64,000 nucleotides of DNA, taken from NCBI GenBank assembly GCA_002395235.1, contig DGWK01000008.1:34174-98173 (forward strand). The letters run 5' to 3'. The notes beneath the pieces are model-generated. The model was not told where the DNA came from, ran no database searches, and saw nothing but the letters and a program-made list of their open reading frames with translations. This document shows, one piece after another, positions 1 through 64,000 of this stretch. How positions within the stretch are numbered: the first letter of the stretch is position 1; each line of letters opens with the position of its first letter. This stretch comes from Lachnospiraceae bacterium UBA4260. Its GTDB lineage: Bacteria > Bacillota > Clostridia > Lachnospirales > Lachnospiraceae. Both the position numbers and the translations under genes were made by a program.

Positions 1-1267
1 TCCTTTCCCTTATTCGGCCGACACTGTTCGCCGTATAGAAAACACTCTCCAGCGCCTCTTTTTCCTCCCTCGTGATGGCATAGTCTCCCATCAGCTCTCT
101 CAGAAAATCCAGATGCGCCTCCGAATCCACCGGCCGCGCTCTCACAGCCCGCCTGTAGGCTTCTGTCTTTTCGCTCAGTCCCTGTTCTTCCTGCGCATTC
201 CTAATCAGCATTCGATACTCCCTCTCGCCCGCCTCCGCCGATGATGCGGCCAGCATTCCGGAACAGACCAGAAAGATCACAGCCGAGGCAATCAGAAGTG
301 TGAATTTTCTCCACATTGTGTCTGCATGGACAACCCCTGCACTTGTTCCGTCTGCTCTCTCACACATTCTTATGACGTTGTAGAGTGCTTTCTCCAACTC
401 CGTGCAGGACGAGTACCGCATGGACGGGGCGACACTGCAGCAGCGGAGCAATGTTTTGGCCATATAAGAGAAGCTGCGGGGGGCCCGCCCTCCTGCGGTC
501 GCACCACCGAACTCTTCAAGCGGCCTGAGCCCGGTTTCGAGGGGCGGCCGGCCGGTGATCATATGGTGCAGCACTGCGCCGATCCCATAAATGTCCGTTC
601 TCTCATCGGACTGCTCCCACCCGCCGTACTGCTCCGGCGCCGCATATCCCTCGGTGCCCAGCCGGCTGGTGTCCTTCCCGGCGCCTTCCCTGTATTTTCT
701 GACTGCGCCAAAATCCACCACAACCAAGGCTCCATCCGAACGAACCAAAATATTGGCCGGCTTGAGGTCGCGATAGATCATGGGCGGATTCATCCGGTGA
801 AGCCTTCCCAGAATGGCACACAGCTGCACGCCTGCTTCCGCCGCTTCGCGGATGCTGAATTGTTTCCCTTCCTCCAGGATCTGTTGCAGCGACCGCCCTT
901 CCACATATTCCATAACAAAGCCTGCAAAGTCTCCGCTTTCATCACTTACGCACTCAATAAAGGTTGGGATTCCCTTTCCGTGAATTCGTTCCTCGAAGCT
1001 GTTTTTCCCTGCACCGCTGCCGGCTTGCTTCTGCGAGTTCCTGCCAAGTAACTCCAGAACTGCGGCTTCTGCCCGCAATTGTTCTGCAGCTTCTTGCAGG
1101 TCTTCCGGCTTACTGCTGTCATCCCTGCGCAGAATCTTCATCGCATAATTCTTCCTGTCTGCCCTGTCGGCCACTAAATAGACGATACTTGTACCGCCGC
1201 GACCAAGCTCCCGGAGAATCTCAAATTGATCCACAGATCTCCGATTCTCATTAGCATTTTTATTCAA
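1..1267 (-). CDS. Hanks-type Ser/Thr protein kinase with a downstream TM segment (3' end runs off the window; absent from the ORF track)
   Basis: Hand translation of the minus strand from TTG at 1267 (RBS GAGGAG upstream) gives LGRGGTSIVYLV (Gly loop), YAMKIL (catalytic Lys), YRDLKPANI (catalytic loop), VVDFG, GTEGYAAPEQY and TDIYGIG. A hydrophobic stretch WRKFTLLIASAVIFLVCSGML follows. The frame is open towards position 1. Confidence 0.9.
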   Translation of the reverse strand, partial: MNKNANENRRSVDQFEILRELGRGGTSIVYLVADRADRKNYAMKILRRDDSSKPEDLQEAAEQLRAEAAVLELLGRNSQKQAGSGAGKNSFEERIHGKGIPTFIECVSDESGDFAGFVMEYVEGRSLQQILEEGKQFSIREAAEAGVQLCAILGRLHRMNPPMIYRDLKPANILVRSDGALVVVDFGAVRKYREGAGKDTSRLGTEGYAAPEQYGGWEQSDERTDIYGIGAVLHHMITGRPPLETGLRPLEEFGGATAGGRAPRSFSYMAKTLLRCCSVAPSMRYSSCTELEKALYNVIRMCERADGTSAGVVHADTMWRKFTLLIASAVIFLVCSGMLAASSAEAGEREYRMLIRNAQEEQGLSEKTEAYRRAVRARPVDSEAHLDFLRELMGDYAITREEKEALESVFYTANSVGRIRER

Positions 1268-1501
1268 TTGCTTACTCCTCGAATTAGTCCGCGAACAGCG
1301 GAATGAACAGAAGCTGCGGATCAGATTCTGCAGCTTCTGAAGAAGCCCGTTCCCTGAAAACAATCAGGGCCGGGCATCAGACGTCGGTCTCCGTTGGATA
1401 CCGGCGAGATAGATTTATTATTGAATAGATAACCATTGAAAGTCAAGGCTGGATTTGGAGCGCGATCCGTGCGCAGGACTGGAATGGCAGTGCAGATCAC
1501 C

Positions 1502-2695
1502 TCACCCGCGCAACATCAACTGCATCCCGACATCAAAGGCCCTCCCCTCAACGCACTCGCTGAGCCAATACGCCATCGTCACATCGTCCTGCGTCCGCAG
1601 CGTAAATTCCGGCTGGCGGACCGCCGTGTGGATCGTGCCGCCCTTGTACATGGAGAGCGGCCTGTGCCACTCGTGAATAAAGAAGGAAAACTCCGGACTC
1701 AGCTTTCGAAGCTCTGCAATCATTTTCTGCATCTGCCGGTAGTAGTCCTCCTGGATCTGCGTATCCGTGTTGTAGACCTTGTTGGTCATGTCGTTGTAAA
1801 ACGCGCTCAGAAGATAGTCCGTCACCGAGCCCGAATACAAATACCGAAACCGGCTGGCCTGGCGCCTGCAGACGCCGCGATACCATTCAAGGGTCAGATT
1901 TTTGCCGCCCACGTCCTTCCACAATTCCTCCCTTGCATTCCAGACGTCTCGCAGCGTGTGCTTCCAGTTTTTGTACAAGAGCTGGGCGCTGTCCGAGAAG
2001 AGTGTCACATCGCGGCAGGCCGGATAGAATTCGCCGACGATCTGCTCCGCGAGAGCGGGCACAGCGAAGGCCCCTGCACTCTCCCCTGCGATCAGAAGCT
2101 TTTCTGCGGTGGGAAAGAGTTTCTTGCCGTATCGCATCGCCGCCATGAAGTTCTCATATCCGTGAAAATAGAGAACGGCCTCATCTCCCTTTTTTGCCGA
2201 GCCGTCTTCGCTGTCCTCGAGAACATGGTAGATAAACCGGTTGTTTCCCACGTGCATATCGCCGGTCGCATAGGTAATGATCACAAAATTCCAGTCGTCA
2301 AAGGGATTATCGCCCCCGTTTTTCGTGATGCCGACATTGATGTTCATGACCTGCGTAAAGAGCCGGAGATTATTCCAATAATAGTTGGGAAGCCACGCCG
2401 CGACGCTCCCGCCGTTAACGGGCCGGGCCGCCATGTATTCGTTGATGGCGATGCCTCCGCCCGAGAAAAAGACGCAGAGCTTATCCGTCGTTCCCTTCCT
2501 CACATAAATATGATAGTCGGATCCGTCGGCGCACTTTCCTTCCGGAATCGGCACTTTGTACCACACTTTCGCGGCGGGCTCGCCCACCAGAATGGGAGCT
2601 TCCTGCCCCAGCTCATAAATTCCTTTGGAAATAGATTCCTCGACCAGGTTTCCGATCCGGACCATCCAGTTCTTTTTGTTTTTTCCGTTTTCCAT
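1502..2695 (-). CDS. Pectin acetylesterase (PAE/Notum)-like alpha/beta hydrolase
   Basis: GKCADGSDY..Y.RKG, VFFSGGG, YATGDMHVGN and nucleophile motif GESAG. Start trimmed to ATG 2695 (MENGKNKK) because the ORF-track extension overlaps the upstream gene. Confidence 0.75.
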   Translation of the reverse strand: MENGKNKKNWMVRIGNLVEESISKGIYELGQEAPILVGEPAAKVWYKVPIPEGKCADGSDYHIYVRKGTTDKLCVFFSGGGIAINEYMAARPVNGGSVAAWLPNYYWNNLRLFTQVMNINVGITKNGGDNPFDDWNFVIITYATGDMHVGNNRFIYHVLEDSEDGSAKKGDEAVLYFHGYENFMAAMRYGKKLFPTAEKLLIAGESAGAFAVPALAEQIVGEFYPACRDVTLFSDSAQLLYKNWKHTLRDVWNAREELWKDVGGKNLTLEWYRGVCRRQASRFRYLYSGSVTDYLLSAFYNDMTNKVYNTDTQIQEDYYRQMQKMIAELRKLSPEFSFFIHEWHRPLSMYKGGTIHTAVRQPEFTLRTQDDVTMAYWLSECVEGRAFDVGMQLMLRG

Positions 2696-2706
2696 AAACA
2701 ATCCTG

Positions 2707-3366
2707 TTAAAGGTTGAATAGCTTCTGTACCGCGCTCCTGAGATCCCTGAAGCGGAAGATCACGGCTGCGCAGGCCTCGATTAGCAAAAGCGCCATGCTC
2801 GCCACAGCCGGGAATTTGACGGGATTCATATTCGTCAGTACCGGAATGATCTGCAGCATGGACAGCAACATCGTCACAAAAATATATATAATATACTCTT
2901 CCAGCCTCAGTTTCGCACCCCGGCCCACCGCGATCGTAACAAAGACCAGCAGGACAAATCCGATCGGAAGCACAAAAGCCACGGACCAGCCGTGCCAGCC
3001 TGTCAATGCATCTGTCAAAAGACAGACCGCCATGGCAAGATACGTCTCGACTGTCAATGTTTTGATCAGGTTGTTGCGATAGTATATGCCTACCATCAGA
3101 TCCCCCCAGGCGATCAGCGCGCCCAGGATCGCAAACGGAACCCACGGCAGATCAAAGTTGCAGAGGAGCTCCAGGGCCAGCATTATGATAATGAAAGTCA
3201 GCAGGCAGAAGGTCGCCACTTTCACTACTGACATGTGCGTAAACCTGTTTCTCTGCAGGACTGGAAAGGCGCCCGGCTCGGGATCCCCGGTCAGCCTGCC
3301 GCCGCACAGCGGGCACTCGGTCTTGTCGCCCTTGATACTGATCCTGCATTTGGAACAATACTGCAT
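2707..3366 (-). CDS. Membrane protein with N-terminal zinc ribbon (DUF6320-like)
   Basis: N-terminal CxxC...CPLC followed by about 5-6 hydrophobic helices; directly downstream of the acyltransferase gene (shares base 3366). Confidence 0.7.
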   Translation of the reverse strand: MQYCSKCRISIKGDKTECPLCGGRLTGDPEPGAFPVLQRNRFTHMSVVKVATFCLLTFIIIMLALELLCNFDLPWVPFAILGALIAWGDLMVGIYYRNNLIKTLTVETYLAMAVCLLTDALTGWHGWSVAFVLPIGFVLLVFVTIAVGRGAKLRLEEYIIYIFVTMLLSMLQIIPVLTNMNPVKFPAVASMALLLIEACAAVIFRFRDLRSAVQKLFNL

Positions 3367-4676
3367 TACGGCGCCTCCTTTCCGGCTGGATCCGCCTCAG
3401 CATGCGCAGCCGGCACAGCCCGGTCAAAGTCATTGCTCTCCAGCACGACCTCGATCCCCATATCCACCATCTCCCGGAAAAAGTCCCGGATGACCGGCTG
3501 CTGGATAAAAGCGGAGGCGACGCCGAATACCAGCGCGTCTTTGAAAGAGCACAGGCAGACCTGCACCGAGGGCGCTGCCATAAAGCAGCTGAACTTCTGA
3601 ATATAAGGTTCCATCTCCTCAGGAACCGAGATCTTTCCCACATTTGAGATCGTTCCGGTGATTCCCCGCTGCGTCTTTGCGTTGATCGCCGAAATGACCA
3701 GATTTTTAATCGGAAGCGGCACTACTTTGACCGCGATGTTGTGCTCCAAAGCCGCGTAGGAATTCATCGTCAGTTCGATCTGGTCCAGCCGCAGCTGTTT
3801 GCTGAAGGATTCCCGCACGACTGTGATGATGCTCTCAAGCGTCCCGTCGTACAGGGCCGGATCGAAGACCACGTTGATGACGCCGAAGAAATTGCGCGCC
3901 GTCTCGGAAGGAAAATAGTTGCGCAGGTTCACCGGAACGCTCAGCACAATGGGGAGCTTCCTGTCGCGCACTGACATCTCCCCGAGCGCCGCCTTGATGA
4001 ACAGCGCTGTGCTCAGCTCCGCCACCGTCGCGCCGCGCTCCCTTGCCGCAGCAAGAAAGGAGGCCACGGAGACAGTTCCCTCCAGAAGGTGATTCTGCAG
4101 GTTCTCGTCCCGATCTCCGCGCAGATGATAAGCCCTGGCCGGAGTCGAATTCTGCCCCTCGGGTTTTCGCTTCTCTTTTTTGTAATACTTGCCGAAGGCG
4201 TCGTCCTGCCGGTCGCTCCCCGCCGCCCTGCTGACGGCCATCTGCAGCTGCTCCACCCCGTAACGGACCCGGATATACTCCGTCAGGATCGCCTTGAGAA
4301 ATTCAAAGGCCCCTGTCCCGTCCGTCAAAACATGGAACATCTCCAGGTTGATCCGCCGCCCGTAATAGTTGACCCGATAGAGCAGGTCTCTGCGCCCCTC
4401 TCTGTAGATCGTATCCAGTGCGGGCAGATTGTCCGGCGTCACTTCCACGTCCAGACCACTCTGGTCGAGATAGTACCAGAACATCCCTTCTTTCAAAATA
4501 CTGCTGAAATGAGGAAACTCCCTCGCCGCGGATGTCACGGCGCCCTGCAGGATCTCCGGGTCCACCTCTTCCTTCAGCTCACAGGTGATTCTGAAAACTC
4601 TCGAGTCGGAGCCGCCTGTCGTGGAGGGCACTATTTTGGCGGCGTTATCCAGTTGATACCATTTTGTCTGTGCCAC
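3366..4676 (-). CDS. CoA-dependent acyltransferase (alcohol acetyltransferase / CAT-condensation fold)
   Basis: W..LDNAAK N-terminus, catalytic HxxxDG (FHVLTDGTG), PVNLRNYFPSETARNFF. Likely GTG start at 4676 with RBS AGAGGAG. Confidence 0.8.
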   Translation of the reverse strand: MAQTKWYQLDNAAKIVPSTTGGSDSRVFRITCELKEEVDPEILQGAVTSAAREFPHFSSILKEGMFWYYLDQSGLDVEVTPDNLPALDTIYREGRRDLLYRVNYYGRRINLEMFHVLTDGTGAFEFLKAILTEYIRVRYGVEQLQMAVSRAAGSDRQDDAFGKYYKKEKRKPEGQNSTPARAYHLRGDRDENLQNHLLEGTVSVASFLAAARERGATVAELSTALFIKAALGEMSVRDRKLPIVLSVPVNLRNYFPSETARNFFGVINVVFDPALYDGTLESIITVVRESFSKQLRLDQIELTMNSYAALEHNIAVKVVPLPIKNLVISAINAKTQRGITGTISNVGKISVPEEMEPYIQKFSCFMAAPSVQVCLCSFKDALVFGVASAFIQQPVIRDFFREMVDMGIEVVLESNDFDRAVPAAHAEADPAGKEAP

Positions 4677-4765
4677 TTTTCTACTCCTCTGTTGCCCTAT
4701 CTGCCGGAAAACTCCGCCGGAGGGCTCTCGGCGTCTTGTCCGCTGAGAGATCACACATGCGTCAC

Positions 4766-5374
4766 TTACTTGCCGAGGAAACGGAAAGGCTCCTCGTCCA
4801 CAAGGAAATGCATGAGCTGATAGGCGCACATGATGGCCACTTTCTCTTCCTTGAGGATCCTGCGCACTTCGTCGCGGTCCGCCAGGACGATCTCGATATT
4901 CTCGCTGGCCTCCATGAAGCGGTCGCTGATCTCGCCGTCCGTGTACCCGTAAACGGTCGCGCAGGACTCATCAGTGAGACCCACAGTCGTGAAGCGGGGT
5001 TCCTCGAACATGGGATCCACATCCAGGGGCGTCAGCTTCAGGCCGGTCTCCTCGTGCATCTCCCGGATGGCCGCCTCGCGGTAGTCCTCCCCTTTCTCCA
5101 CAAGTCCCGCCGGGAACTCGTAGACATAGTCGCCTATGCAGAAGCGATACTGGCGGATCAGCACGACTTTGTCGCGCGCCGGCCCGTAGATGCTGTAAAT
5201 GATCACGCCGTCCGGATGATTTTCCCCGGTACGGATCTTGAGCTCGCTCTCGTTTTTGGCGCGGGAAGCGACGTAGTAATGGGACTGTCTGCCGTTCTTG
5301 TGCGTGACGTCCAGGTCGTAGAGATTGACAAATTTGTTGTTTGTTTTCTGTGTAATCTTGTCAATGGATACCAT
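4766..5374 (-). CDS. NUDIX hydrolase (ADP-ribose pyrophosphatase-like)
   Basis: Complete Nudix box GLVEKGEDYREAAIREMHEETGL; LIRQYRF..G.YVYEFPAG. Confidence 0.9.
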   Translation of the reverse strand: MVSIDKITQKTNNKFVNLYDLDVTHKNGRQSHYYVASRAKNESELKIRTGENHPDGVIIYSIYGPARDKVVLIRQYRFCIGDYVYEFPAGLVEKGEDYREAAIREMHEETGLKLTPLDVDPMFEEPRFTTVGLTDESCATVYGYTDGEISDRFMEASENIEIVLADRDEVRRILKEEKVAIMCAYQLMHFLVDEEPFRFLGK

Positions 5375-5481
5375 CGTGTTGTCCTCCTGATTTATTGAAG
5401 TACATGGCTCGCGGGACGAGCCGCGCAGCCGTGCACCTTACCTTCAAAACTCGCGGGGCGAGCCGCCGCGCCGCGTGCGCC

Positions 5482-7629
5482 TTAACTCTGAAGCAGCCCC
5501 GTCAGCTCTCCGTTTGACAGAATGCTCAGCCTCCTGGTCGCCCTTGAAACTGCCGTGTACAGCCTGTGTCTCGCCAGAAGATCGTCCGGATACATCTTCG
5601 CGTCCGCATCCGGCAGGATCACGCCGTCAAATTCGAGTCCTTTCACCAGATCGAGGGTGATCAGAAAAGTCCCTTTCCCCGGCAGCGCCTGGTTGCGGCT
5701 GATTATCTGCGGCGCCTTGTCGCCCAGAAGTTCCCTGATCTTCTCAAGGCTCCCCCTGTTTCCGCAGATGATGGCCGTGAGCCCTTCTTCCTCCTCCGCG
5801 GCATTAATGAGCGCCTTCAGTCTCCGCAGATAGTCATCGCTGTCCGCGCAGCCCATTTTCACCGGCGCCGTGCCCGGTCTCTGCACCGAAGCCGTATTGA
5901 TCCGCTTCTCCCGCGGCAGAAGTCCCGTGAAGATCTCCGTGATCTCCGGCGACGACCTGTAGCTCGTGAGCAGCGGCAGTTCCACCGCTTCGCGGCCCTC
6001 TTCGCCGAACAGTTCCCGGATCTTTTCAAAGGACACCGTCCCCGGCCGGATCGCCTGGAACTCGTCTCCCAGCATCATAAACTTCGCTCTGTCAAAATAT
6101 CGCCGCAGCACCATGAGCTGAGCCGCCGTGTAGTCCTGCACCTCGTCGATCATGACGTATTTCACGTTTTTGTCACCCATTCCGGTCAGCAATATTTTGA
6201 GCCAGATCCATTCCGCGCTGCTCAGCTTCTTTCTCTTCGTGAGCCTCTTGCCGATCTTCTCTATATCAAGAAACGAAAAATGCTCGATCGCACTGAAAGC
6301 GCCGCCGAATTCGTTCCTGATCCGGTTCTGCTCCCGCATGCCGGGCTCGTCCGTCTCCGCGTAAGGGTCCGTGCTGTTGAAAGCTGCGCCTGCCTGCTCT
6401 CCGGCGCCTCCCAGGTCTCCCATGCCGGCTTCTCCGCGGCCGCCGCGCTTTTCGTTTTCATCCCGCTCCATCCTGCGGATCTTGACCCGGGCGATCTCCG
6501 ACAGCCGGTCAGCGAGAATGTGAAGAAGCCGGACGCCGGTCTCGATCTCTGAAAGGCTGTCCGCGACTTTCGCGATCTCTCTGCGGCTGAGGACGCATCT
6601 GCCCTTCTGCATGATGGGCCTGAAATCCTCCTCCTCGAGGCGGAGAGACTTCAGGTTTTTCTCTATTTTGCGCAGATCCGATTCCTTTGCAGGCTCGAAG
6701 GGGCCCTTGTCGGGCGCCTTGGCGATGTGGACAAAGTCCCTCCAGGTGATGGTCCTGGGATTCTCCTCGCCCAGATCCGGCAGCACCTGGTCGATATACT
6801 GGCGGAACACCGGATTGATGGTCAGCAGATAGACCTGCTCCGGCCGCAGGTTCTCCCTCTGCCGGTAGAACAGATAGGCGATCCTCTGCAGCAGGACGGA
6901 CGTCTTGCCGCTTCCCGCGATTCCATTGACCAGGAGCACAGGGACATCGCTGCAGCGAATAACCGCGTTCTGCTCCTTCTGGATCGTCGCGGTGATCGCC
7001 TTCATCTTGTCCGTTCGGTGGCTGGCCAGCGACTGCAGAAGCAGCGGGTCCTCGATCGCCACCTGCGTGTCAAAAAAGGAATACAGCCTGTCCTCTTCCA
7101 GGTTATACTGCCTGCGCAGCTGCAGGTCCACGTCCACGCGCCTGCCCTCGACCATGTAGAAAGTCCTGCCATTGTCCTGGTTGTAATAGGTCTCCGCGAT
7201 CGGCGAGCGCCAGTCGATCACGAGATGCTCGAAGGCGTTCTCCGACACTCCCGCGCTTCCAATGTAGTAGTCCTCCGGCTCTTCTTCCGGGTCAAACTGC
7301 AGCGTCACTCTGGCAAAATAGGGCGCCTTCAGCAGTCTTTTGACCCTGCCCAGCTTCTCTTTCGCCGCGTCCTGTTCGATATTGTACTGGTCAATGGAGT
7401 GGCTCATCGCCTCAAACTCGATATAAGTCTCCATGGAGTCCGTATCGCTGTCAAAATTCAGCGACAGGTTGCTCCTTATATCCTTCTTCTCCTGCGCGGC
7501 CTTCTCCGAGATCGACTTGATCCTCTCCTCCAGCTCGCTCTCCATCACGCGCAGCCTGCCGTGCGTCTGCGTCAGGTGGGCCTGCTCCTCTTCAAATATC
7601 TTCTTCTGAATTTTATCCTGTTCGTTCAC
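5482..7629 (-). CDS. helD: HelD-like SF1 (UvrD-related) helicase/ATPase, RNA polymerase recycling factor
   Basis: PYFARV, VIDWRSPIAETYY, MKAITATIQKEQNAVIR, Walker A GIAGSGKT, Walker B MIDEVQD, KGLEFD, LYTAVSRA. Confidence 0.8.
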   Translation of the reverse strand: MNEQDKIQKKIFEEEQAHLTQTHGRLRVMESELEERIKSISEKAAQEKKDIRSNLSLNFDSDTDSMETYIEFEAMSHSIDQYNIEQDAAKEKLGRVKRLLKAPYFARVTLQFDPEEEPEDYYIGSAGVSENAFEHLVIDWRSPIAETYYNQDNGRTFYMVEGRRVDVDLQLRRQYNLEEDRLYSFFDTQVAIEDPLLLQSLASHRTDKMKAITATIQKEQNAVIRCSDVPVLLVNGIAGSGKTSVLLQRIAYLFYRQRENLRPEQVYLLTINPVFRQYIDQVLPDLGEENPRTITWRDFVHIAKAPDKGPFEPAKESDLRKIEKNLKSLRLEEEDFRPIMQKGRCVLSRREIAKVADSLSEIETGVRLLHILADRLSEIARVKIRRMERDENEKRGGRGEAGMGDLGGAGEQAGAAFNSTDPYAETDEPGMREQNRIRNEFGGAFSAIEHFSFLDIEKIGKRLTKRKKLSSAEWIWLKILLTGMGDKNVKYVMIDEVQDYTAAQLMVLRRYFDRAKFMMLGDEFQAIRPGTVSFEKIRELFGEEGREAVELPLLTSYRSSPEITEIFTGLLPREKRINTASVQRPGTAPVKMGCADSDDYLRRLKALINAAEEEEGLTAIICGNRGSLEKIRELLGDKAPQIISRNQALPGKGTFLITLDLVKGLEFDGVILPDADAKMYPDDLLARHRLYTAVSRATRRLSILSNGELTGLLQS

Positions 7630-7851
7630 GCGTCACTCCGTTTTTCTTGTGGGCGCCTTTTCAGCGGCGGAGAGCCGTGTCTGAAAGGCTGGTACATAAT
7701 ATTTAAGTATACATCTTCCGGCAAAAATAAGAAAGATTGCGGTGCGCATCTGTACCGCGCTTCGTTCTGGATATATAATACTTTCATTGAATGCAGAAGC
7801 AATATGTTCAGATTTAAGGACTGTCCCATTCAGCCGCAAAGGAGTTCTTCC

Positions 7852-9057
7852 ATGCCCCAGTACAAAATCGATCCCGACCTCAGACAGCCTGCCTACCTGC
7901 AGCTCTATAACCAGATCCGCAATGACATCACAAGCGGAATCTGTCCCTACCACAGCAAGCTCCCTTCCAAAAGATTCCTGGCCTCGGAGACCGGCACAAG
8001 CGTGATCACGGTCGAGCACGCCTACGACCTCCTTGCTGACGAAGGCTACATCGAGTCCCGCCAGCGCAGCGGGTACTATGTCATCTACAAAGAAAATGAG
8101 TTGTTTCCTGTCGCCCCCTCCACCGGAGACGTTGGCCCGGCGATCCTTGGCTCCGCAACGGGCGGACTACGTCCTGCGAGCGGCAGCTCGGCGCCTGCCG
8201 GCGCCTCTGCAGCCGACGACGGCGCCCTCTCCGACCTCCATGAGATCACCGATATTCCCATCCGAGGGCCTATCGTCACCCCGGAGCAGGAACAGTTTCC
8301 CTTCAACATTCTCGCCCGAAAAGCCCGCAAAGTCCTGTCCGAATACGGCGAATCCCTTTTGGAGCGCTCGCCCAACAGCGGAACTGTCCTCCTTCGCGAG
8401 GCGATCGCCCGGTATCTGGCCCGCAGCCGCAGAATAAATGTCAGCCCCGATCAGATCATCATCGGCTCCGGTTCCGAATACCTCTACAACCTGATCGTCC
8501 AGATCCTCGGCCGCGAGCGCACTTTTGCTCTGGAGGATCCCTCCTACGAGAAGATCCGGCTCGTCTACGAGGCCAGCGGCGTGCACTGCGAGCTCCTGCC
8601 CATGGACCGCGAAGGCGTTCGCCTCAGCGCCCTGCGATGCTCGAAGGCGACCGTCCTGCACGTCACGCCCTTCAACAGCTATCCCAGTGGCATCACTGCC
8701 ACGGCTTCCAGGCGCGCAGGCTATATCAAATGGGCCTCATCCAAAGACAGATTTATCATCGAAGACGACTTTGACTCCGAGTTCTCCATGTCCACCAAGG
8801 CGGAGGATACCCTCTTCTCCCTCGAGCCGCAGCGAAGCGTAATCTACATGAATACCTTCACGCGCACCATCTCGCCGGCGGTCCGTGTCGGCTACATGGT
8901 CCTTCCGGCCGAGCAGTGTGCTGCCATGTTAGAGAAGATCTCCATCTACTCCTGCACCGTTCCCGTCTTCACCCAGCACCTCTTGGCAGAGCTGATCGAC
9001 AGCGGCGACTTCGAGCGTCACATCAACCGCGTGCGGCGCCGCAGGCGTCGAGTGTGA
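7852..9057 (+). CDS. MocR/GabR-family regulator (GntR wHTH + PLP aminotransferase-like domain)
   Basis: AYLQLYNQIRNDI...KLPSKRFLA...SVITVEHAYDLLADEGYIESRQRSGYYV, then IIEDDFDSEF and RVGYMVLP. ATG 7852 follows RBS AAGGAG; the ORF-track upstream extension is antisense to helD. Confidence 0.85.
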   Translation: MPQYKIDPDLRQPAYLQLYNQIRNDITSGICPYHSKLPSKRFLASETGTSVITVEHAYDLLADEGYIESRQRSGYYVIYKENELFPVAPSTGDVGPAILGSATGGLRPASGSSAPAGASAADDGALSDLHEITDIPIRGPIVTPEQEQFPFNILARKARKVLSEYGESLLERSPNSGTVLLREAIARYLARSRRINVSPDQIIIGSGSEYLYNLIVQILGRERTFALEDPSYEKIRLVYEASGVHCELLPMDREGVRLSALRCSKATVLHVTPFNSYPSGITATASRRAGYIKWASSKDRFIIEDDFDSEFSMSTKAEDTLFSLEPQRSVIYMNTFTRTISPAVRVGYMVLPAEQCAAMLEKISIYSCTVPVFTQHLLAELIDSGDFERHINRVRRRRRRV

Positions 9058-9124
9058 CAGGGGGACGTATCAAGTGACACATTTTTTATAAAAAAACGTG
9101 TCAGCGGACACGTCCCCCTGACAC
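9052..9124. repeat. REP-like hairpin (outer arms gtgt(ga)cagggggacgt / acgtccccctgacac, inner arms tgacac..gtgtca)
   Basis: Read directly between the convergent MocR and DUF2828 genes; contains one copy of the 25-bp repeat that recurs inverted at 11020-11044. Confidence 0.7.
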
Positions 9125-9163
9125 AAAAAAACCGGGACCGTGAGTACGGCCCCTTCGTCCGAC

Positions 9164-10666
9164 TCACGCCCGGATCATTTGATATCGCTCGCTGCCGAGC
9201 ACGCGGAGCATGTGCTCCATCGGCGTAATATTCCCGTTATAACTGTGCTCCATTCCACATGTCGAGGCCCCGCTCGACAAAGCTGTTCCCAGCGTATCCG
9301 CCCTAACCGGCGTCTGCATCTGCCAGCTGTTCACATTGTGGAACACAATGGCAGGCATCTGATAACCGTTCATTTCAAACTGCTCTTTGGCGTTATCATA
9401 CACTGTGCTGTTCGCGTCATGCACGCACCAGTTAAATTCCATATCCGAAAAAATATAGATCACCGACGGCAGTTCTTTCTGCTTCACGTTGAATTTCACC
9501 GCGGTTTGCAGGATCAGGTCAAAAACAGCTTCCAGATTCGTGCTTCCGCCCCACGGCAGTGTACTGATATACCTCAGTTTGTCGCGCAGGTTCGCGCCTT
9601 TGATTTCAACAAGGTGCGGCGTGCTCTCGAAGGTGATCAGGCGATTGTGGAAATATCCCCTGCACCTTTCCGCGCAGTACAGTCCCATCGACTGCGAGAT
9701 CAAAGCGGGCACCAGCGACCCCCTGCCACAATACATGGAGCCCGATGTATCAACAACGCTGATGGCATTCGCGTCAGCCACTGCTCCCGGCAGATGTTTC
9801 CACAGCAGTTCTAACGTCTCCTGCCCCTCGGGATTCGCCGAGAACTCAAAATAGTACTTGGAAAAGAAAGGCCTCAGCACTTCATACGGAAACAGCGTGC
9901 CCGCATGGATCTTCTTTTCCCCCGCGCCCACGCCGGTCAGGAACTCCTCATAGCGTTTCCCGTCCTGACGCTTGAACGCCTTGCGATACTTCAGCATCGC
10001 CTGCGCCGGCACAGCCTCGTAATTGACCTTGTCCGGCTGCTTTTTCGTCAGCTGGCACTCCGTCAGTCCGATGCGCGCCCGGAGCGCCGTCACCCGCCGC
10101 CGATACTCTTTTTTGTCCATCTCCAGTGCGCTCATCAGTCTCTGTGCATTCCTGCGTGTGCGCGGGCTGGAAGTGTTATCCGAAGGCATCCACTTTGCCA
10201 AAAGAGAGATGTGCGCATTTTCTTCTCCCCCCTTCCGGCGTTTCAGCGCATCCTCATCTTCTTCCAGCTGCTTCCTGATCATCCGGACCATCTCTGTCTG
10301 GGCCGGTGTATCCAGAAGACAAAGCAGATCGTCCCATCTTCCAAATTCAGCTATGTAAGGTACATTCTTTGCGGCAGATTCCGGCCAGACGATTGCCACG
10401 TGCCGCAGCAGTGTGCGAAAAAGCTTTCGCTCGCCCATACCGCCTCGAATATCGCGCAGATAAAAGAGCAGCTTCATCGCAAGATCCGGTTTCTCAATGT
10501 ACGCTCGTTCAAAGAGCTTAATCTGCTCCTCACGGCTGCGATACCGCATTCCGCCTGCCACGGCAAAGAAGTCCAGACATGCATCGCCGCTGCTTCCATG
10601 CGTTTTGGCTCCATTGAGCGTAAGTGTATAATCGGCTTCTTCTGCCAGCTCGTCCCAATAGTTCAT
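9164..10666 (-). CDS. DUF2828-family protein (TROVE/Ro60-like helical domain + C-terminal vWA)
   Basis: T.NGAKTH.SSGDACLDFFA, LLFYLRDIRGGMGERKLFR, FGRWDDL, LAKWMPS, vWA MIDAS VVDTSGSM, WGGSTNLEAVFDLIL, IFSDMEFN. Confidence 0.85.
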   Translation of the reverse strand: MNYWDELAEEADYTLTLNGAKTHGSSGDACLDFFAVAGGMRYRSREEQIKLFERAYIEKPDLAMKLLFYLRDIRGGMGERKLFRTLLRHVAIVWPESAAKNVPYIAEFGRWDDLLCLLDTPAQTEMVRMIRKQLEEDEDALKRRKGGEENAHISLLAKWMPSDNTSSPRTRRNAQRLMSALEMDKKEYRRRVTALRARIGLTECQLTKKQPDKVNYEAVPAQAMLKYRKAFKRQDGKRYEEFLTGVGAGEKKIHAGTLFPYEVLRPFFSKYYFEFSANPEGQETLELLWKHLPGAVADANAISVVDTSGSMYCGRGSLVPALISQSMGLYCAERCRGYFHNRLITFESTPHLVEIKGANLRDKLRYISTLPWGGSTNLEAVFDLILQTAVKFNVKQKELPSVIYIFSDMEFNWCVHDANSTVYDNAKEQFEMNGYQMPAIVFHNVNSWQMQTPVRADTLGTALSSGASTCGMEHSYNGNITPMEHMLRVLGSERYQMIRA

Positions 10667-11019
10667 CCGGTATCCTCTCTGTTTCGGAATATTTTGGCAG
10701 AGAATGGATCCCGTCGCCCGGACGCTGTACCGCTTGCAAATCCTTCTCTTGCACAGTGGTTTTTCCTCTGACAGCGCTGCTGTATGCGCCTTTATCCGGC
10801 CGGTAAACCTTTGTTCACCATCAAGCCTGTTCTCTGCCTGGCTTCTTTCTCAGAACTTTATTGTTCCCTGTCGATGATCTTATGATAGCAGAGACAATGA
10901 CCGGTTTCCCTAAACCTGTCGTTTAAGTTTGATAAGGCCGGCTTGCCGGCTACAGATTCAATGCTGCTGTCAGCGCCATAACAGCATGTCTAATTCGACG
11001 CCCCTTTGTCACAAATATC

Positions 11020-11044
11020 AAAATGTGTCACTTGATACGTCCCC
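11020..11044. repeat. Inverted copy of the 25-bp repeat at 9061-9085
   Basis: aaaatgtgtcacttgatacgtcccc is the exact reverse complement of ggggacgtatcaagtgacacatttt. Confidence 0.85.
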
Positions 11045-11107
11045 TTGACACAGATTTTATGATATGATTAGCATCGATATTTCGTAACTGACAGAAAGGA
11101 ACTGAGC

Positions 11108-12046
11108 ATGAGCAAAACAAAAGTATACATAGACGGACAGAGCGGCACTACCGGCCTCCAGATCTTTGACAGGATCGGATCCAGAGACGACCTGGAACTG
11201 ATGCGCATCGACGAGGACAAGCGCCACGACAACGAAGAGCGCCGCAAATTCCTCAATGCAGCCGACATCGTCTTTTTGTGTCTGCCTGACGCAGGCGCCA
11301 TCGAGGCCGTCTCCCTGATCGACAACCCGAATGTCCGCGTTATCGACGCTTCCACCGCGCACCGCACTGCTGACGGCTGGACCTACGGCTTTCCGGAGCT
11401 CTCCGCGGACCAGCGCGCCGCCATCGCCTCCAGCCACAGGGTCGCCAATCCCGGCTGCCACGCAACCGGCTTCATCTCCTGCGCGGCTCCCCTGATCCGC
11501 ATGGGCGTCGTCCCGGCCTCCTATCCGCTCACCTGCTTCTCCCTGACCGGCTACTCCGGCGGCGGCAAGAAGATGATCGCGAACTACGAGTCCCCCGACA
11601 AGGCGCAGTCCCTGTTCGCGCCCGGTATCTACGGCCTGACTCTGAAGCACAAGCACATCCCTGAGATGTCAAAAGTCTGCGGCCTCGAAACTCCTCCCGT
11701 TTTCCTTCCTGTTGTCGACGACTACTACAAGGGAATGGCGACTACCATCATGCTCCACAACCGCCTGTTGCCCAGCACTCCCACCGCGCAGGACATCTGC
11801 GAAAAGCTGCAGGACTACTACAAAGACGCACACTTCGTGAGCGTCATGCCCTTCGGCACAAGCGGCACAACACTTTACGCCAATGAACTCGCCGGCACAA
11901 ACCACCTCAAAATAGTGGTCTGCGGCCACGAAGACCAGACCAGCGTCACCGCCCTCTTCGACAACCTTGGCAAAGGCGCCTCCGGCGCCGCCGTCCAGAA
12001 CATGAACATCATGCTGGGCATCGATGAGGCGACAGGGTTGGAGTGA
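11108..12046 (+). CDS. argC: N-acetyl-gamma-glutamyl-phosphate reductase (short type)
   Basis: VYIDGQSGTTGLQI, IDASTAHRT, VANPGCHATG, DNLGKGASGAAVQNMNIM. Confidence 0.95.
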   Translation: MSKTKVYIDGQSGTTGLQIFDRIGSRDDLELMRIDEDKRHDNEERRKFLNAADIVFLCLPDAGAIEAVSLIDNPNVRVIDASTAHRTADGWTYGFPELSADQRAAIASSHRVANPGCHATGFISCAAPLIRMGVVPASYPLTCFSLTGYSGGGKKMIANYESPDKAQSLFAPGIYGLTLKHKHIPEMSKVCGLETPPVFLPVVDDYYKGMATTIMLHNRLLPSTPTAQDICEKLQDYYKDAHFVSVMPFGTSGTTLYANELAGTNHLKIVVCGHEDQTSVTALFDNLGKGASGAAVQNMNIMLGIDEATGLE

Positions 12047-12101
12047 TTTGTTGGGGGATTTGCAGGCCGGGCATGAATAGATTGTTGCGAGCGGATTGAT
12101 G

Positions 12102-12422
12102 ACCAACGAAAGCCAACTTTTTTCTTATTTCGTCGGACTATGCATAGCTTGTGCCGACTTCGGTGACCGACGAAAGTCGGCTTTCTTCTCATTTCGTCGG
12201 ACTATGCATAGCTTGTGCCGTGTTGTTCTGGCCTGGGGTCACCGACGAAAGTCGGCTTTTTTCTTATTTCGTCGGACTATGTATAGCTTGTGCCGACTTC
12301 GGCGTCCGACGAAAGCCGGCTTTCTTCTCATTTCGTCGGACTATGCATAGCTTGTGCCGACTTCGGCGTCCGACGAAAGCCGGCTTTCTTCTCATTTCGT
12401 CGGACTGTGCATGGCTTGTGCC
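12102..12422. repeat. Tandem array of five ~64-bp units, each with an internal palindrome (ccgacgaaa...tttcgtcgg)
   Basis: Units start at about 12102, 12166, 12241, 12306 and 12370; the 12306-to-12370 spacing is exactly 64 bp. Intergenic between convergent argC and lon. Confidence 0.9.
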
Positions 12423-12535
12423 ACTAGACGGCTACTCCAAGTGCCGCCATACCGTCAGAATCACAATAGAACACCCCAGTAACGACCAAACGGGGCAGCC
12501 ACATTTATCCAATGTGACTGCCCCGTATAACATCA

Positions 12536-14962
12536 TCAATCTATCTTCTCTTCACTTCCATCCAGAATTCCTGTCTTCTCAAGCACTTCCGTGACATCGC
12601 TGACCGGGATAATTGTAAGCTTGTCCCTGACCTCCTGCGGCACTTCGTCCAGATCATCCTCATTTTCCTTAGGGATAAATACTGTCTGAATTCCTGCCCT
12701 TGAAGCCGCCATCAGCTTCTCGGGAAGTCCTCCGATCGGAGTGACTACGCCGCGAAGGGAAACTTCGCCCGTCATGGCGATCGTCGGCGCCACCGCTCTG
12801 TCAGAAACAAGTGAAGCGAGAGCCGTCGTCATCGTGATACCTGCAGAAGGGCCATCCTTGGGCACTGCACCTTCCGGCACGTGGATATGCAAGTCGTTCT
12901 CCTCGAAGAGAGAAGCCTTATCCGGGAACATCGACTTCACAAGGCTCACCGCGATCTGCACGGATTCCTTCATGACATCGCCCAACTGTCCGGTAACGGT
13001 AAATTTGCCGCTGCCCTTGGTAAACAAAGTCTCAATGAAAAGGATTTCTCCGCCTGCAGCGGTCCAGGCAAGTCCTGTCACAATGCCGGGCTTCTTTTCT
13101 GCCAGAACGCGGTCATGCCTGACCGGCTTTGCATCGAGCATCTCGCGCAAATCTTCTTCCTTCACAACGATGGGTTCCATCTTCACTACGGCCGTCTCCG
13201 CAAGCGGCGCCGTGGCGGTCTCCGTCAACGGTTCCGCGGCAGCCCCGTCAGCCGCGCCCGCCGAAGCAACCGCCCCAGCCATCTTCGCCGCCTCCACCGC
13301 AGCCGCACCAAACCGCTTGGAAACCTCCACCGCCGCCGACCTGCACAGCGTATCCAGCCGCTTACGCAGACCGCGCACGCCGGATTCCATCGTGTAATTG
13401 TCGATGATCTTGCGGATGATGTCGTCCGAGATCACAATCTGCTCCTCGGTCACGCCCATGGCCTTCATGGCCTTGGGAAGGAGGTGCCTGCGCGCGATCT
13501 GGAATTTATCAGAGGCCGTGTATCCGTTGAAGCGGATCACTTCCATTCGGTTGAGCAGCGGCTCGGGGATCGTATCCACCGAGTTGGCCGTACAGATGAA
13601 CATGACATTGCTGAGGTCATAAGGAACATTCATGTAGTGATCCGTGAAAGTGCTGTTCTGCTCCGGATCGAGAACCTCCAGCAGTGCGGCGGCCGGATCT
13701 CCGTTGTAGGAGACGCCCAGCTTGTCCACCTCGTCCAGCACCATGACCGGATTGGAGACGCCGCTCTTCTTGATGCCGTCCATGATCCTGCCCGGCATAG
13801 CCCCGATGTAAGTTCTGCGGTGGCCGCGGATATCCGCCTCATCGCGCACGCCGCCCAGGCTCACGCGCACATATTCTCTGTGAAGGGCTTTGGCGATACT
13901 TTGCCCGATGCTTGTCTTGCCGGTGCCCGGTGCGCCGACGAATAGCAGGATCGAGCCTGCCTGCTCCTTCTTGAGATTCATGACGGCGATCTGCTGGATG
14001 ATGCGCTGCTTGACTTTGCCCAGTCCGAAGTGGTCCTCCTCGAGCACCGCCTCCGCCTCCGACAGGTCGATGTCCTGCTGCGGCTCCGTCTTCCAGGAAA
14101 GTCCCGTGACAAAATCCAGATAGTCGTAAAGCATTCCCGCTTCCGTCCCGCCGTTGTTCTCCTGTTTGAGCCGGTTCAGGACCTTGAGCGCTTCTCCTTT
14201 GGCGGTCTCGTTCATGCCCGCCTCTTCGATCTTGAGCTCGAACTTGCGGATGTCCGACACCTTCTCGGGGTGCATCTCGTCCAGCTCGCGCTGCAGAAGC
14301 TCCATCTGCTTCTTGATCGCGTTCTCTCTGTAGATCTTCTGGTAATCCTCCTGCTGCGCGCTGGCAGCCTTGGTGGTCACCTTGGAGACCTCCATGAACT
14401 CGTAGACCGCCTTCTCGAGAAGCTCAAACCGCTTCTTGTGGCTGTCCTGTGCCAAAATATCGTATTTTTCCTCGGCACTCATCTTGAACCAGATGGACAT
14501 GGCGACAGCCACTTCATTGATCGAGTGGAACTGATTGAGATAGCCCATGGCCTGTTCGCCCCACTCAAAGCCCTGCCAGCTCTCCTTCAGGTCCTCTTTG
14601 AGACGCTCGAAATGTGCCTTCTCCACGCCTTCGTCCAGATCCTCGATCTCCTCACAGCGCGAGATCGTCAGCTCGATCGTGTGGTCCGGGTTGATCCCGA
14701 TCGTGTCGAGATGGACCCTGCCCGTTGTGCGGATCTCCACATATCCTTCCGGGTTCACTTCGTTCACATAGCCCGTCACGCCGATGGGGAAGAAACTCTC
14801 CTCGGTCATATCCTTGCGGTGCTCCTCTTTTTTGCACGATAAGAGCACGACCCGGTCGTTGACCTGCGCGTAACGGCGCGCCAGGTGCCTGTACTGGTCC
14901 GACTTCAGATAGACGTTGGCGTCCGGCACCAGCAAAAGATTGTATATAGGAATTACTACCAT
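12536..14962 (-). CDS. lon: ATP-dependent Lon protease
   Basis: Walker A GAPGTGKT, RGHRRTYIGAMPGRI, LDEVDK, catalytic PKDGPSAG Ser and KLMAA Lys. Confidence 0.97.
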   Translation of the reverse strand: MVVIPIYNLLLVPDANVYLKSDQYRHLARRYAQVNDRVVLLSCKKEEHRKDMTEESFFPIGVTGYVNEVNPEGYVEIRTTGRVHLDTIGINPDHTIELTISRCEEIEDLDEGVEKAHFERLKEDLKESWQGFEWGEQAMGYLNQFHSINEVAVAMSIWFKMSAEEKYDILAQDSHKKRFELLEKAVYEFMEVSKVTTKAASAQQEDYQKIYRENAIKKQMELLQRELDEMHPEKVSDIRKFELKIEEAGMNETAKGEALKVLNRLKQENNGGTEAGMLYDYLDFVTGLSWKTEPQQDIDLSEAEAVLEEDHFGLGKVKQRIIQQIAVMNLKKEQAGSILLFVGAPGTGKTSIGQSIAKALHREYVRVSLGGVRDEADIRGHRRTYIGAMPGRIMDGIKKSGVSNPVMVLDEVDKLGVSYNGDPAAALLEVLDPEQNSTFTDHYMNVPYDLSNVMFICTANSVDTIPEPLLNRMEVIRFNGYTASDKFQIARRHLLPKAMKAMGVTEEQIVISDDIIRKIIDNYTMESGVRGLRKRLDTLCRSAAVEVSKRFGAAAVEAAKMAGAVASAGAADGAAAEPLTETATAPLAETAVVKMEPIVVKEEDLREMLDAKPVRHDRVLAEKKPGIVTGLAWTAAGGEILFIETLFTKGSGKFTVTGQLGDVMKESVQIAVSLVKSMFPDKASLFEENDLHIHVPEGAVPKDGPSAGITMTTALASLVSDRAVAPTIAMTGEVSLRGVVTPIGGLPEKLMAASRAGIQTVFIPKENEDDLDEVPQEVRDKLTIIPVSDVTEVLEKTGILDGSEEKID

Positions 14963-14986
14963 TTCTTATTAAATCCTCCTTTGTTG

Positions 14987-15013
14987 TCAGCACTCTTTGT
15001 TGTTGAGTGCTAA
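14987..15013 (-). promoter_or_regulatory. CIRCE element (HrcA operator) upstream of lon
   Basis: Minus strand reads TTAGCACTC-aacaacaaa-GAGTGCTGA, one mismatch from the consensus TTAGCACTC-N9-GAGTGCTAA, about 25 bp upstream of the lon start. Confidence 0.85.
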
Positions 15014-15053
15014 TTCCAGGGTAAAAAATTTGGCTTCACCGGGAAGCCGTTCC

Positions 15054-15112
15054 TTGACACTTGTCAATGTTTTGATATGATAGATAGTAGCATCGGCCTT
15101 GACAGTTGTCAA
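15054..15112. promoter_or_regulatory. Two TTGACA-N2-TGTCAA palindromes, probable TetR operators
   Basis: ttgacacttgtcaa (15054-15067) and ttgacagttgtcaa (15099-15112) lie between divergent lon and tetR. Confidence 0.65.
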
Positions 15113-15160
15113 GGTTGTTCATATTCTTTTTAGAATTACGTGATTGACAGAGGATATACC

Positions 15161-15703
15161 ATGTACGAAGGATGCAACAAGACTGCCATCGCCTCGCAGG
15201 CCGCGATCGCCGAAGCGCTCATAGAATTAATGAAGGATAAGCCCTATTCCCGCATCAGCGTGAGCGAGATCTGCAAGCGCGCCGGCGTCTCCCGCCAGAC
15301 CTTCTACTCTCTCTTTGCCTCCAAGGACAATGTCATCTCCTTCATTCTCGAGCGAAAATACTGCTTCCGCCCGCAGGACCACGAGTGCTGCCGTTCCTCC
15401 ATGACACTGGAGGACATTTGCCGCGCCTACAGCCAGTACATTACGGAGCGCAGAGATATGATCGTCCTCCTCGTCCGCAACGACATCCTCTACCTGCTGC
15501 AGGACAGTCTTTACAGCTCCTTCATTGAGTGCGAAGATTACTTACCCGGCTACCCCGCCCAGGACCGGGTCTATGCCGCTGATTTTCTTGCCGGCGGCCT
15601 CACGGGGATCGCGCGCAATTACGCACGCCCGGGCACAGTCACCTCGCAGCAGCATCTCGAGGAGATCCTTTACTCACTTTTCAGCGGTTCTTTCTTTCAT
15701 TAA
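15161..15703 (+). CDS. TetR/AcrR-family transcriptional regulator
   Basis: AIAEALIELMKDKPYSRISVSEICKRAGVSRQTFYSLFASKD helix-turn-helix. Confidence 0.9.
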   Translation: MYEGCNKTAIASQAAIAEALIELMKDKPYSRISVSEICKRAGVSRQTFYSLFASKDNVISFILERKYCFRPQDHECCRSSMTLEDICRAYSQYITERRDMIVLLVRNDILYLLQDSLYSSFIECEDYLPGYPAQDRVYAADFLAGGLTGIARNYARPGTVTSQQHLEEILYSLFSGSFFH

Positions 15704-15718
15704 AGGAGATACATTTTT

Positions 15719-16591
15719 ATGAACACAAATATACAGATCGACCCTGTAAAAGACGGCAAAAGACTGCTCATGGTCTGTGTCGCAGCCTTGATCATGGCGC
15801 TGAACATCCGGACCCTCGTCCACACAGGCGGCCTGATCCCCGGCGGCGCTACAGGCATGACGATCCTGATCCAACGGCTGGCGAAACTCCTGCTCTCGGT
15901 CGACCTCCCCTATACGCCGGTCAACCTTCTGCTCAACGCGGTCCCGGTCTATATCGGATTCCGCTTTATCGGGAAGAAGTTCACCCTGCTTTCCCTCGTC
16001 ATGATCATGCTCTCCGGCTTTCTCACCGACCTGATCCCAGCCTACACGCTGACCCAGGACATTCTCCTGATCAGTATTTTCGGCGGTATCGTCAACGGTT
16101 TCGCGATCAGTCTGTGCCTTCGGGCGGACGCCACCAGCGGCGGCACGGATTTTATCGCGATCTACCTCTCACAGATGCACGGCGTGGAATCCTGGAACCT
16201 GATCCTCGGATTCAATGCGGTGCTGCTCCTGATCGGCGGTTACTTTTTTGGCCCGGATAAGGCGCTCTATTCCATCATCTTTCAGTACGCCTCCACGCAG
16301 GTCCTGCATCTGATGCACAGAAACTACCAGAAAGTGACCTTCCTCATCGTCACCGACAAACCGGAGCAGATCTGCGCCGGGATCCATGACATGACCCACC
16401 ACGGCGCCACGATCTTTCACGGGGAGGGCGGTTACGGGCACAACCGGCGCAACCTGGTCTACTCCGTGATCAGCGGGAGCGATGTGCGGGGGATCAAGAA
16501 AGGCGTCCGCGAGATCGATCCTGCCGCTTTCGTCAACACCTTCAGTTCCGGAGAGATCATGGGCAACTTCTATATGCAGCCAAAAGATTGA
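15719..16591 (+). CDS. YitT-family membrane protein (DUF2179 C-terminus)
   Basis: GLIPGGATG, ADATSGGTDFIAIYL, multiple TMs, C-terminal HGATIF.GEGGY...IDPAAFV. Confidence 0.9.
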   Translation: MNTNIQIDPVKDGKRLLMVCVAALIMALNIRTLVHTGGLIPGGATGMTILIQRLAKLLLSVDLPYTPVNLLLNAVPVYIGFRFIGKKFTLLSLVMIMLSGFLTDLIPAYTLTQDILLISIFGGIVNGFAISLCLRADATSGGTDFIAIYLSQMHGVESWNLILGFNAVLLLIGGYFFGPDKALYSIIFQYASTQVLHLMHRNYQKVTFLIVTDKPEQICAGIHDMTHHGATIFHGEGGYGHNRRNLVYSVISGSDVRGIKKGVREIDPAAFVNTFSSGEIMGNFYMQPKD

Positions 16592-16641
16592 CGGCGCCGG
16601 CCTTCAATTTCTCACCTGACTTATATACTTTATCAGAAACC

Positions 16642-16680
16642 GGCCGTTCGCAATGCCTGCACTGCGAACGGCCTTTCTTG
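16642..16680 (+). terminator. Rho-independent terminator after the YitT gene
   Basis: ggccgttcgca / tgcgaacggcc stem followed by tttcttgtt. Confidence 0.65.
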
Positions 16681-16890
16681 TTGCATAATCCGTCGCAATT
16701 GTTTAGTCATTTTCAACAACTTTCGTATTCTACTATTCCCCACTTTATAAAATTTTTCCAAAAAAATTGGTTCCAGTCATTTACGGACACGTCGAAATAG
16801 CATACAATAGACTTAGATTTTTGTGGCAATGTTTACGCACGCACGTTGCCTCGAAATAACCACTGAAACTACAAATAAGGGAGGTTCTCT

Positions 16891-18018
16891 ATGAAGCAAA
16901 TTGAAATGTTAGCTATGATCCTGGCCGGTGGCCGGGGAAGCCGCCTGCTCGACCTTACCAACCACGTAGCAAAGCCGGCTGTCGCTTACGGCGGCAAATA
17001 CCGCATCGTCGATTTCCCGCTCAGCAACTGCGCGAACAGCGGCGTTGACGTAGTAGGTGTTCTGACGCAGTACGAGTCCGTGCTTCTCAACAGCTATGTT
17101 GCGAAGGGCGGTCTGTGGGGACTTGACACCAAGGACAGCGGTGTTTTCGTTCTTACACCCCGTGAAAAGGCTGACGCAGGCCTCGATGTATACCGCGGAA
17201 CAGCTGATGCTATTTCCCAGAATATCGATTTCATCGACACCTACAATCCGCAGTACCTTCTGGTTCTTTCGGGCGACCACATCTACAAGATGAACTATGA
17301 CAAGATGCTCGACTTCCACAAGGCACAGGGCGCAGCAGCTACCATTGCAGTTATGCCCGTTTCCATGAAGGAAGCATCCCGTTTCGGTATCATGATCACC
17401 GACGAGAACGACAGGATCATCGATTTCGAAGAAAAGCCCGCACATCCCCGCAGCACTCTCGCTTCCATGGGTATTTATATCTTTGATTGGCCCAAACTCC
17501 GTGAGATCCTGGTCAAGGATATGGTAGATCCCAACTCCGCACATGATTTCGGCAAGACCATCATTCCGGAACTGATGAACAACGGCGAGAAGCTCGTTGC
17601 CTTCAAGTTCGAAGGATACTGGAAGGATGTCGGAACCATCGACTCTCTGTGGGAAGCCAACATGGACCTTCTCGATGAGAATTGCGACCTCAACCTCGAC
17701 GATCCCACATGGAAGATCTATACCGAGGATGCGGTTGCTCTTCCCGCCTATATCGGCCCCAACGCTTCCATCGACCGCGCTTACATCACACAGGGCACGA
17801 GCATTGACGGAACCATCAAGAACTCCGTTATCTTCACCGGTGCCAAGGTAGGAAAGGGCGCACAGATCATCGATTCCGTCCTGATGCCCGGCGTATGTGT
17901 CGGAGATGGCGCAGTGATTACCCGCGCACTGGTTGCGGACGATGTCAAGATCAGTGCAGGCGCAGTGGTTGGCAGCGCAGACAGTGAATCGATCACGCTG
18001 CAGGCCAGCGATATTTAA
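16891..18018 (+). CDS. glgC: Glucose-1-phosphate adenylyltransferase, catalytic subunit
   Basis: [57 protein letters not shown]. Confidence 0.97.
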
Positions 18019-18032
18019 GGGGGTGCACAATA

Positions 18033-19142
18033 ATGGCTAAAGCTTTTGGTATTATCACTTCATCTGCAGAGCACAAGGTTGAAGGTCTTCAGGATTATCG
18101 TCCGATCGGCAGCTTCACCTTCCTGGGAAGATATCGTGTCATCGACTTCCCCATCTCGAACCTGAGCAACAGCGGCATTATCAACCAGCAGGTTTATATT
18201 GCCAGCAAGGCCCGCTCCATGATCGCACACATCGGAACCGGCCGTCACTACAACATCAACTCCAAGCGCGGAAGACTGCAGCTTCTTCCTCCCACAGAGG
18301 AGAAGGTGAATGATATCTACAACACCAACATCCGGGCTATGTACGATAACCTTGAGTACATCAAGAGACAGTCCCAGGAGTACGTTGTGATCGCTCCCAG
18401 CTGCATGGTCTTCAAGCAGGACTATGACGCCCTCCTTCAGGGCCACGCCGCTTCCGGCGCTGACATCACGGCTCTGTATCACACCGTTCATCATGCAAGG
18501 AACGGCTATGAGACCTGCCACATCTTCGATGTCGTCGACGGCAAGGTCAATGCGATCCGCCGCAACCACGGCGATGAGGACGTTCGCGCGATCTCCATGG
18601 AGTCCTTCGTCATGAAGAAATCCCTGCTGATCAAACTGATCAACGAGGCAAGAGCGATCTCCTCCATGTACAACCTCTCCGACGTCATCAACGCCAAGAT
18701 TGGCGATCTCGATGTCCGTGCGGTTGAACACTTCGGTTATTTCGGACCGATCACCAGCCTCAAGAGCTACTATGACGCCAACAAGCAGCTTCTGGATCCT
18801 GCAAAGGCAGCTGAGCTCTTCACACCCGACTGGCCGATCTACACAAGGACCAACGACTCCTGCCCCACTCAGTATTATGAGGAAGCTGAGGTCAAGAACT
18901 CCCTCATCTCCAACGGCTGTGAGATCCGCGGAACTGTCGAGGATTCCGTCATCGCACGCGGCGTTGTGATCGGCAAGGGCAGCGTTATCAAGGGCTGCTA
19001 CGTTGCAGCTTACACAAAAATCGGCGAGAATGTCACTCTCGAGAACCAGGTCGTTGACAAGTACGTCACCATCAATCACGAGAACACGATCGTCGCAAGC
19101 GCAGAGAATCCCGGATACATCAAGTACATGGATAATCTGTAA
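18033..19142 (+). CDS. glgD: Glucose-1-phosphate adenylyltransferase, GlgD subunit
   Basis: RPIGSFTFLGRYRVIDFPISNLSNSGI, NDSCPTQY, SLISNGCEI; immediately follows glgC. Confidence 0.92.
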   Translation: MAKAFGIITSSAEHKVEGLQDYRPIGSFTFLGRYRVIDFPISNLSNSGIINQQVYIASKARSMIAHIGTGRHYNINSKRGRLQLLPPTEEKVNDIYNTNIRAMYDNLEYIKRQSQEYVVIAPSCMVFKQDYDALLQGHAASGADITALYHTVHHARNGYETCHIFDVVDGKVNAIRRNHGDEDVRAISMESFVMKKSLLIKLINEARAISSMYNLSDVINAKIGDLDVRAVEHFGYFGPITSLKSYYDANKQLLDPAKAAELFTPDWPIYTRTNDSCPTQYYEEAEVKNSLISNGCEIRGTVEDSVIARGVVIGKGSVIKGCYVAAYTKIGENVTLENQVVDKYVTINHENTIVASAENPGYIKYMDNL

Positions 19143-19214
19143 TTGTCAGTAACCACGGCCCGGCTGAACATAGTCGGGCCGCTGTTAACCACTTACATCA
19201 AGGAGGATATAAAA

Positions 19215-20078
19215 ATGTTAGTATCTGCAAAAGAAATGACTGCTGCTGCAAGAGCCGGTCACTATGCCATCGGCGCTTTCAACCTCAACAACCTTGAGTG
19301 GACAAAGGCTGTTCTGAAGGCTGCTCAGGAGTGCAACGCACCCGTGATTGTACAGTGCTCTGAAGGCGCAGGCAAGTACATGGCCGGTTACAAGACCGTT
19401 GCCGATATGGTTAACGACGTGATCGCATCCCAGGGCATCACCGTTCCCGTAGCGCTTCACCTTGACCACGGCTCATACGAAGGGTGCCTCAAGTGCATCG
19501 ACGCCGGTTTCTCCAGCATCATGTTCGACGGCTCTCATTTCTCCATCGAAGAGAACATCGCTAAGACCAAAGAGCTGGTAGCTCTTGCTCACGAGCACGG
19601 CATGTCCATCGAGGCAGAAGTCGGCGGCATCGGCGGCGAAGAAGACGGCGTTGTCTCTCAGGGCGAGTGCGCAGATCCCGACGAGTGCAAGATGATCGCT
19701 GATCTCGGCGTAGATTTCCTTGCCTGCGGTATCGGCAACATCCACGGCAAATATCCCGCAAACTGGGCAGGCCTTCGTTTCGACGTCCTTGAGGCCATCA
19801 AGGAGAAGGTAGGCGACATGCCTCTCGTTCTTCACGGCGGTTCCGGTATCCCCACCGAGATGATCCAGAAGGCCATCAAACTTGGCGTTTCCAAGGTCAA
19901 CGTCAACACTGAGTGCCAGATCGCATTCGCAGAGGCAACCAGAAAATACATCGAAGAGGGCAAGGACCTTCAGGGCAAGGGCTTCGATCCTCGTAAGCTT
20001 CTCGCTCCCGGCGCACAGGCAATCACAGACTGCGTCAAAGAGAAGATCATCATCTTCGGTTCCGATAACAAGGCTTGA
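19215..20078 (+). CDS. fba: Class II fructose-1,6-bisphosphate aldolase
   Basis: YAIGAFNLNNLEW, VALHLDHG, MFDGSH, IGNIHGKY, LVLHGGSG; RBS AGGAGG before ATG 19215. Confidence 0.95.
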   Translation: MLVSAKEMTAAARAGHYAIGAFNLNNLEWTKAVLKAAQECNAPVIVQCSEGAGKYMAGYKTVADMVNDVIASQGITVPVALHLDHGSYEGCLKCIDAGFSSIMFDGSHFSIEENIAKTKELVALAHEHGMSIEAEVGGIGGEEDGVVSQGECADPDECKMIADLGVDFLACGIGNIHGKYPANWAGLRFDVLEAIKEKVGDMPLVLHGGSGIPTEMIQKAIKLGVSKVNVNTECQIAFAEATRKYIEEGKDLQGKGFDPRKLLAPGAQAITDCVKEKIIIFGSDNKA

Positions 20079-20128
20079 AGCTGATTTTCAGCCAAACGAT
20101 TATTGGCCAATTAATAGTGGAATAATAT

Positions 20129-20168
20129 CAGGAGGCTGTCACCGGTCGGTGACAGCCTCCTGTTTGTT
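20129..20168 (+). terminator. Rho-independent terminator after fba
   Basis: caggaggctgtcacc / ggtgacagcctcctg perfect stem followed by tttgttt. Confidence 0.85.
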
Positions 20169-20213
20169 TGCGGCAATGCCCGGCATGCGGCCGTTTATTT
20201 TCAGCGGTGCACG

Positions 20214-20537
20214 CTAAGCGGGCCGTTTCATCGCTTCTTCACGAGCAGCGTAAGGTTCTGAACTCTGAATACCATCCCTTGTAAACGGAAAGACCTCCTG
20301 GTCTTCATAGACCAGGAGGTCTTCCATTCTCACCCCCAGGATCCTGGAGAGAGCCAGGAGGTTATCAACAGTCGGCAGGCATTCACCATGCTGCCATTTA
20401 TAAATGGCCTGCGGGTACTCAAACCCAAAGTAGGTCTGGAGGTCCCGCACGCTAAGGCCGGCTTTCCGGCGGCATCTTTCGATGTTGCTGCCGGTGCCTT
20501 TGAGATTGATTACAGGGAAATAGACCATTTTTGCCAT
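20214..20537 (-). CDS. XRE/Cro-family helix-turn-helix regulator
   Basis: TGSNIERCRRKAGLSVRDLQTYFGFEYPQAIYKWQHGECLPTVDNLLALSRIL. Confidence 0.85.
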   Translation of the reverse strand: MAKMVYFPVINLKGTGSNIERCRRKAGLSVRDLQTYFGFEYPQAIYKWQHGECLPTVDNLLALSRILGVRMEDLLVYEDQEVFPFTRDGIQSSEPYAAREEAMKRPA

Positions 20538-20733
20538 ACTTTCCTCCTCTCTTGTACAGGCCTTGCTGTGCGTGCCATAGAAGTGGCGACACTATTCTTT
20601 TTTAACAACACCAACTATAGCACTTATCTTTTTGACTGTCTTTAAACCTGTAGTATAAAGGCGCCGCTGCTCCTCCGTGTCGGAAGATTGTCTCCCAGCC
20701 GGAAAGATGCGCCGCCGTGCGTACATGATGCAA

Positions 20734-20773
20734 ACGCCGCAGTCCCCAAGACAAACGCTCGGGACCGCGGCGT
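20734..20773 (-). terminator. Probable terminator hairpin downstream of the AAA/FtsH-like gene
   Basis: acgccgcagtccc / gggaccgcggcgt stem about 40 bp past the stop at 20816. Confidence 0.5.
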
Positions 20774-20815
20774 ATTATGCAGCATAATTACAATATAACC
20801 CTTTCGCTTATTCTC

Positions 20816-23800
20816 TCAACTGTTCAGAATCTCCATGATCTCTTCGCCTGTGAGGTGATTCTCTGCCAGCAGTTTCGCCGAGAGCTTCTCCACCTTGTCC
20901 TTTCCCTCTTCGATCATCCTGACCGTACCCGCCATCTCCTCCTGCAACAGGTTGTTGATCCTGAGCAGGTAATCTGAAGCCAGCGGCGTCTCCAGGATCA
21001 TTTTGAAGGGAAGTGCGATCATCTGGCCGCTCATCATGCCGTAGTCACACAGAAGGCTGCTGGCGTATCTGGTGGCGCTCTGAAGGTCGCTGGACGCTCC
21101 GGTGTTGAGGGACGCCTCCTTGCCGAAGAATACCTCTTCTGCAGCTCTGCCGCCCAACGCGCAGCGGATCTTCCAGATCAGCTCTTCCTTGGTTAAATTG
21201 GGCTTCTTCTCGCTGTTCTCGTGGGCCATGTAGCCGCCGAAATCGCCTCTCGACTCAATCGTGACATAGGAAGGCCTCTCCCCGGAGAGCCAGGCAATAT
21301 AGGCGTGCCCGGACTCATGGACGGATACCGACCTGTAATAGGCCTCGCTCCACTCTCTCTTTTCGCCGTAATTGAACTCTTCCAGTGCTGTCAGAAGATC
21401 GTCCCCGGTCGGCCGGCGGCCGTCATTGTCCGCGTTTCTGACCGCGAGGTCTATCACGTTCTGAAGGATCGCAAGGCTGGTTCCCGGCGTTCTGGTCGCG
21501 ATATTATGAATGACATCCTTGCTGATCTCTTCGAATCTCTTTTTCTCTGTGAGAATTCTCAGATACTTTTCTCTCTCCTCCTCGTTGGGGAGGTCGACGA
21601 GAATTCGGTTGTCGAACCTGCGGACAAGGGCCGGATCCAGCGACATGGGCCTTCCCTGTGACGGCTCTATATTGTAGTTGGTCGCCGCAAGCACAAATAC
21701 AGGATTGTTGAGATCCACCGTAAAACCGTCCATCTCCGTGAGCAGCGCATTCAGCGCGGACTCGGTGTGAGATTCTCCCGTCCTTGTCTTGCCGATCGCG
21801 TCGATCTCGTCAATAAAGATGATCGCCGGCGCATACTTTCTGGCTCTGTTAAAGATCGCGCGGATATTTGCCTCACTCTGTCCCACCCATTTGCTGAGGA
21901 ATGCTGTGGCATTTGTCTGAATGAAGGATACGTTGGATTCTCCTGCCATTGCTCTCGCCAGCATGGTCTTGCCGGTTCCGGGCGGTCCGTACAGGAGCAC
22001 GCCTTTGGGCGCCTTGCGGCCTTCCCTGACATACTTTCTGGGATTTGTCAAAAATCGAATGAAGGTCTTCAGCTCTTTTTTGGCATTTTCAGCGCCGATC
22101 ACGTCGTCAAATCGCTCCTTGGGCCGGGCTGCATCCGACAGAACCGTTGAAGCACTCTCCGCATCAATCGCCTGTTTCTTCTTAAAGCCATGATACCTGA
22201 TGACCAGTGTCCCGTCCGAGACGACCTGCGCAGTATTGTAGTCCAGCACATAGCCGTGCTTGGAGAACTCTCTGCTCTGGCGGTCAAGGAACACCGAATC
22301 GGACAGCTTCCTGACGGACTCCCGCACTGTCTCCTCGTCGTTATCCACAATAGAGATCACGCCTTCCGCTCCTCTTTGGATAAAGAGGCCAATGTCTGTC
22401 TCCTGGTACTTTTCTCCTGCTTCGATCAGGTAGATCGGAATATTCGTTCCTTCTTCCACGACCGCGCCGAAAGCATCCAGGCCAAAAGAGTGGTAGTCAT
22501 CCAGGCTTATGCCGCCTGTGCCGTCCATTTCAAGGCCCTTCTTAAGATCGATCAGAATGAGAGCGAGCCCCATGCTGACCATCTCTCTTACCTGCGCGAT
22601 ACTGTCAAAGAAATGAACCGTATATTTCTCCTCCGGCAGTTTAAAGGAAGGACGGTCCTCCTCTCGGCAGACTACGCCGATCTCCAGCTTCTCCGGATTC
22701 TCAAAAAGCCTTCTGATCTCCTCAGGAACATCTTCCATGTCCATGCCGAGTTCAAATCTCAGATCACTTACGTCCTCCATCAGATCCGGATGACTTTCGA
22801 GCTGTCTGGAAAGTTCAAAGAGCTCATTCTTTATGAAATTATCGCCCTGCTTTGTGGCGATCCTGGCATCCATTGATGCGCCGTGATGGAACATGAACAG
22901 CGAAGAGAGCCTTTCGTCCATGGATACTTTATAGCCGTAAGTCTCCTCGACCTGCGCTGCCGTCCTGGCGAATTTCTCCTCAACGATGGAGACCATCGCG
23001 CGGCTGCCCAGATGGTTGAACATGATCACATTTCCGGCCGCGATCCTGGAGCAGATCGCTTCAGGGAATACCTTCTCCCCTGTCGTCGGGTTTGTCTCAT
23101 TTTTCAGAGCGCTCAGGATCACCGATTTCGGAGTGGAAGAAATCGTTCCGTAATTGCCCTCGTAGATACTGCGGCAGGCATTGGAAGTAAAGATAATGAT
23201 CGCCTGATCGAATTTCGTCTTTGTCTTTTTGAAGACGTTATCACAGCTGGCCTGGTCCAGGATCTGCAAAAAGATCTGGATCGTATTCCGGCTCGCCTTC
23301 TCAATCTCGTCAAAGATGAGCAGACATCTGGGGTTCTCGTCCACGAACTTGACCAGTTTCCCCTCATTGGCCGGGCTTCCGTTGTTGTAGAGCGCCGATA
23401 CGCCGATCAGCCCTTCATGGGCCTGGAAAGAGGAATACTCGCTCATATTGAAGGTTTCGTAAGGAAGTCCCATACTGTCCGCTGCGGTCTCAGCGAGCAG
23501 CGTCTTTCCGACGCCGGGAGGACCCACGAACAGGAAGGATGCCTTGGGCGTCTTGCGCTTTTCTTTATTGTCAAGGACCACGCCCTGGTAAACGCCCTGT
23601 ACAAACTCCGTGACAGGTCCCTGCTGGCTCTTAACAGTCTCCAGAAGATCCATTCGGAGCTTTCTGCAGGTCTCGGCGAGCTTTACGAACTTCTCTTTTT
23701 TCTCCTCCGGCGTCTCTTCCTTCTTCTCGAAGGTAAAGGAACCTGTCTGTTCTTCCTTCGGCGCCTCCGGGGCGGGCTGCGCAGACTGTGCGCTCCTGTC

Positions 23801-24346
23801 CGCCTCTTTCTTCGCAGGCTCACCCGCCTCTGCTTTCGCAGCTTCTGCCGCAGGTGCATCCTGCTTTTCCTTCTCCTCTTTCTCAGCCTTCGCCTTTGCT
23901 ATGAGTTCTTCCCGGATCTTATCCGTCGACTCCTTCAGCCGATCAGAAAGAGCGAATACATCATTGATCGAATTTCCCGTCGCAAATGCGGCCAGGATAT
24001 CGTCATTTTCTCTGTAGTAACCCGTCAAAATATCGTACGAAGAAGGCAGATCGACAACTTCTATGTCCTTTATGTCCCCGTTCAGCCACAGTGTTTCGAT
24101 ATAGCTGAACAAAAGAGGCATCCCGGTCTTGATCAGCTTCGTGTCCAGTCTCTTTTCTCCGAAAAAACGGACCGCATTCTTCCAGTCTTCCGACGGATCC
24201 TCCGGGCAGACGATCCCGCGCATTGTCTCATCCATTTCGACGAAGCTGGAATATCCGTAGTAAAGATGATAGGCTGTGATCGCACCGTCGCGAAACGAAT
24301 TCTTGCCGGCTAAGGACAAAGCCGCCTTTAATACATTGTTGTTCAC
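20816..24346 (-). CDS. Soluble fusion of ClpA/B-type AAA+, receiver-like domain, FtsH-type AAA+ and M41 zinc peptidase
   Basis: AAA 1: GPPGVGKT, LLIFDEIEKA. Middle: ALILIDL...IPIYLI...GAEGVI (CheY-like pattern). AAA 2: RFDDVIGAENAKKEL, GVLLYGPPGTGKT, IFIDEIDAIG, LDPALVRRFD. Peptidase: HESGH and ALGGRAAEEVFFG. No TM helix seen. Confidence 0.85.
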   Translation of the reverse strand: MNNNVLKAALSLAGKNSFRDGAITAYHLYYGYSSFVEMDETMRGIVCPEDPSEDWKNAVRFFGEKRLDTKLIKTGMPLLFSYIETLWLNGDIKDIEVVDLPSSYDILTGYYRENDDILAAFATGNSINDVFALSDRLKESTDKIREELIAKAKAEKEEKEKQDAPAAEAAKAEAGEPAKKEADRSAQSAQPAPEAPKEEQTGSFTFEKKEETPEEKKEKFVKLAETCRKLRMDLLETVKSQQGPVTEFVQGVYQGVVLDNKEKRKTPKASFLFVGPPGVGKTLLAETAADSMGLPYETFNMSEYSSFQAHEGLIGVSALYNNGSPANEGKLVKFVDENPRCLLIFDEIEKASRNTIQIFLQILDQASCDNVFKKTKTKFDQAIIIFTSNACRSIYEGNYGTISSTPKSVILSALKNETNPTTGEKVFPEAICSRIAAGNVIMFNHLGSRAMVSIVEEKFARTAAQVEETYGYKVSMDERLSSLFMFHHGASMDARIATKQGDNFIKNELFELSRQLESHPDLMEDVSDLRFELGMDMEDVPEEIRRLFENPEKLEIGVVCREEDRPSFKLPEEKYTVHFFDSIAQVREMVSMGLALILIDLKKGLEMDGTGGISLDDYHSFGLDAFGAVVEEGTNIPIYLIEAGEKYQETDIGLFIQRGAEGVISIVDNDEETVRESVRKLSDSVFLDRQSREFSKHGYVLDYNTAQVVSDGTLVIRYHGFKKKQAIDAESASTVLSDAARPKERFDDVIGAENAKKELKTFIRFLTNPRKYVREGRKAPKGVLLYGPPGTGKTMLARAMAGESNVSFIQTNATAFLSKWVGQSEANIRAIFNRARKYAPAIIFIDEIDAIGKTRTGESHTESALNALLTEMDGFTVDLNNPVFVLAATNYNIEPSQGRPMSLDPALVRRFDNRILVDLPNEEEREKYLRILTEKKRFEEISKDVIHNIATRTPGTSLAILQNVIDLAVRNADNDGRRPTGDDLLTALEEFNYGEKREWSEAYYRSVSVHESGHAYIAWLSGERPSYVTIESRGDFGGYMAHENSEKKPNLTKEELIWKIRCALGGRAAEEVFFGKEASLNTGASSDLQSATRYASSLLCDYGMMSGQMIALPFKMILETPLASDYLLRINNLLQEEMAGTVRMIEEGKDKVEKLSAKLLAENHLTGEEIMEILNS

Positions 24347-24502
24347 TGAATATCTCCCTTATTTCAAGCAAGGCTCTCAACGCGAGCCGCCGCGCCGCGC
24401 GCCGCCGGCACGCAGTGGGTAAACATACAGCAGCCGAACCACTCTGAGGATCCGGCTGCTGTGATTATCTGTTCTATATCAACTACCGATCAGACCGGCT
24501 TG

Positions 24503-24910
24503 TCACATGTACAGAGATCTCATGAACTCGGGATAAGCGTCATCACAGATCAGCAGCATTCTGTACATAAGGCCGAAGGTCTCATCGCCGCAGGTGCTGG
24601 GCTCAACAACCGCGTCGTCTGCCAGTGTCACTGTCATGTCATTCTCGTCGACATAGAATTTTACCCAGCTGTATTTCTTGTTCATCTGGGAGCAGAGTCT
24701 GAGAATGTTATTCATCTTGTCATCCGGAACTCTGATATAATTGAAGGACCTGAGGTGAACTTCATTTCTTTCTTCCTCAATGTGAATGTAAAGGTCGATC
24801 TTCTGCGCATTCTTGCCGCTGAATCCGGTCTTGATCAATGTTCCGTCCGGGGTTGCCTGATAGTGCCAGCCCTTAGAATCCATGTACTTACAAATCATTT
24901 CACAAAGCAT
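24503..24910 (-). CDS. YbjN-like protein (type III chaperone-like fold)
   Basis: Size 135 aa; pattern ILRLCSQMNKKYSWVKFYVDEND. Confidence 0.7.
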   Translation of the reverse strand: MLCEMICKYMDSKGWHYQATPDGTLIKTGFSGKNAQKIDLYIHIEEERNEVHLRSFNYIRVPDDKMNNILRLCSQMNKKYSWVKFYVDENDMTVTLADDAVVEPSTCGDETFGLMYRMLLICDDAYPEFMRSLYM

Positions 24911-25106
24911 CCTTAACTCCTTTCTGACTGTAAAACAGACAGTGACCTTTTTTACGCTTATTAGATTATACTAAATATTCAGCAACTTGAACAGATAATT
25001 AAACTGAAAGATTAAGTAATTGTGCATTTCATTCATAAAGAAAGCACGAACTATCCGATTATTCCTTTATATCGGACTTTAAGATTCAGAGAATGCTCAG
25101 CCGCCC

Positions 25107-26138
25107 TCACCACTGATAAGAGTTCTTTGCCGAAACAGGATATTCCGCCGTGTCCCAGACCCTGGACTGCTCCATATAATCATCTGAGACCAGCAGGAAC
25201 TGCTCTCTGTCTCCTCCGCCGTCGTTCCAGCAGGCGTCCATGTGATACCAGGCCCCGTCATACTTGACCATGTTCCAGGCGTGTCCGCCCCCCGGCGTAT
25301 CTCCCCAGATGTTTATGCAGTCAACGCCGTATTCATTCAGCAGAAGCTCACACGCTCTCGCGTATCCCTCGCAAACAGCACTGTGTTCTCTGAAAAGGCC
25401 ATATGCAGTGTGTGACTGGGGCGAATATCCTTCCAACACTCCGGGGTATTTCGAAAGATCCTGCGGCGGATACTCGTTATTGTCACACAGATAATCGTTG
25501 ACGGCCACGATGATCTCAAGATCTGATTTTCCTTTAAGATTCAGCTCACTCAGTGCGTCTTTCACAAGCTGCCGGGTCTCCTGCTTGATGCGCACAAGCT
25601 CAGAGACCGGAAGATCATATTCCAACACCAGCGTCCCCGAGTTTCCCGAGCTTGCCATACCATAGGTTCTTACGCATATACCGTCAATGGAATCCTTGCG
25701 CATTGCCCTGTCCAGAACTTTCAGGTAGATATCAAAGTCAAAAGTATAGCCGTTTACTAGCGTATACTGCGCCGTTGTCTTTGTCTCATCCATCATCCAG
25801 GCAAGGATTTTCTCGAGATCCTCATCCGAGCCGATCGTATCGTTCCCCGTCGTATCGAGCTGATCATCCTCGTCGGTCTGGTCTATAATAACCTGCGCTT
25901 CATCTTCCTCGATCGGCTCAGGCTGCTTGCGCATAGCGGAATAGGAGTCAATCAGTTCCTGCAGCATCTTGGCCGAATTGCCCGGCAGCTCATATTCGAC
26001 CTCTTCTTTCCCGTCCGCATAGCTGTCCGAGCCTGCCTGCAGCATATCAGACGGATTCTGGTCATTTCCTCCACAGCCGGCGAGCAGTGCAAGGCAGGAT
26101 AATACCACAAGAATTACTGACCATATTCTTTTTTTCAC
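25107..26138 (-). CDS. Lipoprotein with transglutaminase-like (Cys-His-Asp) domain
   Basis: Signal peptide with lipobox LLAG|C; AVCEGYA, GHAWNMV, MDACWND. Confidence 0.85.
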   Translation of the reverse strand: MKKRIWSVILVVLSCLALLAGCGGNDQNPSDMLQAGSDSYADGKEEVEYELPGNSAKMLQELIDSYSAMRKQPEPIEEDEAQVIIDQTDEDDQLDTTGNDTIGSDEDLEKILAWMMDETKTTAQYTLVNGYTFDFDIYLKVLDRAMRKDSIDGICVRTYGMASSGNSGTLVLEYDLPVSELVRIKQETRQLVKDALSELNLKGKSDLEIIVAVNDYLCDNNEYPPQDLSKYPGVLEGYSPQSHTAYGLFREHSAVCEGYARACELLLNEYGVDCINIWGDTPGGGHAWNMVKYDGAWYHMDACWNDGGGDREQFLLVSDDYMEQSRVWDTAEYPVSAKNSYQW

Positions 26139-26159
26139 AGCTTACCCTTCCTTTCCGGT

Positions 26160-29100
26160 CTATTTCTTTCCTTCGACCATCAATTTGAACGCTTCGAACG
26201 GATTTACATGGCTGCCTTCGCTTTCCAGAGTCTTCATATATTCTTTGAATGCCTTGAATCCTTCCCCGTATTCGTCTTTTCTCGCCATGAGTTCCTCTTC
26301 CATAGCATCTGCATAATCCGACTCGCCGAAATCGCGCATGGCACTTACTTCCACATAGCTGGCATGACCTTCCATGGCCACGAGGCCTCCACCCGGTCCG
26401 AGCTTATTCAGCTTCTTCAAGCCAATCTCCTCAAACTGCCAGTAATGCGTCAGCTCGTGGATCAGTGTCGACTGCACTGTGTTTCTAGGGCCGCGCGCCT
26501 CAATCCACAGCGCCTTCTTTCTGCCTCTGTCCTTGCGTTCACAGAAACCGAGCACTCTATCGTAAGGGCTGCCCTTCCCTATTCTCTTACGAATCGCTTC
26601 CGCGCTCGCGAATCGAAGATGCAGATTCTTCGGACGTCTGACTCCGTAGTGATAATACATATTATTTACTACCGTCTCATATAGCTGCCGGATCTCATCC
26701 TCCTGCCGGATCATCTGATTTTCACAGTCTCTGCAGATGCGGCGTCCGTCGTGCATCTCCTTCCAGAACACTGTCGGTTTACCGCAAAAAGAGCATCTAA
26801 TCCCGCCGGGGATATCGGGGGCCGTGGCAAAGCCTTCAGATTCCTCAAGCTTGGGCAGAAAGCTTTCACAGAATGATTCCAGCTCTGCAGAGGCGAAGAA
26901 CGCGGGCAAGGTATCCAATCCCAGATGCAGGAAACCGCCTTCTGTTTTTCCTGCCGGATCTGATGAAGCAAACCGCCTGTTATACCATTTCAGATAGTTG
27001 TCTACGATTCGGAACACTTTTATCCTGTTTTGATACAGACTTGAGATCATTCCCAATTCGATAGCGCTGTATTCAACAATATACAGCGATATTTTTTCCT
27101 CATCAGTGGAACTGTCTGCGATCTCTTCCATTTTTCCCGGACGGATGAAGGGGACTATACTATGGATCTTCTCCTCCGCTGACGCAGCGGCCGTGTCTTT
27201 AAAGAGTTTCGTCCAGTAATCATCTGACGCGTCAAATCGGGTGATGACAAACAGGTTCATATAACTGTCCGGGAACAGCGTTTTGAACAACTCCTGCATC
27301 ATGAACGCCAGAAGAAGGACCATTTGTTCTGCTTTATCTCCGGCCACCCTGCATGGGATCCGAATCTCCAGCATCTGAATGCTGTTCTTAACCTCTACGA
27401 GATCATTTCCTTCTTTTCCGTAGCGGTCATAAACTCTGCTGAGGGACATGCCCGCCTCAGCACCAAGATTGATTCCCCTGTCACTGCTCCAATAACCTTT
27501 GATAATTCGTTTGACATTGTTTGCCAGGTAGACGTTAAAATCAAGTACATCGTAATCCACACAATGATCAACGATCTGTCTGTTTCCGATTTCAAATTCA
27601 CTCGACTGATAATAGCTTTTGTGGCTTTCGGAAGCTACGTTTTCCGTGTAGACGATTCCATCCTCGATATTGAGTACATTGCGGAGAACACCTTTGATAG
27701 AGACAACCTGGTCTCGCAGGAAATAATTCATTACGTTATCTCGCAGTACAGGGATCTCTTCCACAGTCTCAGATGCCTTATGGTTCAGCTTAACAAACGA
27801 AGTCTGCCTGACCAGCTCCTTTTTAATCGCCTCGTTAATGAGGGTGATCGTCACCTGTCTCTCATATTCGTCAGTTGCCGCATTAAAGACAGTTTCTTCG
27901 CTGAAGTGGAAATGCTCATAGATATTATGATTTCTCTTTTTATCTTTGAGCACACTATTTAAAGCTACCCGGAGCAGATTGCCTATTCCTTTATAGTCCC
28001 AACCGTATTCTCTGCTTCTCTCCATGACATCTTTTTCCAGCATACCTGTATTGGCCATCTGCAGAAGAAGTGCCTGGAAGCGGCTGTGGTCGAGGTTGGA
28101 ACGCCAGCCGATCAAAGGCGCATAGTCGTTTTCTCTCCGGATCAGTTCTTCAATATTTTCAGCAAAATAATCTCTTAAAAGATACTGAGGCGAAACGATG
28201 TGGATCAGGGTACCTTTTTTTCCTCCGTATTTTAACCAGTTCCACAGTGTATTATACAGATTGAAATGATCATCATACAGAATGATCATATCCAGGTTTT
28301 CTTTCTCCAGGATATCTGAATAGTCATTGATCCGGATCCACTGAGAATAATCAGTATCTCTTCTTAAAAACCGGCGTATTTCCCTCTGATTGGCGCTCAA
28401 TGCCTTTCTATATGTCAAAAGAGGTTTGCTCTCTCCTGCATATACATGGACAGAAGGAAATTCCACGCCGACCGCGATCAGGGCTAACGTCATAGAAACG
28501 CCAATGTATTCCGAAAGGTCGCCGCCTATCCCCAATCGCCTCTGCGTTCTGTAATACCCCTCTTCGGCCCAGGCCATCACATAAGTTTCCACCTGATTGC
28601 CGACGTTCTTAAATGGGGTGATATCTTTACCGATGTAAGTTCCGAAACTTGCTTCCAGCGTCGGACTCTCCACTTCAGATACCAGCACATACTGATACTC
28701 TTTCTCAAACTCCTTCGAAATTCTCGAAAATTCGGAGAAGATCATTTCTTTGTGAATATTGCTGTATGCGCTGAATGTGACGGCTCTGTCGATCACTATC
28801 ATCTTCAGATTTTTGAAAAAGTCTTTTCTTTTGGCCAGCAGTTTGTAGCTGACAAGATCCTGAAAACCTATGACAAGAATATGGATCGTCTCATTGTTAG
28901 CAGCTTTGTCGCGGCCGCCCACGCTCCACATACACGTAACTCTATTGATTCGTTCAAGTCTCTCATCGACAATCCTTTGAAGTTCAACCGCACGCTCGTT
29001 GTCCATGCAGAGGATCAAAAAAGTGTCCCCTTCCGTGCAATAATAATTCATATACGCGCACAGATAAGTCAGGATCTCACCCTGCAGATAATCTCTGATA

Positions 29101-30116
29101 CTCACGGAAGAATCATTAAGAAGTTCTACAAGGACATTATTGTACTCTTTGTTCGTTCGAACCCCGGCTTCTCTGAGCTGATTGCTGATGATCTCCAGTA
29201 CATGAGGCTTTTTGCACGCTTCCTGCTGCGAGTTGGTAACGCCGTTATATTTCAGCCCGCTGCTCTGCATACTGACCATTCGAGGCTCATAGGACTTTAA
29301 TAATACTTTTGTTCCTCCAAAATATGCTAAATAGAGATTAAAAAGGTTTTTCAGCTGCCCTCTGAGCTCCATATCTATGTCGTCACTTTGAAATGAATTT
29401 CCGCCTAAATTCATATTGTGCTCAAGGAAGAACTGGATCTGTTCAAACAGGAGGAATCCTGCTGAAGGCAGCATATACCATCCCCATGTGATCTTCCTTG
29501 TCATCTCAGCCAAAGGTTTGTCTGCACCGATCACGATGATACTGACTCCGACAACCTCTATAACACCCAGAAGGATAAAAGCATTCTTCATACTGCGGAT
29601 CCAGTGGTACCAGACGCTGCCTTTCGCGTTGACCTCGTATTCATATCCGCCTTCAGCTTCCGTATACGCAAGATCTGACAAGAGCCACGGAAAATGAACC
29701 AGCTTTTCTGTGAACGTGCCGTCCTTTACACTGATAAAACTTCTGTTGCGAAAAAGCAGCCGAATAATACCGAGCACCAAATCCGCAAGCAGAATGAAAA
29801 ACAGATTCATCAATATGATCAGGAGCAGCATATAGATCAGCTCATAATTTCGCTCAGGCGTCATCGTGTTAAAAAAGCCGGTCAGAAAAGAATTACTGAT
29901 CACACGGTCAAGTCCTTGAAGAATGTAAGGAAGCATGAGCCGGTTTCCCGACAACAAGATCAGTACGGCAAGTACAACGATCAGTCTGCAGTGCAGATAT
30001 CTTTCATTGATATCGTATTTTATAAATTGGATCGGAATATGCGCCACTATCAGAGCACCTGTACATATCAGCAGAAAAAGCAGATAATGTGCAAGCATCA
30101 TAATCAATTCATTCAT
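26160..30116 (-). CDS. Multi-TM protein with degenerate SF2 (DEAD/DEAH-like) helicase core, Cys4 Zn finger and HExxH (DA1-like) metallopeptidase
   Basis: N-terminal hydrophobic helices; motif remnants FLILCMDNERAVEL (Ia), ILVIGFQDL (Ib), LKMIVIDRA (II), no GKT; C-terminal CSFC...CRDC then STLIHELTHYWQ...EGHASY. Confidence 0.6.
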   Translation of the reverse strand: MNELIMMLAHYLLFLLICTGALIVAHIPIQFIKYDINERYLHCRLIVVLAVLILLSGNRLMLPYILQGLDRVISNSFLTGFFNTMTPERNYELIYMLLLIILMNLFFILLADLVLGIIRLLFRNRSFISVKDGTFTEKLVHFPWLLSDLAYTEAEGGYEYEVNAKGSVWYHWIRSMKNAFILLGVIEVVGVSIIVIGADKPLAEMTRKITWGWYMLPSAGFLLFEQIQFFLEHNMNLGGNSFQSDDIDMELRGQLKNLFNLYLAYFGGTKVLLKSYEPRMVSMQSSGLKYNGVTNSQQEACKKPHVLEIISNQLREAGVRTNKEYNNVLVELLNDSSVSIRDYLQGEILTYLCAYMNYYCTEGDTFLILCMDNERAVELQRIVDERLERINRVTCMWSVGGRDKAANNETIHILVIGFQDLVSYKLLAKRKDFFKNLKMIVIDRAVTFSAYSNIHKEMIFSEFSRISKEFEKEYQYVLVSEVESPTLEASFGTYIGKDITPFKNVGNQVETYVMAWAEEGYYRTQRRLGIGGDLSEYIGVSMTLALIAVGVEFPSVHVYAGESKPLLTYRKALSANQREIRRFLRRDTDYSQWIRINDYSDILEKENLDMIILYDDHFNLYNTLWNWLKYGGKKGTLIHIVSPQYLLRDYFAENIEELIRRENDYAPLIGWRSNLDHSRFQALLLQMANTGMLEKDVMERSREYGWDYKGIGNLLRVALNSVLKDKKRNHNIYEHFHFSEETVFNAATDEYERQVTITLINEAIKKELVRQTSFVKLNHKASETVEEIPVLRDNVMNYFLRDQVVSIKGVLRNVLNIEDGIVYTENVASESHKSYYQSSEFEIGNRQIVDHCVDYDVLDFNVYLANNVKRIIKGYWSSDRGINLGAEAGMSLSRVYDRYGKEGNDLVEVKNSIQMLEIRIPCRVAGDKAEQMVLLLAFMMQELFKTLFPDSYMNLFVITRFDASDDYWTKLFKDTAAASAEEKIHSIVPFIRPGKMEEIADSSTDEEKISLYIVEYSAIELGMISSLYQNRIKVFRIVDNYLKWYNRRFASSDPAGKTEGGFLHLGLDTLPAFFASAELESFCESFLPKLEESEGFATAPDIPGGIRCSFCGKPTVFWKEMHDGRRICRDCENQMIRQEDEIRQLYETVVNNMYYHYGVRRPKNLHLRFASAEAIRKRIGKGSPYDRVLGFCERKDRGRKKALWIEARGPRNTVQSTLIHELTHYWQFEEIGLKKLNKLGPGGGLVAMEGHASYVEVSAMRDFGESDYADAMEEELMARKDEYGEGFKAFKEYMKTLESEGSHVNPFEAFKLMVEGKK

Positions 30117-32182
30117 TCGCTTCCTCCGTTGATTTGTTGAGGCCAGTAAAAAGGATTTTCAATTACGCCGTAATTATAATCCAGTTCAATATCCGATGCG
30201 CTGTATCTACTGCCGATCGAATACCCCCTGATTCTGTCATTATAGAGAAGACTGAAGAAAGAGCATTTCTGAAGGTGTCTTCCGATTGCTTCTTTATGCC
30301 ACAAAAACTTCCTGTTCTCCTCAGTGCTATGAGTCCTCATATCTTCCAGATCCTGGAGATAATGATTCATGACATCAATAGCATTAATATTATTCATATA
30401 CTCTTCGAAATTGCGGGCTATCTCGTTATATCCCCTTGTAAATTTAATCAAATCTTTTTTCAACTGCTTCGTAGATTCTGCCATTCTTGCTCTGTAATAG
30501 ATGCCGGGCGCGCCCCATGCAAAGACCATTAACAGCGTGGCTGCGGCAGCACTTAAGCCGGCTCCTGCCAGATTCCACATATCACTGAAGAGGCTTTCCT
30601 GCAGCAGCAGATGGGAAAGCAGGACAAATCCGCCGGCCGTCAGAAATAGCAGGATGAAGTTTGCTAATCGTATCTGATCCCGCCTTTTTCTGTAGTAATG
30701 TATCTCCTTACTGCAAGTTCGGATGGCAAGATCCACATACAGCTGATCATCGTACGTTACATGAGGTATCATTTTCTGTCTTTTCAGATCTTCCAGCAGC
30801 TCTTCCTTTCTCCGATTTACTTTGCGGATCACCTCATCAATCTGGTCTGTGTCGTAAATCCTGTTGTCCGTTTTCTCCTTAGCCCTTTTGTCATTTCTTT
30901 GACGTATTTCGCTCTTATACAATGAGCTGAGTGTTTCCGAGAATTTTTCCAGGGAAACTTCCAGCCTTCCAAGCAGCTCTTTTAATTGCTTCTCCACGTC
31001 ATCCCAGGATTTTTCACTGTTTAGCGTGTGTACGCTTCTCTCGTACTCTTCCAATATTCCGGCGATCTTTTTCTCGTATTCGGTCCCGTCAAATTCACAC
31101 AGAAATCTCGCCGGTTCTTCAACGTTAAATTTCAGGCTTTCCTCAGCATTTGTATACCTGCCTGCCATTTCTCTCTGGCGGCTGCTCATTCTCTCTTCAT
31201 ACAGCATCATCATATTGCCGTATTTTTTCCAGATTACTTCATCATCTTTGGCATTTTTCCAGTTTTCCCTGGCTTTCTGTTTCAAAGTCGAATTTATATC
31301 ATTCTCATCTTTGCCGTCTGTGTTTCCGGCCAGCCCCGTAGTTATATAATCTACAATTCCCAGCAGTGCAAGCCTGTGTTCCGCAGTGTCGCTGCTGATC
31401 TTTTTTGTGAATACACTGAACGCGCTAACCGTTTCACTGGTGAATGCTACCAGATTGTGGATGTTATTAAATCGGGCAACTCTGTTTCTTTGTTCCTCAG
31501 ACAGGTTGTCTTTTTTCTTTGGCGATGGCGGCGGCGGCGGTTCCTTCCTGCTTTCTTCATATAATTTGTTGGTTGTATACCACTCGTAAAAATCATTCAA
31601 AAACTGGATTGTGACCGCGTCCTTCTTTTCGATCGATGCTCTCTTCATATTCTCGATGATCTCTCTCTCAGAAGGCAAGGTACCCGCTTCCCCCCAGTCA
31701 ACCCCCAAATACTCCATCAGGGCAGGAAGATCAAAAGTATGGTCTTCTATCTCATCGCCGATTCGTTTTTCATCGAGTGTATTCTCAACGTCATATAGTA
31801 ATATGACAGTAACGTTCTTATCCACTCTGTCTTTTGTCTTAATAAAGACTTTGGCGTTCTGCATACAGTAGTGAATTTTGAGCAGTCTGTAAAGAACGGT
31901 TTCTTTCCACGGCACATCTTTTTTGTATCTCTGCCGTACCCCGAAGATCAGTCTGTAATCACGAATCATATGAGAAGATTGGCCGATATAATTCTTGATC
32001 TTATATAACGCATTCTGAATGCTTCTGTTTTCGGGAGTCCCGCCGCCCTTCCCTGCGGTGTCATTAAAGCTTGCTTCCACAACATAAAACTTGTGATCAT
32101 TCTGCAGTTTATAAAAGAACATCTCGAAAGTCGACATGTTCAGGCATTCGTCCACGTTGATATAGAAATTAAACTCATTCAA
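30113..32182 (-). CDS. Hypothetical protein: N-terminal alpha/beta region, coiled coils, two TM helices near the C-terminus
   Basis: Long open frame overlapping the next gene by 4 bp; likely TTG start at 32182 after RBS GGAGG (ORF track starts at 32227); TMs LANFILLFLTAGGFVLLSHLLL and LAGAGLSAAAATLLMVFAW. Confidence 0.75.
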   Translation of the reverse strand: MNEFNFYINVDECLNMSTFEMFFYKLQNDHKFYVVEASFNDTAGKGGGTPENRSIQNALYKIKNYIGQSSHMIRDYRLIFGVRQRYKKDVPWKETVLYRLLKIHYCMQNAKVFIKTKDRVDKNVTVILLYDVENTLDEKRIGDEIEDHTFDLPALMEYLGVDWGEAGTLPSEREIIENMKRASIEKKDAVTIQFLNDFYEWYTTNKLYEESRKEPPPPPSPKKKDNLSEEQRNRVARFNNIHNLVAFTSETVSAFSVFTKKISSDTAEHRLALLGIVDYITTGLAGNTDGKDENDINSTLKQKARENWKNAKDDEVIWKKYGNMMMLYEERMSSRQREMAGRYTNAEESLKFNVEEPARFLCEFDGTEYEKKIAGILEEYERSVHTLNSEKSWDDVEKQLKELLGRLEVSLEKFSETLSSLYKSEIRQRNDKRAKEKTDNRIYDTDQIDEVIRKVNRRKEELLEDLKRQKMIPHVTYDDQLYVDLAIRTCSKEIHYYRKRRDQIRLANFILLFLTAGGFVLLSHLLLQESLFSDMWNLAGAGLSAAAATLLMVFAWGAPGIYYRARMAESTKQLKKDLIKFTRGYNEIARNFEEYMNNINAIDVMNHYLQDLEDMRTHSTEENRKFLWHKEAIGRHLQKCSFFSLLYNDRIRGYSIGSRYSASDIELDYNYGVIENPFYWPQQINGGSE

Positions 32183-32278
32183 GAGACTTTCCCTCCGTTC
32201 TATTGAACTCTCTGCAGAAGATGACAAGGCTGCTCTGCCTTACTGGCAGGCAGCCTGTCATAAAACTCCCTTGTTCGA

Positions 32279-35200
32279 TCAATAGGTAATGCTGATTTCC
32301 TTAAGCCGGTTCATATGCATCCGGATCTTCTTTTCAATTGGATCCAGAGCTGCACCGCTCGCCTCTTTTTTGCCGGTATTACTGGCTTTATACATGCGAT
32401 CGAGCGCTTCCTTATATATATCATCAGCAGCTGTATACTTGTCTGGAAACAGATTTTGCAGGTACTCTGTCAATGTCAGCTGGATTCCTTCAAACAGATG
32501 GTCCCAGCTTCTTTCTTTCATTCGCTCGTCCCGGATCATCGATTCAAGAATATCAAGAATATTACTGTCATCACTCTCCGGTATTTCCTGAATGAGATCC
32601 TTGAGCAGAGACAATTCATTGATCATGTCGTCCGGTCTCAACATTCCCATACTATTGCGTTCCTTCTCGTTATCATCTTCTGCGCGCTCTAATATGTTGT
32701 CTACCAGAAGCCTGTTGTTGCGAAGCGCCTTATAAAGATCCACATACCCCGAACGGATGAGAAGTCCCTTTTCGCGCACAGGAGTCCTGTATTTCTTTAT
32801 GTTTATATACTGCCACTTGTCTCCGCTGGTGATCCCGGGTACTTCTTCTCTAATGAATACATCCATCCCCATTGCGTAAAAGAATGCTTTTCTGATCATT
32901 CTGTCGCGGAAGAATCTCTCCGTTTTGGTCAATTCCGGAAGGAAACCGTCTTCGTGCCAGAACTGATCCAAATGCGGTGTCACAACAGTCTTGTAGGCGT
33001 CTTCTCCATATACGATCGGATCGAGCCCGATATTTGCAATTCTCTCTCTATAGAGCTCTGCAAACTCTGAGTCATAAGCATATTTTGACAATTGCTCAAC
33101 AGTATATTTGTGTTTGACTTTCATGCAGATGATCTCATATTTAGAGAAACTGTCATTTACCAGAACCGCAGGAATCATATAATCCGTCGCTTGTGTCTTT
33201 TCTGCTATTCGGTCTTCCGTTACCGCTTTGTTGAATTCTCCACCGCTCTGCTCGCCCGCTGCCGGGTTCATGGCAATATAAACATTTTCCGATGTGTTTT
33301 CATTGCTGTTCACGGAAATCATGGGGGCAGCCTCTGACATTGCCAGTTCAATTAGTTTTTTCTCGTAATCCAGACGATCTTTGTTAAAGCTCTCGGAATA
33401 CTCAGAGTATCCCTCAAGTTTCATCTGCTTCACGATCGCCTCTTTGATCGAGATATTAACAGTCTTGTCTCCCTCCACATCAACATAATCATAGATTTTC
33501 TTAAGGATCGCCGAATCAAATAAAGAAGCAATGTCTTCTTTAACGCGAATCCTTGTTTTTTTCCTCATCTCCGGCGAAACTTCAACATTTGTATCATTGT
33601 CAAAAAGGATTGTAGCCTGACGGAACAGCCCCAGGAAGACTCCTTCCTTGGCTTCTTCCGGTACCTGGAAATCAGAATACTTTGAAAAATCGCCGAAGGA
33701 CTGCTTAAATGCATCCGGACTTCCATACACAATGTGGATACCATAGGGGTTCTCAATGAAACTGTTTTCAAGATTATTCAGTTTTTCGTTATTTCCTTCG
33801 ATCCGGACTTCAATAGTCTGGAAGAAATCCTCATAATTTTTGGCGAGCTGGTCAAATCTCCGGCGCAAAGCTCTGTAAGTAGCGGTCTTGATCTGATTAG
33901 TACCGTAACTCTTAATATCTTCAATTCTCTGGTTATAGTATTTCTTATAATCTTCAACAACTTCACTGATTGCCTTCGAAGAAGGGAAAATGAAGAAACT
34001 CTTTTTGTTGTTTGCTTCATTGAGCATATAATGCGCTGTTTGAACACCTTTCTTTTCCGTATCAAAGTCCGTGTTCTCAAATCCCTTAATTGAAGACTGC
34101 GTTATCACATCCGGCAGCTTCGAGATTTTCTTATCCAGTTCCATAACCATTTTATAGCACAGATATCTGGCCACTACAGGATGCGTTTTCCCTATAAAAT
34201 TGTACACGCTCAAGGGGGATCCCTTACCCATCATCATTGTCTCATAGGATTCCGGAAATACCTCGTTAGCGATTTGATATCGACAGCTCTCTACATGATT
34301 GATCATAGCCTGGGCATAATTGTTGATCGCCTCGGTCCTTTCTGTGAACTGTTCAGATGCGACTTTATATTCTTTTATATTCTCATCGCTGAACCCGCAC
34401 TGTTTTTCCTTGGCTTGAAGCTGCGTCGTATCCAGGATCTCCTCAATTCGCGAATCGATTTTTTTCAGAAAACTTGTAACTTTGCTTCTCGGAGCCTTCG
34501 TGCTGTCGTTGTCTATAATAAAGGCCTCATTCTTGAGGGCGCCAAGCCTCCTTCCTTCTTTTCCGTCTGTCTCTGTTTCGAACTTACTGGTATAAACCTC
34601 CATGGTCTTGGGGATCTTCACAGAAGGATCTGATTTCTGCCTGCTCCTTGCGTCCCGCTTTTCCAATTCGCACAGCTTATCCAATAAGATCCATTCGTCG
34701 TTGACGATCTTTTTGCAGAAACGAAGAGTTATATATTCTTTAATCTGTTTATAGGGATATCTCAATAGGCAAAGCCCTGCGGATGAATAGCGATTCATCC
34801 CGGCGCACTGAATATCCAGAAGCGTTTCGTTATTCGCCGAGCTTGCTGCTGAGTCATAGACAGGCGTGAACAGCAATGTGTAAACAATAGCGGCAACCTG
34901 TTCCTTTATTGTTTCGAGGCTGGCCTCTCCCGTCGTTCCCTCGTTGTCGATTCCTTCTACAAGGTAAAATGAATCATAGGGAATCGTAGCTCCCTCATCA
35001 ATCATTCCCTTTATCTTTACCTGGACTTCCTCTCCTGTAATATTTTCACCGATCTTGAACTTTTTATATTTCCTTGTCAGAGTCTCCTTACCGATCTCAT
35101 ATTCCCTTTTCCAGTTTTTGCTATCGTAAAACTCAAATTCCAGGGTCTCAGTGTCGGATTCTTTTTCGGCCTGTGTCAGATACAGTGCATTCAGTTCTTT

Positions 35201-35827
35201 CAGGCATGCATATGCGTTGATCTTAACCGCGTCTCTGTTGATCTTTGAAGGATTGACGTTTTTGGTAATATCAGGTCCGACGAACATTCCCCTGATCTGA
35301 ATTTTGACTCCGGGCATGTTTTTTTTCATATAATCCCTGATATAGTAAGGGATCTGAAGAAATGACCCGGCACCGGTTCCTCCGGTGATCGATCCTGCAA
35401 TGAAAACATTAAATCTCTCGATACTTGTGTTTCCTGAATGTCTCAGTATTCGACTAATCTCGTTTTCCAAAATCAGAAGCGGATTGTGATCACTGAGTAC
35501 AGAAGCTGCCAGTACAAGACGCGCGATCGCGCGGATCTGTCCGGCTCCTTCAGAGAGCCCGCGCGTATTGATAAATTTGTTCGCAGGAAACCAATCAATT
35601 GCATTCAAAGCATTATTATTCAGCACTGACTTTACAATTCCCGTATCCCCGATCCAAATTTTTTGAACATTTTCAAGCTTATTCAGATCTCCCAGATCCG
35701 TGTCAATGGCAACAGCCCCCACGAAACTCTTTTGGGATTCAGGAAGCTTCCCCATTACTTTATCAACTATAGACCCTCCGATCCCTCCAAGTCCGACCAG
35801 CAGTACAGGTACATTTTTGGCTATCAT
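32279..35827 (-). CDS. Tubulin/FtsZ-like GTPase (Tubulin_2-type) with very long helical C-terminal extension
   Basis: VLLVGLGGIGGSIV (T1), AIDTD, GAGQIRAIAR (T3), GSITGGTGAG (T4 signature loop), NAYACLKELN, YSSAGLCLLRYP. Confidence 0.85.
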   Translation of the reverse strand: MIAKNVPVLLVGLGGIGGSIVDKVMGKLPESQKSFVGAVAIDTDLGDLNKLENVQKIWIGDTGIVKSVLNNNALNAIDWFPANKFINTRGLSEGAGQIRAIARLVLAASVLSDHNPLLILENEISRILRHSGNTSIERFNVFIAGSITGGTGAGSFLQIPYYIRDYMKKNMPGVKIQIRGMFVGPDITKNVNPSKINRDAVKINAYACLKELNALYLTQAEKESDTETLEFEFYDSKNWKREYEIGKETLTRKYKKFKIGENITGEEVQVKIKGMIDEGATIPYDSFYLVEGIDNEGTTGEASLETIKEQVAAIVYTLLFTPVYDSAASSANNETLLDIQCAGMNRYSSAGLCLLRYPYKQIKEYITLRFCKKIVNDEWILLDKLCELEKRDARSRQKSDPSVKIPKTMEVYTSKFETETDGKEGRRLGALKNEAFIIDNDSTKAPRSKVTSFLKKIDSRIEEILDTTQLQAKEKQCGFSDENIKEYKVASEQFTERTEAINNYAQAMINHVESCRYQIANEVFPESYETMMMGKGSPLSVYNFIGKTHPVVARYLCYKMVMELDKKISKLPDVITQSSIKGFENTDFDTEKKGVQTAHYMLNEANNKKSFFIFPSSKAISEVVEDYKKYYNQRIEDIKSYGTNQIKTATYRALRRRFDQLAKNYEDFFQTIEVRIEGNNEKLNNLENSFIENPYGIHIVYGSPDAFKQSFGDFSKYSDFQVPEEAKEGVFLGLFRQATILFDNDTNVEVSPEMRKKTRIRVKEDIASLFDSAILKKIYDYVDVEGDKTVNISIKEAIVKQMKLEGYSEYSESFNKDRLDYEKKLIELAMSEAAPMISVNSNENTSENVYIAMNPAAGEQSGGEFNKAVTEDRIAEKTQATDYMIPAVLVNDSFSKYEIICMKVKHKYTVEQLSKYAYDSEFAELYRERIANIGLDPIVYGEDAYKTVVTPHLDQFWHEDGFLPELTKTERFFRDRMIRKAFFYAMGMDVFIREEVPGITSGDKWQYINIKKYRTPVREKGLLIRSGYVDLYKALRNNRLLVDNILERAEDDNEKERNSMGMLRPDDMINELSLLKDLIQEIPESDDSNILDILESMIRDERMKERSWDHLFEGIQLTLTEYLQNLFPDKYTAADDIYKEALDRMYKASNTGKKEASGAALDPIEKKIRMHMNRLKEISITY

Positions 35828-35847
35828 ATATTTTTCCTCCTCATTGA

Positions 35848-38508
35848 TTAATCTATTGCGTAAAGAGTATTATCATCTTTTGCAAAATAGGTCCTTACTC
35901 CGCCCAAAGAAACCGGCTTGGAATGATTATGTCCTTTACCATTGTCCCGTCTTTCGGTCTGTTCCTTGATCTTTTCCAATATCTCTACAAAATCATCGCC
36001 TCTGGCCGTCCCCCAGTAACAGCCGACTTCGTCGGGGTTAAACTGCGGTTGTCCAGTGGTAGAAGGATATATTTTGATTCCTATATACGGTATTCTGTGA
36101 CAGGAGGGACCGGGCCTGATAAATCGCAGCGGGCTTCCCTCACCGTATGGTTTCAGGAACATTGTTCTTGTTTGAGCTGCGATCGGCGACAGTTCGTCGT
36201 CTTCTCCTCTTGCAAATGCATATATGTGCAGTTTCCTGTCTTTCTTGAATTTTGGTTTCCAGAAGATCAGATACAGTATGTAACAAATGGTAAATATTAC
36301 ACAAAGCTCTATGATCAGCGTGATCCAGTCCGACAGCTTTCCCCTGACCTCGACCACAACTTCCTGCTGCGCCGAATTGGCGTCGAGCACCGCGACTGCA
36401 TGGTAATTGCCGGTCGTGATCAGATACGGGAACAGCAGTTTTCTGAAGAAGCCTGTGCGCGGTACTGCGCTGTAGCTTCCGTCATCGTTCTGGACCAGTT
36501 CAATCCTCGCGTTCAGGAATCCGACTCTGTTCAGCAGTAAACCAAAGTCATCTCTCTCCACCGTGACATTTTCTTTGTCCAGCTTCAATTGCCTCGTGCC
36601 TGTAGTCTCGTTCTTCGAGAGCCTTTGAGGATGACCGTCTCCGATACCGTCCCGATCGGCATCTTCATCTCTGACGATCCAGATTACAGGAGCTTTATCA
36701 ACATTTTCCTTTTTATTTAATTCCTTCCTGTAGAAGGATCCCGGGTCATTTTCCGCTTCAAGCGCGTAAACGGAAGGATTGGGGACGTTAAACTCAACAA
36801 TTTCCTGTGCCGTGATGTCCCCCGCCTCATAATCGCAGACAATGGCGTTATCTCCGGATAGGAGCTTTATGTCTCTGTATTCGTTCGAAGGTTTGCTACC
36901 CTCTTCATTTCCGTTGACCTGATACGAAATATTCCAGTTTTCAGCGGCGGACAGCTTTGCCGCGTCGATCGGCTCACCGGTATTCTTGTCAATTGCCTCT
37001 GCATTTACAGTGATCACATCATCCGCTTCAACGCTTCCGAGAAGATTGGTTCCGTCAATATTGTCATATACAATAATGTCCTCAACACTTCCCTTCTGAA
37101 TAATCTTTAAGTGAATACCGGGATCCGGTCTGTATTCCAGAACATCTATGCTGATCGTATTGGAGTGTACCGGTATCATCCCGGGGATCGTCATCTGCCC
37201 CGTAAAGCTGTAAGATCCGTGCTGTATATCGTCCACATTCATCGTAAATCCCGAAGCTGTTTCTGTTCCCTGGTCCCATTTCTCTACGATCCCATAGTCC
37301 GTGCCGGAAGGCAGCAGGCTCTTATCCATCTCCTTGCCTGTAGACGGATCCACCAATGTCATGCGAAGCTCTATATCACTCCCCTCCGTAACCTGGGCGC
37401 CCGTTTTGACTTCGTTTCCGTCTATAAACATTGTAAGGGCAAGAGTAACTGCGGGCTGATACATCAGGACAAGCGATTTCTTGTCAATCGGAGCTGAAAA
37501 CTCTATCGTATACTTTCCTGCGGGAATGACCTGATCCTGATTAGAGATAACGGACACATTTCCGTGTAGATTAGGAGATTCAATATCTTCAAACCCGACA
37601 ATGCGTTCACTCTCCGGTCCAAACACATCTTCCGGCTCAGGACTCTGTACTTTGGCATTATTAAAATCCAGTATCAGTTCATTTCCTTCCGTGTCCTCTG
37701 TTTTTGCAGAAGTCACTTCCGCCTGCGAATTCTGTGTGAAAGCTGAGAGACTGTAGAGAGGAATCCTGGAGCTGACTTCGATCGTCTTCTCGTCCACAAA
37801 TTTGATATCCTTATCGTCATATTTCAGACGGCCTGAGATAGCGTTGGCCACATCATTCAGAGTCTCTACAATGTTATCCGAGTTCACCGATTCGAGTCCG
37901 TTGGCCGAATCCTCCGGTACCTCTTCAGAATTACTGCCGATTCCATAATAGAAGACACGCAGGGGAGATCCGTTGCTCATCGGCTTACCCTTGAGCGCAT
38001 TACACGCTGCTATGATGTCATCGTATTGTGATTCTCTTCTCTGAAAGATGCCATCAGTCATGATCACAAGCCAATATTGTGTAGTGGGATCTGAATCGCT
38101 GATACTCTCCAGTTTTTCCTCCGCCACATCAACAGAATTCAGCGGAGTCAGATTCCAGTTTGTCATTTTTGTTCGAATCTCATCGGCCGCCGCCTGCGGG
38201 TCAGAGATGTCCACCTCCCTCGCTTCCAGCTCAGACATATACGTGATGTAAAATTCGTCCTGAGGATTCATCAGGGCCGCGAATACCTGTGTCGCGTAGT
38301 TGGCCTCAGCCCAGGAATCAAAAAGGGTCCCCTCATTATCCCCGTACATACTGGAAGAATCGTCGAACACCAACGACACGATCTTCTTTGGCGCCTTGAT
38401 CTCTGATCCGCTCCCTCCCTGAGAAGTGGCAGATGCGGGAACAATCGACGCCGCAAATACCGCCACTATTACAGTCAGACACAGAAGTAGTTTTTTCACG
38501 TTTTTCAT
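35848..38508 (-). CDS. Single-pass membrane vWA-domain protein with large extracellular beta-rich region
   Basis: Signal peptide, MIDAS FDDSSSM with VIMTDG, TM WITLIIELCVIFTICYILYLIFW then basic KPKFKK, about 120-aa cytoplasmic tail. Confidence 0.8.
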   Translation of the reverse strand: MKNVKKLLLCLTVIVAVFAASIVPASATSQGGSGSEIKAPKKIVSLVFDDSSSMYGDNEGTLFDSWAEANYATQVFAALMNPQDEFYITYMSELEAREVDISDPQAAADEIRTKMTNWNLTPLNSVDVAEEKLESISDSDPTTQYWLVIMTDGIFQRRESQYDDIIAACNALKGKPMSNGSPLRVFYYGIGSNSEEVPEDSANGLESVNSDNIVETLNDVANAISGRLKYDDKDIKFVDEKTIEVSSRIPLYSLSAFTQNSQAEVTSAKTEDTEGNELILDFNNAKVQSPEPEDVFGPESERIVGFEDIESPNLHGNVSVISNQDQVIPAGKYTIEFSAPIDKKSLVLMYQPAVTLALTMFIDGNEVKTGAQVTEGSDIELRMTLVDPSTGKEMDKSLLPSGTDYGIVEKWDQGTETASGFTMNVDDIQHGSYSFTGQMTIPGMIPVHSNTISIDVLEYRPDPGIHLKIIQKGSVEDIIVYDNIDGTNLLGSVEADDVITVNAEAIDKNTGEPIDAAKLSAAENWNISYQVNGNEEGSKPSNEYRDIKLLSGDNAIVCDYEAGDITAQEIVEFNVPNPSVYALEAENDPGSFYRKELNKKENVDKAPVIWIVRDEDADRDGIGDGHPQRLSKNETTGTRQLKLDKENVTVERDDFGLLLNRVGFLNARIELVQNDDGSYSAVPRTGFFRKLLFPYLITTGNYHAVAVLDANSAQQEVVVEVRGKLSDWITLIIELCVIFTICYILYLIFWKPKFKKDRKLHIYAFARGEDDELSPIAAQTRTMFLKPYGEGSPLRFIRPGPSCHRIPYIGIKIYPSTTGQPQFNPDEVGCYWGTARGDDFVEILEKIKEQTERRDNGKGHNHSKPVSLGGVRTYFAKDDNTLYAID

Positions 38509-38672
38509 CTCGTCCCCCTGTTATATATTGCGCAAGCAATCCATAAATCATCCTCTTATATAATAAACAAATCACACTACTTGTACAAATTATAAATCTA
38601 AATCCTTTGAATATTGTGTAATTTTCTACATAAATCAAATCTTTTTCTGCTTTTTCTTCCGAATTCTCCGTC

Positions 38673-38702
38673 AAAAAAACGGCAGTGTATAACTGCCGTT
38701 TT
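38673..38702 (-). terminator. Terminator of the alpha/beta hydrolase gene; marks the upstream boundary of operon 1
   Basis: Minus strand aaaacggcag-ttataca-ctgccgttttttt. Confidence 0.7.
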
Positions 38703-38740
38703 CCGCGTGCTCATATAGCCCACTCCATGCGTAAAATTGT

Positions 38741-39586
38741 TCAATGCTTCCGCCACTCCTCCAGCCACTCATGCACAAGCGTGACCCACTGCACCGCCGT
38801 CGTGTCCATGATCCTCTTATCGGACCTCGTGCGCCAGTCCGCCAGACTCATGCCGTGCACGTCGCCGGGGAATATATGATATTCCACGGGCTTTCTGGCC
38901 CTGACCAGTTCTGTGGCAAAATAGAGCGAGTTCTCCAGCGGCACCGCATTATCATAGGAGGTGTGCCACATGAAGACGGGAGGCACATCCTTCAGGTCCT
39001 GCTTTTCCAGAGACATCTTTTCCAGCCAGAGCGGGTCGCTTCGCCTTTCTTCTCCCAGCAGATCGTCAAAAGAGCCCCTGTGCGCGTATTCTCCCGAAGT
39101 GATCACAGGATAGCACAGGATCAACCCGTTCGGCCAGATCTGCTCTGCCGCAAGCTGCAGGCCGTTCTCCTCCCGGATCTTCGCAAACCATTCCGTATTC
39201 CAGAAAACTCCAAGAGACGCAGCCAGGTGACCGCCAGCCGAAAATCCAAGGACTGCGATTCGCTCCGGATCGATGCGCATTTCTGCCGCGTGCTCCCTTA
39301 TATAAGCCATCGCTCTCGACAGTTCCAGAAGCGCGGTCGGAAAGACGGCCGGCGCGCAGGAATAGCGCAGGACCGCCGTGTGATAGCCCATGGCGTTAAA
39401 CTGCATCGCGACGATCTCCGCCTCCCTGTCTGAGGTGTGACTGTATCCGCCGCCCGGGCAGACCAGGACCAGCGGCCGCTCCTGCACCGTGAAACTGTCT
39501 GTGACCTCCAGAAAGAAAGTCTCCAGATAGGCGTCTGCGCGGGTCCCCGGGACCCGGATCTCCTCTTTCAAAATATTGTGGATCAT
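38741..39586 (-). CDS. Alpha/beta hydrolase (acetyl/carboxylesterase-like)
   Basis: CPGGGY, GFSAGGHLA, D (SYDNAV) and H (DVHGMS) of the triad. Confidence 0.88.
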   Translation of the reverse strand: MIHNILKEEIRVPGTRADAYLETFFLEVTDSFTVQERPLVLVCPGGGYSHTSDREAEIVAMQFNAMGYHTAVLRYSCAPAVFPTALLELSRAMAYIREHAAEMRIDPERIAVLGFSAGGHLAASLGVFWNTEWFAKIREENGLQLAAEQIWPNGLILCYPVITSGEYAHRGSFDDLLGEERRSDPLWLEKMSLEKQDLKDVPPVFMWHTSYDNAVPLENSLYFATELVRARKPVEYHIFPGDVHGMSLADWRTRSDKRIMDTTAVQWVTLVHEWLEEWRKH

Positions 39587-39734
39587 ACTTCTAACTCCTC
39601 TTGAAATAATACTTTACATATCTGCCGGTTATGTCATAAATTGTTATTATTCAGCCCCCGGAATGCGCAGCATTTGGGATGTGGTGCGCTGAATAGTTAT
39701 GTTGCTTTATGATTTTCAGAAAGGATCACCACAC

Positions 39735-40058
39735 ATGGGATTTTTAGACATACTGTTCAATAAAACCGATATCAACGCCGCCGTCGAAGAATTCAGAAAC
39801 ACACCGGGCGCTTATCTGATCGACGTCAGAACAGGCCCCGAATACGAGGCCGGCCATATCGAGGGAAGCATTAATGTGCCCCTGAACAGCGTTCACTTTA
39901 TCGTCAACCACGTCCGTGACATCGAGGCCCCTGTCTACGTCTACTGCCAGAGCGGCGCGCGCTCGGGCCAGGCCACTTCCATGTTCCGGGAAATGGGCTA
40001 CAAAAATGTCAAGAATATCGGCGGCGTGAACCGCTACAAAGGGAAGCTCGTGCGCTGA
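39735..40058 (+). CDS. Rhodanese-like domain protein
   Basis: LIDVRTGPEYEAGHIEGSINVPL, VYCQSGARS. Confidence 0.9.
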   Translation: MGFLDILFNKTDINAAVEEFRNTPGAYLIDVRTGPEYEAGHIEGSINVPLNSVHFIVNHVRDIEAPVYVYCQSGARSGQATSMFREMGYKNVKNIGGVNRYKGKLVR

Positions 40059-40161
40059 AAGAGGCGCACATGTGATGCGACGGCTTTCCTTGTGCCCCGG
40101 TACCAAATGCTGCCGCACGCCTTGCGCTTCCGCGCCGGACAATATTCTCTCACATAGTCCC

Positions 40162-40809
40162 TTATACCGGGCGGTACACCCTCACATAATCCCCCGTGCC
40201 GGCCGCCTCCTCGTCATAATTTCCATACATCATACCCTGCAGGCTCAGGTCGAGGATCTCGTGATAGCCGCATCTCTCCAGGAGGGCTCTGTTTTGGCTC
40301 AGCTTCTCCGTATCCTCGATCGCCTCTCCGTACAGCTCTGCCACCGGCGCCGGCGAGATGCCCACCGCGCGGATCCGGATATTCATCGCGTGATACAGGA
40401 TGCGGTCCAGGTGCATCAGAAGATAGCTGCAGATCCCCCTGTTCCTGAACGGCGGCATCACAAAGACACCCTGCAGATACCCCGAGAATCCCTGTCTGTT
40501 TTGCCACTCTTCTGTCTTGGCGCACAGCTCCTGACATCCGTTAAAAGCTTCCGCCAGCGCGACTTCCTCCCTGCCGATGGGATCCGCCGTGTTCAGGATG
40601 TCCATGCCGCTCGCGTACACCAGGTTCTCATCGTAGAGCTTTCCCCAGAGCTTGGCGCACAGCTCTCCGCGGCACCACACCGTCACGTTGAAATTCATGC
40701 CAAAATAGTCATTGGCCTCATCATTTTCCTTCGGCGTCAGTTCAAGCTGGAAGGAATCGTACTCCATTCTTGTCGAAAACACTTTCAAAGTATAGACTTC
40801 TCTGTTCAT
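40162..40809 (-). CDS. Hypothetical protein, possible GNAT fold
   Basis: LQGVFVMPPFRNRGICSYLL resembles the GNAT acetyl-CoA-binding motif A. Confidence 0.55.
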   Translation of the reverse strand: MNREVYTLKVFSTRMEYDSFQLELTPKENDEANDYFGMNFNVTVWCRGELCAKLWGKLYDENLVYASGMDILNTADPIGREEVALAEAFNGCQELCAKTEEWQNRQGFSGYLQGVFVMPPFRNRGICSYLLMHLDRILYHAMNIRIRAVGISPAPVAELYGEAIEDTEKLSQNRALLERCGYHEILDLSLQGMMYGNYDEEAAGTGDYVRVYRPV

Positions 40810-40990
40810 AGAAATCTCCGTTCAGTTCGTTGCAAGGTTTATTTGTTTTTTGTTTTACAGGGCGATTTGTCTCCTGCCACGCCGCAAAAATGTGCCAATA
40901 TGAGTGCAATATTTAATGTAGAAATTTTCGTAATTAGTGTGTTATAATGCCACGTGATTTACGAATAAAAGCAATAAAGGAGAATGAATC

Positions 40991-42400
40991 TTGGCATCCA
41001 ACACTAATCCCAAAGAAAACAAGATGGGCGTAATGCCGGTCAAAAGACTGATCATCAGCATGGCACTCCCCATGATGATCTCCATGCTCGTGCAGGCCCT
41101 TTACAATGTCGTAGACAGTATCTTCGTGGCAAGGCTCGGAGAAGATGCGCTCTCGGCCGTCACCTATGCATTCCCGCTGCAGAATCTGATGATCGCGGTC
41201 GGCTCCGGTACCGGCGTCGGTATGAACGCCCTGCTCTCCCGTTCTCTTGGAGAAAAGCGGTTCGATAAATCCGACTCCGCCGCCAACATGGGCATTTTTC
41301 TCACGTTCTGCAGTTTCATAGTATTTTTGCTCTTCGCTCTTTTCGGCTCCCACTGGGCCGTAGCCGTTCAGCTGGGCAGCAGCACAAGCGAATCCGCCGC
41401 GCAGATCATCGCGGACGGCCACGCTTACCTGTCGATCGTGACCGGCCTCTCTCTCGGCCTTTTCTTCCAGATGACCTTTGAGAGACTTCTGCAGTCCACC
41501 GGGCGCACGCAGCTGAGCATGATCAGCCAGACCACCGGCGCGGTCATCAACATCATTTTCGACCCGATCATGATCTTCGGCCTTTTCGGTTTCCCCAGGC
41601 TCGGCGTCGCAGGCGCCGCCTATGCCACCGTGCTCGGCCAGAGCGTCGCGGCACTGCTGGGTCTCTACATGAACCTGAAGTTCAACAGCGATATCCATCT
41701 GAGCTGGAAGAGCATCCTTCGTCCGGACCTCGACACGATCAAGCGAATCTATGCCGTCGGCATTCCTTCTATCCTGATGATGTCCATCGGATCCATCATG
41801 ACCTACGGCATGAACATGATCCTGACTGCCTTTTCAACGACAGCAACTGCCGTATTCGGCGTTTACTTTAAGCTCCAGAGCTTCTTCTTCATGCCGGTCT
41901 TTGGTCTCAACAACGGGCTGATCCCTGTTTTGGCCTATAATTACGGTGCGAGAAGAAAGGACCGTATTGACGAGGCCCTGAAGTTCTCCTTCGGCGTTGC
42001 GATCACGATCATGCTCTGCGGAACGCTGATCATGCACCTCTTCCCCGATGTGCTGCTCCGCTTCTTCAATGCGGACGCGGCAATGCTCGAGATCGGCATC
42101 CCGGCGCAGAGGATCATCAGCCTGTGCTTCCCCTTTGCCGCCATCGGCATCATCTCCGGTTCCATCTTCCAGGCCTTCTCACAGAGTATCTACTCTCTGA
42201 TCATCTCGCTCGGAAGACAGCTGGTAGTCCTGCTGCCCGTCGCCTGGCTCCTGTCCAAGACAGGGGATGTCACCAATGTCTGGTGGGCTTTCCCCATCGC
42301 TGAGGGCGTCTCCGTTGTCCTCTCCTTCATCTTCTTCAGAAAGATCTATGGGCAGGTTGTGAAGCCGCTGGAGAAGCCGAAGGAGGAGGCGGGCAGGTGA
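40991..42400 (+). CDS. MATE-family efflux transporter
   Basis: MALPMMISMLVQALYNVVDSIFVARLGEDALSAV, about 12 TMs with internal repeat. Confidence 0.93.
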   Translation: MASNTNPKENKMGVMPVKRLIISMALPMMISMLVQALYNVVDSIFVARLGEDALSAVTYAFPLQNLMIAVGSGTGVGMNALLSRSLGEKRFDKSDSAANMGIFLTFCSFIVFLLFALFGSHWAVAVQLGSSTSESAAQIIADGHAYLSIVTGLSLGLFFQMTFERLLQSTGRTQLSMISQTTGAVINIIFDPIMIFGLFGFPRLGVAGAAYATVLGQSVAALLGLYMNLKFNSDIHLSWKSILRPDLDTIKRIYAVGIPSILMMSIGSIMTYGMNMILTAFSTTATAVFGVYFKLQSFFFMPVFGLNNGLIPVLAYNYGARRKDRIDEALKFSFGVAITIMLCGTLIMHLFPDVLLRFFNADAAMLEIGIPAQRIISLCFPFAAIGIISGSIFQAFSQSIYSLIISLGRQLVVLLPVAWLLSKTGDVTNVWWAFPIAEGVSVVLSFIFFRKIYGQVVKPLEKPKEEAGR

Positions 42401-42519
42401 GAGCGACGTAGGGAGATGCGGGCACGTATGAGTGCCGCGGGAGGAAGCAGGATTTCATGAAGTTCTCCCATAGGGAGGCCGGTTTATAAGATTTCTTCCC
42501 AAGGCTGAAATAATTTCTC

Positions 42520-43320
42520 TCAAGGAATCCTCTCTCCGAGGTCTCCCAACGAAATATAGTTTTCTCCCGACGCTTCTTTTGTCAGAAGATCCAATCTGTG
42601 GACCTGCAGCGCAAAAGGCGGAAGTTCATGACCACAGGACCGGAACATCTCTCCAAAGAGCTGTTCCGGTTTTAAATTGTCTCCGACGCTGCAGCACAGG
42701 CGCATGTAAACCCTGGTCCCGGCGCCGGCAGGCCCGTAAAACGGGCCGTCGCCTGCTTCCGGCGCACCTGATTCCCGCATTGCACTGCTCTGCTGCGCAT
42801 TTATCTGTTCATACCCATCGCGGATCTCCATATCGTAGATCCACTCCTTCATATCGACTTCCCGGGTGCCTTTCTTGGTCTCCTTAATCCAGGGAATACT
42901 TTCCCTGGCACAGAATTCCTCAAGAGCCTTCTTCCAATCCCAGTCCGGCTCGAATCCCTCCCGGAACCATACTTCGTAATCTGCGGCGGCCACGATCGTC
43001 ATCGCCTTCATCTTCTTTCCGCCGTCTACTTCGCGAAAATCCAGGATGTCCAAGCCTTCACACATATATTTCCCCAGCTGCTGCATGGCTTTTTCGGTAG
43101 AGATCGGCTCCTCCAGCTCTATATCCATGTATTCCGCGCTGCTGGTCGGCCCGACGCCCAGCGGCATCGCGAAAGACATGACCATCCTCTGATGCATCCC
43201 CTCGTCATATTTGACCGGGATATCCGTCCGTCTCACAGCCCTCATCAGGTACTTCATGAGCTCAAGGTGTCCTATGAACTTCATGGGTCCGTATTTTGCG
43301 AACTTAACTCTGACTCTCAA
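42520..43320 (-). CDS. Radical SAM-linked protein (TIGR03936/DUF2344-like)
   Basis: RVKFAKYGPMKFIGHLELM, SFAMPLGVG..SSAEYMDI; follows the radical SAM gene. Confidence 0.85.
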   Translation of the reverse strand: MRVRVKFAKYGPMKFIGHLELMKYLMRAVRRTDIPVKYDEGMHQRMVMSFAMPLGVGPTSSAEYMDIELEEPISTEKAMQQLGKYMCEGLDILDFREVDGGKKMKAMTIVAAADYEVWFREGFEPDWDWKKALEEFCARESIPWIKETKKGTREVDMKEWIYDMEIRDGYEQINAQQSSAMRESGAPEAGDGPFYGPAGAGTRVYMRLCCSVGDNLKPEQLFGEMFRSCGHELPPFALQVHRLDLLTKEASGENYISLGDLGERIP

Positions 43321-43774
43321 TGGAATCCTCCACTCTTTATTGTAACTCGCGCGCGGATTCGCAGATGCTTCCTAAAGACATGCCCGTGCGCCGGCAACGC
43401 GCGCTCCTCGCTCCGCGCCGGCAGCCCACACCGACACTCCTGCGCGCCATCAACGCGCGCTCCTCGCTCCGCGCCCCGATTTTAGGCATAACGCTCCATA
43501 TCAAGAAAAACAAATTCCAATGCCTTTGAGAAATTACTGATTTCCGGCCAATTCAGGAAGTCTTTTTCCATAGCTTTAGGCAAGAAAGCTTCCTATGGAC
43601 AATTCATCTTCCAATCTCAGCTCTTAGCACTTGCACTTGAGAAATAATTGGGAGATGAATTTGTCAATCACCGCGTTTATGCCTAATCTGCGCGATGAAA
43701 GCCCCGCGCGCGCCGGCCTCGCCGGCACCGCGCCCCAGAAACACCCCCGCGCGCCCCAGAAACCGACGCGCCCA

Positions 43775-45664
43775 TCATCGCTTACAAATCCCTGCCCCAA
43801 ATCTCGCCGCCCCACACCCCGAGCACTGCTCCTTGCAATTGGGCGTGATGACGCCTTCCTGCGCCCGCTTCCACTCGCGCAGCAAAAAGGCCTTCGTGAC
43901 GCCGATATCGATGAAATCCCAGGGCAGGATCTCGTCCACGGATCTCTCCCGCAGGGCGAAGAAATTCATGTCGACGCCCGTATTCTCACAGGCCTTAAGC
44001 CAGCGGGAATAGTCCCAGGTCTCGATCCAGGCGTCGTACATGGCGCCCAGTCGGTAGGCTTCCAGAATCACCGCCGCGCAGCGCCTGTCGCCGCGCGCCA
44101 GGAATCCTTCCAGGACCGTGCCGTCCGCCTCGTGGTACTTGTACCAGATGCTGCGGCGGTTGAGGACTTCCTGGATGCCGTCATAGACCGTGCCCGCGAA
44201 CTCCAGATACTGCTCGGGCGTGTACATGGGCGCCCACTGAAGCGGCGTGAACGGTTTGGGGACGAAGAAGGATGTGCTCACCGTGATATCGCACCGCCCG
44301 TTTCTCTTCTCCTTGGGCACCTCCTGGAAATAGGCCACGGCGATCTTGTTGGCCAGCTCCGCGATCTCCCGCCTGTCCTGCGGCGTCTCCGTGGGCAGAC
44401 CCAGCATGAAATAGAGCTTGACCTTCTTCCATCCTCCGCGGAAGGCCTCTCGCGCGCCGTGCAGGATCTCCTCCTCCGTGATTCCCTTGTTTATGACGTC
44501 TCTGAGCCTCTGAGAGCCCGCCTCCGGGGCAAAGGTCAGATTCCCCCGCCTTGCGTCCTGAAGCCTCGCCATGACGTCGAGAGAGAAGGAATCGATGCGG
44601 AGCGAAGGCAGCTGCAGCGTTGTGCCGCGCGGCCCGTATGTATCCACAATGTAATTGACCAGTTCCTTGATGCAGGTATAGTCGCTGGAACTGAGAGAGC
44701 TGAGGGTGAAGTCGTCCTGCCCTGTGTTCTCTATGAGCTGGTCCGTGTACGATTTGAGCCTGTCAAAAGACCGCTCCCTGTTAGGCCTGTAGATCATGCC
44801 CGCCTGGCAGAAGCGGCAGCCTCGGATGCAGCCCCTCTGGATCTCGACCACCGCCCGGTCCTGCGTGACCTGAATGAAGGGCACCAGCTGATGCAGCGGA
44901 TAAGGAGCCGTGTCGAGATCCTTCACCGTCTGCTTCAGGATCTTTTCCGGTACTCCCGGAACAGTGGGTGCAAAGGACGCGATCGTTCCGTCCTCTTTGT
45001 AGGTCACCTCGTAGAGAGACGGGACATAGATGCCGGGCACCTGCCTGGCCGCCTCGATCAGGAACTCCCGGCGGCTCCTGCCGGCCGCTTTCATCTCCTT
45101 ATAAAGATCCAGCAGCTGGTCGTAGACGGTCTCCCCTTCTCCGATGTAGAACATGTCGAAGAACTCCGCGATCGGCTCCGGATTGTAGGAACAGGGTCCC
45201 CCGCCGATGACAATCGGTACCGATTCGTCCCTCTCCGAGGCCTTGAGCGGAATCCCGGACAGGTCCAGGATCTGCAGCACATTCGTGTAGCAGAGCTCAA
45301 ACTGCAGCGTGATCCCCAGGAAATCGAAGTCCCGGATCGGATCCTGCGACTCCAATGCAAAAAGCGGGATCCTTCGCTCCCGCAATATTTTGTCCAGGTC
45401 CAGCCAGGGGGAGTACACCCGCTCACACCAGGTGTCCTCCCTGCGGTTGAACATATCGTATAAAATTTGAATTCCAAGGTGGGACATGCCCACCTCATAG
45501 ACGTCCGGGAAGCACATCGCGAAGCGGATCTCTATTTTGTCACGGTCCTTGTAGACCGCGTTCCCCTCGTTGCCGATGTACCGCGCCGGCTTCTGCACGC
45601 TGAGCAGCACGTCGTCGCTAAGTGCCAGCGTTCTCATTTTCCCCGCAGTTCCGTATACTGTCAT
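43775..45664 (-). CDS. B12-binding radical SAM protein (TIGR03960-like)
   Basis: VQKPARYIGNE, FPDVYEVGMSHLG, CxxxCxxC = CIRGCRFCQAG, TFAPEAGSQRLRDVINK. Confidence 0.9.
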   Translation of the reverse strand: MTVYGTAGKMRTLALSDDVLLSVQKPARYIGNEGNAVYKDRDKIEIRFAMCFPDVYEVGMSHLGIQILYDMFNRREDTWCERVYSPWLDLDKILRERRIPLFALESQDPIRDFDFLGITLQFELCYTNVLQILDLSGIPLKASERDESVPIVIGGGPCSYNPEPIAEFFDMFYIGEGETVYDQLLDLYKEMKAAGRSRREFLIEAARQVPGIYVPSLYEVTYKEDGTIASFAPTVPGVPEKILKQTVKDLDTAPYPLHQLVPFIQVTQDRAVVEIQRGCIRGCRFCQAGMIYRPNRERSFDRLKSYTDQLIENTGQDDFTLSSLSSSDYTCIKELVNYIVDTYGPRGTTLQLPSLRIDSFSLDVMARLQDARRGNLTFAPEAGSQRLRDVINKGITEEEILHGAREAFRGGWKKVKLYFMLGLPTETPQDRREIAELANKIAVAYFQEVPKEKRNGRCDITVSTSFFVPKPFTPLQWAPMYTPEQYLEFAGTVYDGIQEVLNRRSIWYKYHEADGTVLEGFLARGDRRCAAVILEAYRLGAMYDAWIETWDYSRWLKACENTGVDMNFFALRERSVDEILPWDFIDIGVTKAFLLREWKRAQEGVITPNCKEQCSGCGAARFGAGICKR

Positions 45665-45685
45665 TGCTTCTCTCTATACTTTCTA

Positions 45686-47551
45686 CTATAAGAATGAAAA
45701 TGCGGACTCGATCCTTCGGATCATATTCATCGCATTCGAACCGTATTCGTCTATGACCGTCTTGCACAGGCCCGGGTCATTTGTGAGAATCGCGTCCACG
45801 TTCAGGCTCACAAGACTCTCCATGGTATCCCTCTCGTTTACCGTCCAGACAAAGACGTGCTTTCCGGCCCGGTGGATCCTCTCGACGTTCTCGTAAGTTG
45901 CGAACGTCTCCTGAATGCTTATGATATCTGCGGCGTCAAGCGATTCTATATCCCCGATCCCGATGGCCGATGTGTAGGCGGTCAGCACGGAAGGATTGAT
46001 CTCGCGAATCTCCTCCAGGGTCTTGTAATCCTGGCTCGTCACATCGCAGTTTGCGATGTAGTCGTTGGCCACAATGATGTCCACCACCTTCTGGGTGATC
46101 CCCTCGTCATGGCCGTTTCGCTTGATCTCGATATTGAGATAGAGCTTGTCCTTTCCGCTTCCGGCCAGTTTTATGACTTCATCCAGCGTGGGGATCTCCG
46201 TCCCGGCGAATGATTCGTCAAAAAATCGCCCGTTGTCTAGGTCCTTGATCTCGTCATAGGTCACTTCCCAGACGTTCTTGTCCACGCCCGTTGTCCGCTT
46301 GAGATTGTCGTCGTGCATCACGATGATCGTGCCGTCCTTAAGCATCTGCACATCCAGCTCCGCCGCCGAAAATCCCTCATCGATGCACTTTTGAAAAGCC
46401 GGCATCGTGTTCTCGGGCGCCGCAGCGGAAAAGCCCCGGTGCGCCATGATCATGGGCGTGCCGTAGTCCGTGTTGAGGATCCACCGAATCTGGGCAAACC
46501 TTCTGGGCACCGAGAAAAAGATGCTGACCGCACAGATTGCAAGAACCAGATACTTGAGGATCGGATAGCGGTGAAAATAGTGCGGCGGATCCGTGTACTC
46601 CAGGATCGGCTCGCCGAGCTGCTCCTTCCTCTTATAGTAGGCGTTCTGAAAGCTCGCCATCATAAGCGGGATCATGACCCACAAGAAAGCGATATAGAAC
46701 AGGATCCCTGTGGGAATCAGCCTTTCGAGCATAAAGATATCAAGGGGCTCCGTCTCTCCGGGCATCACCCACAGCGACAGAAGGTACCAGCCAATCACGA
46801 TCAGCAAGGTGCCCACAGAAAAGATTAAATAGCAGAATATTCCCCAGATCGCTGTGAGGAACAGCACCCTGAAAAAGTACTTACCGCTGATCATGGCGGC
46901 GCTTTTCCTGCAGGCCGTTCCGAAGCTCACGTTGTCCTCTTCCATCATGATCGGGATCGCGAAGAGCCAGCGAACGAAGAAATACATGGCCGCAAAGATG
47001 AGGATCTGATAGGCGATCCCTTCCCACGGGCGTTTTTCGAAGTCCTCCAGAATAAATCCCGGGATTCGAATCACCGAAGTGATGCTGGATATGTCCGCGA
47101 TCGCGGAGGATCCGAAGCGCATGACGAAGATCACATAAGGGATCAGCCCCCAGTTCTCGAGCTTCGCGCGCTCCACACACAGATCAAAGCCCGTAGAGAA
47201 GATCTGCCGCACCGTTTTTTTCTTCCCCCATTTGGACGCCTGCAGTGTATCGTAGATGGCAAACTGCTCGAATGAGGCCGCCGCCACCAGCATCAGGATC
47301 ATGACGAAAAACACGATCCACGAGATCGGATTGCGGACAAAAGTGCCGGCATTATACCAGGCAATGACCTTTGTTTTATTCCCGATCAGCCACAGCCTCT
47401 GCATCCAGGTCATGATAGGAAACAGCACCAGGAAAGTGAGGATCCTGAAGATCACCTCAAAAGCGATCAGGCTCCTGCTGTTCTCCTTCATTAATGCGAA
47501 TGGGCGCAGAACGCCCTTGAGCCAGTTTACTGTTCCTCTGATTATAAACAT
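45686..47551 (-). CDS. Glycerophosphodiester phosphodiesterase with N-terminal membrane domain
   Basis: Multi-TM N-terminal half; AHRGFS..APENTMPAF, ELDVQ, HDDNLKRT, NIEIK, VWTVN. Confidence 0.9.
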   Translation of the reverse strand: MFIIRGTVNWLKGVLRPFALMKENSRSLIAFEVIFRILTFLVLFPIMTWMQRLWLIGNKTKVIAWYNAGTFVRNPISWIVFFVMILMLVAAASFEQFAIYDTLQASKWGKKKTVRQIFSTGFDLCVERAKLENWGLIPYVIFVMRFGSSAIADISSITSVIRIPGFILEDFEKRPWEGIAYQILIFAAMYFFVRWLFAIPIMMEEDNVSFGTACRKSAAMISGKYFFRVLFLTAIWGIFCYLIFSVGTLLIVIGWYLLSLWVMPGETEPLDIFMLERLIPTGILFYIAFLWVMIPLMMASFQNAYYKRKEQLGEPILEYTDPPHYFHRYPILKYLVLAICAVSIFFSVPRRFAQIRWILNTDYGTPMIMAHRGFSAAAPENTMPAFQKCIDEGFSAAELDVQMLKDGTIIVMHDDNLKRTTGVDKNVWEVTYDEIKDLDNGRFFDESFAGTEIPTLDEVIKLAGSGKDKLYLNIEIKRNGHDEGITQKVVDIIVANDYIANCDVTSQDYKTLEEIREINPSVLTAYTSAIGIGDIESLDAADIISIQETFATYENVERIHRAGKHVFVWTVNERDTMESLVSLNVDAILTNDPGLCKTVIDEYGSNAMNMIRRIESAFSFL

Positions 47552-47755
47552 CTGTCTTCCCCCGATTGAATTAAGACAACCTGTGATGTGAAATCTGCAG
47601 AGTGAACCGCTTCGCTACTATGTTAGTTTATCATCGCTTTTCTTTATTGTGAACTCTTCCTTTCCGCGCGTGCGCGGAGAACTTTTCTGTTGCACTTTTT
47701 TCCTCTTTGACGTATCATACACTCGTTATATCAGCGATTTAAAGGAGTAAAGCGC

Positions 47756-48322
47756 ATGAAGCAAGCAGAACCCATTTCAAAAGATCGAGTCCCTTTTAAC
47801 TATAATCTTGTCCTGATCGGCTTTATGGGCGCCGGCAAATCAACGGTTTCCGACTATTTTCACACCCAGTTCGGCATGGAAGTCATCGAGATGGATCAGA
47901 TCATCGCCGAGCGGGAAGACATGAGCATCAGCGATATCTTCGAGACGCGCGGCGAGGAATACTTCCGCGACTGCGAGACCGCCCTTCTCATTGAAATGCA
48001 GGCCCGTAAAAATGTCATCATCTCCTGCGGAGGCGGCGTCCCCATGCGCGAGCGCAACGTCGCCGAGATGAAAAAAAACGGCCGCGTCATCCTGCTGAGC
48101 GTCGAACCTGAAACAGTCCTGACGCGCCTTGAAGATGACCACAGCCGTCCTCTGCTTGAAAACAACAAAAACGTGGACTTCGTCCGCGCCCTGATGGAGA
48201 AGCGCCGCGACAAATACGAGGCGGCCGCAGATATTATTGTGCGCACCGACCACAGAAGTGTTCAGGAGATCTGTGAGGAAATCCTTTCAAAGCTCCGCGC
48301 TATGGATGGGGAGAGCGAGTAA
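47756..48322 (+). CDS. aroK: Shikimate kinase
   Basis: LIGFMGAGKSTV, FETRGEEYFRDCET, SCGGG, RPLL. Confidence 0.92.
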   Translation: MKQAEPISKDRVPFNYNLVLIGFMGAGKSTVSDYFHTQFGMEVIEMDQIIAEREDMSISDIFETRGEEYFRDCETALLIEMQARKNVIISCGGGVPMRERNVAEMKKNGRVILLSVEPETVLTRLEDDHSRPLLENNKNVDFVRALMEKRRDKYEAAADIIVRTDHRSVQEICEEILSKLRAMDGESE

Positions 48323-48384
48323 CGGGCGTATTGTTAACGCCCCCATTGTTAACCAACGGGTTGTTAACCTCCATCGCCCCGAAG

Positions 48385-48438
48385 TTGTTAACCTCATTCA
48401 TCTTTTAGGTTGACAATTCGTTTCTCATCGATTAAGCT
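48385..48438 (+). promoter_or_regulatory. BirA-type biotin operator overlapping the sigma-A promoter of bioY
   Basis: TGTTAAC-N16-GTTGACA (48386-48415) fits the Firmicute BirA consensus TGTtAAC-N14-16-GTTaACA; -35 TTGACA 48410-48415, 17-bp spacer, -10 TAAGCT 48433-48438. Confidence 0.75.
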
Positions 48439-48590
48439 TGCTTATGCGATGTGTTTTTGGCTCCTCAGGTGATTTGACTTCTTGTGTTTTTCGCTCCTTA
48501 AGTGTTTTGCTTATCAGGGGCCAAAAACGCACTGCCTGCAGAGGCGGGAGACTTCCCACCTGAGTAAAAATAGATTGAGAGGTTAATACT

Positions 48591-49163
48591 ATGAAAATGT
48601 CCACACACGATCTTGTTCTCTGCGCGCTCTGCGCGGCCGTAACCTGCGTTCTGGCGCCCCTGTCCGTCCCGCTGGCCGGCGAAGTGCCGATCTCACTGGC
48701 AACTTTCGCCGTTCTGCTCTCGGGAATCCTTCTGGGCGGAAAGCTCGGCGCCCTCAGCCAGCTGATTTACGTGCTTTTGGGCAGCGTCGGAGTTCCCGTA
48801 TTCGCGGGATGGACCGGAGGCCTCGGCATCACGCTCGGCGTCACAGGCGGCTACATCATCGGCTACATCCCCATGGCTTTCGTCGCAGGTCTGCTCTACC
48901 ATCTCTATGGCAGGAATGCTTCCGGAGTCCGCAAATATGTCGTTATGTTTGTCTCCATGGTCCTCGCTACAGCTGTCCTCTATATACTCGGTACTGCCTG
49001 GTTTATGGCACAGACGAAGATGACACTGGGCGCTTCCCTGGCTGCCTGCGTGATTCCATTCCTTCCCGGCGATCTTATTAAGATTGCAGCTGTAATGCTT
49101 GTAGCAGTTCCGATTGAATCTGCTGTAAAAAAGGCAGTCCCTGACAGCAGCGCTGCAGTGTGA
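48591..49163 (+). CDS. bioY: Biotin ECF transporter S component
   Basis: VPISLATFAVLLSGILLG, YVLLGSVGVPVFAG..GG, TGGYIIGYI, IPFLPGDLIK. Confidence 0.93.
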   Translation: MKMSTHDLVLCALCAAVTCVLAPLSVPLAGEVPISLATFAVLLSGILLGGKLGALSQLIYVLLGSVGVPVFAGWTGGLGITLGVTGGYIIGYIPMAFVAGLLYHLYGRNASGVRKYVVMFVSMVLATAVLYILGTAWFMAQTKMTLGASLAACVIPFLPGDLIKIAAVMLVAVPIESAVKKAVPDSSAAV

Positions 49164-49225
49164 CCGGTCAGGACCTCCTTTGAATTCAATAGCATTCAAT
49201 TACGACCTTATCAATTTCAACCTTA

Positions 49226-50287
49226 TCAATGAGGATACAATTCGATATTTTTCGCCCCATATCCGGCGCGGCCGAGCTGGTCTCTCAGACCTCCGGCCGC
49301 GCTTTCTGCTGCCCTTCTGTTGTCCTCCGAGATTTCCCGTGAATAACGGCTGCTTTCAATAATAAAATGTGCCGTCTTTCTCATATACTCATCTGAACCT
49401 TCCGCGATCTTCCGGCAAGTCTCCTCCTGTTCCAGATCTTTCTTTTTCAAAATCTTTTTCCACAGCGAAGGGTCATAGCCGAGCAGGCGCACCATCAGGC
49501 CTTCATAAAATGGCTCTGCAGTATGGGCGCCTTTTTCCGCCCAGTATTGCCTGAGATCAAGCTCCCGCTGTGACCGGCCCGTCTCCCGAAACAGCACATA
49601 CCCCTCAAGCCTGTTCCCGTCCTTCCGAAGCTGTTTTTCAAGTCCATCCGCAATGTAGAGCGGGGCAATCTGTGCCCTCCGGCCTTTCGTGTACATAACT
49701 TCCGGCAGTTCGGACCACAGAAGCAGTTCCTTGACGCACTCGCTTGAAAAGACCTGCGTCTTTTGGCTGCGATCCGTCTCTGACATACCGTTCATGAGTA
49801 AGCGCAGTGCCGACGTCTCACAATACAGGGCCGACGGCCATAATGGTCTCCTTTTTGCGGGTGACATTTTTTGCAGAGATTCAGGCATGGGGATCACGAT
49901 GCCCCCTTCTGTCGTACTTTGAAGAATCAGACTGCAGATCGCGAGGCCCTCTTCATAGCTCCCGGGCATCCTCTGAACCGATGCGGCACTAAGACGCAGA
50001 TATCCTGCAAAATAGTGACATAAAAAGTCGTCCGAAAAATCTCCCCACTCTTTCCCGAGAGCCATCGCTCTTCTCAAGCCGCCAATATTGATACAGAGTT
50101 CTCCGGTCCCCGGCGAATTCTGTCTGAGCCTTGCCGGAGAATCGCTCATTCTCCATTCCGTCCGCAAAAAAAAGAGCCGGTTGTTCTCTTCCGACTCTAT
50201 AGAAAGCATTTGCTCAATTCTGTTGATCAGCGCTTTTTCCTGCGCATTCATCCCTATTCTCACAAAGGTATCGCGGCCTCCGATCAC
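49226..50287 (-). CDS. Hypothetical protein (last gene of operon 2)
   Basis: 353-codon ORF overlapping the upstream gene by 4 bp; no recognisable motif. Confidence 0.6.
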   Translation of the reverse strand: MIGGRDTFVRIGMNAQEKALINRIEQMLSIESEENNRLFFLRTEWRMSDSPARLRQNSPGTGELCINIGGLRRAMALGKEWGDFSDDFLCHYFAGYLRLSAASVQRMPGSYEEGLAICSLILQSTTEGGIVIPMPESLQKMSPAKRRPLWPSALYCETSALRLLMNGMSETDRSQKTQVFSSECVKELLLWSELPEVMYTKGRRAQIAPLYIADGLEKQLRKDGNRLEGYVLFRETGRSQRELDLRQYWAEKGAHTAEPFYEGLMVRLLGYDPSLWKKILKKKDLEQEETCRKIAEGSDEYMRKTAHFIIESSRYSREISEDNRRAAESAAGGLRDQLGRAGYGAKNIELYPH

Positions 50288-51168
50288 GACTGTGCTGCTG
50301 CAAGTCTCAACGTCTCCACTGTCTCAATGATTTCGTCTTCATTTCCGACAGGGAACAGCCTTCTGAATTGTTGTAAATTCTCGTTTCCGATCACAATGAC
50401 GCAGCATGGCGGCCTGTCATTTAACGTCCCTTTAGCAAAGAATCTGCGCAGCCGGCGCACGTTTCTTTCTGCCTTTGCGTAGAGCCTTGGGCTCCTGTGC
50501 TCCCGAAGTTCCGAATCTGTTTCCGATGTGCCGGCGTCACTCTTCTTTACAACTCTTATGCTGATTCCGGCGCTCTGCGTCCAATCGGCCAGTCGCCGCA
50601 GCTTCTCTGTATCTTTCGCATTTTCTATGATAAATACGCTGCTTCCATGCGTGCTGTTTTCCTCAATTACCTGCGCCGCCCTGCTGATCCACTCAACATC
50701 GCGCCTTATCACCGCCTCTTCCGCCTCTTCCGCCAGCTTTTTCCGAAGACTCACAGCATTTTTTTCTTCTCTCTTTTTAATTCTTTTACAGAGTGTGTAT
50801 CGATACTTTCTGATGCGAAGCGCGTTGTATCTCTGCAGCATGATGCAGTAGATATTGGTCAGGACCGCCGCCGACAGTCCCAAATCCGCCAGTGTCCATC
50901 GATACCCTGCTGCCCTTCTAAGCAAAATGAGCATGATCGCCATGACCAGCCCCATCAGATGGATCAGGGCGTTATAGGACAGATACATATAATGTCTCTG
51001 CGCCCCTCTGTAAGATAACTGCTGCAAGTGATAATTGCTGTTTCTGAGAGAATCCTTTCTGTGCCGGATCTTTTCCAGCAGGAAAGTAAAATCCCGAAAC
51101 TTCCGAATTCCCAGGCGTCGATAGAAAGCCAGTTCATATTCATTAATCCGGCTTAAATCCTCTTCCAT
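50284..51168 (-). CDS. Membrane protein with CrtO-like (glycosyl-4,4'-diaponeurosporenoate acyltransferase-like) N-terminal domain
   Basis: FYRRLGIRKF, two TMs, NIYCIMLQRYNALRI pattern. Confidence 0.5.
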   Translation of the reverse strand: MEEDLSRINEYELAFYRRLGIRKFRDFTFLLEKIRHRKDSLRNSNYHLQQLSYRGAQRHYMYLSYNALIHLMGLVMAIMLILLRRAAGYRWTLADLGLSAAVLTNIYCIMLQRYNALRIRKYRYTLCKRIKKREEKNAVSLRKKLAEEAEEAVIRRDVEWISRAAQVIEENSTHGSSVFIIENAKDTEKLRRLADWTQSAGISIRVVKKSDAGTSETDSELREHRSPRLYAKAERNVRRLRRFFAKGTLNDRPPCCVIVIGNENLQQFRRLFPVGNEDEIIETVETLRLAAAQS

Positions 51169-51215
51169 CTGTTCTTCTCCGGCTTTTATTCAAGGCTCGT
51201 CAGAGACTGCCTGCG

Positions 51216-51896
51216 TTATCTGAGCTCAACGAGCTTTTTGACATTATCTTTCTGTACGGCATTCATCGCCGCGTTTACCTGATCAATGGATTTCCCCTGG
51301 TCCCTGTACCAGTCCAGGTTCTGGAAGTACACACGAATCTCGTCCGTCTTGAAATGATACCCATGCCAGGCGTAGACATAGTTGATCGCCATCTGGATCG
51401 GTGTTTCAGGGAGACCTGAGGGCGCCGTGCTGTAGATCGCGTCGATGTCCTCATCCGTGATGCGCCTGTCTATGCACACCATGCAGGCGTCCTCGAAACT
51501 CATGGACTCCTGTGCACTTTCCTGCGTGTTCTCTTCAGGAGTAACCGCGGGAACCGCTTCCGCGGTCTCTTCCTGCGGCTCGTCCTGCTGCGCATCACTG
51601 ACAGATGTGTCTTCCGCTTCCGTTCCGGAGGATTCTGTCTCGTCACCGGAATACGCCTCTTCACCGGCGTCTGCCGATGCGCTTCCCGTCGTCTCTGTTT
51701 TGCCGGATGACGCAGTCTCCCCAAAAGGATTTTTTCCATCTTTGATGAATTTGATGCTGATCATCAGTGCGATCAGGACAACCGCTCCGACAATGACAGC
51801 GACCAGGACGGTCTTCATCTGCTCATCCGGGCCGCTCCCATAGTCACTTCGGTCACTCCAATTCCGATCGTCGGGCTTTTTATCAAACAGTTTCAT
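51216..51896 (-). CDS. Membrane-anchored YARHG-domain protein
   Basis: Single TM, acidic Ser/Thr/Glu-rich linker, C-terminal AINYVYAWHGYHF....YFQNLDWY. Confidence 0.8.
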   Translation of the reverse strand: MKLFDKKPDDRNWSDRSDYGSGPDEQMKTVLVAVIVGAVVLIALMISIKFIKDGKNPFGETASSGKTETTGSASADAGEEAYSGDETESSGTEAEDTSVSDAQQDEPQEETAEAVPAVTPEENTQESAQESMSFEDACMVCIDRRITDEDIDAIYSTAPSGLPETPIQMAINYVYAWHGYHFKTDEIRVYFQNLDWYRDQGKSIDQVNAAMNAVQKDNVKKLVELR

Positions 51897-51910
51897 TTTG
51901 CACTTCTCTT

Positions 51911-52438
51911 TCAGTTCAATATTTGTATAGTACTACAGACATCCAGGCACCATTCCATAAATTCAGGGAAATAGTGATAACAGAGGGCAAGCTGCAGGGG
52001 ATCACTCATAAGGGCAAGCCTCTCCCCGTACGTGATCACAGCCTGCTGCATCTGCGGGGTAAGATCATTTACATCCGTAAACACCTGATCGGTAATAGAA
52101 TCATAAGCGTCATATAGAGCCTGCAGCTGCAACAGATACTGTGCACGATCTGCTATTTTCAGTCCTGTGTCCACGAGCGCCGTAAAATCTTCTGCGAATG
52201 ACAGTTCTGCTTCCGTTCCCGCAGTCTCATAGGCAGATTCCTCGTAAATACATTTATCACCTTCTCTTATGAAGATTCCCTCCGCCCGAATCGCGTCTCT
52301 TTTCTGCGACTCTATGAAGAGAAGCATCGCCGTCCTTTTGTCTTTAAGACTGAACGGGAGGGAGATCTCTCCGACGCCGTAATACTTCTGCATTGGATCC
52401 GAGTGCAAAATATTGCTCAGCATTTCCACACTGTTCAT
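51911..52438 (-). CDS. Hypothetical acidic protein, candidate immunity/inhibitor
   Basis: 175-codon ORF 11 bp downstream of the C39-like gene; the function is inferred from position only. Confidence 0.55.
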   Translation of the reverse strand: MNSVEMLSNILHSDPMQKYYGVGEISLPFSLKDKRTAMLLFIESQKRDAIRAEGIFIREGDKCIYEESAYETAGTEAELSFAEDFTALVDTGLKIADRAQYLLQLQALYDAYDSITDQVFTDVNDLTPQMQQAVITYGERLALMSDPLQLALCYHYFPEFMEWCLDVCSTIQILN

Positions 52439-52449
52439 ATTTTCCCCCT

Positions 52450-53853
52450 TTATCTGATCCTGTTCCTTGTTATGATCGCGGCCGAATTAGGAACCGAATA
52501 AGCCCAGTCCAGCCTCCATTTGGGAATGAATTTCGTCTGCGATCTCTCAAGTCTCCCGTCCGTAAGGACGTCGGGATGTCCGGTATCATTGATATAAAAG
52601 CCCATCACTTCATGCGTGCTCGTGCTTCTTGCCGTACCGACGACAGAAATGGCGTGATTTGCGTTAAGGCCTTTGTGTATATCGTTCAGGAAATAACAAT
52701 TCACACCGAGGATAACGCCTCTTCCTTCTTCAACTGCCTGCGCTATGCTGTCCAGGTCCATCTGGGGCGGGCTTCCAAATATCTGCGCGGCTTTACTGCC
52801 GCTTCCGCTGCCATTTTCATGGACATCATTATCTAATCCGAAATCACGCAATACTCTGCCTATATCTGTCGGAATCATACCGCCGTTCAATTGGGGCCTT
52901 AATATAGATACACGTGGCCTTGAGTAGAGTGATTTCCTGATCCCGTTGACATACTGCACTACTTCCTCTTCCGTTGTCGGCCTTCCGGCAAGAGTGAGAA
53001 TATTGGCGATCTGCGCGAGAGAACAGTCCTCTCCCCATCTCAGGGTATTATGTCCCTGGTTATAAGACAGTTTTCCCAGCCTCTCATCATTGATCCCGAA
53101 TGTCAGGCAGTTTGTGCCTGCCCCTTTCGGACTGCGTACGCCTGAATACAGGGGGTTCTTCGTCATGGGATCATTCATGATCTGCTGCCGGTATCTCTCG
53201 GATCTCTCTTTCTGAATCTGTTCCCGGTATTTCCGCTCCTCTTCGGAGATCTCACCAGGCGAACTGTCTGAGACATCCGTGCTGTCTCCGATCCCCTCCT
53301 GCAGCGTCTCCTTTCCGGCCGCCGAACCAATGCCTTCCATTGCTCCGGACGAGTAGGAACCGCCTTGGCGGCGTCCGCCTGTGCCCTCATCCATACTGAC
53401 CAGAAGCTCATCACGGATATCTTCCGCCTCTGTAATATGTTCCGACAAGGATTCATCCAGCGGTTTCAGATTGCCGGCAAACTTGTTTCCGGAAGCGCCC
53501 TGCAGGCGGCTTCGGTCGCTCTGCCTTTCCTCTGCATACTCCTCCAGCAGATCGACCGTTTCATGTTTTTCCCTGTTGATCTCTTCCAAAGCGGACTCGC
53601 TTTCTCCGACCTGCTCCTGCGCGGACGCAAGCTCCTCTTTGGACTGTTCAAAGGCGTCGTTGGCTGCCACAATATCTCCCTTGGGGCGAAAATCCTCATC
53701 CACCTCCAGGGCGGCAGCCATCTCGTCATACCGGGTGTCTCTTTCGGTCTGCGCAGTCTCCAGGTTCTGTCTGCTCCGGTCCAGCTCATCCCGGATCTCT
53801 TTTCCTCTTTCCAGCTGTTCGTTCGCTTTAGCTGAGATCTCACTGAGTTTCAT
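52450..53853 (-). CDS. Coiled-coil N-terminus + C-terminal papain-like (C39-like) cysteine peptidase domain
   Basis: Start MKLSEISAK at 53853; acidic coiled coil and Gly/Ser linker, then EDCSLAQIANIL (Cys), NHAISVVG (His), YINDTG (Asp). Confidence 0.7.
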   Translation of the reverse strand: MKLSEISAKANEQLERGKEIRDELDRSRQNLETAQTERDTRYDEMAAALEVDEDFRPKGDIVAANDAFEQSKEELASAQEQVGESESALEEINREKHETVDLLEEYAEERQSDRSRLQGASGNKFAGNLKPLDESLSEHITEAEDIRDELLVSMDEGTGGRRQGGSYSSGAMEGIGSAAGKETLQEGIGDSTDVSDSSPGEISEEERKYREQIQKERSERYRQQIMNDPMTKNPLYSGVRSPKGAGTNCLTFGINDERLGKLSYNQGHNTLRWGEDCSLAQIANILTLAGRPTTEEEVVQYVNGIRKSLYSRPRVSILRPQLNGGMIPTDIGRVLRDFGLDNDVHENGSGSGSKAAQIFGSPPQMDLDSIAQAVEEGRGVILGVNCYFLNDIHKGLNANHAISVVGTARSTSTHEVMGFYINDTGHPDVLTDGRLERSQTKFIPKWRLDWAYSVPNSAAIITRNRIR

Positions 53854-53899
53854 AAATCCGCTTTCCCTTAAAGAGTACTCTTCCTGTCCACAGTCGGAC

Positions 53900-54898
53900 T
53901 CAGCCGTTAGTGGTTGAACCGACCACCGTATATCCGACCACAACATAGACTGCGATCTGAAGGATTCCCAGTACCAGTCCGAAGACCCCTTTCACCATGC
54001 CCATGATCATGGAGCTGAGGCACATGATGATCAAGGGCATGAGCAGCACAGGAATATAAAGGATCAAAGTCTCTTTGACTCTTTCCAAAAAACAAATGAT
54101 TATAAGGAATCCGATCGCCGCACCAAGAAGTCCGCCTATTACGGACATATAGGCCATAAATGTCCCGGCGGAGTTGAAGTTACTGATCAGAGACAGGGAC
54201 CCCATAAAAGAAATATTGTTTTCATAAACAGGTTTAAGCAATATACCGCTGATGATTCCGGCCGCTATGTAAACTGCCCACAGGGTCAGTGTCGAATTGC
54301 TGCTTTCCAGCTTACTCCAGTTATCGGTATGAATCTTTATTTCGCCAAGATCACCGATCTTATCCAGATTAAGCCTGTTGCCGGCTGAAACACGTTCAAT
54401 ATAAATGGACTTACTCCCGTCCTTCCCCTGTGGATCCGTTTCAACGAGATCCTTGCCCAGCATTTGAGCTTTTTCGAAGCGCTCCAGTGTCGCCTTCGCA
54501 GAAGCATGACCTGCATCTGCCGCCTTCTTCAGCCAGGTGTCCGCTTCATCAAGGTCTGCTTCGCATCCCTTCCCTGTGCTCAGATTTCTGAACAGCCGGT
54601 ACATGCACTCGGCGTCTCCCTGTTCCGCCCCTCTTCTGTAATACATGGTCGCGTACGCGTCGTTCTGAGGAACGCCGTCTCCATACGCGTAGCACATAGC
54701 CAGCTGTCTTGCCGCTTCCGCGCTGCCATTGTCAAGAGCTGCCTCGAGCTTGCCGATCACTGTATTCATGTCACGGTCCCCGTCCAATCCGCTCTTCATT
54801 CTCAGGGCGCTTTCCAGCAGCTCCTGTCCGGCCGGTCTCCCGGCATTACTCGCATAGTCGGCATAATCCTGATATCCCATATCCATCTCTGCTCCCAT
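53900..54898 (-). CDS. Sel1-like repeat protein with C-terminal TM helices
   Basis: AARQLAMCYAYGDGVPQNDAYATMYYRRGAEQGDAECMYRL...GKGCEADLDEADTWLKKAADAGH; about 4 TMs; start after RBS AGGAG. Confidence 0.85.
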   Translation of the reverse strand: MGAEMDMGYQDYADYASNAGRPAGQELLESALRMKSGLDGDRDMNTVIGKLEAALDNGSAEAARQLAMCYAYGDGVPQNDAYATMYYRRGAEQGDAECMYRLFRNLSTGKGCEADLDEADTWLKKAADAGHASAKATLERFEKAQMLGKDLVETDPQGKDGSKSIYIERVSAGNRLNLDKIGDLGEIKIHTDNWSKLESSNSTLTLWAVYIAAGIISGILLKPVYENNISFMGSLSLISNFNSAGTFMAYMSVIGGLLGAAIGFLIIICFLERVKETLILYIPVLLMPLIIMCLSSMIMGMVKGVFGLVLGILQIAVYVVVGYTVVGSTTNG

Positions 54899-54920
54899 CT
54901 TTACTCTGCTCCTTTCCTGG

Positions 54921-57725
54921 CTACACGTTCCCGTTTTTTGCGCGATCCGAGACTTCCTTCCAATACGCTTTTTCCGCATCCGAGCAAGTCGACAATATTT
55001 TGCGGCGTTCTGCCAGCTTCTCCTCTGTCTCTTTTTTGACTGTATAACCGTATTTTGCGGCGTCTTCTTCAAGCTGTTTGAGCCGTTTTTTGTACTTTAC
55101 AACTTCTTTTGCCACTTTCGTTTTGAAATTAGCCAGGAAACGTCTCTCTTCTTCTCTGTGTCCAAGGGCCCCCGGTGTCTCAAATACCACTGCAAAAGGA
55201 GAATAGTAAGCATATACGGTTATATGTAAGTTCTGTGCGTCATGTATGATTGCGGAATAAGTACGGCTGAGCCTGCTGCGGATATTCTTAAGCTCCTCTT
55301 CATAATAGCTGTAGGAAGAGCTGTCCGGCTCATAATTCTCCATTCTCTTCTCCATGGCCCAATATTGCCGTAAGACATCAAAGAATTTTTTCTTTCTCTC
55401 TTCAATATCATCCCATCTCTTCTGCCAGCCCATCGATGCTATTTCAAGAGAGGCTGCAAGATCTCTGTGATACCCTTCGAGAGAGCCTAGACTCTGCAGG
55501 ATCACCGCGTCGTCCAGATTGCCTTCCTTGGCTTCAAAATAGGGAATCTGAACTTCAAATGGTTTGAGCAGCGGCTCATAGCTGCACAGCGCCTGACCGG
55601 GTGTGAACACCGCCATTTTTTCGAGCTGATCCGGATTGGCCGACATAGTGCCGCCGAGCAGACTCCGGTCATCCTGTGCCGTGATCCTCAGGCCGATCTT
55701 CAGCGAAGTGTTTTTAATGACTTCCGGTGCCATGGCCGTGGGAAGCTGGTCGGCGATCACGATTCCTTCTCCCAGAGCTCTCACCTCGGCGAGCATCTTG
55801 ACGATATATGCAGTCGCCGCTGTCTTTGGATCTGCGTCTTCCCCGCCTTTGGGCTGGGCCACAGGACCGATCAGATTGTGGGCTTCCTCCAGGAACATGA
55901 CATGGCGGGGTTTTCCCCCCAGCGCTTTCTTGTCGTAGTTCTCTACTTTCAGCGTCTCGCGGATCAGGGTCGCTATGAGAAGCGTCATATAATTGGCCGG
56001 ATCCGTGCCGAGAGACTCCAGTTCTACAATTGCCGATCTCTTTATCCACTCTTCCGGCGGCACCGTCGATTTTGGCACATCAAAAATATCGCCCATTTCT
56101 CTTGTCATCAGTGAGCCGATACGGACCTGCAGTGCCGACTTGAGGTTGCTCCTCACTTCCGGAGCATAATCGGACTTGTCAAGTCTCTCTTCGAGCTTTT
56201 TGTACAGCTCGCTCATTGTAGGATATGTCAGGACTCCCCGGTTGACCATATTGTGCGTCCAGTTGTGTTCTCTGTACACATCTTCCACCGAGCGGTCCAG
56301 AAGAAACGGCATGGGCGGCTCCAGATTGAACGCGCCGTCAAAGACGGCGAGAAGATTTCGGATATGCTCTGCCAGTGTCATTCCCTTAGGAAATTCAAAG
56401 GGATTGATATGCAGCGGGAACCTGGTAAAGGCGCTGGGCGAGAACAGTTCCAGGTCTCTCATATCCGGCAGCGTCGTCATGACTCGGTACTCATGCTTGG
56501 CAGGCTCCAGGACCAGGACGGGAATGCCGTGCTTTGCGTGCATCTCATGGATGAGATGCATCATGCTGTTGGTTTTCCCCGAACCGGGAACCCCTGCCAG
56601 AAACGCATGCTTGGAGAGATTCTCAAGGGGAAATTCAATACTGTGCCGCTCCGGATCTGTTCCCAGAACAAGTCCTGTCAACCCAAGGTCCGGGAGTGTC
56701 TCCTTGGGCATCTCAATATTTTCGCCGGAATAAAGGGCAGGAAGAATCCCAAATGGGACCATCTCATCCAGCAGATAGAGCTGGGACAGATAGTTCAGGG
56801 ATTCAGGCGTACCTTCCATCGCCAGATACGGAAAGGGAGTATACCCAATCTGCGAAAAGCTGCAGCCATAAGTCGTCTTTAAGGTATAATCTCCTTCCGA
56901 GAGCGCCTCCGAGGCAGCCGCGTCCAAAATGTAGGAGGCATGTTTGATATCATCTGAGAGCACATGGATATCGCATATGAAATGAGGATTCGCCGACAGA
57001 GATTCCAGCAGATCACAATAGTAATGGAGTGTGCTGTCCGCATTCTCATCTTTTTGCCCCAGTCCCGCTCCGGACGCAGAGACATTGACCTTGGCTTTTG
57101 TCAGCTGGCGAAGCTTGGGGAGGACATAAGAAAGCGTCTCCTCAAGGGTCTGCGCCATGTCGACCGGATAGGCGCTCAGAACATACAGGCAGGGGCGCCC
57201 GATCGCGTCCATGAGTCTGGACATATCATACAGTCTGGCCTCTTCGTTCATCTTCCATTCACTTACTGTATAGTACTTCTCCGTGCTCCCGCGATCCAGC
57301 GGCTTGGACTGCCTTTCTTTGCGTGTAAGGTGTACGTCGTAAGCATAGGTGCGCTCACAATCGGGAAAAGGATAGTATCCCTTCTCGGGTCTGCCTTCTT
57401 TTCTGAGTGTTCCCGCCTCATGAAACGTGTAAAACGGCGCCAGAGGCGATGACAGAATTGTCTCCTTGAGATAGCCCGCCTCCTTTGTATCCATGGTATC
57501 AAAGCGGATTCCGATCCGCAGCCTTTGTCCCTGAATGCGTTCCGGGTCATACTCGTAGAACAGATGAAAGGCGTCTCCCGGCTCCAGAAGTCCCCTGCGG
57601 TTCATCTGTCTCCAGAAAGTGCCGTGATGGGACAGCACGCCGCCGACGCCGCTCTCGTCCAGGCTCGCATACTTGCTGAGTGTCAGATCAGGGACCTCCT
57701 CGAGAATATAATAAGTTGATTCCAT
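54921..57725 (-). CDS. HerA/FtsK/VirB4-superfamily ATPase (DUF87-like), 934 aa
   Basis: KHAFLAGVPGSGKT (Walker A), VMFLEEAHNL (Walker B), MLAEVRALGEGIVIADQLP, VIKNTSLKI; coiled-coil C-terminal tail. Confidence 0.85.
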   Translation of the reverse strand: MESTYYILEEVPDLTLSKYASLDESGVGGVLSHHGTFWRQMNRRGLLEPGDAFHLFYEYDPERIQGQRLRIGIRFDTMDTKEAGYLKETILSSPLAPFYTFHEAGTLRKEGRPEKGYYPFPDCERTYAYDVHLTRKERQSKPLDRGSTEKYYTVSEWKMNEEARLYDMSRLMDAIGRPCLYVLSAYPVDMAQTLEETLSYVLPKLRQLTKAKVNVSASGAGLGQKDENADSTLHYYCDLLESLSANPHFICDIHVLSDDIKHASYILDAAASEALSEGDYTLKTTYGCSFSQIGYTPFPYLAMEGTPESLNYLSQLYLLDEMVPFGILPALYSGENIEMPKETLPDLGLTGLVLGTDPERHSIEFPLENLSKHAFLAGVPGSGKTNSMMHLIHEMHAKHGIPVLVLEPAKHEYRVMTTLPDMRDLELFSPSAFTRFPLHINPFEFPKGMTLAEHIRNLLAVFDGAFNLEPPMPFLLDRSVEDVYREHNWTHNMVNRGVLTYPTMSELYKKLEERLDKSDYAPEVRSNLKSALQVRIGSLMTREMGDIFDVPKSTVPPEEWIKRSAIVELESLGTDPANYMTLLIATLIRETLKVENYDKKALGGKPRHVMFLEEAHNLIGPVAQPKGGEDADPKTAATAYIVKMLAEVRALGEGIVIADQLPTAMAPEVIKNTSLKIGLRITAQDDRSLLGGTMSANPDQLEKMAVFTPGQALCSYEPLLKPFEVQIPYFEAKEGNLDDAVILQSLGSLEGYHRDLAASLEIASMGWQKRWDDIEERKKKFFDVLRQYWAMEKRMENYEPDSSSYSYYEEELKNIRSRLSRTYSAIIHDAQNLHITVYAYYSPFAVVFETPGALGHREEERRFLANFKTKVAKEVVKYKKRLKQLEEDAAKYGYTVKKETEEKLAERRKILSTCSDAEKAYWKEVSDRAKNGNV

Positions 57726-57791
57726 TTTCCTTCCCCCGTCGTCAGTTGATCAAATGTCGCCTCCTGCAGGAAGACTGTCCGCTCAAAAACG

Positions 57792-58274
57792 TCAGCTCTG
57801 GATCTCCGCTAGCAGATCGTTGAATTCCGCCTCTGCTTCCTCGATCGACTCCATGGCCTCTTCCGAAGCCTCTCCGAAGCTGTCCGCCGACTGGTGCGCC
57901 TGGTCGGCCGCTCCCTCCGCACTGGAACCAAATTCCGAGGAGCCGGCAATCTGTTCAAACTGGCTTGCCGCCTGCTCACTCAGTCCCTGCTGCTCCTGTG
58001 CCTCCTCGCTGGCGTCCGATGCTATATCACTGGCGCTGTCCAGAGTTTGTCTTACATTTCCTTCCATATCAGCAGTCGCTTCGCTGATTGAGGAATCGTG
58101 CACATCTTGGATTGCTTCAGTAATATCATCGTCGACGTCAGAAGGCATGCCGTCCAGAATGCTCTTGACATTGGCGATATCATCTGCATTTTCCCGTCCC
58201 AGTTCTCCTGCTTCGGCGTGTCCCTCTTTCGCTTCCTGAACTTTCCCTTGGACACCCTCTAATTTACTTCCCAT
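57792..58274 (-). CDS. Small, very acidic helical protein (160 aa)
   Basis: Asp/Glu/Ala-rich heptad pattern; RBS AAGGAGG; no WxG motif. Confidence 0.75.
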   Translation of the reverse strand: MGSKLEGVQGKVQEAKEGHAEAGELGRENADDIANVKSILDGMPSDVDDDITEAIQDVHDSSISEATADMEGNVRQTLDSASDIASDASEEAQEQQGLSEQAASQFEQIAGSSEFGSSAEGAADQAHQSADSFGEASEEAMESIEEAEAEFNDLLAEIQS

Positions 58275-58315
58275 TTCATCCTCCTTATTGTTGACAATAC
58301 TGCTTTTGGGGTGCT

Positions 58316-59023
58316 TTACTCATAGTCTCTACCGCTGTCTCCCTGTTCCTGCTGATGTCCGGGGCCCTGTGCTTGTTCGATCGTCCTGGCCCAGCCATCA
58401 GCAATCTGCTTCTGATTCTCACAGAATTGTACACCTTTCGCGTAGATTTTTTGTTTAGCTATCGCTATATCCCGGTCCTTATCCACATTTCCCTTGTTTT
58501 TACTCTCACTTTGAATTCGGCCAAAGCGATTGGACGCATTTCTGGCTTTCTCTTTTTCCCTTGCGTACCTCTGCTTGAGGCTCTCAAACATCTCTCTGAG
58601 ATTCTGCAGACGGATTCGCAGCATGTTGAGTTCATTCTGCAGCTGCTGGTACTCTTTTTTTTTCCTTTCCAGCTCCTGTACGTATGCCTGTTTTTTCCTC
58701 TCTGCTGCCTGGTGTCTCTGCTGCGCGGCCAGCATCTGGCTCATAATTGCCTGCCGCATGGCAAAATTCCCGCCGTAGCCGCTCTCGTCGTCCTCATCGT
58801 CGTCCGGTATGGAGGCCAGCTCTGCAGCCAGCCTCCCATATTCTTCTTTCGCCTCTTCGCTCTCTGCCGCTGCAGACTGAATCGCTCTGCGCAGGCTCTC
58901 CATCCGCGCCTGAATCTCTTTTTTTCTGCGAATGGCCTCCTGTGCCTTGGAACTTGCTTCTTTCAGATTCTGCTTGGCGCTGGAAGTGTCGGAATACAGA
59001 TTATCGATCTCATTTCCCGCCAT
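58316..59023 (-). CDS. Coiled-coil protein (235 aa)
   Basis: Continuous heptad-rich sequence with a central acidic loop (PDDDEDDES); 3 bp downstream of the AAA gene. Confidence 0.75.
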   Translation of the reverse strand: MAGNEIDNLYSDTSSAKQNLKEASSKAQEAIRRKKEIQARMESLRRAIQSAAAESEEAKEEYGRLAAELASIPDDDEDDESGYGGNFAMRQAIMSQMLAAQQRHQAAERKKQAYVQELERKKKEYQQLQNELNMLRIRLQNLREMFESLKQRYAREKEKARNASNRFGRIQSESKNKGNVDKDRDIAIAKQKIYAKGVQFCENQKQIADGWARTIEQAQGPGHQQEQGDSGRDYE

Positions 59024-59026
59024 TAC

Positions 59027-60853
59027 CTACTCCTTTTTCTTCGCTATGATCGCTACGCTCTCATCCTCCTGCTGGACAATGTCGAGGATCTCATAGCAGC
59101 TGCCTCTCTCCCATCCTTCATCCGTAATGGCTCTTCCCAGAGGATTGAGCAGATATTTCTCTACAACGTTTCCTATTCCTCTTCCTCCGAAACTCAGATT
59201 CTGGACACTGAGCCCGACAAGACGTTTAAAGGCGTCGGAGTCCTTGTCGAGAATGACACGGATCCCGTTGTTGTCCTTAATCCCGGTGATTATGTTATCC
59301 AGCTGCTTCTGAAGGATCAGCGGTACGGACTCTTTGCGGATGAAATCAAATACAACGAGGTTGTTTCCGATTCGGTTCAGGATCTCCGGCCTTCCCAGCT
59401 CCGAGACGAAGAAGTCTCGGACCGCCTCATTCACCCTCTCCTCGATCACGGAGTAGGGATCCTCGGGGGATACCAGCGCGACCTTTGTTCCGTCCCGCAT
59501 CGTTTTATAAATTCCCTTGTTGCTGGTAAATATGATGATCGTCTCCGTGAAATAAACCGTCTCACCTTTTGAATCAGTCATTCTTCCGTCATCCAGGATC
59601 TGAAGGAACTTGTCCAGGATACTGGGGTGCGCTTTCTCGATCTCATCAAAGAGCAAAATAGAGAACGGATGCTGCTTCACCGCATTGGTCAGCTCACCTC
59701 CGGCGTCGTATCCCACATAGCCGGGAGGCGCTCCGAGGAGCCTTTGGTCGGAGTGCTCGTGCCCGTATTCGCTCATGTCAAAGCGCAGGAGCGTACTCTC
59801 ATCGCCGAAGATGTACCTGGCCATCGCCTTCGCCATCTCCGTTTTTCCGGTTCCGGTAGGTCCGGCAAAAAAGAGAACGCCTTTAGGTCTTCCCGATGAG
59901 TGCTGCAGTCCTGACAGCCCCGCCGCGGAGCGCTTGATCACATCCGCCACCGCGTTGATCGCCGTAGGCTGTCCCTTTACATCCTTGCCCAGTGCCTCAG
60001 AGATTCCGACCAGCTGTTCCTTGCCGAGCCGGCTCCAGGGGTCGTCCTGCTGCCCATAGCGATAGGCATTGATCGCCTTGGGGGCTTCACTGAGCGAGAG
60101 CTGTCTCTCCCCGCACAGTCCCAGAACTCTGTCGAGTTCCATGTAGGTGAAGCCTTCCGTGATACCGACCAGGCGATTTTCCATTTTTTCGAGCTCATCG
60201 GCACTTAGCTTCTCGATGTCCCTGAACTCAAACCGGTGCGCGCGGATCAGTTCCAGGCGCATCTCCCGCTCCGGCTTGTTGATCGTCACCACCTTCACAA
60301 AAGGATTGTTCAAATAGATCCAGGCCGGAAGATCATTGGCCTTCTCGACAATAAAGAAAATAATGTTGTTGATCCAATTTCCGTCCAGGGATGGTGCCTT
60401 GACGGCTTCCTGCGTCGCCAGCAGGAGCGTTGCAAAGTTTTCAATTTCCGAGGCGTCCATCCGATCCGGTCCCGTTGTGAGGAGGGACGCCATATTCAGC
60501 ACGACACTGACGGATTTGTCCGTCTGCTTCACTGCCTCACGCACAGCCTTACAGGCCGCGGCGATCGACACGCCTTCTCTGCCGGATTCCAGTTTGGACA
60601 GCTGGCTGAACTCAGCGGCCTGCTGCGGATCCATGTTGTTGTAGAATCCGTCGACGCGATTATAAAACACGATATTCTGGTATCTCTCTCCGAGCAGAAA
60701 AGTATGCATATATTCGTCCAGATTTGTCAGCATCAGGCCGTAGTCGCCCGAGACATACATCTGAAGATCACTGATGTTTCCTTCAATGACAAACGCCGAC
60801 TTAATGGACCTGTATGTATCTATTTCTTCCCGCCAGCGAGGGTTCTTAAGCAT
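59027..60853 (-). CDS. ClpA/B D2-type AAA+ ATPase with degenerate N-terminal AAA-like domain
   Basis: VKGQPTAI, GVLFFAGPTGTGKTEMAKA, RFDMSEY, LLGAPPGYVGY, LLFDEIEKAHP, GRMTDSKG, RPEILNRI, FGGRGI. Confidence 0.88.
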   Translation of the reverse strand: MLKNPRWREEIDTYRSIKSAFVIEGNISDLQMYVSGDYGLMLTNLDEYMHTFLLGERYQNIVFYNRVDGFYNNMDPQQAAEFSQLSKLESGREGVSIAAACKAVREAVKQTDKSVSVVLNMASLLTTGPDRMDASEIENFATLLLATQEAVKAPSLDGNWINNIIFFIVEKANDLPAWIYLNNPFVKVVTINKPEREMRLELIRAHRFEFRDIEKLSADELEKMENRLVGITEGFTYMELDRVLGLCGERQLSLSEAPKAINAYRYGQQDDPWSRLGKEQLVGISEALGKDVKGQPTAINAVADVIKRSAAGLSGLQHSSGRPKGVLFFAGPTGTGKTEMAKAMARYIFGDESTLLRFDMSEYGHEHSDQRLLGAPPGYVGYDAGGELTNAVKQHPFSILLFDEIEKAHPSILDKFLQILDDGRMTDSKGETVYFTETIIIFTSNKGIYKTMRDGTKVALVSPEDPYSVIEERVNEAVRDFFVSELGRPEILNRIGNNLVVFDFIRKESVPLILQKQLDNIITGIKDNNGIRVILDKDSDAFKRLVGLSVQNLSFGGRGIGNVVEKYLLNPLGRAITDEGWERGSCYEILDIVQQEDESVAIIAKKKE

Positions 60854-60925
60854 ATTCTCCTCCGGGGCTTTAAACTGTACGCCCTATTATGTAAACTTTC
60901 AGTTCCCGCCACGATTACCCTGAGG

Positions 60926-61876
60926 TCAATAGTCGATTTTGAGAGGGATATTATAAATCCACAATATCTCCCCCGGCTCCATCATTCTCGCCCCTTCCAT
61001 GCGGATTCTCTCTCCGCCCGGCCCCGAATAAAAAACGCCGTTCAGACTCTTGTCTTCATTTACCTGCAGTCTCCCGGTCTGCGGGTTGGGACGAACATAG
61101 ACATGTTTCCGGCTGATCATCAGGTTTCCGTCAAACCACCGGCTTCCCAGCCCCTCCCTTCCGATCCAGGCGCCTTCTTCCGGAATCGGAATGCGGTCTC
61201 CGTAGAGATTCAGAAAAAAGGTCGATCCGGAAGACCTCTGCACGCCGATGGGCTGCCCTCCCGGCACTTCTCCGGGGCGATGGACAACCTGTCGTCCGGG
61301 CAGCACTCCGGCGCCTCCGGCTCTCTGTATTCCCGGCAGCACTCCGGTATCTCCGGTTCTCTGTATTCCCGGCTGTACTCCGGTTCCTCCGGGTCTCTGT
61401 ATTCCCGGCTGTACTCCGGTTCCTCCGGGTCTCTGTATTCCCGGCTGTACTCCGACCCCTCCGGGTCTCTGTATTCCTGGCTGTACTCCGGTCCCTCCGG
61501 GTCTCTGCATTCCCGGCAGTACTCCGCTTCCTCCGGGTCTCTGCATCCCCGGTAATGCTCCGGTCCCCGGCTGCCCGGCAGGCACAGACGCGGCTCCGGC
61601 TTCTGCCGCCCGCCTCTGAGCTTCCCGCTGCTCCGCTGCCAGCCTCTGCGCTTCCTCAGCAGCCTGCTGCTCCGTCTCCCGGGCGGCCTGCTGCTCTGCC
61701 TCCTGTGCTGCCTGCTGCTCCTTTATCTTCTGCGCTTCTTCGAGCGAGATGGGAGGGCGGCTGCGGTCGATCGGTGATCCGCAGACCGGACACCTGCTAC
61801 GCGCGATTCCCCCTTCCCTATACTCGATTTCATGGCCTCTTATGCAATAGCTAATCATGATACGGATCTCAGCCAT
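60926..61876 (-). CDS. Zinc ribbon + low-complexity linker + FHA domain protein
   Basis: C.RGH...CPVC; FHA motifs WIGRE, ISRKH, SLNGVF. Confidence 0.85.
   Translation of the reverse strand: MAEIRIMISYCIRGHEIEYREGGIARSRCPVCGSPIDRSRPPISLEEAQKIKEQQAAQEAEQQAARETEQQAAEEAQRLAAEQREAQRRAAEAGAASVPAGQPGTGALPGMQRPGGSGVLPGMQRPGGTGVQPGIQRPGGVGVQPGIQRPGGTGVQPGIQRPGGTGVQPGIQRTGDTGVLPGIQRAGGAGVLPGRQVVHRPGEVPGGQPIGVQRSSGSTFFLNLYGDRIPIPEEGAWIGREGLGSRWFDGNLMISRKHVYVRPNPQTGRLQVNEDKSLNGVFYSGPGGERIRMEGARMMEPGEILWIYNIPLKIDY
61296..61560 (-). repeat. 36-bp coding tandem repeat (12-aa unit GVQPGIQRPGGT, about 7 copies) inside the FHA gene
   Basis: Visible in both the DNA and the translation. Confidence 0.9.
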
Positions 61877-63311
61877 CTTTCATCTCCATTTTTTTCAAAG
61901 CTTTCGCTCCCCGCGCCCTTGCATAGGAGGTGTCTTTGCGAATCTCAATATTTTCTGCATTCGGCGGCTGGAGGGACGTCTGTTCAAAAGTGATTCCGAA
62001 CTCTTCTTCTAACTCCTTTGTGATGGAAGGGAGTATAGAACAGAAGTGTCTTGCTTTCTCGGTAATACTCCTCTTTTCGTCCAGGGACGCGGAGTCTCCC
62101 TTGCTCTTTCCCTGGAACTGCATCTCAAAGGCGCCGGACTGCGCTCTTGTAAAGCGAACGCCTGTCTGCTGATCCATACTGTATTCAATCTGCGTGGAAC
62201 CGTCTTCCCTGACATCCATATCCACAAATTCCAGGTTGTGGCGCTTCATGACCACAGTGATCGCATTGGTCACATACTGGCGCTCTCTTCTCGCTTTGTA
62301 TTCCTCGATCAACTCCTCTGTCTCCGCTCTCATGTCTTCAACCAAATAAGGATCTGACAGATCTTCCTCGGAATACACGGGCTCTATGCCGAGTTTTTTG
62401 GCGATCGAAATATACAGATACAAGTCATCCAGGGCTTTGCCGGATGTTTGTCTGCGCTGCGCCATAAACTCTGCGGCGCGGTCCTCCAGTTCACTGAGCC
62501 TGTGCTGGTTCTTCTGAATATAATAGTTCTGCCGGGCGGGCGCGATCTTCTCCGCCTCCTCCAGCATCTGTGACGCCTCGGATTCATAATAGGCACCCTC
62601 TACGTCCGCCACAAAACGGATCCGCTGCATAAATTTCTGCCAAGGCGTTTTTACTTCTTCTTTTTCGCCGGCTTCCGCGCCTGTGTACAGCGATACGAAT
62701 TCCTCGCTGGTATCTACGGTGCGGAAAGAGTCGGTTTCGATCCTTGCCATGCGCTGATCGATCTGCGCTATGTGCTTTTCTTTTCTTTTATCTCCCGCCA
62801 CTCCCGGAAGGACCGCCAGCACAAAGTCGTTCAGCTCCTGTAAAAGCTGTGTACTGCACCCGAACATCTTCTCAGAGCGGCGGATGGTCTCTGCCATCTC
62901 CAGGATCCTCTGATCTTTGCCAAACTCCCCTTCGAAGGCCTTCAGCGCCCGCTCCATATTCTCCATTTGGGTGCGAACCTCTTTTTCAAGGTTTTCTCTG
63001 GCTCTGGCTTCCTCCTCGATCTGCGTCTTCGCGGCATTTCTCAGAGTCTCTTCGCTGCTTCTGCGCGACTCTTCCTCTCTGATCCTCTCCTCTATAATGC
63101 TCTCGTACTCGGCGCGGTTCTGCTCCGCAAGAGCAATGATCTGCTCCAGCTCTGATTTCTTTTGAGCTTCCTCCTCCTCAGCCTTTTCCCGCCGATAAGA
63201 CTTATATTTCTCTGCCAGCGCCGAAATGCCTGCTGCTGCCAGAGAAACGACACCTACTGTCACAACAATGGGGGCTTCTACTATTGCTATTCCGGAATCT
63301 GCTGCGCTCAT
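61869..63311 (-). CDS. Long coiled-coil protein with hydrophobic N-terminal segment
   Basis: 480 aa; overlaps neighbours by 8 bp and 4 bp; N-terminal IVVTVGVVSLAAAGISAL followed by E/K/R-rich heptads. Confidence 0.75.
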   Translation of the reverse strand: MSAADSGIAIVEAPIVVTVGVVSLAAAGISALAEKYKSYRREKAEEEEAQKKSELEQIIALAEQNRAEYESIIEERIREEESRRSSEETLRNAAKTQIEEEARARENLEKEVRTQMENMERALKAFEGEFGKDQRILEMAETIRRSEKMFGCSTQLLQELNDFVLAVLPGVAGDKRKEKHIAQIDQRMARIETDSFRTVDTSEEFVSLYTGAEAGEKEEVKTPWQKFMQRIRFVADVEGAYYESEASQMLEEAEKIAPARQNYYIQKNQHRLSELEDRAAEFMAQRRQTSGKALDDLYLYISIAKKLGIEPVYSEEDLSDPYLVEDMRAETEELIEEYKARRERQYVTNAITVVMKRHNLEFVDMDVREDGSTQIEYSMDQQTGVRFTRAQSGAFEMQFQGKSKGDSASLDEKRSITEKARHFCSILPSITKELEEEFGITFEQTSLQPPNAENIEIRKDTSYARARGAKALKKMEMKDG

Positions 63312-64000
63312 ATTCCACTCTCCATCATCTGTTTTTCAATCATAGATAACATGCTCCCGTACCGGATAAAGTCCAGCCAAACCCGGAAAGCCTTGGACTC
63401 GTAAAGTTCAGCCACTTCCTGATCAAGCCCCTCGCCGGTTCCCTCGAGATAATCCAGCAGCTCTTCCGGGGAAGTCAGCGTCACCCCGTGCCAGACAAGA
63501 TCAGGTTTTTGCTGAAGGGAGATCTGCAGCTTTTTGACCGCCTCTTCCGGCCTTCTCCTTCCGATCAGCTCAATCTCTGACGCCTTGTCCACCTGCTCCG
63601 GCGTTCCGCCGTTCTGCTTCTCATAAAAACTGATCAGGCGCGCCCTGCAGAAATGGCTGAAAGGATCCCTCAGTCCATAGAGTTCCTGCGCCTCGGTCCT
63701 GTTGACAAAATCTTCCAGCGACTCGTAGTGTTCGCCTCTCCAGTAAAAATCCCTTGAAGGCCGGAGCGTCTGCATGAGCTTGAACAGACCGGCGTTCATA
63801 TCTGACTCCTGCGCATATTGCTGACAATATCGATAATACATTCCGTCAAACTGCCGCACAAAGCCGTCCAGCTTGTGCTGCTCCAGCATAAAGGTCCCGA
63901 ACTTCCAGTCGTCTCCCAGGACCGCTATCAGTTCCGGAATGTCCAATATAAGCTTAGTTCTGTACCGCAGCCCTTTTATAACCGAATGCTCTTTCTCCTC
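63308..64000 (-). CDS. Hypothetical protein, 5'-truncated by the window edge
   Basis: The frame stays open for 18 codons upstream of the ORF-track TTG (63946) to position 64000 (EEKEHSVIKGLRYRTKLI). Internal repeat WRGEHYESLEDF / WHGVTLTSPEEL. Confidence 0.7.
   Translation of the reverse strand, partial: EEKEHSVIKGLRYRTKLILDIPELIAVLGDDWKFGTFMLEQHKLDGFVRQFDGMYYRYCQQYAQESDMNAGLFKLMQTLRPSRDFYWRGEHYESLEDFVNRTEAQELYGLRDPFSHFCRARLISFYEKQNGGTPEQVDKASEIELIGRRRPEEAVKKLQISLQQKPDLVWHGVTLTSPEELLDYLEGTGEGLDQEVAELYESKAFRVWLDFIRYGSMLSMIEKQMMESGI

Follow-up and report, generated by a model that had tools for sequence, protein, structure and literature searches.

The closest described relatives of the locus studied here are the vWA/FtsZl1 operons of Makarova & Koonin 2010 (Biol Direct 5:33; PMC2875224). 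Their Additional file 5 lists the gene order vWA-FtsZl1-B5-B12, with RUMLAC_01526-01529 of R. lactaris and BACCAP_04121-04124 of B. capillosus as listed loci. The first gene is annotated there as COG2304 (vWA). FtsZl1 is recognized by a GGGTG(S/T)G-type loop, a long C-terminal extension and a length of ~1000-1200 aa, the extension being described as coiled-coil plus alpha-helical, and B5 is a ~660-680 aa protein encoded between FtsZl1 and B12. FtsZl1 is the same family as Tubulin_2 (PMC9871819). Membrane remodelling was the original published prediction for these operons. On the other hand, operons combining a tubulin with an extracellular vWA protein were later read as NTP-dependent conflict systems (Kaur et al. 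2020, eLife 9:e52696, PMC7159879). A third line of work concerns the YprA/MrfA helicase family, which is central to DISARM, Dpd and Druantia; tubulin or vWA partners are unmentioned in its 2025 census (bioRxiv 10.1101/2025.09.15.676423). Our literature search turned up no experimental study, either of FtsZl1 operons or of a defence system based on tubulin.

We analyzed a window of 64,000 nucleotides from Lachnospiraceae bacterium UBA4260. A first-pass annotation had proposed a single seven-gene system at 20816-38508 and knew of no characterised system of this composition. The latter holds as far as experiments are concerned, but the order of its first four genes was already listed in 2010. The real feature is very probably a horizontally acquired five-gene cassette of 13.8 kb at 24996-38759 in the chromosome of a rumen Lachnospiraceae bacterium, belonging to the vWA/FtsZl1 class and its vWA-FtsZl1-B5-B12 subtype, with a lipoprotein in addition. 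Its features are as follows.

Inserted block, 24996..38759, no strand assigned: 13.76 kb, carries g1-g5, delimited by blastn against genome L012 and by GC content
g1, 35848..38508, minus strand: 886 aa, signal peptide, vWA-like MIDAS domain, one TM segment, cytoplasmic tail
g2, 32279..35827, minus strand: 1182 aa, FtsZl1/Tubulin_2 GTPase (residues 9-375)
g3, 30113..32227, minus strand: 704 aa (probably 689 aa, with start at 32182), in the B5 position
g4, 26160..30116, minus strand: 1318 aa, in the B12 position, TM segments, dead SF2 helicase fold and zincin
g5, 25107..26138, minus strand: 343 aa, transglutaminase-like lipoprotein

All seven ORFs of the first-pass annotation are present on the minus strand with exactly its coordinates, and its description of their spacing is accurate. 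Intergenic gaps measure 20 nt for g1/g2, 51 nt for g2/g3 (96 nt with the g3 start at 32182) and 21 nt for g4/g5; g3 and g4 overlap by 4 nt, and only the YbjN gene (g6) is bordered by wider gaps, of 196 and 156 nt. The domain calls for the last two genes also agree: g6 is YbjN, and g7 consists of AAA_2, AAA and Peptidase_M41 without a TM segment, as expected for a soluble double-AAA FtsH-like protease.

The seven genes, nevertheless, do not form one unit. In L012, a related Lachnospiraceae genome, ~85 bp stand where the window has 24996-38759. On either side, blastn aligns the two genomes without rearrangement across 11080-24995 and 38760-48661, with 90-97% identity. In L012 the alpha/beta-hydrolase gene, YbjN and g7 are contiguous, g1-g5 are absent, and g7 is 94% identical to that of the window. 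The insertion lies in the intergenic site between the hydrolase gene and the YbjN/AAA-AAA-M41 pair, and its boundaries coincide with those of a low-GC block. The visibly AT-richer block reported earlier is thus real for 24996-38759 (GC of 0.451, compared with 0.541 for the rest of the window), but does not extend to the g6 and g7 region, which is host-like at 0.524 (flanks overall 52-54%).

The earlier proposal took the YbjN protein as an adaptor and the AAA-AAA-M41 protease as the output of the vWA/tubulin module. The pair does share the strand and close spacing with the cassette in the window and in loci L007 and L014, and a protease theme runs through all of them. However, this is one chromosomal site, the only one among ~37 loci where g6 and g7 adjoin the cassette; they are missing from every other cassette lineage and exist without the cassette in L012. 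Their GC and GC3 match the host rather than the cassette, the upstream region of g6, including a TATAAT, lies in host-derived sequence, and both genes are 98.5-99% identical to their L014 copies, g1-g4 being only 62-70% identical. A seven-gene operon is ruled out by the empty site, the locus census and base composition, and this reading of the protease as an output is hardly credible. The YbjN gene and the FtsH-like protease gene are ordinary resident genes, not components of the cassette.

Neither direct nor inverted terminal repeats were found at the insertion ends, nor any integrase in the block; a site-specific mobile element is ruled out on these grounds. No mobile-element signal was seen beyond the insertion itself. 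The terminator hairpins claimed for both edges were flagged at neither edge by a terminator scan, the sole strong terminator being at 20129-20162, at a distance of ~650 bp from g7 with another small gene in between. A tblastn search with g2 gave just one weak phage and two weak plasmid matches, and a g4 profile scan of IMG/VR gave no match. On these searches phage or plasmid cargo is rejected, since no cassette turned up among phages, plasmids or viral contigs.

The expectation that the genes co-occur in other genomes holds for g1-g5, but not for g6 and g7. The order g1-g2-g3-g4-g5 is strictly kept in ~37 public loci from ~15 lineages, with g4 identity down to 25%, and the B12 signature protein forms ~580 clusters at 50% identity. 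The hosts are gut and rumen Clostridia, one lineage being Mediterraneibacter, the current genus of [Ruminococcus] lactaris. The cassette can be present or absent between genomes that are 90-97% identical.

It is also mosaic, with alleles replaced inside conserved flanks. Compared with L014, the flanks and g5 show 94-100% nucleotide identity and g1-g4 only 46-78%. Compared with L007, conversely, the flanks show 63-86% and g3-g4 92-100%. In both comparisons a recombination break sits at the boundary between the g1 ectodomain and its TM segment. Because of this position the g1 tail is at the divergence level of g2, which would support an interaction of the two. Divergence is highest in this cytoplasmic part, made up of the g1 tail and g2, and lower in the ectodomain.

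Measured against the 2010 descriptions, g1-g4 agree with the vWA/FtsZl1 operons in order, size and features, and share the gut Clostridia setting (compared by description). The surface protein g1 is predicted to have a signal peptide at residues 1-29 and a TM segment at 724-753, followed by KPKFKKDRK and a cytoplasmic tail of ~130 aa. Its MIDAS residues are D49, S51, S53, T121 and D152, with DxSxS at nt 38350-38364; they are unchanged in 7-10 homologues and have integrin-like spacings of 68 and 31 residues. The beta-rich stalk varies in length among homologues and has Ig-like features (a weak Big_8 match). Pfam VWA_2 matches only two of seven homologues, weakly (6e-4), and profile searches of g1 and vWA-only alignments against PDB sequences gave no significant match. 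From motif, spacing and the weak VWA_2 matches we consider the extracellular domain a probable vWA domain, though not by a significant profile match. The surface vWA receptor of the first-pass annotation is retained in its signal peptide, invariant MIDAS and TM segment, but not by a significant vWA profile match. Likewise, the adjacent vWA with intact MIDAS that goes with FtsZl1 is found in g1 with weak profile support.

The tubulin-like GTPase of 1182 aa is secure, as g2 residues 9-375 match Pfam Tubulin_2 with E = 1.8e-43, and Tubulin_2 is found in 122 of 122 g2 homologues. A T1-type loop, GLGGIGG, lies at nt 35774-35794, and the T4 signature GGTGAGS (residues 149-155) at nt 35363-35383; 28 sequences show little or no variation at G12, G14, G15, G17 and G149-G154. 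With its GTPase domain, GGTGAGS loop and length, and without the C-terminal domain of FtsZ or tubulin (no FtsZ_C or Tubulin_C in Pfam), g2 has the hallmarks of FtsZl1. No recognised domain was found in its ~800-aa C-terminal region, and the g2 alignment profile had no significant match among PDB sequences. FtsZ, TubZ and tubulin share with g2 the N-terminal GTPase domain and the glycine-rich T1 and T4 loops. Unlike them, g2 has no recognisable T7 loop, carries the ~800-aa extension and lies outside any division or plasmid-partition context. Because the T6-H7/T7 elements and the FtsZ polymerisation C-terminal domain are not found in FtsZl1 (Makarova & Koonin 2010), GTP-dependent assembly of g2 is an assumption on our part.

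With the likely start at 32182, which is where its homologues begin, g3 has 689 aa; at 689-704 aa it is in the B5 position and in the size class of the homologues, which are 625-704 aa in all loci and always encoded between FtsZl1 and B12. By position and size g3 is a candidate member of B5, the family of RUMLAC_01527 and cgR_2623. Its chain begins with an alpha/beta domain and continues through long helices and a TM hairpin (518-576) to a helical C-terminus; the two ends are predicted to be cytoplasmic. None of 38 homologues has a Pfam domain, and the alignment profile found no significant match among PDB sequences. In Foldseek, the AF2 model (pLDDT 78.7) had no significant PDB match, with none below E of 0.03; at E of ~0.03-0.3 it came closest to a vWA domain, to Mx/BDLP stalks and to alpha-pore-forming toxins. 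To call g3 a dynamin-like stalk or a pore-former is unjustified, because these fold matches are not significant.

The B12 features, namely membrane segments, a Zn finger and a zincin downstream of B5, are all found in g4, as judged by features. It has ~5 TM segments within residues 1-232. The AF2 model (pLDDT 79.1, pTM 0.71) has a YprA/MrfA-like SF2 helicase fold at residues ~295-1100, and its best Foldseek match is MrfA (6znp_A, E = 2.7e-21, 918 aligned columns). Nearly all of MrfA is aligned with a TM-score of 0.57 (MrfA-normalised) at ~10% identity, and other SF2 helicases match at 1e-7 to 1e-6, 14 orders of magnitude weaker. The g4 alignment profile had no significant match among PDB sequences. 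RDYLQGE stands in the place of motif I, and an unconserved VIDRA/VLTDG/VIAGG in that of motif II. With motifs I and II missing from this fold, the earlier designation as a pseudo-helicase stands. Walker A and DExH occur together in none of the 122 full-length B12 cluster representatives, of which 114 have HExxH and 116 the Cys pairs. The model thus suggests that B12 is an SF2 helicase fold with dead ATPase motifs family-wide, newly recognised here.

Also as annotated earlier, the TM region of g4 is accompanied by a zinc finger and a HExxH motif. The four invariant Cys of the zinc ribbon (C1108, C1111, C1128 and C1131; nt 26724-26795) form a CxxC...CxxC module after the helicase body, with no Pfam DUF1998 match. 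The zincin motifs are HELTH at 1220-1224 (nt 26445-26459) and EGHA at 1249-1252. The peptidase had been called DA1-like, for which we find no support; Pfam gives DUF6782 instead, in 16 of 17 homologues, and the matches are to DUF6782, BSP and M78. YprA/MrfA (DUF1998) helicases and g4 share the two-RecA core arrangement of SF2, and the 4-Cys zinc module after the body of g4 may correspond to theirs. Unlike those helicases, g4 has lost Walker A and DExH, is membrane-anchored and carries a zincin instead of a nuclease. In its model g4 shares the YprA/MrfA fold, but by its motifs it is not a functional member of that family.

A lipoprotein with a Cys-His-Asp triad was annotated correctly: g5 has the lipobox LLAGC (Cys22), an acidic linker and a thiol peptidase core of Cys256/His286/Asp301. 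It matches Pfam Transglut_core (E = 1.8e-8) and an NCBIfam transglutaminase-related lipoprotein family (1.4e-16), and the triad is kept in six of seven homologues. In every locus with sequence downstream of g4, g5 directly follows g4. The transglutaminase-like lipoprotein is the constant fifth gene, new here, whereas it is unlisted in the Makarova & Koonin 2010 table; nor was the B12 helicase fold recognised there, where the proposed function was membrane remodelling. In the L005/L006 lineage the g4 peptidase and the catalytic Cys and His of g5 are lost while the operon is retained. Given this lineage, proteolysis may not be a universal output.

Other systems resemble the cassette in part. The GAP1-N2 systems (PMC7159879) have in common with it a Firmicute operon, a tubulin domain with C-terminal coiled coil and a TM protein with extracellular vWA. 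Their TRAFAC GTPase, second tubulin and YtkA-vWA protein are all missing from the cassette (for the TRAFAC P-loop GTPase, no GTPase family match was found in g1-g5 and none within the insertion), which has the dead-helicase/zincin protein and the transglutaminase-like lipoprotein instead. As for MoxR-vWA ternary or Bat-type systems, neither a MoxR gene nor another AAA+ gene lies inside the insertion; the nearest AAA+ gene is the resident g7, of ClpB-D2/FtsH type. In PADLOC-DB v2.0.0 no model matches g1-g6, and g7 matches only generic AAA+ models (IetA, TRIP13 and similar). A catalogued anti-phage system is ruled out by the lack of a match for g1-g6.

Genes next to the cassette often belong to TIR, CARF or recombinase families (raw counts, cassette loci only). 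We took 108 non-redundant proteins from the flanks of 26 loci; of these, six have TIR_2, in at least four distinct cassette lineages, three are CARF-PD-(D/E)xK proteins and three are serine recombinases by raw count, one is DruE-like and one matches PDC-S02. The genes immediately downstream vary by lineage, including subtilase, TIR+DUF218, RyR, radical SAM and unknowns. A fixed sixth gene is ruled out, as no flank family occurs in more than three lineages.

We consider that the predicted role is most likely inter-genomic conflict, either defence against phages and other invaders or contact-dependent antagonism, and that housekeeping is less likely. This prediction is supported because near-identical genomes differ in having or lacking the cassette, because it is mosaic, because its neighbours include TIR_2, CARF, DruE-like and recombinase genes, because the g4 fold is nearest to the helicase family of DISARM, Dpd and Druantia, and because Kaur et al. 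read related operons of tubulin and TM-vWA in this way.

A tentative mechanism that spans the envelope, from a surface signal to the g4 zincin, can be drawn, with a probability somewhat short of even. Outside the cell, a ligand would be bound by the MIDAS vWA head that g1 carries on a beta-rich stalk, and the thiol peptidase of g5 might act on g1 or on this ligand. The signal would pass through the single TM segment to the conserved cytoplasmic tail, which would nucleate or release a GTP-dependent g2 assembly at the membrane, where the hairpin-anchored coiled-coil g3 could hold it. The g2 assembly would then activate the cytoplasmic zincin peptidase of g4, whose dead helicase body may serve for support or sensing and not as a motor. 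Topology alone is the source of this sequence of steps and of the substrates proposed for the two peptidases. The logic of sensing, scaffold and proteolysis put forward in the first-pass annotation fits the five cassette genes with their sensor, GTPase and protease, but has no place for g6 and g7. Taken together, the cassette identity and an envelope-spanning conflict mechanism have about an even chance of being the best explanation.

In eukaryotic integrins, a metal-dependent vWA/I-domain head on a stalk is connected by one TM segment to a short tail coupled to the cytoskeleton. The likeness to the cassette is an analogy, with no homology beyond the vWA fold and with a tubulin homologue as the proposed partner here. 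If it were followed further, the cassette might be an integrin-to-cytoskeleton immune module, in which the MIDAS-vWA would sense phage adsorption or hostile contact, the tail would trigger GTP-dependent tubulin assembly at the membrane and the zincin, held on a fossil YprA-type helicase, would become activated; this is possible, although we think it rather unlikely.

A conflict role has to be weighed against two readings without conflict. In the one that follows the original prediction for the operon class, the cassette is a membrane-remodelling or envelope machine for vesicles, local repair or morphogenesis, and its peptidases serve in maturation. Of the five proteins, three have membrane anchors and another is a lipoprotein, g2 belongs to the cytoskeletal GTPase superfamily, and g3 is long and helical with a hydrophobic hairpin, its weak matches including dynamin-like stalks and alpha-pore-forming toxins. 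Those matches are not significant, however, and a housekeeping machine fits poorly with a patchy distribution, with presence or absence between genomes of 90-97% identity, and with alleles swapped at 46-78% identity within flanks of 94-100%. It would also fit poorly with the TIR, CARF and recombinase neighbourhoods, and we regard this reading as improbable.

The other reading is integrin-like adhesion or colonisation; strain-variable surface loci are often mosaic too. Here g1 would be an adhesin for the host, plant fibre or a neighbour cell, with g5 to cross-link or trim it and the cytoplasmic proteins to anchor or regulate it. The MIDAS head, variable stalk and Ig-like features of g1 recall integrin I-domains and the tip adhesins of Gram-positive pili, the transglutaminase-like lipoprotein lies outside the cell, and the hosts are gut and rumen Clostridia. 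Yet a tubulin-like GTPase of 1182 aa, a dead helicase and a cytoplasmic zincin are superfluous for an adhesin, and divergence peaks in the g1 tail and g2 rather than in the ectodomain. Besides, g1 has no sortase or LPXTG signal, pilin genes are absent nearby, and the neighbours are of the defence type, not the adhesion type. This makes adhesion still more improbable than membrane remodelling.

The operon class itself was already known. What is new is the dead helicase fold of B12, the constant fifth gene, presence or absence together with mosaicism, and the TIR, CARF and recombinase neighbours. No branch of the tubulin superfamily is more diverged than FtsZl1/Tubulin_2, which has gone 16 years since its description without an experimental function. 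The cassette offers a clean handle on one of its subtypes, being 13.76 kb with five genes, with relatives that have it, lack it or carry swapped alleles, and with a topology model and mutable catalytic residues. The link of B12 to YprA/MrfA and the TIR/CARF neighbourhoods make the choice between membrane remodelling and conflict a testable one. Should conflict be the true role, a surface-triggered, cytoskeleton-based logic would be added to bacterial immunity, and the immune module, if true, would have no precedent as a defence or conflict system that is built on a tubulin homologue and receives its trigger outside the cell. Should it not be, the cassette would still give tractable access to a membrane machine that is widespread in gut and rumen Clostridia.

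The first-pass annotation had proposed seven same-strand genes as one vWA/tubulin/pseudo-helicase/FtsH operon. All seven ORFs were recovered on the minus strand at exactly the coordinates it gave.

35848-38508, minus strand: g1, vWA-like surface protein, 886 aa
32279-35827, minus strand: g2, tubulin-like GTPase, 1182 aa
30113-32227, minus strand: g3, TM helical protein, 704 aa
26160-30116, minus strand: g4, pseudo-helicase/peptidase, 1318 aa
25107-26138, minus strand: g5, transglutaminase-like lipoprotein, 343 aa
24503-24910, minus strand: g6, YbjN protein, 135 aa
20816-24346, minus strand: g7, FtsH-like protein, 1176 aa

The genes g1-g5, hereafter the cassette, are tightly packed, with 20 nt, 51 nt, a 4-nt overlap and 21 nt between successive genes, and g6 is flanked by wider gaps of 196 and 156 nt. 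Most of the earlier domain calls were borne out by Pfam and NCBIfam, as g2 matches Tubulin_2 (1.8e-43), g5 Transglut_core, g6 YbjN, g7 AAA_2, AAA and Peptidase_M41, and g4, weakly, the DUF6782 metallopeptidase. Neither g1 nor g3 had a match in this search. No PADLOC model matches g1-g6, and g7 matches generic AAA+ models only. The cassette is flanked by ordinary metabolism and transport genes, namely two glgC/glgD-like nucleotidyl transferases, a class II FBP aldolase, an XRE regulator, a BD-FAE hydrolase, a rhodanese and MatE.

The composition profile confirms a low-GC block, but it is narrower than had been claimed, spanning 24996-38759 and leaving g6 and g7 outside. GC is 0.451 over the block, 0.524 over g6 and g7, and 0.541 over the remaining window, and GC3 is 0.49-0.53 for g1-g4 versus 0.63-0.67 for g6 and g7. 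A second, milder dip lies at about 49000-56000 (0.495-0.51 versus 0.53-0.58 elsewhere).

When the neighborhoods of six g2 homologues (28-79% identity) were compared, every one had the same five genes, encoding a vWA-like protein, Tubulin_2, a protein of ~680 aa, another of ~1300 aa and Transglut_core. The YbjN and AAA/M41 genes continue the array only in L007, the closest relative among them. A g7 scan of species-representative genomes recovered L012, a Lachnospiraceae MAG from roe-deer omasum, whose g7 is 94% identical and in which a 282-aa abhydrolase, YbjN and g7 directly adjoin. The window is collinear with L012 across 11080-24995 and 38760-48661 at 90-97% identity, and the intervening 13.76 kb corresponds to ~85 bp in L012. 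The cassette is thus an insertion, and the YbjN and FtsH-like genes are residents of a rumen Lachnospiraceae genome. Neither terminal repeats nor an integrase were found at the insertion. The seven-gene unit was not borne out, as L012 has g6 and g7 without the cassette and they follow it at one site only; this reading is effectively excluded.

The resident g7 (20816-24346, minus strand) is an unusual soluble FtsH paralogue without a TM segment. It combines a ClpB-D2-like AAA_2 module (267-397), an FtsH-type AAA module (783-918) and M41 with an intact HESGH. YbjN (24503-24910, minus strand) lies before it and an XRE-HTH gene (20214-20537, minus strand) after it, and beyond the latter there is a strong bidirectional hairpin (20129-20162). 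The trio resides in related Lachnospiraceae MAGs (L012, L011) with or without the cassette. A 608-aa ORF at 59027-60853 (minus strand) matches g7 weakly (phmmer score 57). Its canonical FtsH size makes it probable that a normal FtsH is encoded in the source genome as well.

To follow the cassette further, HMMs for g1-g5 and phmmer for g6 and g7 were run over all ORFs of all loci, including 34 loci added by a g4 profile scan of metagenomes. The order g1-g2-g3-g4-g5 is kept wherever the contig permits, in about 15 lineages with g4 identity down to 25%, and g5 comes after g4 in all 37 loci having downstream sequence. Besides the window, only L007 and L014 have g6 and g7 after the cassette, and all three share one chromosomal site. 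With the cytoplasmic part of g4 as query, phmmer over the full library gave 582 clusters (50% identity) at E <= 1e-3, of which 407 reach E <= 1e-10; members are mostly of 1250-1450 aa. Homologue sources are named Lachnospiraceae, Eubacteriaceae, Ruminococcus, Mediterraneibacter and 'Clostridia bacterium'. A g2 homologue of 38% identity (P0036) is labeled as a Methanobrevibacter sp. MAG, probably by binning contamination because every other named source is Clostridia. The cassette is essentially absent from the phage, plasmid and viral-contig collections searched. L035 has g2-g5, with no ORF matching the g1 profile in the 3.6 kb upstream (1-3618), and its vWA partner may have been lost or replaced. 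In L023, two overlapping ORFs (3653-5272 and 5191-7206) take the place of a single g2 homologue over 3653-7206, through either a frameshift that made it a pseudogene or a fault of assembly.

Identity along the locus is uneven. Compared with L014, nucleotide identity is 94-100% in the flanks and g5, but 72-78% in the g1 ectodomain, 46-58% in the g1 tail, 54-69% in g2, 60-76% in g3 and 64-76% in g4; in protein, g7 is 99% and g6 98.5% versus 62-70% for g1-g4. Compared with L007, identity is 63-86% in the flanks, but 92-100% in g4 and the 3' half of g3, and 85-97% in the g1 ectodomain. These mismatches with the flanks, together with the absence from L012, indicate that transfer and exchange of segments, at a site that stays fixed, have given the cassette a history of its own. 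Both comparisons place a break inside g1, where the ectodomain meets the TM. The part of g1 made up of the TM and the cytoplasmic tail (36301-35848) resembles g2 in its divergence, not the ectodomain (38508-36301). That the tail travels with g2 hints at an interaction between the two.

Besides a signal peptide, g1 has a single TM (724-753), after which come KPKFKKDRK and a conserved tail of ~130 aa, and the predicted topology is therefore N-out, C-in. In its N-terminal domain, D49-x-S51-x-S53, T121 and D152 are invariant and spaced as in a vWA MIDAS site. The vWA assignment has weak statistical backing, as VWA_2 matches 2 of 7 homologues and a profile search gave no PDB sequence match. The stalk is beta-rich with large lineage-specific insertions and deletions. 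The g2 protein belongs to FtsZl1/Tubulin_2 and has glycine-rich T1 and T4 loops; an FtsZ or tubulin C-terminal domain was not found in it. In the AF2 model of g3 (pLDDT 78.7), an alpha/beta domain at the N-terminus is accompanied by very long helices and a TM hairpin, and no significant structural relative was found.

For g4, 'pseudo-helicase with Zn finger and HExxH peptidase' was a correct description, and the fold can now be named as YprA/MrfA-like. The AF2 model of residues 236-1318 (pLDDT 79.1, pTM 0.71) matches the DUF1998 helicase MrfA over ~900 columns (E = 2.7e-21), and generic SF2 helicases more weakly (1e-7 to 1e-6). RDYLQGE occupies the motif I position, and motif II shows no conservation at its position. 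Walker A and DExH occur together in none of 122 full-length cluster representatives, while HExxH is kept in 114 and two Cys pairs in 116. DUF6782 was found in 16 of 17 homologues. The g5 lipoprotein keeps a transglutaminase-type Cys-His-Asp triad in 6 of 7 homologues. In a variant lineage (L005 15788-19844; L006 14749-18805), the g4 homologue measures just 932 aa, and an extra 699-aa gene upstream of g1 recalls 'B13', listed before vWA in R. lactaris. Both the Zn-ribbon/peptidase of g4 and the catalytic Cys and His of g5 have been lost in this lineage. Their joint loss suggests that the two predicted proteolytic activities may be functionally linked; both are dispensable in some lineages.

No fixed sixth gene exists across the loci examined. 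Among 108 non-redundant flanking proteins from 26 loci, Pfam found TIR_2 in 6, from at least four cassette lineages (L008, L015, L020, L009/L023), serine recombinases in 3 and RyR domains in 2. PADLOC matched three as CARF-PD-(D/E)xK/Csx1-like, one as DruE-like and one as PDC-S02. Such neighborhoods are defence-island-like in a suggestive sense only. In at least four lineages, the cassette is followed at 0.2-7 kb by TIR-domain proteins.

L008 22376-23539: TIR-domain protein
L020 14659-16506: TIR-domain protein
L023 17099-23420 (also L009): TIR-domain proteins
L015 21245-23132: TIR-domain protein

They include two tandem TIR+TPR proteins of ~1000 aa and a TIR+DUF218 protein directly after g5; another adjoins a transposase. 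Ser/Thr-kinase-like genes occur near cassettes in three lineages, with homologous proteins at L008 1-2370, L022 5775-7103 and L037 15954-17228, echoing an association reported for FtsZl1 operons (Makarova & Koonin 2010).

Makarova & Koonin 2010 (PMC2875224) defined the FtsZl1 family, whose Pfam model is Tubulin_2 (PMC9871819), and its operons with vWA proteins; its Additional file 5 gives the order vWA-FtsZl1-B5-B12 in entries for Ruminococcus lactaris ATCC 29176 and Bacteroides capillosus ATCC 29799. Kaur et al. 2020 (PMC7159879) described GAP1-N2 GTPase systems in Firmicutes and actinobacteria, whose components include tubulin-coiled-coil proteins and vWA proteins that are TM-anchored with the vWA domain outside the cell; their defining GTPase is absent from this cassette. 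No experimental study of FtsZl1/vWA or GAP1-N2 tubulin operons was found in the literature. The cassette belongs to a known, computationally predicted and experimentally untouched kind, and the proposal of a categorically new seven-gene system is not upheld. The original observation stands in part, as does its interpretation.

By sequence, the g2 GTP loops, g4 zincin, g5 triad and g1 MIDAS are intact, and the g4 helicase site is dead. We infer an order of events in which g1 would capture a ligand outside the cell, where g5 would also act, and the signal would pass via the g1 tail. On g3 as its membrane anchor, g2 would then assemble in a GTP-dependent manner and so activate the g4 peptidase. 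A conflict or defence role is a real possibility short of being probable; the GAP1-N2 systems were read as NTP-dependent conflict systems (Kaur et al. 2020). Membrane remodelling, the function predicted for FtsZl1/vWA operons (Makarova & Koonin 2010), seems unlikely here, and adhesion a little more so.

What is new here is the exact cassette boundaries with an empty site, the constant fifth gene g5, the identification of B12 (the g4 position of Makarova & Koonin 2010) as a YprA/MrfA-like dead helicase, and the pattern of mosaicism and transfer, along with the defence-island-like neighborhoods. The cassette is a good experimental target.

Follow-up and report, generated by a model that had tools for sequence, protein, structure and literature searches.

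Introduction

Among the AAA+ proteases of bacteria, FtsH is considered the membrane-bound one. In the proteins of Thermotoga maritima (2CE7) and Aquifex aeolicus (4WW0), both of MEROPS family M41, a classical-clade AAA+ module is followed by an M41 peptidase with an HExxH motif and a downstream Asp as zinc ligand, and the N-terminus provides a membrane anchor of two transmembrane helices on either side of a periplasmic domain. A soluble variant has been described for the MoxR-vWA "FtsH ternary systems", which contains two FtsH-type AAA+ domains, the first of them catalytically dead, and occurs in association with genes for MoxR and vWA proteins (Kaur et al., 2020, PMC7159879). The class I Clp/Hsp100 proteins ClpA, ClpB and ClpC also combine two AAA+ rings, a classical-like D1 followed by an HCLR-clade D2, the latter with an AAA_2 domain, a GYVG-type pore tyrosine, sensor-1, an arginine finger and sensor-2. 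Adaptors dock on Clp N-domains, MecA on that of ClpC and ClpS on that of ClpA.

Receiver domains are connected with AAA+ proteins in several ways. The NtrC-type REC-AAA+ regulators (NtrC1, NtrX, LuxO) carry a receiver whose long helix alpha5 leads into the AAA+ module, and they offer a model for receiver-controlled ring assembly; NtrC1-type receivers exert this control through alpha5. RssB and CpdR are receiver-domain adaptors that regulate proteolysis by ClpXP as separate, trans-acting phosphorylatable proteins. Class I chaperones of type III secretion systems (T3SS) pass their clients to a hexameric ATPase. YbjN/AmyR proteins belong with them to the TY-chaperone superfamily, and members of the YbjN superfamily have been described as chaperones that bind peptides and are related to those of T3SS (PMC9503650; PMC5398634). 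We describe here a gene, found in a 64,000-nucleotide stretch of DNA that was analysed as a whole (the window), that joins a Clp/Hsp100-type motor, a receiver fold and an FtsH-type protease in one soluble chain and lies next to a gene of the YbjN family.

Results

A soluble protease with two AAA+ motors of different clades

The protease gene occupies positions 20816..24346 on the minus strand of the window and consists of a single open reading frame of 1176 aa. It has a GTG start codon, preceded at a distance of 7 nt by the ribosome-binding site AAGGGAG, and its stop codon lies at 20816-20818. The encoded domains follow each other in the order all-helical N-domain, charged linker, Clp/Hsp100 D2-type AAA+ module, middle domain of about 150 aa, beta-hairpin, FtsH-type AAA+ module and M41 zinc peptidase. 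Domain matches and motifs are far beyond chance, and all catalytic motifs of both ATPases and of the peptidase are kept across 55 homologues. The initial annotation had already proposed two AAA+ clades with intact Walker A and B motifs, an intact HESGH peptidase and the lack of an FtsH membrane anchor, and these assignments are borne out by the domain and motif data below. Of the domain models suggested there for a search, AAA_2, AAA and Peptidase_M41 were found, while Response_reg (PF00072) gave no match to the middle domain even at E<=10. An assembly chimera absent from homologues is ruled out, since more than 100 full-length homologues of 38-93% identity share the complete architecture.

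The first AAA+ module (D1) begins with a large subdomain (aa 226-400; 23147..23671, minus strand) that is of the Clp/Hsp100 D2-type (HCLR clade) according to Pfam, NCBIfam, conservation and alignment. Pfam AAA_2 (PF07724) matches aa 267-397 with E 2e-26 and 93.5 bits against a cutoff of 27. Walker A is GPPGVGKT at 275 (K281) and Walker B is LLIFDE at 342 (D346/E347); the pore-loop residue Tyr320 is Y or F in 50 of 55 homologues, and sensor-1 is N389. In the small (lid) subdomain (aa 401-547; 22706..23146, minus strand) the arginine finger R434 (CSR) and sensor-2 R495 (DAR) are both invariant, and Pfam ClpB_D2-small does not match this region. The residues were also assigned by alignment to a canonical AAA_2 protein encoded in the same window. 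Among NCBIfam models ClpA fits best (1e-36), followed by ClpV1 and ClpB, with scores well under the respective cutoffs (ClpA 126 bits against 993; ClpB 82 against 1232). The Clp-type AAA+ assignment holds, but "Clp/Hsp100 D2-type" is preferred over the earlier label "ClpB-type" because ClpA scores best. The protein is not a Clp/Hsp100 orthologue: instead of a further AAA module, just a 140-aa helical domain and a linker lie upstream of AAA_2. It also differs from these proteins in lacking an M-domain and a ClpP-docking loop, in carrying its peptidase fused in cis and in an N-domain that is not demonstrably Clp_N. Relative to Hsp100 proteins the order of the motors is reversed, with the HCLR-type module first and the classical one second.

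The second module (D2, aa 743-995; 21362..22120, minus strand) is an FtsH-type AAA+ of the classical clade, as indicated by Pfam, NCBIfam, a PDB match and conservation. Pfam AAA (PF00004) covers aa 783-918 (E 1.6e-52), with Walker A GPPGTGKT at 787 (K793) and Walker B IIFIDE at 842 (D846/E847). The pore loop reads K-W-V-G (819-822) and the W820 column is Y, W or F in 53 of 55 homologues; sensor-1 N890 and the second-region-of-homology arginines R909/R910 are conserved. In this region the motif is RRFD, whereas FtsH has RPGRFD, and an insertion of 10-12 aa follows sensor-1. The M41 zinc metallopeptidase (aa 996-1176; 20819..21361, minus strand) matches Peptidase_M41 (PF01434) at aa 1001-1173 with E 2e-25 and 90.2 bits against a cutoff of 29.9. 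Its motif H1010-E-S-G-H1014 is complemented by D1087 as third zinc ligand, and H1010, E1011, H1014 and D1087 are invariant in the 55 homologues. The FtsH chains 2ce7 and 4ww0 align over aa 738-1174 with E of about 1e-66. TIGR01241 (FtsH_fam) aligns over aa 733-1169 with 325.2 bits, compared to an equivalog cutoff of 600, and PRK10733 reaches 210 bits against a cutoff of 1008; judged by such scores, the protease is a paralogous member of M41 and not an FtsH orthologue. In contrast to FtsH it has neither N-terminal transmembrane helices nor a periplasmic domain, and a soluble helical domain, an additional AAA+ ring and the receiver-fold domain stand in front of the FtsH-type part. No transmembrane segment is found: Kyte-Doolittle means over 19 residues peak at 1.49, within beta3 of the receiver-fold domain. 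By its sequence, the protein is a soluble, uncharacterised variant of an AAA+ metalloprotease. It shares solubility and two AAA+ domains with the ternary-system FtsH (PMC7159879), yet its first domain is of the Clp D2-type with intact, active-type motifs, and a MoxR-vWA pair is missing.

The middle domain has a receiver fold

The region between the motors (aa 548-696; 22259..22705, minus strand) had been described as a linker resembling a CheY-like receiver. The AlphaFold2 model confirms this resemblance, with a (beta-alpha)5 fold in the order beta1-alpha1 to beta5-alpha5 (pLDDT 86.6), and since the predicted fold is flavodoxin-like, the absence of such a fold is ruled out. In a Foldseek search of the PDB, the top 50 matches are all receivers (E 2.8e-5 to 8e-4), including NtrX, YycF, PorX, Spo0F, LuxO, RssB, NtrC1 and CheY, and the target-normalised TM score is 0.62-0.73 towards single-domain receiver entries. 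The best structural matches are the NtrC-type proteins, with which the domain also shares a long alpha5 that runs into an AAA+ module. Both termini exit from one face, as is seen for inserted domains. A beta-hairpin and short helix with conserved G698 and Q707 (aa 697-742; 22121..22258, minus strand) join the domain to the FtsH-type AAA+.

The motif ALILIDL, in which a candidate phospho-acceptor Asp had been seen, spans aa 595-601, and its D600 is indeed located at the end of beta3. In an hhalign comparison with receiver sequences, D600 falls on CheY D57 and GA659/660 on GA102/103 (E 0.0015, probability 17%). D600 is Asp in 53/55 homologues and in 117/126 representatives. It is followed by a 14-aa insertion that carries S614 and D617, and the latter is Asp in all 55 homologues and in 115 of 126 representatives. 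Conservation at D600, D617, D651 and the Glu/Asp position 642 exceeds that of the surrounding core positions, which points to a binding site and not to packing.

Other elements of a receiver are different or variable. E642 occupies the position of Thr87, and this column is Glu in 44, Asp in 4 and Thr in 1 of the 55 close homologues; for the 126 representatives Glu (51), Asp (19), Gln (16), Asn (16) and Ser (7) are listed, and Thr is not among them. A conserved Lys column corresponding to Lys109 does not occur after beta5, where Lys reaches at most 10/55. Of the acidic pair after beta1 (equivalent to D12/D13), position 561 is Asp in 28/55 and Arg in the window protein, in whose clade E562, E563 and D564 follow. 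Comparison of the middle-domain profile with PDB sequences yields receivers only at E 0.5-2, below significance. A conserved gene for a histidine kinase or phosphotransfer protein was not found near the protease gene in five annotated neighbourhoods. The earlier proposal that the protease is switched by phosphorylation is unsupported because the equivalents of T87 and K109 are lost, the acidic pair is not conserved, Response_reg does not match and a conserved histidine kinase is absent from the neighbourhoods. A pseudo-receiver is the more likely reading, and a canonical phospho-switch is unproven.

A YbjN-family gene is paired with the protease gene

Upstream of the protease gene, at 24503..24910 on the minus strand, lies a gene for a 135-aa protein of the YbjN family (T3SS-chaperone-like), preceded by a ribosome-binding site (GAAAGGAG) and a TATAAT box. 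Its product matches Pfam YbjN (PF10722) with E 4.9e-12 and 46.6 bits against a cutoff of 22, and homologues at other loci match as well, some loci having two to three paralogous copies. When dereplicated lineages are counted, a YbjN gene adjoins the protease gene in 13/15 lineages with the N-domain compared to 2/9 without it (Fisher p=0.003); L084 and L109 are the N-domain lineages that lack such a neighbour. The earlier description of the protease as self-contained is therefore probably wrong. A literature search returned no paper linking a YbjN-family protein to an AAA+ protease. The 156-nt spacer between the two genes has a folding energy of -65.2 kcal/mol (z -2.84 against shuffled sequences) and contains a stable RNA hairpin with a stem of about 14 bp (24428..24461, minus strand). 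This hairpin matches no Rfam family and is not called by a terminator scan; it may act as an attenuator or processing site.

The N-domain (aa 1-140; 23927..24346, minus strand) is family-specific and is modelled as a compact all-alpha domain of eight helices (AlphaFold2 pLDDT 94.2). Neither Pfam nor PDB sequence profiles match it, and Foldseek finds no significant PDB fold, the N-domains of ClpC and ClpB appearing weakly at E 4-6 and a TM score of about 0.4. A 4+4 helix layout and the motif ITAYHLYYGY are no more than suggestive of Clp_N. On gene co-occurrence alone, the N-domain is a candidate docking site for the YbjN-like partner. It is connected to the first motor by a linker (aa 141-225; 23672..23926, minus strand) of low complexity, charged and rich in E, K, A and P, whose sequence varies among homologues to the extent that a consensus is undefined.

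The protease family in gut Clostridia

The family to which the protein belongs is found in gut Clostridia and is uncharacterised. A search with a profile of the middle domain gives about 273 clusters (50% identity). Almost all of them have the protease architecture, in which the domain lies at aa ~500-720 of proteins of ~1100-1250 aa; the receiver-fold domain thus occurs essentially only in this architecture. In some lineages a Hanks kinase takes the place of the N-domain, and across the family Hanks kinases occur both as fusions and as neighbours of the protease.

Discussion

We favour, with a probability of roughly 55%, a single-chain, two-tier cytosolic ATP-dependent zinc metalloprotease that is served by a YbjN adaptor and in which the receiver-fold domain, as a pseudo-receiver, provides coupling or gating of the rings. 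By analogy with FtsH and Clp/Hsp100 proteins, the protease is presumably hexameric. The helical N-domain on its flexible charged tether, which probably takes adaptors as the N-domains of ClpC and ClpA do, would receive clients from the YbjN/T3SS-chaperone-like protein encoded upstream. Different from T3SS chaperones, no secretion system is present here and the partner would be the protease. The Clp/Hsp100 D2-type first ring might then grip and unfold the client with its conserved pore-loop tyrosine, the chain would move on to the FtsH-type ring, and cleavage would occur inside the M41 chamber. Placed between the motors, the receiver-fold domain may serve as an allosteric or assembly module and could communicate with both rings through the conserved acidic pocket (D600, D617, E642, D651), whose most likely ligands are a metal, a small molecule or a basic partner residue and which is probably not the target of a histidine kinase. 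Against this model, a 150-aa domain plus hairpin between the rings could block coaxial stacking, and a client might then not be threaded by one motor after the other.

A genuine phospho-acceptor would likewise be as strictly conserved as the Asp at D600, which is kept in 93-96% of homologues. It is conceivable, but rather improbable, that the domain is such an atypical receiver, in which acetyl phosphate or an orphan histidine kinase encoded elsewhere would phosphorylate D600 and so switch ring assembly or coupling. Most members do have acidic residues after beta1, and the closest folds, NtrX, NtrC1 and LuxO, are phospho-regulated REC-AAA+ proteins. However, those proteins possess the full D-D-D-T-K chemistry, cognate kinases and a sigma54-activator AAA+ module, whereas here T87 and K109 are lost and the attached motor is that of an FtsH-type protease. 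An acidic side chain at position 642 should disfavour a phosphoryl group, and the 14-aa insertion directly after the Asp, the lack of significant profile matches to receivers and the lack of a conserved kinase or phosphotransfer gene in the neighbourhoods argue in the same direction. Loss of the switch residues, together with the confinement of the domain to one architecture that is expected of an integral structural part, could also indicate a purely structural spacer or oligomerisation collar that receives no signal, so that the protease would be constitutive and controlled by substrate delivery only. We regard this as equally doubtful; the acidic pocket residues are better conserved than the core around them, a pattern more in line with a binding site.

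The genomic surroundings allow two further interpretations. Directly upstream of the YbjN-protease pair and on the same strand, the window contains a Tubulin_2 (FtsZl1-type) gene cluster (26160-38508), and the protease might be a dedicated part of it, turning over or maturing its giant membrane-associated proteins. At L084, with a protease homologue of 54% identity, a related cluster of different gene order flanks the gene and comprises Tubulin_2, homologues of the 886-aa and 704-aa proteins, and VWA, transglutaminase, Pkinase and PP2C genes. FtsZl1 operons typically contain kinases (PMC2875224), in keeping with the Hanks kinases of other family members. Nevertheless, we consider a dedicated role unlikely: cluster homologues detectable by tblastn lie near the protease only in the window, L086 and L084, and in the annotated contexts L001, L003, L085 and L126 the pair stands among unrelated housekeeping genes. 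In the window itself, intergenic gaps of 196 nt and 156 nt, together with a likely promoter, set the pair apart from the cluster. An effector function in anti-phage defence, suggested by PADLOC matches of the protease to IetA (2e-47) and DolB (3.8e-20), is disfavoured already and very improbable. Both matches span generic AAA+ cores only, an IetS or DolA partner is absent, the neighbours have no PADLOC matches, and the gene is found in housekeeping contexts and is conserved across the family, not patchy.

A soluble FtsH paralogue with a second motor of another clade, in reverse Hsp100 order, would represent a natural experiment in heterotypic AAA+ ring cooperation. With a regulatory receiver fold placed in cis between its two motors, a self-compartmentalised protease would join the receiver-controlled AAA+ machines known from NtrC, RssB and CpdR, and pairing with YbjN suggests a concrete, testable biochemical role, as adaptor or chaperone for a protease, for a superfamily of unclear function. 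More speculatively, the family might form a new class of cytosolic AAA+ protease, in which a pseudo-receiver gate links the Clp-type unfoldase ring to the FtsH-type protease ring and interchangeable N-terminal modules select the substrate, either YbjN adaptors on the helical N-domain or a Hanks Ser/Thr kinase that is fused to the chain, carries TPR/WD40 repeats and marks or senses targets. If true, the family would provide a counterpart to McsB-ClpCP based on a phospho-degron or a chaperone-degron, so far seen in Clostridia alone, many of which come from samples of gut and rumen. The family is amenable to ordinary biochemistry because it is found in abundant human-gut Lachnospiraceae, including the cultured [Ruminococcus] lactaris, whose homologue WP_117687640.1 belongs to a 90% cluster of 1102 members.

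Architecture and conservation of the protease

The gene at window 20816-24346 (minus strand) encodes a protease of 1176 aa, with a GTG start and an AAGGGAG ribosome-binding site ahead of it. These are the coordinates of the initial annotation, and every motif named there was recovered. Pfam matches AAA_2 at aa 267-397 (E 2e-26), AAA at aa 783-918 (E 1.6e-52) and Peptidase_M41 at aa 1001-1173 (E 2e-25), three of the four domains that had been expected, while Response_reg was not matched. The first AAA+ domain, D1, carries Walker A GPPGVGKT at aa 275 and Walker B LLIFDE at aa 342, the second, D2, GPPGTGKT at aa 787 and IIFIDE at aa 842, and the peptidase HESGH at aa 1010. The protein is soluble by hydropathy: no stretch of transmembrane quality was found in it, and its Kyte-Doolittle mean over 19 residues peaks at 1.49, within a beta-strand of the middle domain, as anticipated from the proposed lack of an FtsH membrane anchor. 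Two plus-strand ORFs antisense to the gene, at 22883-24313 (476 aa) and 22190-22876 (228 aa), are taken to be by-products of coding-strand composition.

Functional residues were counted in an alignment of 55 homologues. For D1, Walker A K281 is conserved in 54/55, Walker B D346 and E347 in 55/55 and 54/55, sensor-1 N389 in 54/55, and both the arginine finger R434 (motif CSR) and sensor-2 R495 (motif DAR) in 55/55; the pore-loop residue Tyr320 is Y in 44 and F in 6 of the 55. The pore-loop and arginine-finger assignments were checked against a second, AAA_2-only protein of the window (59027-60853, minus strand, 608 aa) with a canonical GYVG pore loop, whose GAPPGYVG and PEILNRI align with GVSALYNNG and PEAICSRI of D1. 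Within D2, Walker A K793, Walker B D846 and E847, sensor-1 N890 and the second-region-of-homology arginines R909 and R910 are invariant, and position 820 holds a pore-loop aromatic (Y/W/F) in 53/55. Equally invariant are the HExxH residues H1010, E1011 and H1014 of the peptidase and its third zinc ligand, D1087. The nearest NCBIfam model to D1 is the ClpA D2 domain (1e-36), followed by ClpV and ClpB, NCBIfam places aa 733-1169 on FtsH, and solved FtsH chains align with aa 738-1174. Together with the residue conservation, these alignments point to two motors that belong to different AAA+ clades and both appear active, and to an active peptidase, which upholds the earlier view of intact Walker motifs joined to an intact M41 domain.

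Among 5.8 billion proteins searched, over 100 were full-length homologues, with lengths of about 1120-1210 aa and identities of 38-93%; where they are named at all, they are called 'AAA family ATPase [Lachnospiraceae bacterium]' or 'ATP-dependent metalloprotease FtsH'. One is encoded by cultured [Ruminococcus] lactaris (WP_117687640.1). An assembly chimera, the explanation that could have dissolved the fusion, is ruled out by these homologues and by the recurrence of the architecture in almost all of 273 protein clusters. A profile search of genome contigs with the full-length alignment responded to generic Walker patterns and returned mostly canonical FtsH, true family members being the loci L004-L015 only. 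Metagenome contigs were searched with an alignment of the D1 lid, since the middle-domain alignment holds no conserved stretch of 7-10 columns. Four independent human-gut contigs (L092, L102, L104 and L123), whose proteases group at identities of at least 90% with the [Ruminococcus] lactaris cluster protein P0020, have the gene split at one shared place into ORFs of 366 and 848 aa. The two checked in DNA, L092 (around 9690) and L123, show a homopolymer change from A6 to A7 in the D1 pore-loop region, and an 848-aa member is also present in the [Ruminococcus] lactaris protein cluster. The shared split may come from phase variation, from a pseudogene allele in circulation or from an assembly error that recurs.

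Relation to known AAA+ systems

The protease is not an orthologue of FtsH, since it has no transmembrane anchor, nor of ClpA/B, since it lacks the D1 ring and M-domain of Hsp100 proteins, and its scores against ClpA, ClpV, ClpB and FtsH all lie far under the equivalog cutoffs. The order of clades, HCLR-type and then classical, is the reverse of the established Hsp100 architecture. Double-AAA FtsH proteins have been described in the MoxR-vWA 'ternary systems', in which an inactive module of FtsH type comes first (Kaur et al., 2020; PMC7159879). The differing architecture and partners rule out identity with such a system. Membership of a defence system was likewise rejected: the PADLOC matches of the protease (IetA, DolB, PDC-M37B and TRIP13) are of a generic AAA+ kind, with none of the partner proteins present. 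Literature searches combining FtsH, receiver and ClpB, or for FtsH proteins that are soluble or cytosolic and have a pair of AAA+ domains, found nothing on the family. We therefore rate the protease as an uncharacterised, Clostridia-restricted M41 subfamily of novel architecture.

A receiver-like fold between the two motors

Searched in isolation, the middle, N-terminal and lid regions gave no Pfam match, neither Response_reg nor Clp_N, even at E<=10, and a 30-sequence middle-domain profile compared with PDB sequences gave only seven sub-threshold matches, with receivers among them at E 0.5-2. Four of these seven are receivers, aligned in register. AlphaFold2 on the same 30 sequences gave a model of pLDDT 86.6 and pTM 0.76, with the order beta1-alpha1-beta2-alpha2-beta3, a 20-residue loop, alpha3-beta4-alpha4-beta5 and a long alpha5, followed by a beta-hairpin. 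All of the top 50 Foldseek matches in the PDB are receivers (E 2.8e-5 to 8e-4), among them NtrX, YycF, PorX, Spo0F, LuxO, RssB, NtrC1, CheY and PhoP, and the target-normalised TM score is 0.62-0.73 for single-domain receiver entries. Since a confident model has only receivers among its 50 best matches, the possibility that the region lacks a flavodoxin-like fold falls away, and a receiver-like fold, proposed beforehand from a CheY-like linker, is supported by the prediction. The module is essentially confined to the protease's own architecture: among 1.84 billion representatives, the profile matched no more than 273 clusters (E<=1e-3), nearly all of them with the module at aa ~500-720 of proteins of ~1100-1250 aa.

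Whether the fold is a working phospho-acceptor, as had been suggested, is a separate matter. An hhalign comparison of the profile with four canonical receivers (CheY, Spo0F, PhoB-N and NtrC-N) gave E 0.0015 at a probability of 17%, and maps D600 to CheY D57, G622 to G65, E642 to T87 and G659/A660 to G102/A103, with a 14-residue insertion immediately past D600 and nothing in the place of K109. Residues were counted by column in 55 close homologues and 126 diverse representatives. The candidate phospho-acceptor D600 is conserved in 53/55 and 117/126, as is D617 within the insertion (55/55 and 115/126), and position 651 at the start of alpha4 is acidic (D in 55/55; D in 57 and E in 52 of the 126). 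At position 642, the place of CheY T87, the 55 have E in 44, D in 4 and T in 1, and the 126 have E in 51, D in 19, Q in 16, N in 16 and S in 7. After beta5 neither set has a conserved lysine at a position matching K109 (K in at most 10/55), and position 561, part of the acidic pair after beta1, is D in 28/55 and 48/126 and R in the window. No conserved histidine kinase was found in the annotated neighbourhoods of the gene. Thus the conserved aspartate of the proposed phospho-switch stands, while the Thr/Lys switch residues and a linked histidine kinase are missing, and phosphorylation of D600 seems rather improbable. We read the domain as a receiver fold that has a conserved acidic pocket and lacks the canonical switch residues, most likely a pseudo-receiver.

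N-terminal modules and a conserved YbjN partner

The N-terminal 140 residues are predicted to form an eight-helix domain (pLDDT 94.2), followed by a charged low-complexity tether at aa 141-225. The 4+4 helix layout and 'ITAYHLYYGY' motif of the domain are reminiscent of Clp_N. Foldseek found no significant neighbour in the PDB (best E 1.7), and a profile search of the PDB matched only two entries named 'uncharacterized protein'. The ClpC and ClpB N-domains appear among the Foldseek matches only weakly (E 4-6, TM about 0.4) and Pfam Clp_N is absent at E<=10; a Clp_N identity was not confirmed. Lineages without this N-domain bear other N-termini. A Hanks-type Ser/Thr kinase is fused to the AAA_2-receiver-AAA-M41 core in four members (L013, P0214, P0259 and P0238; 1843 to 2126 aa), of which the L013 protein (locus 3068-8896, 1942 aa) has weak TPR and WD40 matches after the kinase, and at locus L010 a probable kinase gene, called from a sequence motif alone, lies just upstream of the protease. 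Judged by these differing N-termini, the core appears to be a cassette with interchangeable recognition modules.

Just upstream on the same strand lies a gene that the initial annotation had overlooked (24503-24910, 135 aa; Pfam YbjN 4.9e-12), and it is a conserved partner of the protease. In genome and metagenome loci searched by tblastn, jackhmmer and purpose-built HMMs and dereplicated at 90% identity, YbjN is adjacent in 13/15 lineages with the protease N-domain versus 2/9 without it (Fisher p = 0.003), and some loci (L001, L006) carry two or three tandem paralogues. Members of the YbjN family share a T3SS-chaperone fold and are regarded as peptide-binding chaperones (PMC5398634; PMC9503650). 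Given this view of the family and the N-domain-linked adjacency, the YbjN-like protein may dock on the N-domain as an adaptor or chaperone, or it could serve as an anti-adaptor. There are precedents in MecA with ClpC, ClpS with ClpA, and T3SS chaperones with the ATPase that they serve. No literature linking YbjN with AAA+ proteins or FtsH was found. With a TATAAT box ahead of YbjN, the pair is likely to have its own promoter in the window. Between the YbjN and protease genes, a 156-nt spacer (24347-24502, minus strand) is unusually structured and folds at -65.2 kcal/mol (z -2.84), with a very stable 14-bp hairpin at 24428-24461 and then a GC-rich second stem ahead of the ribosome-binding site. 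A known RNA element was rejected, there being no Rfam match in window 20000-26500, spacer included.

Proposed mode of action

Beyond the composition, residues, fold, solubility and gene linkage observed here, we infer a hexameric, cytosolic two-tier unfoldase-protease that would work in like manner to FtsH, Lon and ClpAP. The YbjN-like chaperone would bring clients to the tethered N-domain, the Clp-type D1 ring would unfold them, and the FtsH-type D2 ring would feed them into the M41 chamber. The receiver-fold insert, whose two termini share a face, like those of CheY, might couple or gate the two rings via the long alpha5 and the hairpin, reacting to whatever its acidic pocket binds.

Genomic neighbourhood

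Further upstream on the same strand, four giant genes (26160-38508, minus strand) encode proteins of 886, 1182, 704 and 1318 aa, next to a gene for a transglutaminase-like lipoprotein (25107-26138). The 1182-aa protein has an N-terminal Tubulin_2/FtsZl1-type GTPase (Pfam 1.8e-43), the 1318-aa protein a weak, sub-cutoff match to the metallopeptidase-like DUF6782 at its C-terminus. The GC content of the cluster is 0.43-0.47 against about 0.53 in its flanks, and PADLOC has no match there. The cluster resembles the FtsZl1 'membrane-remodelling' operons (Makarova and Koonin, 2010; PMC2875224). One may ask whether the protease is tied to it. At locus L084 (the contig of P0010, 700-23465; protease 54% identical) a related cluster flanks the protease in a different order, homologues of the 886-aa, Tubulin_2 and 704-aa genes coming after the protease gene, with VWA, transglutaminase, Pkinase and PP2C genes on the opposite strand at the other side; an adjacent YbjN gene was not found there. 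Across the loci, tblastn detected cluster homologues near the protease nowhere outside the window, L084 and the metagenome contig L086. The DNA of L086 is 94% identical to window 13239-26946 and only 70% over 26974-32998, with the break (26946-26974) falling within the gene for the 1318-aa protein, about 260 codons short of the 3' end. Since the proteases of L086 and the window are 99% identical and the cluster proteins only 63-70%, the cluster looks like a recombining or hypervariable cassette. A fixed tie between protease and cluster is very unlikely, and the link is best regarded as facultative.

Immediately downstream of the protease gene, one for a Cro/C1-type HTH protein of 107 aa (20214-20537, minus strand) is 89% conserved in L086 and was not seen in other annotated contexts. 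Six kb from the protease gene lies a canonical Lon (12536-14962, minus strand; LON_substr_bdg, AAA, Lon_lid and Lon_C), so the organism has ordinary cytosolic AAA+ proteolysis too. The 608-aa AAA_2 protein matches PDC-M37B (3e-30) and DolB in PADLOC, its gene adjoins that of a 934-aa HerA/mad8-like ATPase (54921-57725), and small proteins nearby give weak LmuB/JetC-like coiled-coil matches; the region 52450-63946 (minus strand) is possibly a defence island.

Follow-up and report, generated by a model that had tools for sequence, protein, structure and literature searches.

A membrane-anchored pseudo-helicase with a zinc ribbon and a predicted zincin domain in a vWA/FtsZl1-type gene cassette of Lachnospiraceae

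Organization of the cassette

The window analysed here, a 64-kb stretch of DNA from Lachnospiraceae bacterium UBA4260, carries a conserved five-gene cassette (Table 1), the fourth gene of which is a single intact open reading frame with an ATG start and no internal stop, encoding a 1318-aa protein (P0001). The first gene encodes a protein with a signal peptide, a MIDAS-like 'DDSSS' motif, an acidic ectodomain, a C-terminal span (aa 731-749) and a short cytoplasmic tail; it has no Pfam or PDB match, and is called vWA-like from its position and the MIDAS-like motif. It is followed by an FtsZl1-type tubulin-like GTPase and a protein in the 'B5' position, the stop of whose gene overlaps the start of the fourth gene by four bases. 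A transglutaminase-like lipoprotein with the lipobox LAGC completes the cassette. Four of the five proteins are predicted to be membrane-bound or lipid-anchored.

Table 1. Positions in the 64-kb window of the cassette genes and of the features of the B12 protein.
Feature	Position	Strand	Basis
Cassette gene 1, 886 aa, vWA-like surface protein position	35848..38508	-	features and gene position
Cassette gene 2, 1182 aa, FtsZl1-type tubulin-like GTPase	32279..35827	-	Tubulin_2 (PF13809), E 1.8e-43
Cassette gene 3, 704 aa, 'B5' position, two-span hairpin aa 524-571	30113..32227	-	hydropathy and position
Whole B12 gene (cassette gene 4), 1318 aa, family 'B12' of vWA/FtsZl1 operons	26160..30116	-	ORF and homologues
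N-terminal membrane region, aa 1-231	29424..30116	-	hydropathy scan and conservation
RecA1-like domain, aa ~295-482	28671..29234	-	AF2 secondary structure and Foldseek
Motif I (Walker A) position, aa 337-347 'VSIRDYLQGEI', strand-loop-helix, no GK[ST]	29076..29108	-	AF2 and alignment
Motif II (DExH) position, aa 437-446 'LKMIVIDRAV'	28779..28808	-	AF2 and alignment
RecA2-like domain, aa ~483-662; invariant W516, Q525, G539, D615, N619, R648	28131..28670	-	AF2, Foldseek, conservation
Motif V/VI position, aa 608-633 'DMIILYDDHFNLYNTLWNWLKYGGKK'	28218..28295	-	alignment
Accessory region, aa ~663-1090: helical (winged-helix-like), beta-rich and alpha/beta parts	26847..28130	-	AF2, Foldseek, MrfA domain map
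C4 zinc ribbon, aa 1104-1135	26712..26807	-	conservation, AF2, weak zinc-ribbon matches
Zincin (gluzincin-type) peptidase domain, aa 1139-1318, DUF6782-related	26163..26702	-	Pfam, AF2, weak fold matches
HELTH, aa 1220-1224 (H1220-E-L-T-H1224): predicted zinc ligands and catalytic Glu	26445..26459	-	conservation
E1249-G1250-H1251 on next helix: candidate third zinc ligand	26364..26372	-	conservation, AF2
Cassette gene 5, 343 aa, transglutaminase-like lipoprotein	25107..26138	-	sequence features

The order of the first four genes is kept in all nine loci that were fetched, each of which has a Tubulin_2 protein and a junction between the third and fourth genes that is overlapping or at most 13 nt long; the transglutaminase-like gene comes next in seven of the nine. 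The cassette is located within a low-GC island (~24-38 kb of the window) and occurs in 2 of 25 genomes from the genus and in 3 of 300 other genomes of the class, or about 1% of the class. TIR genes lie on the same strand in three of the nine loci, with NADAR-DarT1 and ART toxin genes also found nearby. The flanking genes are shared with a 70%-identical copy in another metagenome, which means that the island has not been mobilized recently. No model in PADLOC-DB 2.0 matches any of the five cassette proteins; the only PADLOC match is that of a neighbouring AAA-FtsH gene to IetA-type ATPase models.

The B12 family and its membrane region

Operons with the order vWA, FtsZl1, B5, B12 were tabulated by Makarova and Koonin (2010; Biol Direct 5:33, Additional file 5), with RUMLAC_01526 (1418 aa) and BACCAP_04121 (1435 aa) among the B12 members. 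Gene order here is identical, a membrane protein with a Zn finger and a zincin again following vWA, FtsZl1 and B5. By gene order, features and homology to the length-matched long subfamily, the 1318-aa sequence belongs to the B12 family. However, by length the 2010 proteins fall in the long type (1340-1440 aa), whereas the copy here is part of a shorter subfamily of ~1300 aa. In plain sequence searches the two subfamilies share only the C-terminal 15-17%; with hhalign they are homologous over their full length (probability 100, E 1e-85). A sequence search recovers ~55 full-length homologues of the 1318-aa protein, and a HMMER profile search yields 807 clusters at 50% identity. The 2010 table lists no transglutaminase-like fifth gene and makes no mention of the ~800-aa helicase-fold body of B12 or of its lost ATPase motifs.

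From its N-terminus to its C-terminus, the 1318-aa protein comprises four to five membrane spans, a body with an SF2 helicase fold, a single C4 zinc ribbon and an HExxH…E zincin. A hydropathy scan gives four clear spans (aa 7-25, 45-63, 93-111 and 179-197). The segment that follows, aa 209-231 (WYMLPxAGYxLxEQxQxFLE), is the best-conserved stretch of the N-terminus, but is weakly hydrophobic and falls below the span threshold in this protein, though it attains span scores in relatives. Across the N-terminal region, R39 and P217 are invariant and H42, R44 and Q226 nearly so.

Counts of K and R favour an N-out arrangement with five spans and the C-terminus inside, from which we infer a cytoplasmic location for the body and the peptidase. 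With four spans and the N-terminus out, both would instead lie outside the cytoplasmic membrane, where the ATP motifs would have been lost for want of ATP and the zincin would sit beside the transglutaminase-like lipoprotein on the cell surface. Such an arrangement would fit the sub-threshold fifth segment and the lipoprotein nature of the stand-alone transglutaminase-like partner in all loci checked. It would also fit three of the four representatives in which a transglutaminase-like domain is fused to the B12 body (P0128, P0169, P0185 and P0188), since these three have no span in between. In P0128, by contrast, the peptidase is followed by a K-rich flank, a span and an acidic linker before the transglutaminase-like domain. 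The charge of the body (138 K+R against 158 D+E) is near neutral, as in the cytoplasmic partners, and not strongly acidic as in the surface proteins. Together with the conservation of aa 209-231, the C4 ribbon and the tubulin-like partner, which has no signal peptide, this points to the cytoplasm and makes an external location very improbable.

A helicase-fold body without ATPase motifs

The AlphaFold2 (AF2) model of aa 231-1318 (pLDDT 81.5, pTM 0.76) contains alternating beta/alpha tandem domains. In Foldseek searches of the PDB, the best match of the body is Bacillus subtilis MrfA (6ZNP; MrfA/YprA, DUF1998 family), at an E-value of 5.5e-22 over ~900 columns, with a TM-score by target of 0.59 for this top match and of 0.59-0.64 to MrfA overall; the alignment may cover the whole RecA1-RecA2-WH-OB-CON-MZB architecture. 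This match to full-length MrfA takes in the RecA pair and the accessory region together, the latter assigned with the published MrfA domain map (PMC7797055). Other SF2 helicases reach about 1e-7 at best over ~560 columns. There are 267 matches at E<=0.001, and all 50 of those listed are SF2 helicases or helicase-containing complexes. As modelled, the resemblance of the body to a helicase exceeds chance, and the ~800-aa region is predicted to keep a YprA/MrfA-type SF2 architecture of two RecA-like domains and the associated accessory domains.

The link between B12 and MrfA comes from predicted structure only. Pfam, NCBIfam and PDB sequence searches find no helicase in B12 (DEAD appears at a non-significant E of 0.11), and hhalign of B12 against one YprA-type helicase gives no match (probability 0.5). 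No active helicase is present among the best 150 of the 807 HMMER profile matches, all 150 being B12-type. Pfam MZB (PF09369) is unmatched in the B12 protein, its genome and 31 family members, whereas control genomes do match.

The motifs for ATP binding and hydrolysis are absent from the positions where they would be expected. The family consensus at the motif I position is SVxIxDxxxGEF ('DYLQGE' in the 1318-aa protein), and the motif II position is variable, with neither the Asp nor a following Glu conserved. At the motif V/VI position, which is assigned from secondary structure and the known RecQ/Ski2-type motif VI, a 'YD' strand end is retained, but the QxxGRxGR slot reads 'WNWLKYGG' (consensus WxWxKYGG) and the arginine finger is missing. 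No Walker A, DExH or arginine finger occurs at the motif I, II, III and VI positions in 31 homologues (21-71% identity) or in the sister subfamily. Among 208 family proteins, none has a positional Walker A, the only GK[ST] strings falling before the loop or in unrelated places, and one has a lone DExH-like string. Relative to a 97.5%-identical allele, dN/dS is 0.11 for the whole gene, 0.04 for the RecA-like core and 0 for the peptidase. Judged from these alignments, motifs I, II and VI have been lost family-wide under strong purifying selection.

The helicase module of B12 is a conserved pseudo-helicase, because the motifs are absent from the 31 homologues and the sister subfamily while the RecA-like core has a dN/dS of 0.04. 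Its invisibility to every sequence method could be taken to mean that the gene is a decaying helicase, or that the resemblance is fortuitous and the module has no function of its own. This reading is ruled out by the conservation data: full-length intact ORFs persist in hundreds of clusters, the same motif-position substitutions are retained across 21-71% identity, and the dN/dS of the core and the Foldseek score both speak against it. These results bear out the original prediction of a membrane-tethered, catalytically dead SF2 module. The four spans lie within aa 7-197, 'VSIRDYLQGEI' occupies the place of the Walker A loop that was reported to lack GKT, and 'MIVIDRAV' (aa 439-446) stands at the DExH position, where DEAH had been read as DRAV. 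Tandem RecA folds, whose absence would have spoken against the prediction, are present in the AF2 model and in the Foldseek matches, and its alternative, a decaying copy among relatives with active motifs, is contradicted by the loss of motifs in homologues.

Similar to MrfA, B12 has a four-cysteine zinc site C-terminal to the helicase body. However, the site is a beta-hairpin ribbon (CxxC-16-CxxC) in B12, whereas in MrfA four closely spaced Cys lie in a coil between helices. B12 further differs from MrfA and its relatives (DrmA/B, DruE, Dpd and Hrq1) in lacking Walker A, DExH, the arginine finger and an MZB match, in being membrane-anchored, in being fused to a peptidase and not a nuclease, and in its tubulin-like GTPase partner.

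Zinc ribbon and predicted peptidase

The four cysteines of the ribbon (C1108-x2-C1111…C1128-x2-C1131) are invariant, and in HMM and PDB searches it weakly matches eL43, ClpX-C4 and A2L-type ribbons. In the peptidase domain (AF2 pLDDT 88), three strands precede the HExxH helix and then the helix bearing E-G-H. This is the zincin arrangement, in which a small beta-sheet leads into the HExxH helix and the helix after it supplies a further Glu. E1221, E1249 and G1250 are invariant, and H1220, H1224 and H1251 are at least 90% conserved. All fold matches are to zincins, of SprT/IrrE and other types, but are weak (E at least 0.003). Pfam DUF6782 (putative metallopeptidase) scores 22.5 bits with the full protein and 27.3 bits with the excised domain, against a gathering cut-off of 27, and matches 29 of the 31 members at E<=0.01 (best 2.5e-7). 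The zincin is apparently intact, as the HExxH…E residues are kept here and in most relatives. Nevertheless, proteolysis would not be the output in every B12 lineage, because about 10 of the ~175 relatives carrying the C-terminal domain have lost one or both HExxH histidines.

The prediction is upheld in that an HExxH…E zincin with conserved catalytic residues comes after a Zn-binding motif, but the description of the two as a LIM-like finger and a DA1-like peptidase is not supported. LIM domains comprise two neighbouring zinc fingers that together use eight Cys/His ligands within about 55 residues, whereas B12 has only four invariant cysteines, making one ribbon, and its matches are single ribbons. 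The DA1 profile PF12315 is unmatched by the excised domain at E<=10 and by the 31 members at E<=0.01, whereas 29 of these members match DUF6782. The likeness to plant DA1 is one of analogous layout, a Zn-binding module preceding an HExxH zincin that has a Glu-Gly motif after it. B12 is bacterial and membrane-anchored, has a helicase-fold body and a single C4 ribbon in place of LIM domains, and contains no ubiquitin-interaction motifs.

BlaR1 and MecR1 (M56 gluzincins) are polytopic membrane sensor-proteases, in which a cytoplasmic HExxH…E zincin is thought to cut a cytoplasmic target after an outside signal. B12 would resemble them in combining a polytopic membrane protein with an HExxH…E zincin. 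However, no sequence or fold match was found between them, the order of domains differs, B12 has no penicillin-binding sensor and BlaR1 has no helicase-fold body.

Proposed role

With moderate confidence, we propose that B12 docks at the membrane as both scaffold and protease of a cassette of vWA-like, FtsZl1, B5, B12 and transglutaminase-like proteins, which would span the envelope and probably have a part in conflict. The dead helicase body would no longer be a motor but a rigid platform or clamp to which a partner binds. This partner may be the polymer of the tubulin-like protein, B5, the tail that the surface protein has in the cytoplasm, or nucleic acid. Engagement of the partner may position or release the tethered zincin, which would then cut a protein at the inner membrane face, while the transglutaminase-like lipoprotein would act on the outer face. 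The fusions of B12 with transglutaminase-like domains in four representatives point to such coupling between partners.

The original prediction instead envisaged a nucleic-acid or nucleotide sensor that gates a protease, which is a plausible idea. In such a model, a dead YprA-like ring would close on ssDNA or RNA, for instance phage DNA at the membrane, and switch on the zincin. Regulation by DNA or DNA-damage signals is well established for zincins of the nearest fold, SprT/Spartan (6MDX) and IrrE-like, but the fold matches of the peptidase to these are weak. Defence-type neighbours are present, the closest fold, MrfA, is a closed ring around ssDNA with the same domain set (PMC7797055), and active YprA-family helicases form the core of the DISARM, Druantia and Dpd defence systems according to 10.1101/2025.09.15.676423. 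However, the body is slightly net negative, and its strict partners, which comprise a tubulin-like GTPase and surface proteins, include no nucleases or methylases, which renders this possibility rather unlikely.

Alternatively, following Makarova and Koonin (2010), the cassette would be a housekeeping machine for cytoskeleton or membrane remodelling that shapes membranes or vesicles, with B12 as processing protease and anchor and no role in conflict. The many membrane proteins of FtsZl1 operons had led to this prediction (Biol Direct 5:33), which would agree with the membrane or lipid anchoring of four of the five proteins, the absence of a matching defence model and the constant flanks of the 70%-identical copy. 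It is likewise rather unlikely, given that a machine with a housekeeping task should be widespread, whereas the cassette is scarce in both genus and class, lies in a low-GC island and has variable neighbours including TIR, ART and DarT-type genes. A conflict role, of a defence or abortive-infection type, is more likely than housekeeping because the distribution is rare, patchy and island-borne and TIR or toxin genes are frequent neighbours.

Kaur, Burroughs, Iyer and Aravind (2020; eLife 9:e52696) read vWA and tubulin systems as conflict systems. Their GTPase-centric systems are likewise found in Firmicutes, with a tubulin-domain protein bearing a long C-terminal extension, a membrane-bound extracellular vWA-type protein and TIR-type effectors nearby. 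The 64-kb window, however, contains no GAP1-type GTPase, FNIII-repeat or HSP70 protein, and has B12 and the transglutaminase-like lipoprotein instead. A bolder reading, and a distinctly doubtful one, is a tubulin-based, envelope-spanning immune system. An ATPase-dead YprA-type ring at the inner face would sense foreign nucleic acid or a signal from the vWA-like receptor and release the zincin, which would cut the tubulin-like polymer or a host target and bring about growth arrest or membrane remodelling. If true, a helicase fossil would be the sensor of a cytoskeleton-driven defence.

Significance

FtsZl1 operons have been a puzzle since 2010, and their largest membrane subunit can now be read as a conserved, ATP-dead copy of YprA/MrfA joined to a zincin predicted to be live. 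This reading ties the operons to a family of helicases around which several anti-phage systems are built, and offers a testable handle in the form of a binding platform, a catalytic residue to mutate and partners to pull down. B12 provides an example of a helicase fold kept across hundreds of lineages after its nucleotide-handling motifs were lost, and bears on how motor proteins become scaffolds or sensors.

Gene structure and distribution

The B12 gene, a single open reading frame, belongs to a same-strand gene run within a low-GC stretch (GC 0.43-0.48 at ~24-38 kb of the window, compared with 0.51-0.58 on either side). A promoter and terminator scan gave uninformative counts, equal to shuffle level. 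A profile of the protein core was searched against 1.84 billion representatives and recovered 807 clusters (50% identity), of which 470 reach E<=1e-30. In its own genus, two of 25 genomes carry B12, as do three of 300 other genomes of the class, the latter from three different families; B12 is rare, patchily distributed and dispensable.

Coordinates and properties of the B12 gene, its protein features and neighbouring genes (genes in window coordinates, protein features in amino acids)
Feature	Position	Description	Basis
B12 gene	26160-30116 (-)	one ORF, ATG start, 1318 codons	
B12 clear membrane spans	aa 7-25, 45-63, 93-111, 179-197	four N-terminal spans	hydropathy scan
B12 fifth segment	aa 209-231	weakly hydrophobic, conserved	hydropathy scan
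B12 P-loop position	aa 337-361	strand-loop-helix	AF2 model
B12 Walker B position	strand ending aa 442		AF2 model
Cassette gene 1	35848-38508 (-)	886 aa, signal peptide, MIDAS-like DDSSS, acidic ectodomain, one C-terminal span	
Cassette gene 2		1182 aa, Tubulin_2 (FtsZl1)	E 1.8e-43
Cassette gene 3 (B5)		704 aa, two-span hairpin, stop overlaps B12 start by 4 bases	
Cassette gene 5		343 aa, transglutaminase-like lipoprotein	
YbjN-family gene	24503-24910 (-)	135 aa, directly downstream of cassette	
AAA/M41 gene	20816-24346 (-)	1176-aa soluble protein, two AAA+ modules and M41 (FtsH-type) peptidase domain, follows YbjN-family gene	

A helicase-like fold

AlphaFold2 (AF2), given 44 family sequences, modelled aa 231-1318 with confidence (mean pLDDT 81.5, pTM 0.76). 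In the PDB, the best Foldseek match of this model is the DUF1998 helicase MrfA (6ZNP chain A; E 5.5e-22, TM-score by target 0.59), aligned over ~900 columns. SF2 helicases other than MrfA (Brr2, Hel308, Lhr, Pol theta and DbpA) reach only ~1e-7 over ~560 columns; the likeness to MrfA therefore appears to extend past the RecA pair, and the body as modelled would resemble MrfA/YprA in its accessory domains as well. The domains that set MrfA/YprA apart are WH, OB, connector and MZB (domain map, PMC7797055).

By sequence, no helicase was recognized in the B12 protein by Pfam, NCBIfam, PADLOC, or phmmer and hmmsearch against PDB sequences. Pfam gave a weak match to the metallopeptidase family DUF6782 only, NCBIfam and PADLOC gave no match, and phmmer and the family profile retrieved generic zinc ribbons and nothing else from the PDB sequences. 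The sole trace of a helicase is a DEAD match at E 0.11, and none of 31 family members matched DEAD, Helicase_C, MZB or the DA1-like profile PF12315. A search with the helicase-like core profile against the 1.84 billion representatives revealed no bridge to active helicases among the 150 matches listed of 807, these 150 being all B12-type, and no link could be drawn to the one YprA-type helicase in relatives, since hhalign gave a probability of 0.5. The B12 protein is similar in looks to a YprA/MrfA helicase, but by sequence it reads neither as an active SF2 helicase nor as a member of the MZB family.

Loss of ATPase motifs under purifying selection

The strings quoted in the original prediction were verified, with VSIRDYLQGEI at the place of the Walker A loop and MIVIDRAV at that of DExH. 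Among 31 homologues (21-71% identity), motif I reads SVxIxDxxxGEF without Lys-Ser/Thr, motif II varies (D/G/A/S…) and is never DExH, and the motif III 'SAT' strand is S-E-V or alike. The stretch that we take to be motif VI, placed by secondary structure and the canonical motif, reads YDxxxNxYNxLWxWxKYGG without an arginine finger; the corresponding stretch of RecQ/Ski2-type enzymes is …YD…QxxGRxGR. A sister subfamily of 1340-1440 aa, which in a plain search has only the C-terminal 15-17% in common with the B12 protein, is homologous to it end to end (hhalign probability 100, E 1e-85, 1190 columns) and likewise lacks the helicase ATPase motifs. None of the 208 family proteins collected has a Walker A where motif I would be: their few GK[ST] strings are placed either before the loop or at sites unrelated to it. 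A single lone DExH-like string was found.

Compared with a 97.5%-identical metagenomic allele by the Nei-Gojobori method, dN/dS is 0.11 for the whole gene (synonymous 68.5, non-synonymous 28.5), 0.04 for the RecA-like core (19 and 3) and 0 for the zinc ribbon and peptidase (10 and 0). The helicase-like body is a conserved pseudo-helicase whose motifs were lost under purifying selection. The reading as a decaying helicase gene or pseudogene was discarded on the dN/dS values and the conservation of the motif positions in homologues, and its probability is close to nil. The dead pseudo-helicase originally proposed is borne out by the loss of motifs I, II and VI throughout the 31 homologues and the sister subfamily, and by the low dN/dS of the core. 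Both findings that bear on its survival fall in its favour: AF2 and Foldseek return SF2 helicases, MrfA best, rather than a body devoid of tandem RecA folds, and motif loss is family-wide at low dN/dS rather than peculiar to a decaying copy among active homologues.

Zinc ribbon and zincin-like peptidase

Four cysteines (C1108, C1111, C1128 and C1131; CSFC…CRDC) are invariant, with no other Cys/His ligand conserved close by. The excised zinc-ribbon/peptidase model (pLDDT 88) has short beta-hairpins in the ribbon, and the sequence matches of the ribbon are only weak (eL43, ClpX-C4, A2L and double zinc ribbons). The site is one C4 zinc ribbon; a LIM-like finger, as first suggested, is not supported, given just four invariant cysteines and weak matches to single or double ribbons.

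The HELTH motif is followed 25 residues further on by E-G-H. E1221, E1249 and G1250 are invariant, and H1220, H1224 and H1251 are kept in at least 90% of members. The AF2 model has a zincin layout, running from a three-stranded sheet to the HExxH helix and then the E-G-H helix. The predicted arrangement of CxxC..CxxC with HELTH..E is present. DUF6782 reaches 27.3 bits with the excised domain (cut-off 27) and matches 29 of the 31 members, among which BSP matches six and M78 four. Fold searches returned only weak matches to zincins (best E 0.015 in PDB and 0.003 in BFVD), namely M61, Spartan (6MDX), a lipoprotein of Colwellia (3O0Y) and SprT-/IrrE-like peptidases of phages, all at E of at least 0.003; neither database yielded a close solved or viral relative, nor a DA1 match. 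With PF12315 also unmatched, the DA1-like assignment is not supported, and the B12 protein lacks the defining sequence features of LIM and DA1 alike. A search for stand-alone homologues of the ribbon and peptidase module gave just two B12 gene fragments.

One or both HExxH histidines are lost in ~10 of ~175 relatives bearing the domain, which points to its retention without catalysis in a minority; some B12 relatives, judged by these residues, appear to keep a non-catalytic peptidase domain. Defective members include P0006, P0028, P0083, P0090, P0143, P0151, P0159, P0170 and P0198, with RELTH, RELAV, HELIR, YELVR… in a domain otherwise intact; RELTH occurs in a 68%-identical relative.

Membrane topology and transglutaminase fusions

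The four clear N-terminal spans agree with the membrane tethering originally proposed. Loop K/R counts favour a topology with the N-terminus out, five spans and a cytoplasmic body. The body is near-neutral (138 K+R, 158 D+E) and resembles the tubulin-like and B5 proteins, unlike the surface-protein ectodomain and the lipoprotein, which are strongly acidic. Cysteine content was discarded as a topology marker because the lipoprotein partner itself holds 2-3% Cys.

Four family proteins (P0128, P0169, P0185 and P0188) are fused to a transglutaminase-like domain. In P0128, the chain runs on past the peptidase through a K-rich flank, a membrane span and an acidic linker to a transglutaminase-like domain, which is homologous (BLASTP 2e-15) to the lipoprotein encoded next to B12; this layout is compatible with the body inside and the transglutaminase outside. 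The three others join this domain to the B12 body with no span between, which is hard to reconcile with P0128. An extracytoplasmic body is very improbable. In P0185, the transglutaminase-like domain stands in place of both zinc ribbon and zincin.

A conserved cassette with variable flanks

FtsZl1, B5, the surface protein and the enzyme of transglutaminase type are the constant partners of B12. Cassette genes 1-4 keep a constant order in all nine loci fetched (18-74% identity), and the transglutaminase gene comes next in seven, with an FtsK/SpoIIIE-like gene instead in one and a contig end in one. Gene 1 had no match supporting a vWA identity in Pfam or PDB sequence searches; if it is a vWA protein, divergence has put it beyond reach of current models. 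In a Lachnospiraceae MAG (L005:14298-24308), the 1185-aa FtsK/SpoIIIE-like gene overlaps the B12 stop; next come two proteins of ~95 aa, an ART-type ADP-ribosyltransferase toxin and a TIR protein. The set has the look of an accessory module of secretion or toxin type. In one metagenome, upstream of a 97.5%-identical gene copy (L014:1-1000), B5 is missing and two small opposite-strand genes are found, through either rearrangement or an assembly join. The YbjN and two-ring AAA-FtsH-like pair also lies beside a 70%-identical syntenic cassette (L001) and is missing at other loci, and is therefore probably outside the cassette core.

The loci differ in their flanks, with same-strand TIR genes in three and NADAR-DarT1, ART toxin or HSP70 in others. 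Two loci (L003:17004-23870 and L009:666-1997) carry, on the cassette strand, TIR genes (one a ThsB-type TIR with beta-propeller), NADAR-DarT1 and an M50 peptidase. The vWA/tubulin/GTPase systems have been recast as conflict systems (Kaur et al. 2020, eLife 9:e52696); a housekeeping role of the cassette in membrane remodelling is accorded a small probability.

Proposed role and relation to known systems

The data show the domain layout, nucleotide motifs lost while purifying selection acts, an intact zincin and a constant set of partner genes. The B12 body would serve as a platform or clamp on the cytoplasmic side of the membrane rather than as a motor, and engagement of a partner (polymer, tail or nucleic acid) would control the tethered zincin, and the cassette system would act in conflict. 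The combination of non-motor platform, partner-controlled zincin and conflict role is given an even chance of being correct. Nucleic acid as the specific ligand, the model first put forward, is unlikely. In this mode of action B12 would be analogous to a membrane sensor-protease such as BlaR1.

The order vWA, FtsZl1, B5, B12 is listed for Ruminococcus lactaris and Bacteroides capillosus by Makarova and Koonin (2010, Biol Direct 5:33), whose B12 listing makes no reference to a helicase-like body; the B12 protein belongs to this computationally listed family. A 2025 survey of the YprA family (10.1101/2025.09.15.676423) makes no mention of tubulin, FtsZ, peptidase, transmembrane or vWA, and uses 'inactivated' five times, of nuclease or GTPase domains. 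The literature search found no paper on a helicase-fold/zincin membrane protein like B12. Relative to the literature searched, it is new that the body has a helicase fold, is ATP-dead and is linked to the YprA family; the coupling to transglutaminase revealed by the fusions and the occasional loss of peptidase ligands are new as well.
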